Assembly: GCA_964016885.1 (NCBI GenBank)
Contig: OZ024741.1
Coordinates: forward strand, 102,052,001 to 102,116,000
Reading direction: 5' to 3'
Length of the DNA: 64,000 nt
From: Eledone cirrhosa
Lineage: Eukaryota
Below the pieces are notes generated by a model. The model did no database searches. It saw nothing but the letters and a program-made list of their open reading frames with translations, and was not told the origin of the DNA. The translations under genes and the position numbers were made by a program. Numbering within the stretch: the first letter of the stretch is position 1; each line of letters starts with the position of its first letter. Positions 1 through 64,000 of this stretch are shown one piece after another.

Positions 1-365
1 GTGATTGACTATATATTATGTGTTCTTTTAACGAAATTTTAATCTGAATTAATGTGTACTTAGAAATGTGATGTACATATGATATCTGTTTTGGTTATAT
101 TACCAGTTTTTCACTAACATGGAGATAATACCAGGATTGGGAAGGGGAGGCTATATTTTACAATAGACTTGGACCTATTACTAATTTTGAAGGCCCACAT
201 TTCAAATTTGGCCTGGGTCTAATACTTTACCGTGGGCCTACTTTTAAGAATTGATCTTGACCCATTACCAGTTTTAGTGGCGTGCATATCTCAGCTCACA
301 TGGTCCTATTATTAGCTTTGTGTGCCTAAATTTCATCTCACTTGATTTGGGAGTCTATATTTCAT
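1..365 (+). repeat. Diverged copy of the A-type tRNA-array spacer
   Basis: gtgattgactatat...gaattaatgtgtacttagaaatgtg...ggacctattact aligns with 9011-9350; interrupted at ~370 by a GC-rich insertion. Confidence 0.85.
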
Positions 366-371
366 AACTGA

Positions 372-1010
372 CATGTCCTATGTGGATTCACAGTGGACTT
401 TTTCGGCCTCCACCCGCTTTCCTGTCACAGTGCCGACGGCCTCCTGCGCCATGCTGCCCTCAACGAACTCGTAAAGCATGGCTTGGATGCTGCAGGCTTC
501 CTCTCCCAGCTCGAGCCGGTGGGGCTGGACCGAGGGGACGGCAAAAGGCCAGACGGCATGACCATCTTCCCGTTCGGCGGTGGCAAACTCCTCGTCTGGG
601 ATGCCTCTTGCCACGACACTTTCTCCAGCTGCAACATGGTGCAGTCTGCGACTAACTCAGGTTCTGCTGCACGCCGGGCTGAGGAGGCCAAGCTCTCCAA
701 GTACAGTTCGCTCTCCGACAGGTTTGCGGTCCTTGGCCCTAGGGCTACTTCCCTACTCACCACCATAGGCGTTGAGCTGGCCAGCCGCAGGTGTGAGCCT
801 CGCGAGTTGGAATGGATCTTCCAGCGCATCTCCATTATCATCCTCCGGGGAAACGCCTTCTCCATTCTGTTCGTCGGGGCTGTGAGGAGGCCGGACGTGG
901 TACCCCATTTGCTCACCATACAGAGAGATGAGGAGGGCGAGAGATATGGAGGCGATGACAGTGGGAGTTCGGCTCTTCCACGTTCGGACCATATCCTTAT
1001 GGTTGAGTTC
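372..1010 (+). mobile_element. 5'-truncated CRE-like (restriction-like endonuclease) non-LTR retrotransposon fragment
   Basis: ORF 393..1046 has the C-terminal RLE signature: partial zinc knuckle (C..H..C), RH..LN, LEP, KRPDG, LVWD, AE..K..KY, FQRISIIILRGNA. GC-rich island in AT-rich DNA; no RT domain present; the usual 'P.A.ET' segment after KY appears deleted. Confidence 0.8.
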
Positions 1011-1023
1011 ATTATCTATAGAG

Positions 1024-1208
1024 CGGTGGATTGGCAATATCGGTAGAGGGTCGAATGTTATGATTTGTAGCATAGAGTTACGGCCCTTTGCGTTCTGAGT
1101 TCAAATCCAGCCAAGGTTAATTTTGCATTTCATTCTTAAGGGGCCGATAAAATAAAGTACTAGTAATATACTTGGGTAATTATTGGCCTTGTGCCAAAAG
1201 TAGAAACA
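1024..1208 (+). mobile_element. tRNA-derived SINE, near full length, with 13-bp TSD
   Basis: A-box-like TGGCAATATCGG, B-box GAGTTCAAATCC, core TTTCATTCTTAAGGGGCCGATAAAATAAAGTAC, tail GGCCTTGTGCCAAAAGTAGAAACA; ATTATCTATAGAG repeated at 1011-1023 and 1209-1221. Confidence 0.85.
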
Positions 1209-1829
1209 ATTATCTATAGAGTTCATTCTATTATTCAGACTTCCAATATGACTTATAGCCTAACGAACGCTTAAAACAAGTTTTAGGGGTTACTTTTAAC
1301 ATCCGACTTGAGACTATAACCAATTTCAGTATCCTACATTTCACAAATGACCTGTACCAATTATCTGCTTTGTTCGCCTACATTTTCAACTCGCCTGGTT
1401 ATTTTAGCCGATATCTTTAGGAGATGTGTCCTACATTTCACATCTCAACTGGGTGTATAGCCTGGTTTGTGTGGTGAAGTAGCAATGTCTGTACATTATG
1501 TTCATAATATTTTGTAGTATTAAATTAATTTCTGTTATGATAGCAGATGTTAGATCAAAGATTCACGTATACAATATAAATAAAGTCCGAACGCTAGTGT
1601 ATCTCAGTTGCACAATAATGCAACCACTAACGTTATAATTAATATGTATTAAAGTTTCCCTCGTGTAATTAAGATTTATATGATGTAAGTTTGTGCAAAT
1701 AAAAATCTATAATTAGATATCGTGGAGACTTCAGAACTTAAGGTTATTTCCTTAACACAACCAGTTTTGTACTTGAGGTAATTAAAGTAGATAAGATATA
1801 ATAAAGCAGCCCCGAAAAGATAATATTAT

Positions 1830-1946
1830 TATTTAAATCCCGCCGAGGTTGACTTTGCCTTTCATCCTTACGGGGTCGATAAAATAAAGTACCAGTAATG
1901 CACTGGGTTATTTGCTGGCCTTGTGCCTAAAGTAGAAACAATTATT
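1830..1946 (+). mobile_element. SINE, 5'-truncated copy
   Basis: TTTAAATCCCGCCGAGGTTGACTTTGCCTTTCATCCTTACGGGGTCGATAAAATAAAGTACCAGT...GTAGAAACAATTATT, same family as 1024-1208. Confidence 0.85.
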
Positions 1947-3042
1947 ATTTATTTTCCAACTGACCAGGTCTTATAACCAGCTTTATAGTCCAATATAACC
2001 AGTTGTTGGAGCCAACATCTCACATTTGACCTGACCGTTCAAAGATTCTCAGGTTGTAGGGGGTGGTGAGGATGCTATACAATTACCCGTTATTTTACTG
2101 ACTTTAGAGGTCTATATTAAACAGGTGACATGGGCCTATTACTAGTTTGGGTTTATATGAAGACAGAGAGTGCAAATACAAATCCATAATTGAGGTCGTG
2201 GAGACTTCATTCTCTGCGATTTCTAATTGAGAATATAAATTGTTATTTGCATTCACTTCATAAAATTATATATTATGTGTCAAACCGTGAATACATAGTT
2301 ATTGTAACGTTTAAGATTACATTCTGATGCAAGGGAGATAAACTTACATTCGGAATTATTTCATCTAATTATTTCTATACGTGAATCTTTAATGTAACGT
2401 AAACTATAGTACTGGGGAAAATATTTTGAACGTAGTGTACAGACAGACATTGCGATTTCATCGAACTTACAATCAAGACCGTGCAAACCAGGATATACGC
2501 CTAGGTGAGAGGTGAAATGTGGATACCAATGCTACTAATAGGCTCACGTCAGTTGTGAAATGTAGGTCCCCAAAATGGTAAAAGGGCTAGGTGAGTTTTG
2601 AAATATAGGCACATAAAGCTGATGATAAGACCAGTCCATTTGTGAAATGCAGGTTTCCGAAACTACTCATAAACTCAGAAAGCTTTTCAAATGTAGACTC
2701 AAAAAGAAGTAATAGGCCCAGGACAACTGTATGATGTACGCCCTCAAAATGGTACCAGGCTCACATCTGTTGCGAAATATAGGCCCACAGAGGTAGTATT
2801 ACAAACAAGTCATTTGAGAAGTGTAAAATCCAGAGCTGATTTGGATTAGGCTCAGGCAGAATATGAAATTAGACCCTATTTTCTGACTATCAATTATTAC
2901 AGGGTACACTTTGATTAATAATACATATATTAAATGGTCAATTACTTCTGAATCTACGAAATAGCTACTCCTCGCTTCATGAAGTAACCTTTCTAATTCC
3001 TTCAAAATATAATATTGTTGAACTAAAAAATGAAAAGAAATG

Positions 3043-3137
3043 TGCCCCAGGTGAGGATCGAACTCACGACCTTCAGATTCCTCCAAGTATTAATTATGAT
3101 TATGAGACTGACGCGCTGCCTACTGCGCTACCGAGGT
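3043..3137 (-). tRNA. tRNA-Met(CAT) elongator, 22-nt intron (3079-3100), G1A variant
   Basis: Reverse complement: ACCTCGGTAGCGCAGTAGGCAGCGCGTCAGTCTCATA[ATCATAATTAATACTTGGAGGA]ATCTGAAGGTCGTGAGTTCGATCCTCACCTGGGGCA; A1:C72 mismatch. Confidence 0.85.
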
Positions 3138-4139
3138 AACTGGCAGTTAAACTTATATTTAACTACATCAACACTACCACTTGCTAATTGCTATATTGTC
3201 AGCCAATGTACAATGTCTAAGACTTCAGTGTGTATATCTCATTAACTTTTAATTAGTGATATTTCGATAGCTGCTTCATTATATTTCATCTACTTTAATT
3301 ACCTATTAATTACACAACTAGCTGTAGTTTCATTCTTGTGCTAAAGAGATATCCATAAATTCTGAAAACTCCACAGTCTCTAATTATGGATTTTTATTTG
3401 CACTCACTTCAAATGTAGACTCCCAAAACCCGCGAGATAGTAAATGTAGCATACCCCAGCCCCCAAATAAATTTGGTCGTGAAGGCAATTCTCCAAAGAC
3501 AGTCGTGAAATAAAGGCCCCCTAAATTGGTATTAAAGGCCAGACAAAAAGGGAACTGGTGAGATGTGAAATGTAACACCCAGTCCATAAAGAAATATGCT
3601 AATATGACCTGGTGAAGTGTAAAATGTAGGCTACTGAAATTGATAATTGTCCCAGGTCAGACTTAAAACGTAATCACCAACACCTAGAAATAGGCCCACA
3701 TCTATTATGACATGTAGACTACCAAAATTCGTGAGATGTGAAAATTAGCACACCGTCAACCCCCAAATAAATCTACTGGTGATGGCATTCCTCCAAGGAG
3801 AATTGTGAAATAAAGGCCCCCCTATATTGATATTAAGGGCTAAATAGAATATTAAATGTAAGTCCCAATGCTGGTGTTTGGACGATGCCATATTTGAAAT
3901 AAAATCTCACAAAGCTGGAAATATGTCCAGGTCAATTGAAATTTAGTCACCAAAGTTGGTAATAAGTTGGGTGTAGTTGGTAAGTAGGAACCTAAAATTG
4001 GTAATATTCCAATGTCAATTTTTGAAATGTGGTCCCACTTAAGCTGATAAAAGGGCCAGCCCAGTTGTAAAATTTAGTCACACGAAACGGCTATTAACTC
4101 CAGGTTAGTTTTTAAATTTAGATACCCAAAGCTAATAAT

Positions 4140-4276
4140 TGCTTCTGCTTTTGGCACAAGGCAGCAATTACCCCAGTGCATTACTGGTACTTTATTTTAT
4201 CGACCCCGTAAGGATGAAAGGCAAAGTTAACCTCGGCGGGATTTAAACTCAGACCGTAAAGGGACGTAACTCTATG
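4140..4276 (-). mobile_element. SINE, 5'-truncated, with 13-bp TSD
   Basis: Reverse complement of the SINE core; CAAAGCTAATAAT (4127-4139) / CAAAGCTGATAAT (4277-4289); array units carry the single-copy empty site (ccattattagctttgggtg). Confidence 0.88.
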
Positions 4277-4463
4277 CAAAGCTGATAATGGAACAATGTG
4301 TGTTTCAAAATGAAGTCCAAATGTGAAATGTGGGCCCCCGAAACTAGTATATGGTCAATCACCACTTAATCTACAAAATATCTTCTCCTCGATTCATGAA
4401 ATGGGTTTCTAATGCCTTCACAAGATAATATTATAGAATTAAAAAATAAAATGAGAATGAATT

Positions 4464-4558
4464 TGCCCCAGACGAGGATCGAACTCACCACCTTCAGATT
4501 ACTCTAAGTATTATTAACTTTTATGAGATTGACGCGTTGTCTACTGCGCTACCGAGGG
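4464..4558 (-). pseudogene. tRNA-Met(CAT) pseudogene with 22-nt intron
   Basis: 95 nt, anticodon CAT kept, but G1C, G19A, G22A, G30A, C48G and altered T-stem relative to array copies. Confidence 0.8.
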
Positions 4559-4797
4559 AACTGGCAGCTCCACTTATATTTAACTACATCAACACTAACA
4601 CTTTCTAATTGTTATATTGTCAAACTATGTACGGCATATTTTACATCTCACCTGTTCTTATATCGTGATGTACAGTCATGATTGTAAATGCGGTGAAATA
4701 GCAATGTCTCTAAATGTCGTTCAAAATATTTTGTGGTGTTTAGTTAATTCCCTTTATGATAACATGTTATGTTACAGATTAACGTATATTAATTATT

Positions 4798-4894
4798 CGT
4801 GGTTAACTTTGCCTTTCATCCTTACGTGGTCGATAAAATAAAGTACCAGTAATACACTGGAATAATTACTGGCCTTGTGCCAAAAGTAGAAACA
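4798..4894 (+). mobile_element. SINE, 5'-truncated copy
   Basis: GGTTAACTTTGCCTTTCATCCTTACGTGGTCGATAAAATAAAGTACCAGT...GTAGAAACA; candidate TSD ATTAATTATT (4788-4797 / 4895-4904). Confidence 0.82.
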
Positions 4895-4944
4895 ATTAAT
4901 TATTATTACATGATTTACGATCTAAGGTTGTCGCCCTTATACTA

Positions 4945-5085
4945 TAATAATTTCTAATTTAGGCACATAGCTAGTAATTTTATGGAGAGAGTAAAAATCA
5001 ATTAAGTCGACCACAGTATCTTATTGATACTTTATTTTATCGACTAAAGCACGATGAGAGGCAAACTTGACATCGACGGGATTAG
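4945..5085 (-). mobile_element. Older/diverged SINE copy (related subfamily with longer 3' part)
   Basis: TACTTTATTTTATCGAC...GATGAGAGGCAAACTTGAC and TTTAGGCACA match the reverse complement of the SINE core and tail, with an extra ~25 bp between. Confidence 0.65.
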
Positions 5086-5371
5086 ATATCTCCCTAGCAC
5101 AATAATAAAACCATACAATTATGTCGTATTAACTGTCAGCAAATATAACTTATACTTAAATGAATTGAGTGCAAATAAAAAATAAACATCCTGTCTCCCA
5201 TGTATATACAATTAAAGATTGTAGACTACAGAACTTACGGTTATCTCCCTGGAACCTGACTTGTAATTAACGCGATTAACAAATAGATAAGTATAACGAA
5301 TTAGGTAAATATAACTCTAATTCAAAGAAAATTAGAAATTCACAGTACAGTGTAAGACACTGTACATGGAC

Positions 5372-7010
5372 ATACGTGATGATGGGCAGATATGGAAGTT
5401 TATTAAGGCTGGTGAAACATGGAAAAGAGATACCAGCTGGTCTGAAAACATTGTACCCACGACAACTGGCAATAAAAAAAACTGCAAAAACTCTGGGAAA
5501 CTAAATCAGATCAACCTGCCATCCCCTGCACATAATCATAGACAAATTGTTGTCCTTGAATGCACGTAGTCTATGCAATAAGATTCATCTTTTTGACTCC
5601 TACGTCAAAAGTATCAACTCTGATTTCAATACAGTCACGGAAATATTCCTTACTCTGTGATGGGGTTTTCAGCATAACTGGCTACAACTTGTTTCGTAAA
5701 GACCGCATTAATCGTCGTGATGGTGGTGTAATGGTCTACGTTCGGTCAAATTTTTCGGCAATTCCTTGTGTTGATTTGAACCAATCGTAGCAGGAAGTTT
5801 TTTTTGCGATATACGCATGACCATGTCATCACTGCTACTTGGAGTCGTTTACCGTCCTCCAAATTACCACCAGGACACTCAACTTTGTGACATCCTCAGA
5901 GTTGCTGCCAGGAAAACTGCCACTTATGTTTTTATTGCAGGGGACTTCACTCACCCTGAGATTGACTGGGAAACTTTTCGTTGGCCGCCAAGTGCAAATG
6001 ACTTCCTTGAGCTGGACTCGAACTGGTCCCAAGTAGTCAACTCCCCAACAAGAGGTGACAACACGTTGGACCTACTCTTCACCACTACTCCTGAAACGGT
6101 TATTAGTGTTACTACTGAGGAACCTTTAGGTGACTCTGATCATGCTATGATCATTGCCAATCTATCCCTCATGGGAAGTAACAAAAACCACAACCATCTC
6201 CAAACTGCTCACTTTCACTGGAATAAATCAGACTGGAACTGTTACTGCACCGAGTTGCAACGTCCAAACTGGCTTGAGTTCTACGACTCTGGGGATGTCA
6301 ACACTGTGCTCCAGAACATCCTGAGCTCAATGTGGACAGCATGTGCAGCATCGGTGCCACGTAAGCAGAAAAATATTCCAAAAGTGCAATTTGGGAGACT
6401 GCAGCAGTCCATCTTGCCATAAAAGAACGTCGTAATGCTGAACGTTAATACAAACTGAATAAATCAGATATCAATAGGAAGAATAAATCATCCAAGCATC
6501 TCAAACAGGTAACAAAAAAGGCAGTGCTTCAATTTGAGCAGCGCATAGCAACCAGCCCTGAGAGTAAGGTGTTCTGGAAGTAAGTTCACTCAAAGCAGAG
6601 GCCTCACTCTCCAGTTGGTCCTCTTCGCAATCCCCACACAAGCCAGGTTACTGACGACCCCAAGGAATGCGCAGAGCTCATTGCTGAATGCTATGCAGGC
6701 ATTTTCACTATTGAAGACCAGAGTGTACCCTCCACCTCCTCTGACACCGGATTCTATTACAACTATGGAATTTACACCTGCAATGCTGTGACGTTAAAAA
6801 TAAACGCAACCCTGCCTCTCCTGGTCTTGATGGTGTTACGTACCTGCTTCTCAAACGTGTTGGGTACTTCGTTTGCACCAGCTATCACTTTTCTTTCAAT
6901 TCTGTCTGAACAACAGTGCTACTCCAGAACAGTGGAACACTGCCAGTGTCATTCCTCTGTTCAAAAAGGGTGACTGCACATCACCTATGAACTATTGTCC
7001 AGTCAGTCTT
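5372..7010 (+). mobile_element. CR1/L2-group LINE fragment (AP endonuclease to start of reverse transcriptase), disrupted
   Basis: Motifs across frames from ~5547: LNARSL.NK, YNLFRKDR...GGVMVYV, GVVYRPP, GDF.HP.IDW, PTRGDNTLDLLFT, LGDSDH, FWK*, SPGLDG, VIPLFKKGD...NYCPVSL; stops and frameshifts; truncated before the RT core. Confidence 0.9.
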
Positions 7011-7576
7011 AATTAATTTTTTTTTTAGTTCAATTAATATTACCCACTGAAGGAATTAGCTTACTTCATGAATCGAGGATTAGACATTTCGTAGATTCAG
7101 ACATGATTGAGCATTTAAAATATGTATTATTAACCAAAGTATACATTGTATTAACTGTTAATCAGAAATAGGGCCTAATTTCGTATTGTGCATGAGTCTA
7201 TTCCAATTCAACTCTGGGTTTAACAATTCACGAATGAACTTCCGAATGTAAGTTTATCTCCCTTGCACCATAATGTAACCACACATGTTACAATAAATAT
7301 GTATTAACAGTTCCATATAGAATATATAATTTTAGTAAGTGCTAATAAATCTATAAACACAATTAGAGATCGCAAAGAATGCAGAATTTAAGGTTAGCTT
7401 CCCTTCACATGAAATTCAACCAGTTTCGTAATTAACAAAAAATTTAAGTAGATAACAGGTAATGAAGTAGTAAGGAAAAAGTTTATTAGAGATACACAAT
7501 GAAGTGTATTGGCTGATAACATAGCAATCAGCAAGTGACAGTGTCGATGTAGCTAAATAGTAGCAGAATTGTCGTT

Positions 7577-7654
7577 GCTTCGGTAGCGTAGTAGGCAGTT
7601 CGTCAGATCAAAATCTGAACCTGAATGTCGCGAGTTCGATACTCACCTGGAGCA
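7577..7654 (+). pseudogene. Degenerate tRNA-Met-derived pseudogene lacking the 22-nt intron and CAT anticodon
   Basis: GCTTCGGTAGCGTAGTAGGCAGTTCGTCAGATCAAAATCTGAACCTGAATGTCGCGAGTTCGATACTCACCTGGAGCA (78 nt) within recognisable array flanks. Confidence 0.75.
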
Positions 7655-8809
7655 GAATATTTTACATTTCATATTTTCTCATCTCCGTAATATTATCTTC
7701 TGAAAGGATTGGAAAACCTATTTCATGAAGCGAGGATAAAATATTTTTTAGATGCAGAAATGACTAAATATATATTATGTGTTCTGCTAACCAAAACGTA
7801 AACTAAATTAATAGCAGATAGCAATGAAGTTTAATGGCCCTTTTATTACCTTAAGTGGGACCACTTTTCAAAAACTACTTACCAACTAAAGCGGACCTAT
7901 TACCAACTTTGGTGTCTAAATATCAAGTGACATGGGAGATTCGATTTCAAATTTGGCCTGGTCCAAACACCAGCTTTGGGGACCGAGATTTAATATTTTA
8001 TTTGGCCCTTAATATCATTTTAAGGTGCCGATATTTCACAACTGTCCCTGGAGGAATTCCATCACCAGTAGATTTATGCTGCCAATTTATGTTTACGGTG
8101 TGCTAATTTTCCCATCTCACGAGTTTTGGTAGTCTACATTTGATAATAGATTCGGGCCTATTCCTAGATTATGGAGGTTACGTTTTACATCTGACCTGGG
8201 ACGATTATCAATTCCTGTAGCCTACATTTTACACTTCACCTGGTCATATAAGCAGATTTCTTTACGGAGTAGGTGTACACTTCACTTCTCATCTGGGCCT
8301 ATATTCTGATTTGCATGGGCTTAATTATAAATACGGTGAAATAGCCTGATTCGTGCGTGTGTGTGTCTGTGATAGGGTGGGCCTCTACATATCAATATTT
8401 GTCTGGTCTTTAATACCAATTTAGGAGGCTTATAATTCAGGACTGTCCTTGGATAATTGCCTTCACCACGAAATTTATTTAGGGGCTGTGGGTATGCTAT
8501 ATTAAATATCTCACGGGTTTTGTGAGTCTACATTTGAAGTGAGAGCAAATAAAATTCCATAATTATAGACCGTGGAACTTTTAGAATTTATGGTTATCTC
8601 CTTAGCACAAGAATGAAAGTACAACTAGTTTTTTTACTTAACAGATAATTAAAGTAGATAAGATATAATAGAGCAGCTATCGAAATATCTCTAATTAAAC
8701 GTTAATGAGAGATACACATTGAAATCTTGGACATTGTACATTGGCTGACGTTATAGCAATTAGCAAGTGGTAGTGTTGATGTATTAAAATATAAGAAGAA
8801 CTGTTAGTT

Positions 8810-8904
8810 GCCTCGGTAGCGCAGTAGGCAGCGCGTCAGTCTCATAATCAAAAGTAATACTTGGAGGAATCTGAAGGTCGTGAGTTCGATCCTCACCTGG
8901 GGCA
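8810..8904 (+). tRNA. tRNA-Met(CAT) elongator, 22-nt intron, A-type
   Basis: GCCTCGGTAGCGCAGTAGGCAGCGCGTCAGTCTCATA[ATCAAAAGTAATACTTGGAGGA]ATCTGAAGGTCGTGAGTTCGATCCTCACCTGGGGCA; 73-nt cloverleaf after splicing, G1:C72, T31/T39 and TTCGA loop as in eukaryotic elongator Met. Confidence 0.95.
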
Positions 8905-9800
8905 CAGTTATTTTGATCTTACTATTTTTTTGTGAGGTTCAATATTATCTTATAAAGGGATTAGAAAGCCATTTCATAAATCGAGTATGAGATATTTCGT
9001 AGATTCAGAAGTGATTGACTATATACACTCTGTTCTTTTAACCAAATTCTACACTGAATTAATGTGTACTTAGAAATGTGGTGTACATATGATATCTGTT
9101 TTGGTTATATTACCAGTTTTTCACTAATAACACGGAGATAATACCGGCATTGTGAGGGGGAAGCTATATTTTACAATAGACTTGGACCTATTACTAGTTT
9201 CGGGGACCCACATTTTACATGTGGCCTGGGTCTAATACCCTACTTGTGGGCCTACATTTAAGAATTGATCTTGACTTACTACAAGCTTTAGCGGAGTTCA
9301 TTTCTTAGCTCATATAGGTGCTATTATTAGCTTTGTCGGTCTAAATTTCAGAACAAAACTAGAGCTAGTAGCCGTTTCATGAGACTTGATTTCAGAAATG
9401 GGCTGGCCCTTTTATCAGCGTAAGTGGGTCCACATTTCAAAAATTGACATTGGTATATTACCAATTGTAGGTACCTACATATCCAACTACACCCGTCTTA
9501 TTACCAACTTCGGTGTCTAAATTTCAATTGATCTGGGAGAATCTATTTCAAATTTGGTCTGGTCCAAACACCAGTATTTGGGGACCTACGGTTCACATTT
9601 TATCTGGCCCTTAATATCAATTTAGGGGTCCCATATTTCACAACTATCCCTGGAGGAATGCCATCACCAGTAGATTTACTTTGGGGTTGACGGTGTGCTA
9701 ATTTTCACAATGAAGTCTTGGACATTGTACCTTAGCTGACATTATAGCAATTACCACGTGATAGTATTGATGTAGTTAAATATAAGTAGAGCTTCCAGTT

Positions 9801-9895
9801 ACCTCGGTAGCGCAGTAGGCAGCGCGTCAGTCTCATAATCAAAAGTAATTTTTGGAGGAATCTGAAGGTCGTGAGTTCGATCCTCACCTGGGGCA
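9801..9895 (+). tRNA. tRNA-Met(CAT), intron, B-slot, G1A variant
   Basis: Starts ACCTCGG; intron ATCAAAAGTAATTTTTGGAGGA; C66. Confidence 0.85.
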
Positions 9896-10797
9896 CATTT
9901 ATTTTGATTTTCATTATTTTTTTTGTGGGGTTAAATATTATCTTCTAAAGGCATTAGAAAGCCTTTTTCATGAATCGAAGAGGAGATATTTCGTAGATAC
10001 AGAAGTGATTAACAATATACAAAACCATATACTAGGTTTGGGGGTCCACATTTCACATTTGGCCTGTGTCTAAAACCATACTTGTCGGCCTATGTTTAAG
10101 AACTGATCTTGACACATTACCAGTTTTAGCGGAGTTTCATTTCTAAACACTCATGGTTCCATTATTAGCTTTGGGTGTCTAAATCTCAGAACTAACCTGG
10201 AGCTATTAACCATTTCTGTGACTAGATTTCACAATTGGGCTGGCCCGTTTATCAGCGTAAGAAGGTCCACATTTCAAAAATGACATTGGAATATTACGAA
10301 TTTTAGGTTTCTAGCCCAACTAAACCGGAATTATTACCAACTTTGGTGTCTAAATTTCAATAGACCTGTAAATATTTCCAGCTTTGGGAGATTAGATTTC
10401 AAATGTTGTCTGGTCCAAACACCAGCTTTGGGGACCTACATTTAATATTTTATTTGGCCCTTAATATCAATTCAGGGTGCCGATATTTCACAACTGTCCC
10501 TGGAGTAATGCCATCACTAGTAAATTTATTTTGGGGTTGACGGTGTGCTAATTTTCACATCTCACGAGTTTTGGTAGTCTACATTTGATAATAGATTCGG
10601 GCCTATTCCTAAGTTATGGAGGTTACGTTTTACATCTGACCTGGGACGATTATCAATTTCTGTAGCCTACATTTTACACTTCACCTGGTTATATAAGCAG
10701 ATTTCTTTACGAAATGGGTGTACACTTCACTTCTCATCTGGGCCTATATTCTGGTTTGCATGGGCTTAATTATAAATACGGTGAAATAGCCTGATTC

Positions 10798-10831
10798 GTG
10801 CGTGTGTGTGTGTGTAGGGGGGGGGGGGGGG
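10798..10831 (+). repeat. (GT)n(G)n compound microsatellite, one per dimer (example)
   Basis: gtgcgtgtgtgtgtgtgtaggggggggggggggg; length and interruptions vary between units. Confidence 0.9.
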
Positions 10832-11199
10832 CTCTACATATCAATATTTGTCTGGTCTTTAATACCAATTTAGGAGGCTAATGATTCAGGACTGTCCTTG
10901 GATAATTGCCTTCACCACGAAATTTATTTAGGGGCTGTGGGTATGCTATATTTAATATCTCCCGGGTTTTGGGAGTCTACATTTGAAGTGAGAGCAAATA
11001 AAAATCCATAATTATAGACCGTGGAACTTTTAGAATTTATGGTTATCACATTAGCACAAGAATGAAAGTACAACTAGTTTTTTTACTTAACAGATAATTA
11101 AAGTAGATAAGATATAATAGAGCAGCTATCGAAATATCTCTAATTAAACGTTAATGAGAGATACACATTGAAGTCTTGGACATTGTACTTTGGCTGACG

Positions 11200-11258
11200 T
11201 TATAGCAATTAGCAAGTGGTAGTGTTGATGTAGTTAAGTATAAGAAGAACTGTTAGTT
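11200..11258 (+). promoter_or_regulatory. Conserved 5' flank with TATA-like element (example; present before every gene)
   Basis: TATAGCAATTA, TTGATGTAGTTAA and TATAAG (about -20 to -15) shared by A, B and diverged copies; function inferred from Pol III upstream elements. Confidence 0.45.
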
Positions 11259-11353
11259 GCCTCGGTAGCGCAGTAGGCAGCGCGTCAGTCTCATAATCAG
11301 AAGTAATACTTGGAGGAATCTGAAGGTCGTGAGTTCGATCCTCACCTGGGGCA
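11259..11353 (+). tRNA. tRNA-Met(CAT), 22-nt intron, A-type
   Basis: Consensus exons; intron ATCAGAAGTAATACTTGGAGGA. Confidence 0.95.
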
Positions 11354-11359
11354 CAATTA

Positions 11360-11380
11360 TTTTGATCTTACTATTTTTTT
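11360..11380 (+). terminator. Pol III terminator (T4 then T7), A-type example
   Basis: TTTT at 11360-11363 and TTTTTTT at 11374-11380 directly after the gene; repeated in each unit. Confidence 0.8.
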
Positions 11381-12224
11381 GTGAGGTTCAATATTATCTT
11401 ATAAAGGCATTAGAAAGCCATTTCATAAATCGAGAATGAGATATTTCGTAGATTCAGAAGTGATTGACTATATACAATGTGTTCTTTTAACCAAATTTTA
11501 CACTGAATTAATGTGTACTTAGAAATGTGGTGTACATATGATATCTGTTTTGGTTATATTACCAGTTTTTCACTAATAACACGGAGATAATACCGGCATT
11601 GTGAGGGGGAAGCTATATTTTACAATAGACTTGGACCTATTACTAGTTTCGGGGACCCACATTGTACATGTGGGCCTACATTTAAGAATTGATCTTGACT
11701 TATTACAAGCTTTAGCGGAGTTCATTTCTTAGCTCATATAGGTGCTATTATTAGCTTTGTCGGTCTAAATTTCAGAACAAAACTAGAGCTAGTAGCCGTT
11801 TCATGAGACTTGATTTGAGAAGTGGGCTGGCCCTTTTCTCAGCGTAAGTGGGTCCACATTTGAAACATTGACATTGGTATAGTACCAATTGTAGGTACCT
11901 ACATATCCAACTACACCCGTCTTATTACCAACTTCGGTGTCTAAATTTCAATTGATCAGGGAGAATCTATTTCAAATTTGGTCTGGTCCAAACACCAGTA
12001 TTTGGGGACCTACGGTTCACATTTGATCTGACCCTAAATATCAATTTAGGGGTCCCATATTTCACAACTATCCCTGGAGGAATGCCATCACCAGTAGATT
12101 TACTTTGGGGTTGACGGTGTGCTAATTTTCACAATGAAGTCTTGGACATTGTACCTTAGCTGACATTATAGCAATTACCACGTGATAGGATTGATGTAGT
12201 TAAATATAAGCAGAGCTTCCAGTT

Positions 12225-12319
12225 GCCTCGGTAGCGCAGTAGGCAGCGCGTCAGTCTCATAATCAAAAGTAATAATTAGAGGAATCTGAAGGTCGTGAGT
12301 TCGATCCTCACTTGGGGCA
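12225..12319 (+). tRNA. tRNA-Met(CAT), 22-nt intron, B-type (T66)
   Basis: Intron ATCAAAAGTAATAATTAGAGGA; 3' end CTCACTTGGGGCA. Confidence 0.92.
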
Positions 12320-12325
12320 CATTTA

Positions 12326-12347
12326 TTTTGATTTTCATTATTTTTTT
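12326..12347 (+). terminator. Pol III terminator (T4, T4, T7), B-type example
   Basis: ttttgattttcattattttttt directly downstream of the gene. Confidence 0.8.
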
Positions 12348-13676
12348 GTGGGGTTAAATATTATATCCTAAAGGCATTAGAAAGCCTTTTTCATGAATCG
12401 AAGAGGAGATATTTCGTAGATACAGAAGTGATTAACAATATACAAAAACATATACTAGTTTTGGGGGTCCACTTTTCACATTTGGCCTGTGTCTAAAACC
12501 ATACTTGTCGGCCTATGTTTAAGAACTGATCTTGACACATTACCAGTTTTAGCGGAGTTCATTTCTAAACACTCATGGTTCCATTATTAGCTTTGGGTGT
12601 CTAAATCTCAGAACTAACCTGGAGCTATTAACCATTTCTGTGACTAGATTTCACAATTGGGCTGGCCCGTTTATCAGCGTAAGAAGGTCCACATTTCAAA
12701 AATGACATTGGAATATTACGAATTTTAGGTTTCTAGCCCAACTAAACCGGAATTATTACCAACTTTGGTGTCTAAATTTCAATAGACCTGTAAATATTTC
12801 CAGCTTTGGGAGATTAGATTTCAAATTTTGTCTGGTCCAAACACCAGCTTTGGGGACCTACATTTAATATTCTATTTGGCCCTTAATATCAATTCAGGGT
12901 GCCGATATTTCACAACTGTCCCTGGAGTAATGCCATCACTAGTAAATTTATTTTGGGGTTGACGGTGTGCTGATTTTCACATCTCACGAGTTTTGGTAGT
13001 CTACATTTGATAATAGATTCGGGCCTATTCCTAAGTTATGGAGGTTACGTTTTACATCTGACCTGGGACGATTATCAATTTCTGTAGCCTACATTTTACA
13101 CTTCACCTGGTTATATAAGCAGATTTCTTTACGGAATGGGTGTACACTTCACTTCTCATCTGGGCCTATATTCTGGTTTGCATGGGCTTAATTATAAATA
13201 CGGTGAAATAGCCTGATTCGTGCGTGTGTGTGTGTGGGGGGGGGGGGGGGCTCTACATATCAATATTTGTCTGGTCTTTAATACCAATTTAGGAGGCTAA
13301 TGATTCAGGACTGTCCTTGGATAATTGCCTTCACCACGAAATTTATTTAGGGGCTGTGGGTATGCTATATTTAATATCTCACGGGTTTTGGGAGTCTACA
13401 TTTGAAGTGAGAGCAAATAAAAATCCATAATTATAGACCGTGGAACTTTTAGAATTTATGGTTATCACATTAGCACAAGAATGAAAGTACAACTAGTTTT
13501 TTACTTAACAGATAATTAAAGTATATAAGATATAATAGAGCAGCTATCGAAATATCTCTAATTAAACGTTAATGAGAGATACACATTGAAGTCTTGGACA
13601 TTGTACATTGGCTGACGTTATAGCAATTAGCAAGTGGTAGTGTTGATGTAGTTAAGTATAAGAAAAACTGTTAGTT

Positions 13677-13771
13677 GCCTCGGTAGCGCAGTAGGCAGCG
13701 CGTCAGTCTCATAATAAGAAGTAATACTCTGAGGAATCTGAAGGTCGTGAGTTCGATCCTCACCTGGGGCA
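13677..13771 (+). tRNA. tRNA-Met(CAT), A-type, variant intron
   Basis: Consensus exons; intron ATAAGAAGTAATACTCTGAGGA. Confidence 0.94.
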
Positions 13772-14642
13772 CAATTATTTTGATCTTACTATTTTTTTGT
13801 GAGGTTCAATATTATCTTATAAAGGCATTAGAAAGCCATTTCATAAATCGAGAATGAGATATTTCGTAGATTCAGAAGTGATTGACTATATACAATGTGT
13901 TCTTTTAACCAAATTTTACACTGAATTAATGTGTACTTAGAAATGTGGTGTACATATGATATCTGTTTTGGTTATATTACCAGTTTTTCACTAATAACAC
14001 GGAGATAATACCGGCATTGTGAGGGGGAAGCTATATTTTACAATAGACTTGGACCTATTACTAGTTTTGGGGACTCACATTGTACATGTGGGCCTACATT
14101 TAAGAATTGATCTTGACTTATTACAAGCTTTAGCGGAGTTCATTTCTTAGCTCATATAGGTACTATTATTAGCTTTGTCGGTCTAAATTTCAGAACAAAA
14201 CTAGAGCTAGTAGCCGTTTCATGAGACTTGATTTGAGAAGTGGGCTGGCCCTTTTCTCAGCGTAAGTGGGTCCACATTTGAAACATTGACATTGGTATAG
14301 TACCAATTGTAGGTACCTACATATCCAACTACACCCGTCTTATTACCAACTTCGGTGTCTAAATTTCAATTGATCAGGGAGAATCTATTTCAAATTTGGT
14401 CTGGTCCAAACACCAGTATTTGGGGACCTACGGTTCACATTTGATCTGACCCTAAATATCAATTTAGGGGTCCCATATTTCACAACTATCCCTGGAGGAA
14501 TGCCATCACCAGTAGATTTACTTTGGGGTTGACGGTGTGCTAATTTTCACAATGAAGTCTTGGACATTGTACCTTAGCTGACATTATAGCAATTACCACG
14601 TGATAGGATTGATGTAGTTAAATATAAGCAGAGCTTCCAGTT

Positions 14643-14737
14643 GCCTCGGTAGCGCAGTAGGCAGCGCGTCAGTCTCATAATCAAAAGTAATAATTAGAGG
14701 AATCTGAAGGTCGTGAGTTCGATCCTCACTTGGGGCA
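14643..14737 (+). tRNA. tRNA-Met(CAT), intron, B-type (T66)
   Basis: Same as 12225 copy. Confidence 0.92.
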
Positions 14738-16094
14738 CATTTATTTTGATTTTCATTATTTTTTTGTGGGGTTAAATATTATATCCTAAAGGCATTAGAA
14801 AGCCTTTTTCATGAATCGAAGAGGAGATATTTCGTAGATACAGAAGTGATTAACAATATACAAAAACATATACTAGTTTTGGGGGTCCACTTTTCACATT
14901 TGGCCTGTGTCTAAAACCATACTTGTCGGCCTATGTTTAAGAACTGATCTTGACACATTACCAGTTTTAGCGGAGTTCAATTCTAAACACTCATGGTTCC
15001 ATTATTAGCTTTGGGTGTCTAAATCTCAGAACTAACCTGGAGCTATTAACCATTTCTGTGACTAGATTTCACAATTGGGCTGGCCCGTTTATCAGCGTAA
15101 GAAGGTCCACATTTCAAAAATGACATTGGAATATTACGAATTTTAGGTTTCTAGCCCAACTAAACCGGAATTATTACCAACTTTGGTGTCTAAATTTCAA
15201 TAGACCATAAATATTTCCAGCTTTGGGAGATTAGATTTCAAATTTTGTCTGGTCCAAACACCAGCTTTGGGGACCTACATTTAATATTCTATTTGGCCCT
15301 TAATATCAATTCAGGGTGCCGATATTTCACAACTGTCCCTGGAGTAATGCCATCACTAGTAAATTTATTTTGGGGTTGACGGTGTGCTAATTTTCACATC
15401 TCACGAGTTTTGGTAGTCTACATTTGATAATAGATTCGGGCCTATTCCTAAGTTATGGAGGTTACGTTTTACATCTGACCTGGGACGATTATCAATTTCT
15501 GTAGCCTACATTTTACACTTCACCTGGTTATATAAGCAGATTTCTTTACGGAATGGGTGTACACTTCACTTCTCATCTGGGCCTATATTCTGGTTTGCAT
15601 GGGCTTAATTATAAATACGGTGAAATAGCCTGATTCGTGCGTGTGTGTGTGTGGGGGGTGGGGGGTGGCTCTACATATCAATATTTGTCTGGTCTTTAAT
15701 ACCAATTTAGGAGGCTAATGATTCAGGACTGTCCTTGGATAATTGACTTCACCACGAAATTTATTTAGGGGCTGTGGGTATGCTATATTTAATATCTCAC
15801 GGGTTTTGGGAGTCTACATTTGAAGTGAGAGCAAATAAAAATCCATAATTATAGACCGTGGAACTTTTAGAATTTATGGTTATCACATTAGCACAAGAAT
15901 GAAAGTACAACTAGTTTTTTACTTAACAGATAATTAAAGTATATAAGATATAATAGAGCAGCTATCGAAATAACTCTAATTAAACGTTAATGAGAGATAC
16001 ACATTGAAGTCTTGGACATTGTACATTGGCTGACGTTATAGCAATTAGCAAGTGGTAGTGTTGATGTAGTTAAGTATAAGAAGAACTGTTAGTT

Positions 16095-16189
16095 GCCTCG
16101 GTAGCGCAGTAGGCAGCGCGTCAGTCTCATAATCAGAAGTAATACTTGGAGGAATCTGAAGGTCGTGAGTTCGATCCTCACCTGGGGCA
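16095..16189 (+). tRNA. tRNA-Met(CAT), intron, A-type
   Basis: Same as 11259 copy. Confidence 0.95.
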
Positions 16190-17060
16190 CAATTATTTTG
16201 ATCTTACTATTTTTTTGTGAGGTTCAATATTATCTTATAAAGGCATTAGAAAGCCATTTCATAAATCGAGAATGAGATATTTCGTAGATTCAGAAGTGAT
16301 TGACTATATACAATGTGTTCTTTTAACCAAATTTTACACTGAATTAATGTGTACTTAGAAATGTGGTGTACATATGATATCTGTTTTGGTTATATTACCA
16401 GTTTTTCACTAATAACACGGAGATAATACCGGCATTGTGAGGGGGAAGCTATATTTTACAATAGACTTGGACCTATTACTAGTTTCGGGGACCCACATTG
16501 TACATGTGGGCCTACATTTAAGAATTGATCTTGACTTATTACAAGCTTTAGCGGAGTTCATTTCTTAGCTCATATAGGTGCTATTATTAGCTTTGTCGGT
16601 CTAAATTTCAGAACAAAACTAGAGCTAGTAGCCGTTTCATGAGACTTGATTTGAGAAGTGGGCTGGCCCTTTTCTCAGCGTAAGTGGGTCCACATTTGAA
16701 ACATTGACATTGGTATAGTACCAATTGTAGGTACCTACATATCCAACTACACCCGTCTTATTACCAACTTCGGTGTCTAAATTTCAATTGATCAGGGAGA
16801 ATCTATTTCAAATTTGGTCTGGTCCAAACACCAGTATTTGGGGACCTACGGTTCACATTTGATCTGAACCTAAATATCAATTTAGGGGTCCCATATTTCA
16901 CAACTATCCCTGGAGGAATGCCATCACCAGTAGATTTACTTTGGGGTTGACGGTGTGCTAATTTTCACAATGAAGTCTTGGACATTGTACCTTAGCTGAC
17001 ATTATAGCAATTACCACGTGATAGGATTGATGTAGTTAAATATAAGCAGAGCTTCCAGTT

Positions 17061-17155
17061 GCCTCGGTAGCGCAGTAGGCAGCGCGTCAGTCTCATAATC
17101 AAAAGTAATAATTAGAGGAATCTGAAGGTCGTGAGTTCGATCCTCACTTGGGGCA
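17061..17155 (+). tRNA. tRNA-Met(CAT), intron, B-type (T66)
   Basis: Same as 12225 copy. Confidence 0.92.
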
Positions 17156-18512
17156 CGTTTATTTTGATTTTCATTATTTTTTTGTGGGGTTAAATATTAT
17201 ATCCTAAAGGCATTAGAAAGCCTTTTTCATGAATCGAAGAGGAGATATTTCGTAGATACAGAAGTGATTAACAATATACAAAAACATATACTAGTTTTGG
17301 GGGTCCACTTTTCACATTTGGCCTGTGTCTAAAACCATACTTGTCGGCCTATGTTTAAGAACTGATCTTGACACATTACCAGTTTTAGCGGAGTTCAATT
17401 CTAAACACTCATGGTTCCATTATTAGCTTTGGGTGTCTAAATCTCAGAACTAACCTGGAGCTATTAACCATTTCTGTGACTAGATTTCACAATTGGGCTG
17501 GCCCGTTTATCAGCGTAAGAAGGTCCACATTTCAAAAATGACATTGGAATATTACGAATTTTAGGTTTCTAGCCCAACTAAACCGGAATTATTACCAACT
17601 TTGGTGTCTAAATTTCAATAGACCATAAATATTTCCAGCTTTGGGAGATTAGATTTCAAATTTTGTCTGGTCCAAACACCAGCTTTGGGGACCTACATTT
17701 AATATTCTATTTGGCCCTTAATATCAATTCAGGGTGCCGATATTTCACAACTGTCCCTGGAGTAATGCCATCACTAGTAAATTTATTTTGGGGTTGACGG
17801 TGTGCTAATTTTCACATCTCACGAGTTTTGGTAGTCTACATTTGATAATAGATTCGGGCCTATTCCTAAGTTATGGAGGTTACGTTTTACATCTGACCTG
17901 GGACGATTATCAATTTCTGTAGCCTACATTTTACACTTCACCTGGTTATATAAGCAGATTTCTTTACGGAATGGGTGTACACTTCACTTCTCATCTGGGC
18001 CTATATTCTGGTTTGCATGGGCTTAATTATAAATACGGTGAAATAGCCTGATTCGTGCGTGTGTGTGTGTGGGGGGTGGGGGGTGGCTCTACATATCAAT
18101 ATTTGTCTGGTCTTTAATACCAATTTAGGAGGCTAATGATTCAGGACTGTCCTTGGATAATTGACTTCACCACGAAATTTATTTAGGGGCTGTGGGTATG
18201 CTATATTTAATATCTCACGGGTTTTGGGAGTCTACATTTGAAGTGAGAGCAAATAAAAATCCATAATTATAGACCGTGGAACTTTTAGAATTTATGGTTA
18301 TCACATTAGCACAAGAATGAAAGTACAACTAGTTTTTTACTTAACAGATAATTAAAGTATATAAGATATAATAGAGCAGCTATCGAAATAACTCTAATTA
18401 AACGTTAATGAGAGATACACATTGAAGTCTTGGACATTGTACATTGGCTGACGTTATAGCAATTAGCAAGTGGTAGTGTTGATGTAGTTAAGTATAAGAA
18501 AAACTGTTAGTT

Positions 18513-18607
18513 GCCTCGGTAGCGCAGTAGGCAGCGCGTCAGTCTCATAATCAGAAGTAATACTTGGAGGAATCTGAAGGTCGTGAGTTCGATCCTCACC
18601 TGGGGCA
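18513..18607 (+). tRNA. tRNA-Met(CAT), intron, A-type
   Basis: Same as 11259 copy. Confidence 0.95.
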
Positions 18608-19478
18608 CAATTATTTTGATCTTACTATTTTTTTGTGAGGTTCAATATTATCTTATAAAGGCATTAGAAAGCCATTTCATAAATCGAGAATGAGATATTT
18701 CGTAGATTCAGAAGTGATTGACTATATACAATGTGTTCTTTTAACCAAATTTTACACTGAATTAATGTGTACTTAGAAATGTGGTGTACATATGATATCT
18801 GTTTTGGTTATATTACCAGTTTTTCACTAATAACACGGAGATAATACCGGCATTGTGAGGGGGAAGCTATATTTTACAATAGACTTGGACCTATTACTAG
18901 TTTCGGGGACCCACATTGTACATGTGGGCCTACATTTAAGAATTGATCTTGACTTATTACAAGCTTTAGCGGAGTTCATTTCTTAGCTCATATAGGTGCT
19001 ATTATTAGCTTTGTCGGTCTAAATTTCAGAACAAAACTAGAGCTAGTAGCCGTTTCATGAGACTTGATTTGAGAAGTGGGCTGGCCCTTTTCTCAGCGTA
19101 AGTGGGTCCACATTTGAAACATTGACATTGGTATAGTACCAATTGTAGGTACCTACATATCCAACTACACCCGTCTTATTACCAACTTCGGTGTCTAAAT
19201 TTCAATTGATCAGGGAGAATCTATTTCAAATTTGGTCTGGTCCAAACACCAGTATTTGGGGACCTACGGTTCACATTTGATCTGACCCTAAATATCAATT
19301 TAGGGGTCCCATATTTCACAACTATCCCTGGAGGAATGCCATCACCAGTAGATTTACTTTGGGGTTGACGGTGTGCTAATTTTCACAATGAAGTCTTGGA
19401 CATTGTACCTTAGCTGACATTATAGCAATTACCACGTGATAGGATTGATGTAGTTAAATATAAGCAGAGCTTCCAGTT

Positions 19479-19573
19479 GCCTCGGTAGCGCAGTAGGCAG
19501 CGCGTCAGTCTCATAATCAAAAGTAATAATTAGAAGGATCTGAAGGTCGTGAGTTCGATCCTCACTTGGGGCA
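19479..19573 (+). tRNA. tRNA-Met(CAT), B-type (T66), altered intron 3' end
   Basis: Intron ends TAGAAGG instead of TAGAGGA. Confidence 0.85.
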
Positions 19574-20930
19574 CATTTATTTTGATTTTCATTATTTTTT
19601 TGTGGGGTTAAATATTATATCCTAAAGGCATTAGAAAGCCTTTTTCATGAATCGAAGAGGAGATATTTCGTAGATACAGAAGTGATTAACAATATACAAA
19701 AACATATACTAGTTTTGGGGGTCCACTTTTCACATTTGGCCTGTGTCTAAAACCATACTTGTCGGCCTATGTTTAAGAACTGATCTTGACACATTACCAG
19801 TTTTAGCGGAGTTCAATTCTAAACACTCATGGTTCCATTATTAGCTTTGGGTGTCTAAATCTCAGAACTAACCTGGAGCTATTAACCATTTCTGTGACTA
19901 GATTTCACAATTGGGCTGGCCCGTTTATCAGCGTAAGAAGGTCCACATTTCAAAAATGACATTGGAATATTACGAATTTTAGGTTTCTAGCCCAACTAAA
20001 CCGGAATTATTACCAACTTTGGTGTCTAAATTTCAATAGACCATAAATATTTCCAGCTTTGGGAGATTAGATTTCAAATTTTGTCTGGTCCAAACACCAG
20101 CTTTGGGGACCTACATTTAATATTCTATTTGGCCCTTAATATCAATTCAGGGTGCCGATATTTCACAACTGTCCCTGGAGTAATGCCATCACTAGTAAAT
20201 TTATTTTGGGGTTGACGGTGTGCTAATTTTCACATCTCACGAGTTTTGGTAGTCTACATTTGATAATAGATTCGGGCCTATTCCTAAGTTATGGAGGTTA
20301 CGTTTTACATCTGACCTGGGACGATTATCAATTTCTGTAGCCTACATTTTACACTTCACCTGGTTATATAAGCAGATTTCTTTACGGAATGGGTGTACAC
20401 TTCACTTCTCATCTGGGCCTATATTCTGGTTTGCATGGGCTTAATTATAAATACGGTGAAATAGCCTGATTCGTGCGTGTGTGTGTGGGGGGGGTGGGGG
20501 GTGGCTCTACATATCAATATTTGTCTGGTCTTTAATACCAATTTAGGAGGCTAATGATTCAGGACTGTCCTTGGATAATTGACTTCACCACGAAATTTAT
20601 TTAGGGGCTGTGGGTATGCTATATTTAATATCTCACGGGTTTTGGGAGTCTACATTTGAAGTGAGAGCAAATAAAAATCCATAATTATAGACCGTGGAAC
20701 TTTTAGAATTTATGGTTATCACATTAGCACAAGAATGAAAGTACAACTAGTTTTTTACTTAACAGATAATTAAAGTATATAAGATATAATAGAGCAGCTA
20801 TCGAAATAACTCTAATTAAACGTTAATGAGAGATACACATTGAAGTCTTGGACATTGTACATTGGCTGACGTTATAGCAATTAGCAAGTGGTAGTGTTGA
20901 TGTAGTTAAGTATAAGAAGAACTGTTAGTT

Positions 20931-21025
20931 GCCTCGGTAGCGCAGTAGGCAGCGCGTCAGTCTCATAATCAGAAGTAATACTTGGAGGAATCTGAAGGTC
21001 GTGAGTTCGATCCTCACCTGGGGCA
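20931..21025 (+). tRNA. tRNA-Met(CAT), intron, A-type
   Basis: Same as 11259 copy. Confidence 0.95.
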
Positions 21026-21896
21026 CAATTATTTTGATCTTACTATTTTTTTGTGAGGTTCAATATTATCTTATAAAGGCATTAGAAAGCCATTTCATAA
21101 ATCGAGAATGAGATATTTCGTAGATTCAGAAGTGATTGACTATATACAATGTGTTCTTTTAACCAAATTTTACACTGAATTAATGTGTACTTAGAAATGT
21201 GGTGTACATATGATATCTGTTTTGGTTATATTACCAGTTTTTCACTAATAACACGGAGATAATACCGGCATTGTGAGGGGGAAGCTATATTTTACAATAG
21301 ACTTGGACCTATTACTAGTTTCGGGGACCCACATTGTACATGTGGGCCTACATTTAAGAATTGATCTTGACTTATTACAAGCTTTAGCGGAGTTCATTTC
21401 TTAGCTCATATAGGTGCTATTATTAGCTTTGTCGGTCTAAATTTCAGAACAAAACTAGAGCTAGTAGCCGTTTCATGAGACTTGATTTGAGAAGTGGGCT
21501 GGCCCTTTTCTCAGCGTAAGTGGGTCCACATTTGAAACATTGACATTGGTATAGTACCAATTGTAGGTACCTACATATCCAACTACACCCGTCTTATTAC
21601 CAACTTCGGTGTCTAAATTTCAATTGATCAGGGAGAATCTATTTCAAATTTGGTCTGGTCCAAACACCAGTATTTGGGGACCTACGGTTCACATTTGATC
21701 TGAACCTAAATATCAATTTAGGGGTCCCATATTTCACAACTATCCCTGGAGGAATGCCATCACCAGTAGATTTACTTTGGGGTTGACGGTGTGCTAATTT
21801 TCACAATGAAGTCTTGGACATTGTACCTTAGCTGACATTATAGCAATTACCACGTGATAGGATTGATGTAGTTAAATATAAGCAGAGCTTCCAGTT

Positions 21897-21991
21897 TCCT
21901 CGGTAGCGCAGTAGGCAGCGCGTCAGTCTCATAATCAAAAGTAATAATTAGAGGAATCTGAAGGTCGTGAGTTCGATCCTCACTTGGGGCA
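21897..21991 (+). tRNA. tRNA-Met(CAT), B-type (T66), G1T variant
   Basis: Starts TCCTCGG, giving a T1:C72 mismatch; possibly non-functional. Confidence 0.8.
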
Positions 21992-23348
21992 CGTTTATTT
22001 TGATTTTCATTATTTTTTTGTGGGGTTAAATATTATATCCTAAAGGCATTAGAAAGCCTTTTTCATGAATCGAAGAGGAGATATTTCGTAGATACAGAAG
22101 TGATTAACAATATACAAAAACATATACTAGTTTTGGGGGTCCACTTTTCACATTTGGCCTGTGTCTAAAACCATACTTGTCGGCCTATGTTTAAGAACTG
22201 ATCTTGACACATTACCAGTTTTAGCGGAGTTCAATTCTAAACACTCATGGTTCCATTATTAGCTTTGGGTGTCTAAATCTCAGAACTAACCTGGAGCTAT
22301 TAACCATTTCTGTGACTAGATTTCACAATTGGGCTGGCCCGTTTATCAGCGTAAGAAGGTCCACATTTCAAAAATGACATTGGAATATTACGAATTTTAG
22401 GTTTCTAGCCCAACTAAACCGGAATTATTACCAACTTTGGTGTCTAAATTTCAATAGACCATAAATATTTCCAGCTTTGGGAGATTAGATTTCAAATTTT
22501 GTCTGGTCCAAACACCAGCTTTGGGGACCTACATTTAATATTCTATTTGGCCCTTAATATCAATTCAGGGTGCCGATATTTCACAACTGTCCCTGGAGTA
22601 ATGCCATCACTAGTAAATTTATTTTGGGGTTGACGGTGTGCTAATTTTCACATCTCACGAGTTTTGGTAGTCTACATTTGATAATAGATTCGGGCCTATT
22701 CCTAAGTTATGGAGGTTACGTTTTACATCTGACCTGGGACGATTATCAATTTCTGTAGCCTACATTTTACACTTCACCTGGTTATATAAGCAGATTTCTT
22801 TACGGAATGGGTGTACACTTCACTTCTCATCTGGGCCTATATTCTGGTTTGCATGGGCTTAATTATAAATACGGTGAAATAGCCTGATTCGTGCGTGTGT
22901 GTGTGTGGGGGGTGGGGGGTGGCTCTACATATCAATATTTGTCTGGTCTTTAATACCAATTTAGGAGGCTAATGATTCAGGACTGTCCTTGGATAATTGA
23001 CTTCACCACGAAATTTATTTAGGGGCTGTGGGTATGCTATATTTAATATCTCACGGGTTTTGGGAGTCTACATTTGAAGTGAGAGCAAATAAAAATCCAT
23101 AATTATAGACCGTGGAACTTTTAGAATTTATGGTTATCACATTAGCACAAGAATGAAAGTACAACTAGTTTTTTACTTAACAGATAATTAAAGTATATAA
23201 GATATAATAGAGCAGCTATCGAAATAACTCTAATTAAACGTTAATGAGAGATACACATTGAAGTCTTGGACATTGTACATTGGCTGACGTTATAGCAATT
23301 AGCAAGTGGTAGTGTTGATGTAGTTAAGTATAAGAAGAACTGTTAGTT

Positions 23349-23443
23349 GCCTCGGTAGCGCAGTAGGCAGCGCGTCAGTCTCATAATCAGAAGTAATACT
23401 TGGAGGAATCTGAAGGTCGTGAGTTCGATCCTCACCTGGGGCA
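23349..23443 (+). tRNA. tRNA-Met(CAT), intron, A-type
   Basis: Same as 11259 copy. Confidence 0.95.
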
Positions 23444-24314
23444 CAATTATTTTGATCTTACTATTTTTTTGTGAGGTTCAATATTATCTTATAAAGGCAT
23501 TAGAAAGCCATTTCATAAATCGAGAATGAGATATTTCGTAGATTCAGAAGTGATTGACTATATACAATGTGTTCTTTTAACCAAATTTTACACTGAATTA
23601 ATGTGTACTTAGAAATGTGGTGTACATATGATATCTGTTTTGGTTATATTACCAGTTTTTCACTAATAACACGGAGATAATACCGGCATTGTGAGGGGGA
23701 AGCTATATTTTACAATAGACTTGGACCTATTACTAGTTTCGGGGACCCACATTGTACATGTGGGCCTACATTTAAGAATTGATCTTGACTTATTACAAGC
23801 TTTAGCGGAGTTCATTTCTTAGCTCATATAGGTGCTATTATTAGCTTTGTCGGTCTAAATTTCAGAACAAAACTAGAGCTAGTAGCCGTTTCATGAGACT
23901 TGATTTGAGAAGTGGGCTGGCCCTTTTCTCAGCGTAAGTGGGTCCACATTTGAAACATTGACATTGGTATAGTACCAATTGTAGGTACCTACATATCCAA
24001 CTACACCCGTCTTATTACCAACTTCGGTGTCTAAATTTCAATTGATCAGGGAGAATCTATTTCAAATTTGGTCTGGTCCAAACACCAGTATTTGGGGACC
24101 TACGGTTCACATTTGATCTGAACCTAAATATCAATTTAGGGGTCCCATATTTCACAACTATCCCTGGAGGAATGCCATCACCAGTAGATTTACTTTGGGG
24201 TTGACGGTGTGCTAATTTTCACAATGAAGTCTTGGACATTGTACCTTAGCTGACATTATAGCAATTACCACGTGATAGGATTGATGTAGTTAAATATAAG
24301 CAGAGCTTCCAGTT

Positions 24315-24409
24315 GCCTCGGTAGCGCAGTAGGCAGCGCGTCAGTCTCATAATCAAAAGTAATAATTAGAGGAATCTGAAGGTCGTGAGTTCGATCCTCA
24401 CTTGGGGCA
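24315..24409 (+). tRNA. tRNA-Met(CAT), intron, B-type (T66)
   Basis: Same as 12225 copy. Confidence 0.92.
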
Positions 24410-25766
24410 CGTTTATTTTGATTTTCATTATTTTTTTGTGGGGTTAAATATTATATCCTAAAGGCATTAGAAAGCCTTTTTCATGAATCGAAGAGGAGAT
24501 ATTTCGTAGATACAGAAGTGATTAACAATATACAAAAACATATACTAGTTTTGGGGGTCCACTTTTCACATTTGGCCTGTGTCTAAAACCATACTTGTCG
24601 GCCTATGTTTAAGAACTGATCTTGACACATTACCAGTTTTAGCGGAGTTCAATTCTAAACACTCATGGTTCCATTATTAGCTTTGGGTGTCTAAATCTCA
24701 GAACTAACCTGGAGCTATTAACCATTTCTGTGACTAGATTTCACAATTGGGCTGGCCCGTTTATCAGCGTAAGAAGGTCCACATTTCAAAAATGACATTG
24801 GAATATTACGAATTTTAGGTTTCTAGCCCAACTAAACCGGAATTATTACCAACTTTGGTGTCTAAATTTCAATAGACCATAAATATTTCCAGCTTTGGGA
24901 GATTAGATTTCAAATTTTGTCTGGTCCAAACACCAGCTTTGGGGACCTACATTTAATATTCTATTTGGCCCTTAATATCAATTCAGGGTGCCGATATTTC
25001 ACAACTGTCCCTGGAGTAATGCCATCACTAGTAAATTTATTTTGGGGTTGACGGTGTGCTAATTTTCACATCTCACGAGTTTTGGTAGTCTACATTTGAT
25101 AATAGATTCGGGCCTATTCCTAAGTTATGGAGGTTACGTTTTACATCTGACCTGGGACGATTATCAATTTCTGTAGCCTACATTTTACACTTCACCTGGT
25201 TATATAAGCAGATTTCTTTACGGAATGGGTGTACACTTCACTTCTCATCTGGGCCTATATTCTGGTTTGCATGGGCTTAATTATAAATACGGTGAAATAG
25301 CCTGATTCGTGCGTGTGTGTGTGTGGGGGGTGGGGGGTGGCTCTACATATCAATATTTGTCTAGTCTTTAATACCAATTTAGGAGGCTAATGATTCAGGA
25401 CTGTCCTTGGATAATTGACTTCACCACGAAATTTATTTAGGGGCTGTGGGTATGCTATATTTAATATCTCACGGGTTTTGGGAGTCTACATTTGAAGTGA
25501 GAGCAAATAAAAATCCATAATTATAGACCGTGGAACTTTTAGAATTTATGGTTATCACATTAGCACAAGAATGAAAGTACAACTAGTTTTTTACTTAACA
25601 GATAATTAAAGTATATAAGATATAATAGAGCAGCTATCGAAATAACTCTAATTAAACGTTAATGAGAGATACACATTGAAGTCTTGGACATTGTACATTG
25701 GCTGACGTTATAGCAATTAGCAAGTGGTAGTGTTGATGTAGTTAAGTATAAGAAGAACTGTTAGTT

Positions 25767-25861
25767 GCCTCGGTAGCGCAGTAGGCAGCGCGTCAGTCTC
25801 ATAATCAGAAGTAATACTTGGAGGAATCTGAAGGTCGTGAGTTCGATCCTCACCTGGGGCA
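25767..25861 (+). tRNA. tRNA-Met(CAT), intron, A-type
   Basis: Same as 11259 copy. Confidence 0.95.
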
Positions 25862-26732
25862 CAATTATTTTGATCTTACTATTTTTTTGTGAGGTTCAAT
25901 ATTATCTTATAAAGGCATTAGAAAGCCATTTCATAAATCGAGAATGAGATATTTCGTAGATTCAGAAGTGATTGACTATATACAATGTGTTCTTTTAACC
26001 AAATTTTACACTGAATTAATGTGTACTTAGAAATGTGGTGTACATATGATATCTGTTTTGGTTATATTACCAGTTTTTCACTAATAACACGGAGATAATA
26101 CCGGCATTGTGAGGGGGAAGCTATATTTTACAATAGACTTGGACCTATTACTAGTTTCGGGGACCCACATTGTACATGTGGGCCTACATTTAAGAATTGA
26201 TCTTGACTTATTACAAGCTTTAGCGGAGTTCATTTCTTAGCTCATATAGGTGCTATTATTAGCTTTGTCGGTCTAAATTTCAGAACAAAACTAGAGCTAG
26301 TAGCCGTTTCATGAGACTTGATTTGAGAAGTGGGCTGGCCCTTTTCTCAGCGTAAGTGGGTCCACATTTGAAACATTGACATTGGTATAGTACCAATTGT
26401 AGGTACCTACATATCCAACTACACCCGTCTTATTACCAACTTCGGTGTCTAAATTTCAATTGATCAGGGAGAATCTATTTCAAATTTGGTCTGGTCCAAA
26501 CACCAGTATTTGGGGACCTACGGTTCACATTTGATCTGAACCTAAATATCAATTTAGGGGTCCCATATTTCACAACTATCCCTGGAGGAATGCCATCACC
26601 AGTAGATTTACTTTGGGGTTGACGGTGTGCTAATTTTCACAATGAAGTCTTGGACATTGTACCTTAGCTGACATTATAGCAATTACCACGTGATAGGATT
26701 GATGTAGTTAAATATAAGCAGAGCTTCCAGTT

Positions 26733-26827
26733 GCCTCGGTAGCGCAGTAGGCAGCGCGTCAGTCTCATAATCAAAAGTAATAATTAGAGGAATCTGAAGG
26801 TCGTGAGTTCGATCCTCACTTGGGGCA
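26733..26827 (+). tRNA. tRNA-Met(CAT), intron, B-type (T66)
   Basis: Same as 12225 copy. Confidence 0.92.
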
Positions 26828-28181
26828 CGTTTATTTTGATTTTCATTATTTTTTTGTGGGGTTAAATATTATATCCTAAAGGCATTAGAAAGCCTTTTTC
26901 ATGAATCGAAGAGGAGATATTTCGTAGATACAGAAGTGATTAACAATATACAAAAACATATACTAGTTTTGGGGGTCCACTTTTCACATTTGGCCTGTGT
27001 CTAAAACCATACTTGTCGGCCTATGTTTAAGAACTGATCTTGACACATTACCAGTTTTAGCGGAGTTCAATTCTAAACACTCATGGTTCCATTATTAGCT
27101 TTGGGTGTCTAAATCTCAGAACTAACCTGGAGCTATTAACCATTTCTGTGACTAGATTTCACAATTGGGCTGGCCCGTTTATCAGCGTAAGAAGGTCCAC
27201 ATTTCAAAAATGACATTGGAATATTACGAATTTTAGGTTTCTAGCCCAACTAAACCGGAATTATTACCAACTTTGGTGTCTAAATTTCAATAGACCTGTA
27301 AATATTTCCAGCTTTGGGAGATTAGATTTCAAATTTTGTCTGGTCCAAACACCAGCTTTAGGGACCTACATTTAATATTCTATTTGGCCCTTAATATCAA
27401 TTCAGGGTGCCGATATTTCACAACTGTCCCTGGAGTAATGCCATCACTAGTAAATTTATTTTGGGGTTGACGGTGTGCTAATTTTCACATCTCACGAGTT
27501 TTGGTAGTCTACATTTGATAATAGATTCGGGCCTATTCCTAAGTTATGGAGGTTACGTTTTACATCTGACCTGGGACGATTATCAATTTCTGTAGCCTAC
27601 ATTTTACACTTCACCTGGTTATATAAGCAGATTTCTTTACGGAATGGGTGTACACTTCACTTCTCATCTGGGCCTATATTCTGGTTTGCATGGGCTTAAT
27701 TATAAATACGGTGAAATAGCCTGATTCGTGCGTGTGTGTGTGGGGGAGGTGGTGGCTCTACATATCAATATTTGTCTGGTCTTTAATACCAATTTAGGAG
27801 GCTAATGATTCAGGACTGTCCTTGGATAATTGACTTCACCACGAAATTTATTTAGGGGCTGTGGGTATGCTATATTTAATATCTCACGGGTTTTGGGAGT
27901 CTACATTTGAAGTGAGAGCAAATAAAAATCCATAATTATAGACCGTGGAACTTTTAGAATTTATGGTTATCACATTAGCACAAGAATGAAAGTACAACTA
28001 GTTTTTTACTTAACAGATAATTAAAGTATATAAGATATAATAGAGCAGCTATCGAAATAACTCTAATTAAACGTTAATGAGAGATACACATTGAAGTCTT
28101 GGACATTGTACATTGGCTGACGTTATAGCAATTAGCAAGTGGTAGTGTTGATGTAGTTAAGTATAAGAAGAACTGTTAGTT

Positions 28182-28276
28182 GCCTCGGTAGCGCAGTAGG
28201 CAGCGCGTCAGTCTCATAATCAGAAGTAATACTTGGAGGAATCTGAAGGTCGTGAGTTCGATCCTCACCTGGGGCA
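28182..28276 (+). tRNA. tRNA-Met(CAT), intron, A-type
   Basis: Same as 11259 copy. Confidence 0.95.
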
Positions 28277-29147
28277 CAATTATTTTGATCTTACTATTTT
28301 TTTGTGAGGTTCAATATTATCTTATAAAGGCATTAGAAAGCCATTTCATAAATCGAGAATGAGATATTTCGTAGATTCAGAAGTGATTGACTATATACAA
28401 TGTGTTCTTTTAACCAAATTTTACACTGAATTAATGTGTACTTAGAAATGTGGTGTACATATGATATCTGTTTTGGTTATATTACCAGTTTTTCACTAAT
28501 AACACGGAGATAATACCGGCATTGTGAGGGGGAAGCTATATTTTACAATAGACTTGGACCTATTACTAGTTTCGGGGACCCACATTGTACATGTGGGCCT
28601 ACATTTAAGAATTGATCTTGACTTATTACAAGCTTTAGCGGAGTTCATTTCTTAGCTCATATAGGTGCTATTATTAGCTTTGTCGGTCTAAATTTCAGAA
28701 CAAAACTAGAGCTAGTAGCCGTTTCATGAGACTTGATTTGAGAAGTGGGCTGGCCCTTTTCTCAGCGTAAGTGGGTCCACATTTGAAACATTGACATTGG
28801 TATAGTACCAATTGTAGGTACCTACATATCCAACTACACCCGTCTTATTACCAACTTCGGTGTCTAAATTTCAATTGATCAGGGAGAATCTATTTCAAAT
28901 TTGGTCTGGTCCAAACACCAGTATTTGGGGATCTACGGTTCACATTTGATCTGAACCTAAATATCAATTTAGGGGTCCCATATTTCACAACTATCCCTGG
29001 AGGAATGCCATCACCAGTAGATTTACTTTGGGGTTGACGGTGTGCTAATTTTCACAATGAAGTCTTGGACATTGTACCTTAGCTGACATTATAGCAATTA
29101 CCACGTGATAGGATTGATGTAGTTAAATATAAGCAGAGCTTCCAGTT

Positions 29148-29242
29148 GCCTCGGTAGCGCAGTAGGCAGCGCGTCAGTCTCATAATCAAAAGTAATAATT
29201 AGAGGAATCTGAAGGTCGTGAGTTCGATCCTCACTTGGGGCA
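29148..29242 (+). tRNA. tRNA-Met(CAT), intron, B-type (T66)
   Basis: Same as 12225 copy. Confidence 0.92.
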
Positions 29243-30596
29243 CGTTTATTTTGATTTTCATTATTTTTTTGTGGGGTTAAATATTATATCCTAAAGGCAT
29301 TAGAAAGCCTTTTTCATGAATCGAAGAGGAGATATTTCGTAGATACAGAAGTGATTAACAATATACAAAAACATATACTAGTTTTGGGGGTCCACTTTTC
29401 ACATTTGGCCTGTGTCTAAAACCATACTTGTCGGCCTATGTTTAAGAACTGATCTTGACACATTACCAGTTTTAGCGGAGTTCAATTCTAAACACTCATG
29501 GTTCCATTATTAGCTTTGGGTGTCTAAATCTCAGAACTAACCTGGAGCTATTAACCATTTCTGTGACTAGATTTCACAATTGGGCTGGCCCGTTTATCAG
29601 CGTAAGAAGGTCCACATTTCAAAAATGACATTGGAATATTACGAATTTTAGGTTTCTAGCCCAACTAAACCGGAATTATTACCAACTTTGGTGTCTAAAT
29701 TTCAATAGACCTGTAAATATTTCCAGCTTTGGGAGATTAGATTTCAAATTTTGTCTGGTCCAAACACCAGCTTTAGGGACCTACATTTAATATTCTATTT
29801 GGCCCTTAATATCAATTCAGGGTGCCGATATTTCACAACTGTCCCTGGAGTAATGCCATCACTAGTAAATTTATTTTGGGGTTGACGGTGTGCTAATTTT
29901 CACATCTCACGAGTTTTGGTAGTCTACATTTGATAATAGATTCGGGCCTATTCCTAAGTTATGGAGGTTACGTTTTACATCTGACCTGGGACGATTATCA
30001 ATTTCTGTAGCCTACATTTTACACTTCACCTGGTTATATAAGCAGATTTCTTTACGGAATGGGTGTACACTTCACTTCTCATCTGGGCCTATATTCTGGT
30101 TTGCATGGGCTTAATTATAAATACGGTGAAATAGCCTGATTCGTGCGTGTGTGTGTGGGGGAGGTGGTGGCTCTACATATCAATATTTGTCTGGTCTTTA
30201 ATACCAATTTAGGAGGCTAATGATTCAGGACTGTCCTTGGATAATTGACTTCACCACGAAATTTATTTAGGGGCTGTGGGTATGCTATATTTAATATCTC
30301 ACGGGTTTTGGAAGTCTACATTTGAAGTGAGAGCAAATAAAAATCCATAATTATAGACCGTGGAACTTTTAGAATTTATGGTTATCACATTAGCACAAGA
30401 ATGAAAGTACAACTAGTTTTTTACTTAACAGATAATTAAAGTATATAAGATATAATAGAGCAGCTATCGAAATAACTCTAATTAAACGTTAATGAGAGAT
30501 ACACATTGAAGTCTTGGACATTGTACATTGGCTGACGTTATAGCAATTAGCAAGTGGTAGTGTTGATGTAGTTAAGTATAAGAAGAACTGTTAGTT

Positions 30597-30691
30597 GCCT
30601 CGGTAGCGCAGTAGGCAGCGCGTCAGTCTCATAATCAGAAGTAATACTTGGAGGAATCTGAAGGTCGTGAGTTCGATCCTCACCTGGGGCA
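30597..30691 (+). tRNA. tRNA-Met(CAT), intron, A-type
   Basis: Same as 11259 copy. Confidence 0.95.
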
Positions 30692-31562
30692 CAATTATTT
30701 TGATCTTACTATTTTTTTGTGAGGTTCAATATTATCTTATAAAGGCACTAGAAAGCCATTTCATAAATCGAGAATGAGATATTTCGTAGATTCAGAAGTG
30801 ATTGACTATATACAATGTGTTCTTTTAACCAAATTTTACACTGAATTAATGTGTACTTAGAAATGTGGTGTACATATGATATCTGTTTTGGTTATATTAC
30901 CAGTTTTTCACTAATAACACGGAGATAATACCGGCATTGTGAGGGGGAAGCTATATTTTACAATAGACTTGGACCTATTACTAGTTTCGGGGACCCACAT
31001 TGTACATGTGGGCCTACATTTAAGAATTGATCTTGACTTATTACAAGCTTTAGCGGAGTTCATTTCTTAGCTCATATAGGTGCTATTATTAGCTTTGTCG
31101 GTCTAAATTTCAGAACAAAACTAGAGCTAGTAGCCGTTTCATGAGACTTGATTTGAGAAGTGGGCTGGCCCTTTTCTCAGCGTAAGTGGGTCCACATTTG
31201 AAACATTGACATTGGTATAGTACCAATTGTAGGTACCTACATATCCAACTACACCCGTCTTATTACCAACTTCGGTGTCTAAATTTCAATTGATCAGGGA
31301 GAATCTATTTCAAATTTGGTCTGGTCCAAACACCAGTATTTGGGGACCTACGGTTCACATTTGATCTGACCCTAAATATCAATTTAGGGGTCCCATATTT
31401 CACAACTATCCCTGGAGGAATGCCATCACCAGTAGATTTACTTTGGGGTTGACGGTGTGCTAATTTTCACAATGAAGTCTTGGACATTGTACCTTAGCTG
31501 ACATTATAGCAATTACCACGTGATAGGATTGATGTAGTTAAATATAAGCAGAGCTTCCAGTT

Positions 31563-31657
31563 GCCTCGGTAGCGCAGTAGGCAGCGCGTCAGTCTCATAA
31601 TCAAAAGTAATAATTAGAGGGATCTGAAGGTCGTGAGTTCGATCCTCACTTGGGGCA
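31563..31657 (+). tRNA. tRNA-Met(CAT), B-type (T66), last intron base G
   Basis: Intron ends TAGAGGG. Confidence 0.9.
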
Positions 31658-33010
31658 CATTTATTTTGATTTTCATTATTTTTTTGTGGGGTTAAATATT
31701 ATATCCTAAAGGCATTAGAAAGCCTTTTTCATGAATCGAAGAGGAGATATTTCGTAGATACAGAAGTGATTAACAATATACAAAAACATATACTAGTTTT
31801 GGGGGTCCACTTTTCACATTTGGCCTGTGTCTAAAACCATACTTGTCGGCCTATGTTTAAGAACTGATCTTGACACATTACCAGTTTTAGCGGAGTTCAA
31901 TTCTAAACACTCATGGTTCCATTATTAGCTTTGGGTGTCTAAATCTCAGAACTAACCTGGAGCTATTAACCATTTCTGTGACTAGATTTCACAATTGGGC
32001 TGGCCCGTTTATCAGCGTAAGAAGGTCCACATTTCAAAAATGACATTGGAATATTACGAATTTTAGGTTTCTAGCCCAACTAAACCGGAATTATTACCAA
32101 CTTTGGTGTCTAAATTTCAATAGACCATAAATATTTCCAGCTTTGGGAGATTAGATTTCAAATTTTGTCTGGTCCAAACACCAGCTTTGGGGACCTACAT
32201 TTAATATTCTATTTGGCCCTTAATATCAATTCAGGGTGCCGATATTTCACAACTGTCCCTGGAGTAATGCCATCACTAGTAAATTTATTTTGGGGTTGAC
32301 GGTGTGCTAATTTTCACATCTCACGAGTTTTGGTAGTCTACATTTGATAATAGATTCGGGCCTATTCCTAAGTTATGGAGGTTACGTTTTACATCTGACC
32401 TGGGACGATTATCAATTTCTGTAGCCTACATTTTACACTTCACCTGGTTATATAAGCAGATTTCTTTACGGAATGGGTGTACACTTCACTTCTCATCTGG
32501 GCCTATATTCTGGTTTGCATGGGCTTAATTATAAATACGGTGAAATAGCCTGATTCGTGCGTGTGTGTGTGGGGGAGGTGGTGGCTCTACATATCAATAT
32601 TTGTCTGGTCTTTAATACCAATTTAGGAGGCTAATGATTCAGGACTGTCCTTGGATAATTGACTTCACCACTAAATTTATTTAGGGGCTGTGGGTATGCT
32701 ATATTTAATATCTCACGGGTTTTGGGAGTCTACATTTGAAGTGAGAGCAAATAAAAATCCATAATTATAGACCGTGGAACTTTTAGAATTTATGGTTATC
32801 ACATTAGCACAAGAATGAAAGTACAACTAGTTTTTTACTTAACAGATAATTAAAGTATATAAGATATAATAGAGCAGCTATCGAAATAACTCTAATTAAA
32901 CGTTAATGAGAGATACACATTGAAGTCTTGGACATTGTACATTGGCTGACGTTATAGCAATTAGCAAGTGGTAGTGTTGATGTAGTTAAGTATAAGAAGA
33001 ACTGTTAGTT

Positions 33011-33105
33011 GCCTCGGTAGCGCAGTAGGCAGCGCGTCAGTCTCATAATCAGAAGTAATACTTGGAGGAATCTGAAGGTCGTGAGTTCGATCCTCACCTG
33101 TGGCA
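33011..33105 (+). tRNA. tRNA-Met(CAT), A-type, G69T variant
   Basis: 3' end CTGTGGCA, giving a T4:T69 mismatch. Confidence 0.85.
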
Positions 33106-33976
33106 CAATTATTTTGATCTTACTATTTTTTTGTGAGGTTCAATATTATCTTATAAAGGCATTAGAAAGCCATTTCATAAATCGAGAATGAGATATTTCG
33201 TAGATTCAGAAGTGATTGACTATATACAATGTGTTCTTTTAACCAAATTTTACACTGAATTAATGTGTACTTAGAAATGTGGTGTACATATGATATCTGT
33301 TTTGGTTATATTACCAGTTTTTCACTAATAACACGGAGATAATACCGGCATTGTGAGGGGGAAGCTATATTTTACAATAGACTTGGACCTATTACTAGTT
33401 TCGGGGACCCACATTGTACATGTGGGCCTACATTTAAGAATTGATCTTGACTTATTACAAGCTTTAGCGGAGTTCATTTCTTAGCTCATATAGGTGCTAT
33501 TATTAGCTTTGTCGGTCTAAATTTCAGAACAAAACTAGAGCTAGTAGCCGTTTCATGAGACTTGATTTGAGAAGTGGGCTGGCCCTTTTCTCAGCGTAAG
33601 TGGGTCCACATTTGAAACATTGACATTGGTATAGTACCAATTGTAGGTACCTACATATCCAACTACACCCGTCTTATTACCAACTTCGGTGTCTAAATTT
33701 CAATTGATCAGGGAGAATCTATTTCAAATTTGGTCTGGTCCAAACACCAGTATTTGGGGACCTACGGTTCACATTTGATCTGACCCTAAATATCAATTTA
33801 GGGGTCCCATATTTCACAACTATCCCTGGAGGAATGCCATCACCAGTAGATTTACTTTGGGGTTGACGGTGTGCTAATTTTCACAATGAAGTCTTGGACA
33901 TTGTACCTTAGCTGACATTATAGCAATTACCACGTGATAGGATTGATGTAGTTAAATATAAGCAGAGCTTCAAGTT

Positions 33977-34071
33977 GCCTCGGTAGCGCAGTAGGCAGCG
34001 CGTCAGTCTCATAATCAAAAGTAATAATTAGAGGAATCTGAAGGTCGTGAGTTCGATCCTCACTTGGGGCA
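33977..34071 (+). tRNA. tRNA-Met(CAT), intron, B-type (T66)
   Basis: Same as 12225 copy. Confidence 0.92.
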
Positions 34072-35438
34072 CATTTATTTTGATTTTCATTATTTTTTTG
34101 TGGGGTTAAATATTATATCCTAAAGGCATTAGAAAGCCTTTTTCATGAATCGAAGAGGAGATATTTCGTAGATACAGAAGTGATTAACAATATACAAAAA
34201 CATATACTAGTTTTGGGGGTCCACTTTTCACATTTGGCCTGTGTCTAAAACCATACTTGTCGGCCTATGTTTAAGAACTGATCTTGACACATTACCAGTT
34301 TTAGCGGAGTTCATTTCTAAACACTCATGGTTCCATTATTAGCTTTGGGTGTCTAAATCTCAGAACTAACCTGGAGCTATTAACCATTTCTGTGACTAGA
34401 TTTCACAATTGGGCTGGCCCGTTTATCAGCGTAAGAAGGTCCACATTTCAAAAATGACATTGGAATATTACGAATTTTAGGTTTCTAGCCCAACTAAACC
34501 GGAATTATTACCAACTTTGGTGTCTAAATTTCAATAGACCTGTAAATATTTCCAGCTTTGGGAGATTAGATTTCAAATTTTGTCTGGTCCAAACACCAGC
34601 TTTGGGGACCTACATTTAATATTCTATTTGGCCCTTAATATCAATTCAGGGTGCCGATATTTCACAACTGTCCCTGGAGTAATGCCATCACTAGTAAATT
34701 TATTTTGGGGTTGACGGTGTGCTAATTTTCACATCTCACGAGTTTTGGTAGTCTACATTTGATAATAGATTCGGGCCTATTCCTAAGTTATGGAGGTTAC
34801 GTTTTACATCTGACCTGGGACGATTATCAATTTCTGTAGCCTACATCTTACACTTCACCTGGTTATATAAGCAGATTTCTTTACGGAATGGGTGTACACT
34901 TCACTTCTCATCTGGGCCTATATTCTGGTTTGCATGGGCTTAATTATAAATACGGTGAAATAGCCTGATTCGTGCGTGTGTGTGTGTGGGGGGTGGAGGG
35001 GGGGGGGGGTGGCTCTACATATCAATATTTGTCTGGTCTTTAATACCAATTTAGGAGGCTAATGATTCAGGACTGTCCTTGGATAATTGCCTTCACCACG
35101 AAATTTATTTAGGGGCTGTGGGTATGCTATATTTAATATCTCACGGGTTTTGGGAGTCTACATTTGAAGTGAGAGCAAATAAAAATCCATAATTATAGAC
35201 CGTGGAACTTTTAGAATTTATGGTTATCACATTAGCACAAGAATGAAAGTACAACTAGTTTTTTACTTAACAGATAATTAAAGTATATAAGATATAATAG
35301 AGGAGCTATCGAAATATCTCTAATTAAACGTTAATGAGAGATACACATTGAAGTCTTGGACATTGTACTTTGGCTGACGTTATAGCAATTAGCAAGTGGT
35401 AGTGTTGATGTAGTTAAGTATAAGAAGAACTGTTAGTT

Positions 35439-35533
35439 GCCTCGGTAGCGCAGTAGGCAGCGCGTCAGTCTCATAATCAGAAGTAATACTTGGAGGAATC
35501 TGAAGGTCGTGAGTTCGATCCTCACCTGGGGCA
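35439..35533 (+). tRNA. tRNA-Met(CAT), intron, A-type
   Basis: Same as 11259 copy. Confidence 0.95.
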
Positions 35534-36405
35534 CAATTATTTTGATCTTACTATTTTTTTTGTGAGGTTCAATATTATCTTATAAAGGCATTAGAAAGCC
35601 ATTTCATAAATCGAGAATGAGATAATTCGTAGATTTAGAAGTGATTGACTATATACAATGTGTTCTTTTAACCAAATTTTACACTGAATTAATGTGTACT
35701 TAGAAATGTGGTGTACATATGATATCTGTTTTGGTTATATTACCAGTTTTTCACTAATAACACGGAGATAATACCGGCATTGTGAGGGGGAAGCTATATT
35801 TTACAATAGACTTGGACCTATTACTAGTTTCGGGGACCCACATTGTACATGTGGGCCTACATTTAAGAATTGATCTTGACTTATTACAAGCTTTAGCGGA
35901 GTTCATTTCTTAGCTCATATAGGTGCTATTATTAGCTTTGTCGGTCTAAATTTCAGAACAAAACTAGAGCTAGTAGCCGTTTCATGAGACTTGATTTGAG
36001 AAGTGGGCTGGCCCTTTTCTCAGCGTAAGTGGGTCCACATTTGAAACATTGACATTGGTATAGTACCAATTGTAGGTACCTACATATCCAACTACACCCG
36101 TCTTATTACCAACTTCGGTGTCTAAATTTCAATTGATCTGGGAGAATCTATTTCAAATTTGGTCTGGTCCAAACACCAGTATTTGGGGACCTACGGTTCA
36201 CATTTGATCTGGCCCTTAATATCAATTTAGGGGTCCCATATTTCACAACTATCCCTGGAGGAATGCCATCACCAGTAGATTTACTTTAGGGTTGACGGTG
36301 TGCTAATTTTCACAATGAAGTCTTGGACATTGTACCTTAGCTGACATTATAGCAATTACCACGTGATAGTATTGATGTAGTTAAATATAAGTAGAGCTTC
36401 CAGTT

Positions 36406-36500
36406 GCCTCCGTAGCGCAGTAGGCAGCGCGTCAGTCTCATAATGAAAAGTAATTCTTGGAGGAATCTGAAGGTCGTGAGTTCGATTCTCACCTGGGGCA
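36406..36500 (+). tRNA. tRNA-Met(CAT), B-slot, G6C and C60T variant
   Basis: GCCTCCG start, TTCGATT loop, C66, intron ATGAAAAGTAATTCTTGGAGGA. Confidence 0.8.
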
Positions 36501-37839
36501 CATTTATTTTGATTTTCATTATTTTTTTGTGGGGTTAAATATTATATTTTCATGAATCGAAGAGGAGATATTTCGTAGATACAGAAGTGATTAACAATAT
36601 ACAAAAACATATACTAGTTTTGGGGGTCCACTTTTCACATTTGGCCTGTGTCTAAAACCATACTTGTCGGCCTATGTTTAAGAACTGATCTTGACACATT
36701 ACCAGTTTTAGCGGAGTTCAATTCTAAACACTCATGGTTCCATTATTAGCTTTGGGTGTCTAAATCTCAGAACTAACCTGGAGCTATTAACCATTTCTGT
36801 GACTAGATTTCACAATTGGGCTGGCCCGTTTATCAGCGTAAGAAGGTCCACATTTCAAAAATGACATTGGAATATTACGAATTTTAGGTTTCTAGCCCAA
36901 CTAAACCGGAATTATTACCAACTTTGGTGTCTAAATTTCAATAGACCATAAATATTTCCAGCTTTGGGAGATTAGATTTCAAATTTTGTCTGGTCCAAAC
37001 ACCAGCTTTAGGGACCTACATTTAATATTCTATTTGGCCCTTAATATCAATTCAGGGTGCCGATATTTCACAACTGTCCCTGGAGTAATGCCATCACTAG
37101 TAAATTTATTTTGGGGTTGACGGTGTGCTAATTTTCACATCTCACGAGTTTTGGTAGTCTACATTTGATAATAGATTCGGGCCTATTCCTAAGTTATGGA
37201 GGTTACGTTTTACATCTGACCTGGGACGATTATCAATTTCTGTAGCCTACATTTTACACTTCACCTGGTTATATAAGCAGATTTCTTTACGGAATGGGTG
37301 TACACTTCACTTCTCATCTGGGCCTATATTCTGGTTTGCATGGGCTTAATTATAAATACGGTGAAATAGCCTGATTCGTGCGTGTGTGTGTGTGTGGGGG
37401 GGGTGGGGGGTGGCTCTACATATCAATATTTGTCTGGTCTTTAATACCAATTTAGGAGGCTAATGATTCAGGACTGTCCTTGGATAATTGACTTCACCAC
37501 GAAATTTATTTAGGGGCTGTGGGTATGCTATATTTAATATCTCACGGGTTTTGGGAGTCTACATTTGAAGTGAGAGCAAATAAAAATCCATAATTATAGA
37601 CCGTGGAACTTTTAGAATTTATGGTTATCACATTAGCACAAGAATGAAAGTACAACTAGTTTTTTACTTAACAGATAATTAAAGTATATAAGATATAATA
37701 GAGCAGCTATCGAAGTAACTCTAATTAAACGTTAATGAGAGATACACATTGAAGTCTTGGACATTGTACATTACCTGACGTTATAGCAATTAGCAAGTGG
37801 TAGTGTTGATGTAGTTAAGTATAAGAAGAACTGTTAGTT

Positions 37840-37934
37840 GCCTCGGTAGCGCAGTAGGCAGCGCGTCAGTCTCATAATCAGAAGTAATACTTGGAGGAAT
37901 CTGAAGGTCGTGAGTTCGATCCTCACCTGGGGCA
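37840..37934 (+). tRNA. tRNA-Met(CAT), intron, A-type
   Basis: Same as 11259 copy. Confidence 0.95.
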
Positions 37935-38805
37935 CAATTATTTTGATCTTACTATTTTTTTGTGAGGTTCAATATTATCTTATAAAGGCATTAGAAAGCC
38001 ATTTCATAAATCGAGAATGAGATATTTCGTAGATTCAGAAGTGATTGACTATATACAATGTGTTCTTTTAACCAAATTTTACACTGAATTAATGTGTACT
38101 TAGAAATGTGGTGTACATATGATATCTGTTTTGGTTATATTACCAGTTTTTCACTAATAACACGGAGATAATACCGGCATTGTGAGGGGGAAGCTATATT
38201 TTACAATAGACTTGGACCTATTACTAGTTTCGGGGACCCACATTGTACATGTGGGCCTACATTTAAGAATTGATCTTGACTTATTACAAGCTTTAGCGGA
38301 GTTCATTTCTTAGCTCATATAGGTGCTATTATTAGCTTTGTCGGTCTAAATTTCAGAACAAAACTAGAGCTAGTAGCCGTTTCATGAGACTTGATTTGAG
38401 AAGTGGGCTGGCCCTTTTCTCAGCGTAAGTGGGTCCAGATTTGAAACATTGACATTGGTATAGTACCAATTGTAGGTACCTACATATCCAACTACACCCG
38501 TCTTATTACCAACTTCGGTGTCTAAATTTCAATTGATCAGGGAGAATCTATTTCAAATTTGGTCTGGTCCAAACACCAGTATTTGGGGACCTACGGTTCA
38601 CATTTGATCTGAACCTAAATATCAATTTAGGGGTCCCATATTTCACAACTATCCCTGGAGGAATGCCATCACCAGTAGATTTACTTTGGGGTTGACGGTG
38701 TGCTAATTTTCACAATGAAGTCTTGGACATTGTACCTTAGCTGACATTATAGCAATTACCACGTGATAGGATTGATGTAGTTAAATATAAGCAGAGCTTC
38801 CAGTT

Positions 38806-38900
38806 GCCTCGGTAGCGCAGTAGGCAGCGCGTCAGTCTCATAATCAAAAGTAATAATTAGAGGAATCTGAAGGTCGTGAGTTCGATCCTCACTTGGGGCA
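38806..38900 (+). tRNA. tRNA-Met(CAT), intron, B-type (T66)
   Basis: Same as 12225 copy. Confidence 0.92.
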
Positions 38901-40254
38901 CGTTTATTTTGATTTTCATTATTTTTTTGTGGGGTTAAATATTATATCCTAAAGGCATTAGAAAGCCTTTTTCATGAATCGAAGAGGAGATATTTCGTAG
39001 ATACAGAAGTGATTAACAATATACAAAAACATATACTAGTTTTGGGGGTCCACTTTTCACATTTGGCCTGTGTCTAAAACCATACTTGTCGGCCTATGTT
39101 TAAGAACTGATCTTGACACATTACCAGTTTTAGCGGAGTTCAATTCTAAACACTCATGGTTCCATTATTAGCTTTGGGTGTCTAAATCTCAGAACTAACC
39201 TGGAGCTATTAACCATTTCTGTGACTAGATTTCACAATTGGGCTGGCCCGTTTATCAGCGTAAGAAGGTCCACATTTCAAAAATGACATTGGAATATTAC
39301 GAATTTTAGGTTTCTAGCCCAACTAAACCGGAATTATTACCAACTTTGGTGTCTAAATTTCAATAGACCTGTAAATATTTCCAGCTTTGGGAGATTAGAT
39401 TTCAAATTTTGTCTGGTCCAAACACCAGCTTTAGGGACCTACATTTAATATTCTATTTGGCCCTTAATATCAATTCAGGGTGCCGATATTTCACAACTGT
39501 CCCTGGAGTAATGCCATCACTAGTAAATTTATTTTGGGGTTGACGGTGTGCTAATTTTCACATCTCACGAGTTTTGGTAGTCTACATTTGATAATAGATT
39601 CGGGCCTATTCCTAAGTTATGGAGGTTACGTTTTACATCTGACCTGGGACGATTATCAATTTCTGTAGCCTACATTTTACACTTCACCTGGTTATATAAG
39701 CAGATTTCTTTACGGAATGGGTGTACACTTCACTTCTCATCTGGGCCTATATTCTGGTTTGCATGGGCTTAATTATAAATACGGTGAAATAGCCTGATTC
39801 GTGCGTGTGTGTGTGGGGGAGGTGGTGGCTCTACATATCAATATTTGTCTGGTCTTTAATACCAATTTAGGAGGCTAATGATTCAGGACTGTCCTTGGAT
39901 AATTGACTTCACCACTAAATTTATTTAGGGGCTGTGGGTATGCTATATTTAATATCTCACGGGTTTTGGGAGTCTACATTTGAAGTGAGAGCAAATAAAA
40001 ATCCATAATTATAGACCGTGGAACTTTTAGAATTTATGGTTATCACATTAGCACAAGAATGAAAGTACAACTAGTTTTTTACTTAACAGATAATTAAAGT
40101 ATATAAGATATAATAGAGCAGCTATCGAAATAACTCTAATTAAACGTTAATGAGAGATACACATTGAAGTCTTGGACATTGTACATTGGCTGACGTTATA
40201 GCAATTAGCAAGTGGTAGTGTTGATGTAGTTAAGTATAAGAAGAACTGTTAGTT

Positions 40255-40349
40255 GCCTCGGTAGCGCAGTAGGCAGCGCGTCAGTCTCATAATCAGAAGT
40301 AATACTTGGAGGAATCTGAAGGTCGTGAGTTCGATCCTCACCTGGGGCA
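40255..40349 (+). tRNA. tRNA-Met(CAT), intron, A-type
   Basis: Same as 11259 copy. Confidence 0.95.
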
Positions 40350-41220
40350 CAATTATTTTGATCTTACTATTTTTTTGTGAGGTTCAATATTATCTTATAA
40401 AGGCATTAGAAAGCCATTTCATAAATCGAGAATGAGATATTTCGTAGATTCAGAAGTGATTGACTATATACAATGTGTTCTTTTAACCAAATTTTACACT
40501 GAATTAATGTGTACTTAGAAATGTGGTGTACATATGATATCTGTTTTGGTTATATTACCAGTTTTTCACTAATAACACGGAGATAATACCGGCATTGTGA
40601 GGGGGAAGCTATATTTTACAATAGACTTGGACCTATTACTAGTTTCGGGGACCCACATTGTACATGTGGGCCTACATTTAAGAATTGATCTTGACTTATT
40701 ACAAGCTTTAGCGGAGTTCATTTCTTAGCTCATATAGGTGCTATTATTAGCTTTGTCGGTCTAAATTTCAGAACAAAACTAGAGCTAGTAGCCGTTTCAT
40801 GAGACTTGATTTGAGAAGTGGGCTGGCCCTTTTCTCAGCGTAAGTGGGTCCAGATTTGAAACATTGACATTGGTATAGTACCAATTGTAGGTACCTACAT
40901 ATCCAACTACACCCGTCTTATTACCAACTTCGGTGTCTAAATTTCAATTGATCAGGGAGAATCTATTTCAAATTTGGTCTGGTCCAAACACCAGTATTTG
41001 GGGACCTACGGTTCACATTTGATCTGAACCTAAATATCAATTTAGGGGTCCCATATTTCACAACTATCCCTGGAGGAATGCCATCACCAGTAGATTTACT
41101 TTGGGGTTGACGGTGTGCTAATTTTCACAATGAAGTCTTGGACATTGTACCTTAGCTGACATTATAGCAATTACCACGTGATAGGATTGATGTAGTTAAA
41201 TATAAGCAGAGCTTCCAGTT

Positions 41221-41315
41221 GCCTCGGTAGCGCAGTAGGCAGCGCGTCAGTCTCATAATCAAAAGTAATAATTAGAGGAATCTGAAGGTCGTGAGTTCGA
41301 TCCTCACTTGGGGCA
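41221..41315 (+). tRNA. tRNA-Met(CAT), intron, B-type (T66)
   Basis: Same as 12225 copy. Confidence 0.92.
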
Positions 41316-42669
41316 CATTTATTTTGATTTTCATTATTTTTTTGTGGGGTTAAATATTATATCCTAAAGGCATTAGAAAGCCTTTTTCATGAATCGAAGA
41401 GGAGATATTTCGTAGATACAGAAGTGATTAACAATATACAAAAACATATACTAGTTTTGGGGGTCCACTTTTCACATTTGGCCTGTGTCTAAAACCATAC
41501 TTGTCGGCCTATGTTTAAGAACTGATCTTGACACATTACCAGTTTTAGCGGAGTTCAATTCTAAACACTCATGGTTCCATTATTAGCTTTGGGTGTCTAA
41601 ATCTCAGAACTAACCTGGAGCTATTAACCATTTCTGTGACTAGATTTCACAATTGGGCTGGCCCGTTTATCAGCGTAAGAAGGTCCACATTTCAAAAATG
41701 ACATTGGAATATTACGAATTTTAGGTTTCTAGCCCAACTAAACCGGAATTATTACCAACTTTGGTGTCTAAATTTCAATAGACCTGTAAATATTTCCAGC
41801 TTTGGGAGATTAGATTTCAAATTTTGTCTGGTCCAAACACCAGCTTTAGGGACCTACATTTAATATTCTATTTGGCCCTTAATATCAATTCAGGGTGCCG
41901 ATATTTCACAACTGTCCCTGGAGTAATGCCATCACTAGTAAATTTATTTTGGGGTTGACGGTGTGCTAATTTTCACATCTCACGAGTTTTGGTAGTCTAC
42001 ATTTGATAATAGATTCGGGCCTATTCCTAAGTTATGGAGGTTACGTTTTACATCTGACCTGGGACGATTATCAATTTCTGTAGCCTACATTTTACACTTC
42101 ACCTGGTTATATAAGCAGATTTCTTTACGGAATGGGTGTACACTTCACTTCTCATCTGGGCCTATATTCTGGTTTGCATGGGCTTAATTATAAATACGGT
42201 GAAATAGCCTGATTCGTGCGTGTGTGTGTGGGGGAGGTGGTGGCTCTACATATCAATATTTGTCTGGTCTTTAATACCAATTTAGGAGGCTAATGATTCA
42301 GGACTGTCCTTGGATAATTGACTTCACCACTAAATTTATTTAGGGGCTGTGGGTATGCTATATTTAATATCTCACGGGTTTTGGGAGTCTACATTTGAAG
42401 TGAGAGCAAATAAAAATCCATAATTATAGACCGTGGAACTTTTAGAATTTATGGTTATCACATTAGCACAAGAATGAAAGTACAACTAGTTTTTTACTTA
42501 ACAGATAATTAAAGTATATAAGATATAATAGAGCAGCTATCGAAATAACTCTAATTAAACGTTAATGAGAGATACACATTGAAGTCTTGGACATTGTACA
42601 TTGGCTGACGTTATAGCAATTAGCAAGTGGTAGTGTTGATGTAGTTAAGTATAAGAAGAACTGTTAGTT

Positions 42670-42764
42670 GCCTCGGTAGCGCAGTAGGCAGCGCGTCAGT
42701 CTCATAATCAGAAGTAATACTTGGAGGAATCTGAAGGTCGTGAGTTCGATCCTCACCTGGGGCA
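42670..42764 (+). tRNA. tRNA-Met(CAT), intron, A-type
   Basis: Same as 11259 copy. Confidence 0.95.
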
Positions 42765-43635
42765 CAATTATTTTGATCTTACTATTTTTTTGTGAGGTTC
42801 AATATTATCTTATAAAGGCATTAGAAAGCCATTTCATAAATCGAGAATGAGATATTTCGTAGATTCAGAAGTGATTGACTATATACAATGTGTTCTTTTA
42901 ACCAAATTTTACACTGAATTAATGTGTACTTAGAAATGTGGTGTACATATGATATCTGTTTTGGTTATATTACCAGTTTTTCACTAATAACACGGAGATA
43001 ATACCGGCATTGTGAGGGGGAAGCTATATTTTACAATAGACTTGGACCTATTACTAGTTTCGGGGACCCACATTGTACATGTGGGCCTACATTTAAGAAT
43101 TGATCTTGACTTATTACAAGCTTTAGCGGAGTTCATTTCTTAGCTCATATAGGTGCTATTATTAGCTTTGTCGGTCTAAATTTCAGAACAAAACTAGAGC
43201 TAGTAGCCGTTTCATGAGACTTGATTTGAGAAGTGGGCTGGCCCTTTTCTCAGCGTAAGTGGGTCCACATTTGAAACATTGACATTGGTATAGTACCAAT
43301 TGTAGGTACCTACATATCCAACTACACCCGTCTTATTACCAACTTCGGTGTCTAAATTTCAATTGATCAGGGAGAATCTATTTCAAATTTGGTCTGGTCC
43401 AAACACCAGTATTTGGGGACCTACGGTTCACATTTGATCTGACCCTAAATATCAATTTAGGGGTCCCATATTTCACAACTATCCCTGGAGGAATGCCATC
43501 ACCAGTAGATTTACTTTGGGGTTGACGGTGTGCTAATTTTCACAATGAAGTCTTGGACATTGTACCTTAGCTGACATTATAGCAATTACCACGTGATAGG
43601 ATTGATGTAGTTAAATATAAGCAGAGCTTCCAGTT

Positions 43636-43730
43636 GCCTCGGTAGCGCAGTAGGCAGCGCGTCAGTCTCATAATCAAAAGTAATAATTAGAGGAATCTGA
43701 AGGTCGTGAGTTCGATCCTCACTTGGGGCA
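43636..43730 (+). tRNA. tRNA-Met(CAT), intron, B-type (T66)
   Basis: Same as 12225 copy. Confidence 0.92.
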
Positions 43731-45091
43731 CATTTATTTTGATTTTCATTATTTTTTTGTGGGGTTAAATATTATATCCTAAAGGCATTAGAAAGCCTTT
43801 TTCATGAATCGAAGAGGAGATATTTCGTAGATACAGAAGTGATTAACAATATACAAAAACATATACTAGTTTTGGGGGTCCACTTTTCACATTTGGCCTG
43901 TGTCTAAAACCATACTTGTCGGCCTATGTTTAAGAACTGATCTTGACACATTACCAGTTTTAGCGGAGTTCAATTCTAAACACTCATGGTTCCATTATTA
44001 GCTTTGGGTGTCTAAATCTCAGAACTAACCTGGAGCTATTAACCATTTCTGTGACTAGATTTCACAATTGGGCTGGCCCGTTTATCAGCGTAAGAAGGTC
44101 CACATTTCAAAAATGACATTGGAATATTACGAATTTTAGGTTTCTAGCCCAACTAAACCGGAATTATTACCAACTTTGGTGTCTAAATTTCAATAGACCA
44201 TAAATATTTCCAGCTTTGGGAGATTAGATTTCAAATTTTGTCTGGTCCAAACACCAGCTTTGGGGACCTACATTTAATATTCTATTTGGCCCTTAATATC
44301 AATTCAGGGTGCCGATATTTCACAACTGTCCCTGGAGTAATGCCATCACTAGTAAATTTATTTTGGGGTTGACGGTGTGCTAATTTTCACATCTCACGAG
44401 TTTTGGTAGTCTACATTTGATAATAGATTCGGGCCTATTCCTAAGTTATGGAGGTTACGTTTTACATCTGACCTGGGACGATTATCAATTTCTGTAGCCT
44501 ACATTTTACACTTCACCTGGTTATATAAGCAGATTTCTTTACGGAATGGGTGTACACTTCACTTCTCATCTGGGCCTATATTCTGGTTTGCATGGGCTTA
44601 ATTATAAATACGGTGAAATAGCCTGATTCGTGCGTGTGTGTGTGTGTGGGGGGGGGGGTGTGTGGCTCTACATATCAATATTTGTCTGGTCTTTAATACC
44701 AATTTAGGAGGCTAATGATTCAGGACTGTCCTTGGATAATTGACTTCACCACGAAATTTATTTAGGGGCTGTGGGTATGCTATATTTAATATCTCACGGG
44801 TTTTGGGAGTCTACATTTGAAGTGAGAGCAAATAAAAATCCATAATTATAGACCGTGGAACTTTTAGAATTTATGGTTATCACATTAGCACAAGAATGAA
44901 AGTACAACTAGTTTTTTACTTAACAGATAATTAAAGTATATAAGATATAATAGAGCAGCTATCGAAATAACTCTAATTAAACGTTAATGAGAGATACACA
45001 TTGAAGTCTTGGACATTGTACATTGGCTGACGTTATAGCAATTAGCAAGTGGTAGTGTTGATGTAGTTAAGTATAAGAAGAACTGTTAGTT

Positions 45092-45186
45092 GCCTCGGTA
45101 GCGCAGTAGGCAGCGCGTCAGTCTCATAATCAGAAGTAATACTTGGAGGAATCTGAAGGTCGTGAGTTCGATCCTCACCTGGGGCA
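45092..45186 (+). tRNA. tRNA-Met(CAT), intron, A-type
   Basis: Same as 11259 copy. Confidence 0.95.
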
Positions 45187-46057
45187 CAATTATTTTGATC
45201 TTACTATTTTTTTGTGAGGTTCAATATTATCTTATAAAGGCATTAGAAAGCCATTTCATAAATCGAGAATGAGATATTTCGTAGATTCAGAAGTGATTGA
45301 CTATATACAATGTGTTCTTTTAACCAAATTTTACACTGAATTAATGTGTACTTAGAAATGTGGTGTACATATGATATCTGTTTTGGTTATATTACCAGTT
45401 TTTCACTAATAACACGGAGATAATACCGGCATTGTGAGGGGGAAGCTATATTTTACAATAGACTTGGACCTATTACTAGTTTCGGGGACCCACATTGTAC
45501 ATGTGGGCCTACATTTAAGAATTGATCTTGACTTATTACAAGCTTTAGCGGAGTTCATTTCTTAGCTCATATAGGTGCTATTATTAGCTTTGTCGGTCTA
45601 AATTTCAGAACAAAACTAGAGCTAGTAGCCGTTTCATGAGACTTGATTTGAGAAGTGGGCTGGCCCTTTTCTCAGCGTAAGTGGGTCCAGATTTGAAACA
45701 TTGACATTGGTATAGTACCAATTGTAGGTACCTACATATCCAACTACACCCGTCTTATTACCAACTTCGGTGTCTAAATTTCAATTGATCAGGGAGAATC
45801 TATTTCAAATTTGGTCTGGTCCAAACACCAGTATTTGGGGACCTACGGTTCACATTTGATCTGAACCTAAATATCAATTTAGGGGTCCCATATTTCACAA
45901 CTATCCCTGGAGGAATGCCATCACCAGTAGATTTACTTTGGGGTTGACGGTGTGCTAATTTTCACAATGAAGTCTTGGACATTGTACCTTAGCTGACATT
46001 ATAGCAATTACCACGTGATAGGATTGATGTAGTTAAATATAAGCAGAGCTTCCAGTT

Positions 46058-46152
46058 GCCTCGGTAGCGCAGTAGGCAGCGCGTCAGTCTCATAATCAAA
46101 AGTAATAATTAGAGGAATCTGAAGGTCGTGAGTTCGATCCTCACTTGGGGCA
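46058..46152 (+). tRNA. tRNA-Met(CAT), intron, B-type (T66)
   Basis: Same as 12225 copy. Confidence 0.92.
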
Positions 46153-47509
46153 CATTTATTTTGATTTTCATTATTTTTTTGTGGGGTTAAATATTATATC
46201 CTAAAGGCATTAGAAAGCCTTTTTCATGAATCGAAGAGGAGATATTTCGTAGATACAGAAGTGATTAACAATATACAAAAACATATACTAGTTTTGGGGG
46301 TCCACTTTTCACATTTGGCCTGTGTCTAAAACCATACTTGTCGGCCTATGTTTAAGAACTGATCTTGACACATTACCAGTTTTAGCGGAGTTCAATTCTA
46401 AACACTCATGGTTCCATTATTAGCTTTGGGTGTCTAAATCTCAGAACTAACCTGGAGCTATTAACCATTTCTGTGACTAGATTTCACAATTGGGCTGGCC
46501 CGTTTATCAGCGTAAGAAGGTCCACATTTCAAAAATGACATTGGAATATTACGAATTTTAGGTTTCTAGCCCAACTAAACCGGAATTATTACCAACTTTG
46601 GTGTCTAAATTTCAATAGACCTGTAAATATTTCCAGCTTTGGGAGATTAGATTTCAAATTTTGTCTGGTCCAAACACCAGCTTTGGGGACCTACATTTAA
46701 TATTCTATTTGGCCCTTAATATCAATTCAGGGTGCCGATATTTCACAACTGTCCCTGGAGTAATGCCATCACTAGTAAATTTATTTTGGGGTTGACGGTG
46801 TGCTAATTTTCACATCTCACGAGTTTTGGTAGTCTACATTTGATAATAGATTCGGGCCTATTCCTAAGTTATGGAGGTTACGTTTTACATCTGACCTGGG
46901 ACGATTATCAATTTCTGTAGCCTACATTTTACACTTCACCTGGTTATATAAGCAGATTTCTTTACGGAATGGGTGTACACTTCACTTCTCATCTGGGCCT
47001 ATATTCTGGTTTGCATGGGCTTAATTATAAATACGGTGAAATAGCCTGATTCGTGCGTGTGTGTGTGTGGGGGGGGGGGGTGGCTCTACATATCAATATT
47101 TGTCTGGTCTTTAATACCAATTTAGGAGGCTAATGATTCAGGACTGTCCTTGGATAATTGACTTCACCACGAAATTTATTTAGGGGCTGTGGGTATGCTA
47201 TATTTAATATCTCACGGGTTTTGGGAGTCTACATTTGAAGTGAGAGCAAATAAAAATCCATAATTATAGACCGTGGAACTTTTAGAATTTATGGTTATCA
47301 CATTAGCACAAGAATGAAAGTACAACTAGTTTTTTACTTAACAGATAATTAAAGTATATAAGATATAATAGAGCAGCTATCGAAATAACTCTAATTAAAC
47401 GTTAATGAGAGATACACATTGAAGTCTTGGACATTGTACATTGGCTGACGTTATAGCAATTAGCAAGTGGTAGTGTTGATGTAGTTAAGTATAAGAAGAA
47501 CTGTTAGTT

Positions 47510-47604
47510 GCCTCGGTAGCGCAGTAGGCAGCGCGTCAGTCTCATAATCAGAAGTAATACTTGGAGGAATCTGAAGGTCGTGAGTTCGATCCTCACCTGG
47601 GGCA
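47510..47604 (+). tRNA. tRNA-Met(CAT), intron, A-type
   Basis: Same as 11259 copy. Confidence 0.95.
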
Positions 47605-48475
47605 CAATTATTTTGATCTTACTATTTTTTTGTGAGGTTCAATATTATCTTATAAAGGCATTAGAAAGCCATTTCATAAATCGAGAATGAGATATTTCGT
47701 AGATTCAGAAGTGATTGACTATATACAATGTGTTCTTTTAACCAAATTTTACACTGAATTAATGTGTACTTAGAAATGTGGTGTACATATGATATCTGTT
47801 TTGGTTATATTACCAGTTTTTCACTAATAACACGGAGATAATACCGGCATTGTGAGGGGGAAGCTATATTTTACAATAGACTTGGACCTATTACTAGTTT
47901 CGGGGACCCACATTGTACATGTGGGCCTACATTTAAGAATTGATCTTGACTTATTACAAGCTTTAGCGGAGTTCATTTCTTAGCTCATATAGGTGCTATT
48001 ATTAGCTTTGTCGGTCTAAATTTCAGAACAAAACTAGAGCTAGTAGCCGTTTCATGAGACTTGATTTGAGAAGTGGGCTGGCCCTTTTCTCAGCGTAAGT
48101 GGGTCCAGATTTGAAACATTGACATTGGTATAGTACCAATTGTAGGTACCTACATATCCAACTACACCCGTCTTATTACCAACTTCGGTGTCTAAATTTC
48201 AATTGATCAGGGAGAATCTATTTCAAATTTGGTCTGGTCCAAACACCAGTATTTGGGGACCTACGGTTCACATTTGATCTGACCCTAAATATCAATTTAG
48301 GGGTCCCATATTTCACAACTATCCCTGGAGGAATGCCATCACCAGTAGATTTACTTTGGGGTTGACGGTGTGCTAATTTTCACAATGAAGTCTTGGACAT
48401 TGTACCTTAGCTGACATTATAGCAATTACCACGTGATAGGATTGATGTAGTTAAATATAAGCAGAGCTTCCAGTT

Positions 48476-48570
48476 GCCTCGGTAGCGCAGTAGGCAGCGC
48501 GTCAGTCTCATAATCAAAAGTAATAATTAGAGGAATCTGAAGGTCGTGAGTTCGATCCTCACTTGGGGCA
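48476..48570 (+). tRNA. tRNA-Met(CAT), intron, B-type (T66)
   Basis: Same as 12225 copy. Confidence 0.92.
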
Positions 48571-49924
48571 CGTTTATTTTGATTTTCATTATTTTTTTGT
48601 GGGGTTAAATATTATATCCTAAAGGCATTAGAAAGCCTTTTTCATGAATCGAAGAGGAGATATTTCGTAGATACAGAAGTGATTAACAATATACAAAAAC
48701 ATATACTAGTTTTGGGGGTCCACTTTTCACATTTGGCCTGTGTCTAAAACCATACTTGTCGGCCTATGTTTAAGAACTGATCTTGACACATTACCAGTTT
48801 TAGCGGAGTTCAATTCTAAACACTCATGGTTCCATTATTAGCTTTGGGTGTCTAAATCTCAGAACTAACCTGGAGCTATTAACCATTTCTGTGACTAGAT
48901 TTCACAATTGGGCTGGCCCGTTTATCAGCGTAAGAAGGTCCACATTTCAAAAATGACATTGGAATATTACGAATTTTAGGTTTCTAGCCCAATTAAACCG
49001 GAATTATTACCAACTTTGGTGTCTAAATTTCAATAGACCTGTAAATATTTCCAGCTTTGGGAGATTAGATTTCAAATTTTGTCTGGTCCAAACACCAGCT
49101 TTAGGGACCTACATTTAATATTCTATTTGGCCCTTAATATCAATTCAGGGTGCCGATATTTCACAACTGTCCCTGGAGTAATGCCATCACTAGTAAATTT
49201 ATTTTGGGGTTGACGGTGTGCTAATTTTCACATCTCACGAGTTTTGGTAGTCTACATTTGATAATAGATTCGGGCCTATTCCTAAGTTATGGAGGTTACG
49301 TTTTACATCTGACCTGGGACGATTATCAATTTCTGTAGCCTACATTTTACACTTCACCTGGTTATATAAGCAGATTTCTTTACGGAATGGGTGTACACTT
49401 CACTTCTCATCTGGGCCTATATTCTGGTTTGCATGGGCTTAATTATAAATACGGTGAAATAGCCTGATTCGTGCGTGTGTGTGTGGGGGAGGTGGTGGCT
49501 CTACATATCAATATTTGTCTGGTCTTTAATACCAATTTAGGAGGCTAATGATTCAGGACTGTCCTTGGATAATTGACTTCACCACGAAATTTATTTAGGG
49601 GCTGTGGGTATGCTATATTTAATATCTCACGGGTTTTGGGAGTCTACATTTGAAGTGAGAGCAAATAAAAATCCATAATTATAGACCGTGGAACTTTTAG
49701 AATTTATGGTTATCACATTAGCACAAGAATGAAAGTACAACTAGTTTTTTACTTAACAGATAATTAAAGTATATAAGATATAATAGAGCAGCTATCGAAA
49801 TAACTCTAATTAAACGTTAATGAGAGATACACATTGAAGTCTTGGACATTGTACATTGGCTGACGTTATAGCAATTAGCAAGTGGTAGTGTTGATGTAGT
49901 TAAGTATAAGAAGAACTGTTAGTT

Positions 49925-50019
49925 GCCTCGGTAGCGCAGTAGGCAGCGCGTCAGTCTCATAATCAGAAGTAATACTTGGAGGAATCTGAAGGTCGTGAGT
50001 TCGATCCTCACCTGGGGCA
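49925..50019 (+). tRNA. tRNA-Met(CAT), intron, A-type
   Basis: Same as 11259 copy. Confidence 0.95.
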
Positions 50020-50890
50020 CAATTATTTTGATCTTACTATTTTTTTGTGAGGTTCAATATTATCTTATAAAGGCATTAGAAAGCCATTTCATAAATCGAG
50101 AATGAGATATTTCGTAGATTCAGAAGTGATTGACTATATACAATGTGTTCTTTTAACCAAATTTTACACTGAATTAATGTGTACTTAGAAATGTGGTGTA
50201 CATATGATATCTGTTTTGGTTATATTACCAGTTTTTCACTAATAACACGGAGATAATACCGGCATTGTGAGGGGGAAGCTATATTTTACAATAGACTTGG
50301 ACCTATTACTAGTTTCGGGGACCCACATTGTACATGTGGGCCTACATTTAAGAATTGATCTTGACTTATTACAAGCTTTAGCGGAGTTCATTTCTTAGCT
50401 CATATAGGTGCTATTATTAGCTTTGTCGGTCTAAATTTCAGAACAAAACTAGAGCTAGTAGCCGTTTCATGAGACTTGATTTGAGAAGTGGGCTGGCCCT
50501 TTTCTCAGCGTAAGTGGGTCCACATTTGAAACATTGACATTGGTATAGTACCAATTGTAGGTACCTACATATCCAACTACACCCGTCTTATTACCAACTT
50601 CGGTGTCTAAATTTCAATTGATCAGGGAGAATCTATTTCAAATTTGGTCTGGTCCAAACACCAGTATTTGGGGACCTACGGTTCACATTTGATCTGACCC
50701 TAAATATCAATTTAGGGGTCCCATATTTCACAACTATCCCTGGAGGAATGCCATCACCAGTAGATTTACTTTGGGGTTGACGGTGTGCTAATTTTCACAA
50801 TGAAGTCTTGGACATTGTACCTTAGCTGACATTATAGCAATTACCACGTGATAGGATTGATGTAGTTAAATATAAGCAGAGCTTCCAGTT

Positions 50891-50985
50891 GCCTCGGTAG
50901 CGCAGTAGGCAGCGCGTCAGTCTCATAATCAAAAGTAATAATTAGAGGAATCTGAAGGTCGTGAGTTCGATCCTCACTTGGGGCA
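50891..50985 (+). tRNA. tRNA-Met(CAT), intron, B-type (T66)
   Basis: Same as 12225 copy. Confidence 0.92.
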
Positions 50986-52339
50986 CATTTATTTTGATTT
51001 TCATTATTTTTTTGTGGGGTTAAATATTATATCCTAAAGGCATTAGAAAGCCTTTTTCATGAATCGAAGAGGAGATATTTCGTAGATACAGAAGTGATTA
51101 ACAATATACAAAAACATATACTAGTTTTGGGGGTCCACTTTTCACATTTGGCCTGTGTCTAAAACCATACTTGTCGGCCTATGTTTAAGAACTGATCTTG
51201 ACACATTACCAGTTTTAGCGGAGTTCAATTCTAAACACTCATGGTTCCATTATTAGCTTTGGGTGTCTAAATCTCAGAACTAACCTGGAGCTATTAACCA
51301 TTTCTGTGACTAGATTTCACAATTGGGCTGGCCCGTTTATCAGCGTAAGAAGGTCCACATTTCAAAAATGACATTGGAATATTACGAATTTTAGGTTTCT
51401 AGCCCAACTAAACCGGAATTATTACCAACTTTGGTGTCTAAATTTCAATAGACCATAAATATTTCCAGCTTTGGGAGATTAGATTTCAAATTTTGTCTGG
51501 TCCAAACACCAGCTTTGGGGACCTACATTTAATGTTCTATTTGGCCCTTAATATCAATTCAGGGTGCCGATATTTCACAACTGTCCCTGGAGTAATGCCA
51601 TCACTAGTAAATTTATTTTGGGGTTGACGGTGTGCTAATTTTCACATCTCACGAGTTTTGGTAGTCTACATTTGATAATAGATTCGGGCCTATTCCTAAG
51701 TTATGGAGGTTACGTTTTACATCTGACCTGGGACGATTATCAATTTCTGTAGCCTACATTTTACACTTCACCTGGTTATATAAGCAGATTTCTTTACGGA
51801 ATGGGTGTACACTTCACTTCTCATCTGGGCCTATATTCTGGTTTGCATGGGCTTAATTATAAATACGGTGAAATAGCCTGATTCGTGCGTGTGTGTGTGG
51901 GGGGGGGGGGTGGCTCTACATATCAATATTTGTCTGGTCTTTAATACCAATTTAGGAGGCTAATGATTCAGGACTGTCCTTGGATAATTGACTTCACCAC
52001 GAAATTTATTTAGGGGCTGTGGGTATGCTATATTTAATATCTCACGGGTTTTGGGAGTCTACATTTGAAGTGAGAGCAAATAAAAATCCATAATTATAGA
52101 CCGTGGAACTTTTAGAATTTATGGTTATCACATTAGCACAAGAATGAAAGTACAACTAGTTTTTTACTTAACAGATAATTAAAGTATATAAGATATAATA
52201 GAGCAGCTATCGAAATAACTCTAATTAAACGTTAATGAGAGATACACATTGAAGTCTTGGACATTGTACATTGGCTGACGTTATAGCAATTAGCAAGTGG
52301 TAGTGTTGATGTAGTTAAGTATAAGAAGAACTGTTAGTT

Positions 52340-52434
52340 GCCTCGGTAGCGCAGTAGGCAGCGCGTCAGTCTCATAATCAGAAGTAATACTTGGAGGAAT
52401 CTGAAGGTCGTGAGTTCGATCCTCACCTGGGGCA
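52340..52434 (+). tRNA. tRNA-Met(CAT), intron, A-type
   Basis: Same as 11259 copy. Confidence 0.95.
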
Positions 52435-53305
52435 CAATTATTTTGATCTTACTATTTTTTTGTGAGGTTCAATATTATCTTATAAAGGCATTAGAAAGCC
52501 ATTTCATAAATCGAGAATGAGATATTTCGTAGATTCAGAAGTGATTGACTATATACAATGTGTTCTTTTAACCAAATTTTACACTGAATTAATGTGTACT
52601 TAGAAATGTGGTGTACATATGATATCTGTTTTGGTTATATTACCAGTTTTTCACTAATAACACGGAGATAATACCGGCATTGTGAGGGGGAAGCTATATT
52701 TTACAATAGACTTGGACCTATTACTAGTTTCGGGGACCCACATTGTACATGTGGGCCTACATTTAAGAATTGATCTTGACTTATTACAAGCTTTAGCGGA
52801 GTTCATTTCTTAGCTCATATAGGTGCTATTATTAGCTTTGTCGGTCTAAATTTCAGAACAAAACTAGAGCTAGTAGCCGTTTCATGAGACTTGATTTGAG
52901 AAGTGGGCTGGCCCTTTTCTCAGCGTAAGTGGGTCCAGATTTGAAACATTGACATTGGTATAGTACCAATTGTAGGTACCTACATATCCAACTACACCCG
53001 TCTTATTACCAACTTCGGTGTCTAAATTTCAATTGATCAGGGAGAATCTATTTCAAATTTGGTCTGGTCCAAACACCAGTATTTGGGGACCTACGGTTCA
53101 CATTTGATCTGAACCTAAATATCAATTTAGGGGTCCCATATTTCACAACTATCCCTGGAGGAATGCCATCACCAGTAGATTTACTTTGGGGTTGACGGTG
53201 TGCTAATTTTCACAATGAAGTCTTGGACATTGTACCTTAGCTGACATTATAGCAATTACCACGTGATAGGATTGATGTAGTTAAATATAAGCAGAGCTTC
53301 CAGTT

Positions 53306-53400
53306 GCCTCGGTAGCGCAGTAGGCAGCGCGTCAGTCTCATAATCAAAAGTAATAATTAGAGGAATCTGAAGGTCGTGAGTTCGATCCTCACTTGGGGCA
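53306..53400 (+). tRNA. tRNA-Met(CAT), intron, B-type (T66)
   Basis: Same as 12225 copy. Confidence 0.92.
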
Positions 53401-54757
53401 CGTTTATTTTGATTTTCATTATTTTTTTGTGGGGTTAAATATTATATCCTAAAGGCATTAGAAAGCCTTTTTCATGAATCGAAGAGGAGATATTTCGTAG
53501 ATACAGAAGTGATTAACAATATACAAAAACATATACTAGTTTTGGGGGTCCACTTTTCACATTTGGCCTGTGTCTAAAACCATACTTGTCGGCCTATGTT
53601 TAAGAACTGATCTTGACACATTACCAGTTTTAGCGGAGTTCAATTCTAAACACTCATGGTTCCATTATTAGCTTTGGGTGTCTAAATCTCAGAACTAACC
53701 TGGAGCTATTAACCATTTCTGTGAATAGATTTCACAATTGGGCTGGCCCGTTTATCAGCGTAAGAAGGTCCACATTTCAAAAATGACATTGGAATATTAC
53801 GAATTTTAGGTTTCTAGCCCAACTAAACCGGAATTATTACCAACTTTGGTGTCTAAATTTCAATAGACCTGTAAATATTTCCAGCTTTGGGAGATTAGAT
53901 TTCAAATTTTGTCTGGTCCAAACACCAGCTTTAGGGACCTACATTTAATATTCTATTTGGCCCTTAATATCAATTCAGGGTGCCGATATTTCACAACTGT
54001 CCCTGGAGTAATGCCATCACTAGTAAATTTATTTTGGGGTTGACGGTGTGCTAATTTTCACATCTCACGAGTTTTGGTAGTCTACATTTGATAATAGATT
54101 CGGGCCTATTCCTAAGTTATGGAGGTTACGTTTTACATCTGACCTGGGACGATTATCAATTTCTGTAGCCTACATTTTACACTTCACCTGGTTATATAAG
54201 CAGATTTCTTTACGGAATGGGTGTACACTTCACTTCTCATCTGGGCCTATATTCTGGTTTGCATGGGCTTAATTATAAATACGGTGAAATAGCCTGATTC
54301 GTGCGTGTGTGTGTGTGTGTGTGGGGGGGGGCTCTACATATCAATATTTGTCTGGTCTTTAATACCAATTTAGGAGGCTAATGATTCAGGACTGTCCTTG
54401 GATAATTGACTTCACCACGAAATTTATTTAGGGGCTGTGGGTATGCTATATTTAATATCTCACGGGTTTTGGGAGTCTACATTTGAAGTGAGAGCAAATA
54501 AAAATCCATAATTATAGACCGTGGAACTTTTAGAATTTATGGTTATCACATTAGCACAAGAATGAAAGTACAACTAGTTTTTTACTTAACAGATAATTAA
54601 AGTATATAAGATATAATAGAGCAGCTATCGAAATATCTCTAATTAAACGTTAATGAGAGATACACATTGAAGTCTTGGACATTGTACTTTGGCTGACGTT
54701 ATAGCAATTAGCAAGTGGTAGTGTTGATGTAGTTAAGTATAAGAAAAACTGTTAGTT

Positions 54758-54852
54758 GCCTCGGTAGCGCAGTAGGCAGCGCGTCAGTCTCATAATCAGA
54801 AGTAATACTTGGAGGAATCTTAAGGTCGTGAGTTCGATCCTCACCTGGGGCA
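54758..54852 (+). tRNA. tRNA-Met(CAT), A-type, G42T variant
   Basis: Exon 2 starts ATCTTAAGG, breaking the C28:G42 anticodon-stem pair. Confidence 0.8.
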
Positions 54853-55723
54853 CAATTATTTTGATCTTACTATTTTTTTGTGAGGTTCAATATTATCTTA
54901 TAAAGGCATTAGAAAGCCATTTCATAAATCGAGAATGAGATATTTCGTAGATTTAGAAGTGATTGACTATATACAATGTGTTCTTTTAACCAAATTTTAC
55001 ACTGAATTAATGTGTACTTAGAAATGTGGTGTACATATGATATCTGTTTTGGTTATATTAACAGTTTTTCACTAATAACACGGAGATAATACCGGCATTG
55101 TGAGGGGGAAGCTATATTTTACAATAGACTTGGACCTATTACTAGTTTCGGGGACCCACATTGTACATGTGGGCCTACATTTAAGAATTGATCTTGACTT
55201 ATTACAAGCTTTAGCGGAGTTCATTTCTTAGCTCATATAGGTGCTATTATTAGCTTTGTCGGTCTAAATTTCAGAACAAAACTAGAGCTAGTAGCCGTTT
55301 CATGAGACTTGATTTCAGAAATGGGCTGGCCCTTTTATCAGTGTAAGTGTGTCCACATTTTAAAAATTGACATTGGTATATTACCAATTGTAGCTACCTA
55401 CATATCCAACTACACCCGTCTTATTACCCATTTTGGTGTCTAAATTTCAATTGATCTGGGAGAATCTATTTCAAATTTGGTCTGGTCCAAACACCAGCAT
55501 TTGGGGACCTACTGTTCACATTTGATCTGGCCCTTAATACCAATTTAGGGGTCCCATATTTCACAACTATCCCTGGAGGAATGCCATCACCAGTAGATTT
55601 ACTTTGGGGTTGACGGTGTGCTAATTTTCACAATGAAGTCTTGGACATTGTACCTTAGCTGACATTATAGCAATTACCACGTGATAGTATTGATGTAGTT
55701 AAATATAAATAAAGCTTGTAGTT

Positions 55724-55818
55724 GCCTCGGTAGCGCAGTAGGCAGCGCGTCAGCCTCATAATCAAAAGTAATAATTAGAGGAATCTGAAGGTCGTGAGTT
55801 CGATCCTCACCTGGGGCA
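55724..55818 (+). tRNA. tRNA-Met(CAT), B-slot, T31C variant
   Basis: TCAGCCTCATA; C66; B intron. Confidence 0.88.
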
Positions 55819-56826
55819 TATTTATTTTGATTTTCATTATTTTTTTTGTGGGGTTCAATATTATCTTCTAAAGTCATTAGAAAGCCTTTTTCATGAATCG
55901 AAGAGGAGATATGTCGTAGATACAGAAGTGATTAACAATATACAAAACCATATACTAGGTTTGGGTGTCCACTTTTCATATTTGGCCTGCGTCTGAAACC
56001 ATACTTTTCGGCCTATGTTTAAGAACTGATTTTTACCCATTACCAGTTTTAGCGGAGTTTCATTTCTAAACACTCATGGTTCCATTATTAGCTTTGGGTG
56101 TCTAAATCTAAGAACTAACCTGGAGCTATCAACCATTTCTGTCACTAGATTTCACAATTGGGCTGGCCCGTTTATCAGCGTAAGCAGGTCCACATTTCAA
56201 AAATGACATTGGAATATTACGAATTTTAGGTTTCTAGCCCAACTAAACCGGAATTATTACCAACTTTGGTGTCTAAATTTCAATTGACCTGTAAACATTT
56301 CCATCTTTGGGAGATTAGATTTCAAATTTTGTCTGGTCCAAACACCAGCTTTGGGGACCTACATTTAATATTCTATTTGGCCCTTAATATCAATTCAGGG
56401 TGCCGATATTTCACACCTGTCCCTGGAGGAATGCCATCACTAGTAAATTTATTTTGGGGTTGACGGTGTGCTAATTTTCACATCTCACGAGTTTTGGTAG
56501 TCTACATTTCAAAATAGATTCGGGCCTATTCCTAAGTTATGGAGGTTACGTGTTACATCTGACCTGGGACGATTATCAATTTCTGTAGCCTACATTTTAC
56601 ACTTCACCTGGTCATATAAGCAGATTTCTTTACGGAGTGGGTGTACATTTCACTTCTCATCTGGGCCTATATTCTGGTTTGCATGGGCTTAATTATAAAT
56701 ACGGTGAAATAGCCTGATTCGTGTGTGTGTGTGTGTGGGGGGGGGGGGGGTCATCTACATATCGATATTTGTCTGGTCTTTAATACCAATTTAGGAGTCT
56801 TATCAATCACGACTGCCCTTGGATAA

Positions 56827-57229
56827 TTGCCTTTACCATGAAATTTATGTAGGGTCTTATGTGTCTGCTATATTTAAAATCTTACGGGTTTTGGGAGTCT
56901 ACATTTGAAGTGAGAGCAAATAAAAATCGATAATCAGAGACCGTGGAGTTTTCAGATTTTATGGTTAAATGCTCAACATAAGAATGAAAGTACACCAGTC
57001 TTGTACTTCAGGTAATTAAAGTAGATTTGCCATCACCACCAAATTTATTACTGGGCTGGAAGTATGCTATATTTAATATCTCACGGATTTTGGAAGTCTA
57101 CATTTGAAGTGAGTGAAAATAAAAATCCATGATTAGAGACCGTGGAGTTTTCAGAATTTATGGTTAAATGCTGAATATAAGAATGAATCTACAACTAGTT
57201 TTTTTATTTAACAGGTATATAAAGTAGAT
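56827..57229 (+). repeat. Diverged ~200-bp tandem duplication in the spacer
   Basis: ttgcc...aaatttat...gtctacatttgaagtgag...aaagtagat occurs twice, starting at 56827 and 57027; same at ~61738/61938. Confidence 0.8.
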
Positions 57230-58222
57230 AAAGCAGTTATGAAAATATCTCTAATTGAAAGTTAATGAGACATACATAATGAAGACTTAGACATTGTACA
57301 TTGGCTGACAATATAGCAATTAGCAAGTGATAGTGTTGATGTAGTAAAATATGAGTGAAACCGAGGTTCAATATTATCTTCTGAAGGCATTAGATAGCCC
57401 ATTTCATGAATCGAGGAGGAGATATTTCGTAGATTCAGAAGTGATTGACTATATACACTCTGTTCTTTTAACCAAATTTTACTCTGAATTAATGTGTACT
57501 TAGAAATGTGGTGTACATATGATATCTGTTTCGCTTATATTACCAGTTTTTCACTAATAACACGGAGATAATACCGGTATTGGGAGGGGGAGGCTATATT
57601 TTACAATAGATGTGGACCTATTACTAGTTTCGCGGACCCACATTTTACATGTGGCCTGGGTCTAATACCCCACTTGTGGGCCTACATTTAAGAATTGATC
57701 TTGACTTATTACAAGTTTTAACGGGGTTCATTTCTTAGCTCATATAGGTGCTATTATTAGCTTTGTGGGTCTAAATTTCAGAACAAAACTAGAGCTAGTA
57801 GCCGTTTCATGAGACTTGATTTCAGAAATGGGCTGGCTCCTTTATCGGCGTAAGTGGGTCCACATTTCAAAAACTGACATTGGTATATTACCAATGGTAG
57901 GTACCTACTTACCTATTACACCCGACTTATTACCAACTTTGGTGTCTTAATTTAAATTGATCTGGTCCTATTTCCAGCTTTGGGAGAATCTATTTCAAAT
58001 TTGGTCTAGTCCAAATACCAGCTTTGGGGACCTTAACATCAATGTAGGGGTCCCATATTTCACAACTATCCCTGGAGGAATGCCATCACCAGTAGATTTA
58101 CTTTGGGGTTGACGGTGTGCTAATTTTCACAATGAAGTCTTGGACATTGTACCTTAGCTGACATTATAGCAATTACCACGTGATAGTATTGATGTAGTTA
58201 AATATAAGCAGCGCTTACAGTT

Positions 58223-58317
58223 GCCTCGGTAGCGCAGTAGGCAGCGCGTCAGTCTCATAATCAAAAGTAATTCTTGGAGGAATCTGAAGGTCGTGAGTTC
58301 GATCCTCACCTGGGGCA
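58223..58317 (+). tRNA. tRNA-Met(CAT), B-slot, consensus exons (C66)
   Basis: Intron ATCAAAAGTAATTCTTGGAGGA. Confidence 0.95.
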
Positions 58318-59670
58318 CATTTATTTTGATTTTCATTATTTTTTTGTGGGGTTAAATATTATATCCTAAAGGCATTAGAAAGCCTTTTTCATGAATCGAA
58401 GAGGAGATATTTCGTAGATACAGAAGTGATTAACAATATACAAAAACATATACTAGTTTTGGGGGTCCACTTTTCACATTTGGCCTGTGTCTAAAACCAT
58501 ACTTGTCGGCCTATGTTTAAGAACTGATCTTGACACATTACCAGTTTTAGCGGAGTTCAATTCTAAACACTCATGGTTCCATTATTAGCTTTGGGTGTCT
58601 AAATCTCAGAACTAACCTGGAGCTATTAACCATTTCTGTGACTAGATTTCACAATTGGGCTGGCCCGTTTATCAGCGTAAGAAGGTCCACATTTCAAAAA
58701 TGACATTGGAATATTACGAATTTTAGGTTTCTAGCCCAACTAAACCGGAATTATTACCAACTTTGGTGTCTAAATTTCAATAGACCTGTAAATATTTCCA
58801 GCTTTGGGAGATTAGATTTCAAATTTTGTCTGGTCCAAACACCAGCTTTGGGGACCTACATTTAATATTCTATTTGGCCCTTAATATCAATTCAGGGTGC
58901 CGATATTTCACAACTGTCCCTGGAGTAATGCCATCACTAGTAAATTTATTTTGGGGTTGACGGTGTGCTAATTTTCACATCTCACGAGTTTTGGTAGTCT
59001 ACATTTGATAATAGATTCGGGCCTATTCCTAAGTTATGGAGGTTACGTTTTACATCTGACCTGGGACGATTATCAATTTCTGTAGCCTACATTTTACACT
59101 TCACCTGGTTATATAAGCAGATTTCTTTACGGAATGGGTGTACACTTCACTTCTCATCTGGGCCTATATTCTGGTTTGCATGGGCTTAATTATAAATACG
59201 GTGAAATAGCCTGATTCGTGCGTGTGTGTGTGGGGGGGTGGTGGCTCTACATATCAATATTTGTCTGGTCTTTAATACCAATTTAGGAGGCTAATGATTC
59301 AGGACTGTCCTTGGATAATTGACTTCACCACGAAATTTATTTAGGGGCTGTGGGTATGCTATATTTAATATCTCACGGGTTTTGGGAGTCTACATTTGAA
59401 GTGAGAGCAAATAAAAATCCATAATTATAGACCGTGGAACTTTTAGAATTTATGGTTATCACATTAGCACAAGAATGAAAGTACAACTAGTTTTTTACTT
59501 AACAGATAATTAAAGTATATAAGATATAATAGAGCAGCTATCGAAATAACTCTAATTAAACGTTAATGAGAGATACACATTGAAGTCTTGGACATTGTAC
59601 ATTGGCTGACGTTATAGCAATTAGCAAGTGGTAGTGTTGATGTAGTTAAGTATAAGAAGAACTGTTAGTT

Positions 59671-59765
59671 GCCTCGGTAGCGCAGTAGGCAGCGCGTCAG
59701 TCTCGTAATCAGAAGTAATACTTGGAGGAATCTGAAGGTCGTGAGTTCGATCCTCACCTGGGGCA
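59671..59765 (+). tRNA. tRNA-Met-derived gene with CGT (Thr) anticodon, 22-nt intron
   Basis: TCAGTCTCGTAATC: A35G at 59705; otherwise identical to the A-type gene. Confidence 0.85.
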
Positions 59766-60636
59766 CAATTATTTTGATCTTACTATTTTTTTGTGAGGTT
59801 CAATATTATCTTATAAAGGCATTAGAAAGCCATTTCATAAATCGAGAATGAGATATTTCGTAGATTCAGAAGTGATTGACTATATACAATGTGTTCTTTT
59901 AACCAAATTTTACACTGAATTAATGTGTACTTAGAAATGTGGTGTACATATGATATCTGTTTTGGTTATATTACCAGTTTTTCACTAATAACACGGAGAT
60001 AATACCGGCATTGTGAGGGGGAAGCTATATTTTACAATAGACTTGGACCTATTACTAGTTTCGGGGACCCACATTGTACATGTGGGCCTACATTTAAGAA
60101 TTGATCTTGACTTATTACAAGCTTTAGCGGAGTTCATTTCTTAGCTCATATAGGTGCTATTATTAGCTTTGTCGGTCTAAATTTCAGAACAAAACTAGAG
60201 CTAGTAGCCGTTTCATGAGACTTGATTTGAGAAGTGGGCTGGCCCTTTTCTCAGCGTAAGTGGGTCCAGATTTGAAACATTGACATTGGTATAGTACCAA
60301 TTGTAGCTACCTACATATCCAACTACACCCGTCTTATTACCCATTTTGGTGTCTAAATTTCAATTGATCTGGGAGAATCTATTTCAAATTTGGTCTGGTC
60401 CAAACACCAGCATTTGGGGACCTACTGTTCACATTTGATCTGGCCCTTAATACCAATTTAGGGGTCCCATATTTCACAACTATCCCTGGAGGAATGCCAT
60501 CACCAGTAGATTTACTTTGGGGTTGACGGTGTGCTAATTTTCACAATGAAGTCTTGGACATTGTACCTTAGCTGACATTATAGCAATTACCACGTGATAG
60601 TATTGATGTAGTTAAATATAAATAAAGCTTGTAGTT

Positions 60637-60731
60637 GCCTCGGTAGCGCAGTAGGCAGCGCGTCAGCCTCATAATCAAAAGTAATAATTAGAGGAATCTG
60701 AAGGTCGTGAGTTCGATCCTCACCTGGGGCA
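60637..60731 (+). tRNA. tRNA-Met(CAT), B-slot, T31C variant
   Basis: Same as 55724 copy. Confidence 0.88.
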
Positions 60732-63133
60732 TATTTATTTTGATTTTCATTATTTTTTTTGTGGGGTTCAATATTATCTTCTAAAGTCATTAGAAAGCCT
60801 TTTTCATGAATCGAAGAGGAGATATGTCGTAGATACAGAAGTGATTAACAATATACAAAACCATATACTAGGTTTGGGTGTCCACTTTTCATATTTGGCC
60901 TGCGTCTGAAACCATACTTTTCGGCCTATGTTTAAGAACTGATTTTTACCCATTACCAGTTTTAGCGGAGTTTCATTTCTAAACACTCATGGTTCCATTA
61001 TTAGCTTTGGGTGTCTAAATCTAAGAACTAACCTGGAGCTATCAACCATTTCTGTCACTAGATTTCACAATTGGGCTGGCCCGTTTATCAGCGTAAGCAG
61101 GTCCACATTTCAAAAATGACATTGGAATATTACGAATTTTAGGTTTCTAGCCCAACTAAACCGGAATTATTACCAACTTTGGTGTCTAAATTTCAATTGA
61201 CCTGTAAACATTTCCATCTTTGGGAGATTAGATTTCAAATTTTGTCTGGTCCAAACACCAGCTTTGGGGACCTACATTTAATATTCTATTTGGCCCTTAA
61301 TATCAATTCAGGGTGCCGATATTTCACACCTGTCCCTGGAGGAATGCCATCACTAGTAAATTTATTTTGGGGTTGACGGTGTGCTAATTTTCACATCTCA
61401 CGAGTTTTGGTAGTCTACATTTCAAAATAGATTCGGGCCTATTCCTAAGTTATGGAGGTTACGTGTTACATCTGACCTGGGACGATTATCAATTTCTGTA
61501 GCCTACATTTTACACTTCACCTGGTCATATAAGCAGATTTCTTTACGGAGTGGGTGTACATTTCACTTCTCATCTGGGCCTATATTCTGGTTTGCATGGG
61601 CTTAATTATAAATACGGTGAAATAGCCTGATTCGTGTGTGTGTGTGTGGGGGGGGGGGGTGTCATCTACATATCAATATTTGTCTGGTCTTTAATACCAA
61701 TTTAGGAGTCTTATCAATCACGACTGCCCTTGGATAATTGCCTTTACCATGAAATTTATGTAGGGTCTTATGTGTCTGCTATATTTAAAATCTTACGGGT
61801 TTTGGGAGTCTACATTTGAAGTGAGAGCAAATAAAAATCGATAATCAGAGACCGTGGAGTTTTCAGATTTTATGGTTAAATGCTCAACATAAGAATGAAA
61901 GTACACCAGTCTTGTACTTCAGGTAATTAAAGTAGATTTGCCATCACCACCAAATTTATTACTGGGCTGGAAGTATGCTATATTTAATATCTCACGGATT
62001 TTGGAAGTCTACATTTGAAGTGAGTGCAAATAAAAATCCATGATTAGAGACCGTGGAGTTTTCAGAATTTATGGTTAAATGCTGAATATAAGAATGAATC
62101 TACAACTAGTTTTTTTATTTAACAGGTATATAAAGTAGATAAAGCAGTTATGAAAATATCTCTAATTGAAAGTTAATGAGACATACATAATGAAGACTTA
62201 GACATTGTACATTGGCTGACAATATAGCAATTAGCAAGTGATAGTGTTGATGTAGTAAAATATGAGTGAAACCGAGGTTCAATATTATCTTCTGAAGGCA
62301 TTAGATAGCCCATTTCATGAATCGAGGAGGAGATATTTCGTAGATTCAGAAGTGATTGACTATATACACTCTGTTCTTTTAACCAAATTTTACTCTGAAT
62401 TAATGTGTACTTAGAAATGTGGTGTACATATGATATCTGTTTCGGTTATATTACCAGTTTTTCACTAATAACACGGAGATAATACCGGTATTGGGAGGGG
62501 GAGGCTATATTTTACAATAGATGTGGACCTATTACTAGTTTCGCGGACCCACATTTTACATGTGGCCTGGGTCTAATACCCCACTTGTGGGCCTACATTT
62601 AAGAATTGATCTTGACTTACTACAAGTTTTAACGGGGTTCATTTCTTAGCTCATATAGGTGCTATTATTAGCTTTGTGGGTCTAAATTTCAGAACAAAAC
62701 TAGAGCTAGTAGCCGTTTCATGAGACTTGATTTCAGAAATGGGCTGGCTCCTTTATCGGCGTAAGTGGGTCCACATTTCAAAAACTGACATTGGTATATT
62801 ACCAATGGTAGGTACCTACTTACCTATTACACCCGACTTATTACCAACTTTGGTGTCTTAATTTAAATTGATCTGGTCCTATTTCCAGCTTTGGGAGAAT
62901 CTATTTCAAATTTGGTCTAGTCCAAATACCAGCTTTGGGGACCTTAACATCAATGTAGGGGTCCCATATTTCACAACTATCCCTGGAGGAATGCCATCAC
63001 CAGTAGATTTACTTTGGGGTTGACGGTGTGCTAATTTTCACAATGAAGTCTTGGACATTGTACCTTAGCTGACATTATAGCAATTACCACGTGATAGTAT
63101 TGATGTAGTTAAATATAAGCAGCGCTTACAGTT

Positions 63134-63228
63134 GCCTCGGTAGCGCAGTAGGCAGCGCGTCAGTCTCATAATCAAAAGTAATTCTTGGAGGAATCTGAAG
63201 GTCGTGAGTTCGATCCTCACCTGGGGCA
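63134..63228 (+). tRNA. tRNA-Met(CAT), B-slot, consensus exons (C66)
   Basis: Same as 58223 copy. Confidence 0.95.
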
Positions 63229-64000
63229 CATTTATTTTGATTTTCATTATTTTTTTGTGGGGTTAAATATTATATCCTAAAGGCATTAGAAAGCCTTTTT
63301 CATGAATCGAAGAGGAGATATTTCGTAGATACAGAAGTGATTAACAATATACAAAAACATATACTAGTTTTGGGGGTCCACTTTTCACATTTGGCCTGTG
63401 TCTAAAACCATACTTGTCGGCCTATGTTTAAGAACTGATCTTGACACATTACCAGTTTTAGCGGAGTTCAATTCTAAACACTCATGGTTCCATTATTAGC
63501 TTTGGGTGTCTAAATCTCAGAACTAACCTGGAGCTATTAACCATTTCTGTGACTAGATTTCACAATTGGGCTGGCCCGTTTATCAGCGTAAGAAGGTCCA
63601 CATTTCAAAAATGACATTGGAATATTACGAATTTTAGGTTTCTAGCCCAACTAAACCGGAATTATTACCAACTTTGGTGTCTAAATTTCAATAGACCTGT
63701 AAATATTTCCAGCTTTGGGAGATTAGATTTCAAATTTTGTCTGGTTCAAACACCAGCTTTGGGGACCTACATTTAATATTCTATTTGGCCCTTAATATCA
63801 ATTCAGGGTGTCGATATTTCACAACTGTCCCTGGAGTAATGCCATCACTAGTAAATTTATTTTGGGGTTGACGGTGTGCTAATTTTCACATCTCACGAGT
63901 TTTGGTAGTCTACATTTGATAATAGATTCGGGCCTATTCCTAAGTTATGGAGGTTACGTTTTACATCTGACCTGGGACGATTATCAATTTCTGTAGCCTA

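Follow-up and report, generated by a model that had tools for sequence, protein, structure and literature searches.

A young tandem array of intron-containing elongator tRNA-Met genes within the main elongator tRNA-Met gene cluster of Eledone cirrhosa

Proline tRNA genes of Arabidopsis form homoclusters, defined as at least five genes of one isotype in 5 kb, which are tandem and uniform in orientation, and compact homoclusters are called infrequent in metazoans, on the basis of four model species, in the available part of the source (PMC13578239). Larger animal clusters, with at least 50 mostly parallel tDNAs and pseudogenes mixed in, are described in Nematostella and teleosts; tDNA pairs are mostly heterogeneous in Nematostella, clawed frog and zebrafish, and mostly homogeneous, in small clusters, in drosophilids (PMC2888827, in its available part, which also mentions the long tandem tRNA-STR arrays of Entamoeba). 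Animal tandem tDNA repeats that include Met genes are the tRNA-Met clusters of salmonids and the 3.18-kb repeat of Xenopus laevis, an oocyte-linked unit of eight tRNA genes of several types (excerpts of PMC1635290). The intron of elongator tRNA-Met is placed in plants and fungi, one base 3′ of CAT and in elongator, not initiator, genes (accessible sections of PMC12168002 and PMC13578239), and a recent review, in the part available, suggests that it was lost in animals.

The window analyzed here is a stretch of 64,000 nucleotides of Eledone cirrhosa DNA. BLAST with one copy as query found in it exactly 44 elongator tRNA-Met(CAT) genes, all on the plus strand, head-to-tail, spaced by 966 and about 1450 bp in alternation, which bears out the original prediction of 44 such intron-bearing genes. 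The array had also been thought to run on at the window edge; only two more genes lie there, giving 46, and the core stops at window coordinate 65642, 1.6 kb beyond the window. The core is not uniform, as from 54758 a three-gene unit replaces the 2.4-kb AB dimer. The features of the core are:

8810..63228, plus strand: young core array; 44 of its 46 intron-containing elongator tRNA-Met genes fall within the window
16095..18512, plus strand: example AB dimer unit, 2418 bp
16095..16189, plus strand: example A-type gene, intron 16132-16153, exons identical to those of dispersed genes on C7 and C8
17061..17155, plus strand: example B-type gene, intron 17098-17119, carries C66U
54758..64000, plus strand: second higher-order unit, a 4.9-kb three-gene repeat (A, B′ with U31C, and C), about 2.5 copies, extending beyond the window
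59671..59765, plus strand: A-type copy with anticodon CGT (A35G), rest of the gene unchanged

The core sits inside a cluster of about 120 kb with 96 BLAST hits, 50 of them older copies on both strands, mostly decayed. An elongator-Met pattern matched the genome 87 times, 74 of them here, so that this is the main cluster of elongator tRNA-Met genes in the genome, with the core as its young part. Our preferred reading, to which we assign a probability of about 0.7, is that the core grew by unequal crossing-over in one round of birth-and-death and is likely transcribed and spliced as a housekeeping tRNA source. Unequal crossing-over likely expanded the 2.4-kb two-gene unit to 46 genes, each of which would be a separate Pol III unit with A and B boxes and its own T run. 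Three older copies within the window, as well as the wider cluster, were absent from the original prediction:

3043..3137, minus strand: older inverted copy with G1A
4464..4558, minus strand: older inverted decayed copy, 7 exon changes
7577..7654, plus strand: pseudogene relic with a 16-nt deletion across the 3′ splice site

The last of these has a near-identical counterpart at window coordinate 73835, within a 90.7% segmental duplicate. Long ORFs in the 264 kb around the cluster resemble retrotransposon pieces by eye, and no host gene was identified among them.

Five consecutive core genes occupy about 4.93 kb, which makes the core a homocluster like those of Arabidopsis, with one isotype, tandem order and the same orientation; under the 1000-nt clustering rule only the A-to-B pairs would count as clustered (definitions of PMC13578239 and PMC2888827, respectively). 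The cluster resembles those of Nematostella and teleosts in size, parallel order and admixed pseudogenes, but differs from their mostly heterogeneous pairs in being pure Met. The Xenopus unit mixes several types, whereas the present one has two genes of one type, and only Met bodies occur in core and cluster. In the tRNA-STR arrays of Entamoeba the spacers are built of short tandem repeats; the present array is without such blocks (TRF returned no rows at score 50 in the spacers), consists of one isotype and lies internally on a 416-Mb contig.

Eighteen aligned AB units measure 2401-2428 bp and differ by a mean of 10.7 substitutions per pair, core units being about 0.4% apart, and their similarity does not depend on distance along the array (rho 0.07, p 0.41; 18 units). 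The 4.9-kb repeats are 99.4-99.6% identical to one another. That the assembly has multiplied a few units into the present copy number is very improbable: several variable sites do fall in a TG/poly-G tract where sequencing errors are likely, but none of the 153 unit pairs is identical, variants are common to subsets of units in a patchwork, one unit stands off from the others by 21-30 substitutions, and a distinct 4.9-kb unit closes the array within 264 kb that contain no N. Three sequencing runs of one study, which may be the assembly's own sample, contain 0.80-0.83 of the unit's words, and three from other organisms contain small shares; no RNA run is among the runs listed as containing these words.

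Judged by sequence, the core genes are cytosolic elongator tRNA-Met genes. They carry G1:C72, T54 and U31:U39, which we take to be the rule that separates elongator from initiator tRNA-Met, and the initiator genes form a separate intronless family located elsewhere in the genome. The anticodon is CAT in 45 of the 46 genes, and the invariant-base set, including A73, is intact in all of them. Rfam RF00005 gave 45.7-52 bits for 5/5 array copies scanned within positions 1-14000 (gathering score 29). With introns allowed, ARAGORN made 43 calls across the core span, of which 41 were Met(CAT) and the other two Ile and Thr; two copies were fused in one of the calls. Without introns it miscalled 22 copies as Ile(AAT), an identity rejected as an artefact of the unspliced intron; annotation scans that lack intron support should be read with this in mind. 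A T4 run begins 7 nt downstream of the gene in 46/46 cases, and a second run of at least five T follows at +21/22. The elongator identity, intron, promoter boxes and terminators that had been predicted are all supported.

The intron of the core genes is 22 nt long and lies at 37/38. In 45/46 genes C32 can pair with intron G(-3), presumably a feature of canonical TSEN-type tRNA introns, and in position, length and this pair the insert appears to fit that class. It would be removed by TSEN and joined by RTCB ligase, guided by the conserved pair. An intron here is a feature unusual for an animal, and had not been flagged as such before. The likeness to the plant and fungal genes is one of intron position, in an animal host and in a tRNA body that we take to be of animal type. 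Outside the cluster, each of the ten dispersed full-length elongator-Met genes carries an intron too, of 21-22 nt and at 37/38, with GAG at -5..-3; their exons show 0-4 changes in 73 sites, with at most one in eight genes (on C5, C7, C8 and C20), whereas in their introns no more than 12-18 of the 21-22 sites agree. A search for an intronless elongator-Met gene in the assembly, which may be incomplete, gave no exact junction match and 38 looser ones, of which none of the ten inspected was a tRNA call. Unconstrained folding missed the full cloverleaf in three of four pre-tRNAs, and as the z-scores were also weak, between -0.2 and -1.6, the folds were set aside.

A 7-8-nt copy of the start of exon 2 occurs in 5 of 12 introns tested (shuffle p 0.0006-0.0024; post hoc) and is absent in seven; the five are all of the C8/C4 type, i.e., one lineage, and an origin of the intron by local duplication may be taken as a post hoc lead only. 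To a broader proposal we give even odds: an animal lineage, likely octopods and perhaps other molluscs as well, would obtain its entire elongator tRNA-Met through splicing, from an intron either retained since early eukaryotes or regained when the anticodon arm was locally duplicated, and would keep most tRNA genes in one-isotype arrays that expand and decay independently of one another, with array turnover setting tRNA dosage. The presence of this intron in an animal is relevant to the choice between two views of tRNA introns, as ancient features lost piecemeal or as features regained. It also allows the proposed dependence of an elongator tRNA-Met modification on the intron to be tested in an animal, C34 methylation being one candidate.

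The exons had been described as nearly invariant, which is true of the 21/46 genes that match the A sequence; C66U is carried by 17/46, U31C by 3/46, the CGT anticodon by one, and a stem mismatch by 5/46, one of these also among the 17, leaving 41/46 with none. C66U gives the B type a second G:U pair directly beside G6:U67, at the acceptor-stem base, yet it was amplified. A and B exons differ at 1/73 sites and the homologous spacer at 21% (binomial p=7e-7), but A and B are also 88% alike across 316 nt around the gene, thus gene conversion may explain part of the exon identity. Within the core, variable columns are as frequent in exons (5/146) as in spacer (44/2202; p=0.23); exon invariance there thus reflects recent amplification and was rejected as proof of selection. 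The predicted selection on the tRNA is visible in the comparison of A with B copies and at dispersed loci, but nowhere else.

This lack of exon constraint inside the core is what one would expect if the core were now a largely silent tRNA-bearing macrosatellite, spread by unequal exchange and possibly a TFIIIC-binding chromatin boundary, with a few dispersed genes supplying the tRNA. The 17 B copies, whose weakened acceptor stem spread along with the unit, and the eight little-changed dispersed genes point the same way, and clustered Arabidopsis tRNA genes are described as repressed or reactivated by tissue (available part of PMC13578239). Such a state is nevertheless unlikely, as invariant bases and the T run are kept in every core gene, nearly half of them share their exons with dispersed genes, A and B exons agree despite their diverged spacers, and the cluster bears a mutation hotspot of the transcription type.

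That hotspot lies just upstream of the genes, an example being:

16080..16089, plus strand: hypervariable -15..-6 window, varying across cluster copies and flanked by conserved -30..-16 and -5..-1 blocks

Across 19 disjoint pairs, 75/180 sites differ at -15..-6 and 26/271 at -30..-16 (p=3e-15). Active tRNA genes show a mutation peak 12-15 nt upstream and a dip near -25 (PMC6130373, in its available part), and since the hotspot agrees with this footprint of tRNA transcription, past activity of the cluster is likely. It reflects the history of the old copies, not of the young core. The 19 closest pairs of old copies differ at 62/699 sites in exon 1 and at 89/943 in the distal flank, a similar rate, so that the old copies show no net selection; 8/41 full-length old copies pass the stem, anticodon and invariant-base filter and 6/41 have exons identical to A. 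Under the preferred birth-and-death reading, transcription would bring mutations to both the gene bodies and the -15..-6 window, decay of copies would follow, and a surviving gene pair would be re-amplified. Variants of flank and intron tag single copies and make tRNA gene birth, decay and transcription-linked mutation measurable copy by copy.

The array had also been said to exceed normal Met dosage, and one could see in it a source of elongator Met-tRNA that was selected for high dosage or for a particular stage (oocyte-type), the C66U B type serving as a special isodecoder. The young amplification about quadrupled the intact-looking genes of the cluster (37 core genes with A-like or C66U-only exons, 8 old ones), and oocyte-type tRNA repeats exist in Xenopus (available part of PMC1635290). 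Nevertheless, initiator Met outnumbers elongator Met in genome-wide matches (117 vs 87), five other tRNA types are arrayed alike, selection is not visible within the core, and A exons equal those of dispersed genes, hence A has no distinct stage-specific sequence. We regard this alternative as improbable; an excess of Met dosage, or a habit special to Met, is not supported in the context of the genome, and neither a stage-specific nor a structural role of the core appears to find support in the sequence. Taken by itself, the array is an object of a familiar kind, with nothing special about it in this genome; the animal intron and the copy-by-copy record of tRNA gene turnover matter more.

The comparison of array habit covers six tRNA types of this genome, and one-isotype arrays were located for all of them: elongator Met, initiator Met (18/18 calls in 30 kb), Thr (a Thr anticodon in 57 of the 67 calls in 40 kb), Arg-TCG (36/41 calls in 40 kb), Arg-TCT (12/31 inside 5.1 kb) and Lys-CTT (two arrays with 41/51 matches). 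Neither the Tyr pattern nor the Lys pattern in its TTT branch matched the genome, which is uninformative on those types. In having homoclusters in all six types, and a Met cluster of 96 copies, this genome differs from the metazoans treated in the available part of PMC13578239. Since other types are arrayed in the same way, the core is likely a product of ordinary gene-family turnover. An Rfam search of the genome (63 candidates scored) gave 16 matches, mostly to a dispersed SINE-like tRNA family; a SINE would be dispersed, with a non-tRNA body and a decayed tRNA head, whereas the elongator-Met genes are concentrated in one cluster and combine a full tRNA, an intron and a T run. Of the upstream hotspot the Thr array shows a weak form and the Arg-TCG array a clear one. 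C8 carries five Met genes interleaved with five Arg-TCT genes, so that some clusters are not pure.

With one copy as query, BLAST reports 47 matches in the window. Plus-strand copies at 8810-63228 account for 44 of these, so the 44-copy array of the original prediction is real. Two gene types, A and B, alternate at spacings of 966 and ~1450 bp, and ARAGORN with introns enabled calls the array copies tRNA-Met(CAT) genes, interrupted after position 37 by a 22-nt intron; the Ile(AAT) identity of 22 copies was a miscall of the same program with introns off. The RF00005 gathering score (Rfam) is exceeded by all five array copies in 1-14000, and the oligo-T terminators noted earlier appear as a T4 run beginning 7 nt 3′ of the gene in each of the 46 core genes. 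The window spans G000:C2:102052001-102116000; the cluster search covered it and 100 kb on either side (264 kb in all, no N), and genome-wide searches the 3.0-Gb assembly. The array, described as still running at the window edge, passes it only just: the homogeneous core comprises 46 genes with its last base at window 65642. Including the core, BLAST finds 96 copies between window positions -25.9 kb and +93.2 kb, the remaining 50 ("old copies") lying on both strands. Since the core closes on the right with a distinct 4.9-kb three-gene unit, and a 90.7% duplicate of the segment to its left lies on the right, the cluster history is one of several duplication rounds. GC-rich inserts lie among the old copies at window 372-1043 and 5400-7000, with ORFs of 224 aa (at 372) and 215 aa (at 5775) that look retrotransposon-like by eye.

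When 18 dimer units of the core were aligned, unit pairs differed by 10.7 substitutions on average (~0.4%). Because none of the 153 pairs is identical, variants recur as a mosaic across units and distance has no effect on divergence (rho 0.07), the pattern would fit unequal exchange and conversion, and it argues against assembly expansion as the source of the copy number. The unit at window 35439-37839 stands 21-30 substitutions from the other 17, carries a 22-nt deletion and resembles the first B copy at 9801; it probably predates the other units or derives from a conversion tract.

The proposal that exon invariance implies selection finds support in one comparison and not in the other. Within the core, variable columns amount to 5/146 in exons vs 44/2202 in spacer (p=0.23), and constraint is not visible. 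Between A and B, however, exons differ at 1/73 sites, the intron at 3/22, and a homologous 487-nt spacer block is 21% divergent (binomial p=7e-7), which supports selection on the tRNA. Gene conversion may contribute to the exon identity, since A and B are 88% alike over 316 nt around the gene. Their sole exon difference, C66U, gives a second G:U adjoining G6:U67 and is found in 17 core genes; A exons are present in 21/46, a stem mismatch in 5/46 and U31C in 3/46. The anticodon CGT, a Thr anticodon, occurs in five Met-body copies (window 59671-59765 (+), -23255, -3790, 71807 and 92309), and a sixth copy has AGT. The copy at 59671-59765 is the single CGT gene of the core and is otherwise unchanged, the one at 71807 has 3 exon changes, and A35G had at least two independent origins, judged from flank type. 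Such copies are possible raw material for an anticodon shift.

Full-length old copies number 41 of 50, and the 9 partial or deleted matches are excluded from the following exon counts: exons are identical to A in 6/41, and 8/41 pass a filter that requires CAT, unbroken stems and the invariant bases. In the 19 closest disjoint pairs exon 1 divergence is 0.089 vs 0.094 in the distal flank, as expected of pseudogenes. The copy at window -25904..-25837, at the upstream cluster end, has otherwise unchanged exons and is devoid of the intron and 5 nt of exon 2, which is an imprecise deletion and not a clean intron loss. Upstream flanks were compared among the 41 old copies together with one A and one B copy (43 in all); of the 903 pairs, 560 could be aligned there, and mismatch reached 0.57-0.59 at -15..-6 vs 0.13-0.18 at -30..-16 and 0.13 at -5..-1; 19 disjoint pairs gave 75/180 at -15..-6 vs 26/271 at -30..-16 (p=3e-15). 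Thornlow et al. (PMC6130373, in part) describe divergence that peaks at 12-15 nt 5′ of active tRNA genes and variability that is reduced around -25, at the TBP site; the same is given for nematodes in an excerpt of PMC13010820. Since the -15..-6 peak matches this published footprint, it suggests, indirectly, that the cluster genes were once transcribed in the germ line, a statement on the history of the cluster and not on the present core. The Arg-TCG array shows the same peak (0.41 and 0.36 vs 0.13-0.21), and the Thr array a weak one.

Genome-wide, a 21-nt pattern with one mismatch allowed finds 87 elongator-Met matches, 74 in the cluster and 13 outside it; the latter are three truncated and ten full-length genes, listed here with the intron loci discussed below (L-numbers are excerpts of the assembly).

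Contigs C3, C4, C5, C7 and C20: one full-length dispersed elongator-Met gene each
Contig C8: five full-length dispersed elongator-Met genes
L054:7063-9713: C8/C4-type intron with exon 2 copy
L055:648-741: C8/C4-type intron with exon 2 copy
L057:4210-4303: C8/C4-type intron with exon 2 copy
L049:1937-2030: C8/C4-type intron with exon 2 copy

All ten full-length genes carry a 21-22-nt intron; relative to A their exons have changes at 0-4 of 73 sites and their introns match at 12-18 sites, each starting with ATC and having GAG at -5..-3, which we take to be able to pair with C32-U33-C34. The exact spliced junction has zero matches in the assembly. A looser intronless pattern has 38, and none of the 10 inspected, which include the only match with the anticodon stem of elongator tRNA-Met, is a tRNA call; they look SINE-like. 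Given the intron in 10/10 dispersed genes and no intronless gene among the matches inspected, mature elongator tRNA-Met would here depend on splicing. The C8/C4-type intron contains a 7-8-nt copy of the exon 2 start at intron position 6, and 7 of the first 8 nt of the A intron match exon 2, a post hoc hint that the intron may have originated by local duplication. Introns of Met(CAU) are conserved in plants and fungi among 576 genomes (PMC12168002, in part), and tRNA introns are both gained and lost (PMC4090602, in part). The accessible passages of PMC4536317, PMC2770079, PMC12506671 and PMC6279123 do not mention an elongator-Met intron, and in the open-access literature no report of such an intron in animals, or of cephalopod tRNA arrays, was found; the intron may already be present in GtRNAdb records of other invertebrates.

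The array had been read as Met dosage beyond normal or as a structural macrosatellite. Every other tRNA type located in the assembly also has a one-isotype array, so elongator Met is no outlier; initiator Met has 117 matches vs 87, although per-type counts come from differing queries and are not a census. The Thr array (G000:C1:243650001-243690000; L023, L039, L024, L040) is dense, packing 67 calls into 40 kb, and extends past this stretch on either side; 57/67 calls have Thr anticodons and 10/67 are, by eye, anticodon variants of the same body, which bears AGT and TGT as well as single-base variants. For Arg-TCG, C6 carries 32 of the 40 matches scored among 115 candidates, and in a 40-kb sample of its array 36 of 41 calls are of this type. 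Initiator Met has arrays on C3 and C4 among the 100 matches listed (18/18 calls in 30 kb), Lys-CTT has 41/51 matches in two arrays (11/11 calls in 20 kb of one), and Arg-TCT has a putative one-isotype array, with 12/31 matches within 5.1 kb on C15. Young regular arrays of the same kind as the core are seen for initiator Met (L075-L077, G000:C4:357.865-357.895 Mb, ~1.55-kb period) and Lys-CTT (L078-L079, C4:128.68-128.70 Mb, ~1.9-kb period). A counter-example is the small mixed cluster at G000:C8:3.875-3.905 Mb (L054-L057), where five genes each of elongator Met and intronless Arg-TCT are interleaved. The Tyr pattern used had no match in the assembly. A dispersed, high-scoring tRNA-like family (L027-L035; shared flanks, variable anticodons, mostly GGC, one copy per locus, several contigs) is likely a tRNA-headed mobile element.

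The array is thus an ordinary tRNA homocluster, though a large one, and the genome that carries it keeps its tRNA genes in arrays by type; neither the dosage nor the structural reading is supported. With a probability of about 0.7, it would be a housekeeping tRNA source under birth-and-death turnover. Clusters of 50 or more tDNAs are described for Nematostella and teleosts, and others for Xenopus and salmonids (available parts of PMC2888827 and PMC1635290, respectively). What merits further study is the elongator-Met intron in an animal and the homocluster layout across the genome.

PF14830, the molluscan haemocyanin domain, is matched 39 times in the assembly. Seven units lie in one 10.5-kb gene-like run, presumably an octopod mark, and the best single-domain match of one unit is PDB 1js8_A (855 bits; next 738), which we take to be an octopus protein. 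The source is thereby identified as a mollusc, and it is likely an octopod. At least five haemocyanin gene-like runs are found, at G000:C1:173.74-173.91 Mb (three in tandem), C26:21.93-22.02 Mb (an inverted pair) and C27:61-68 kb.
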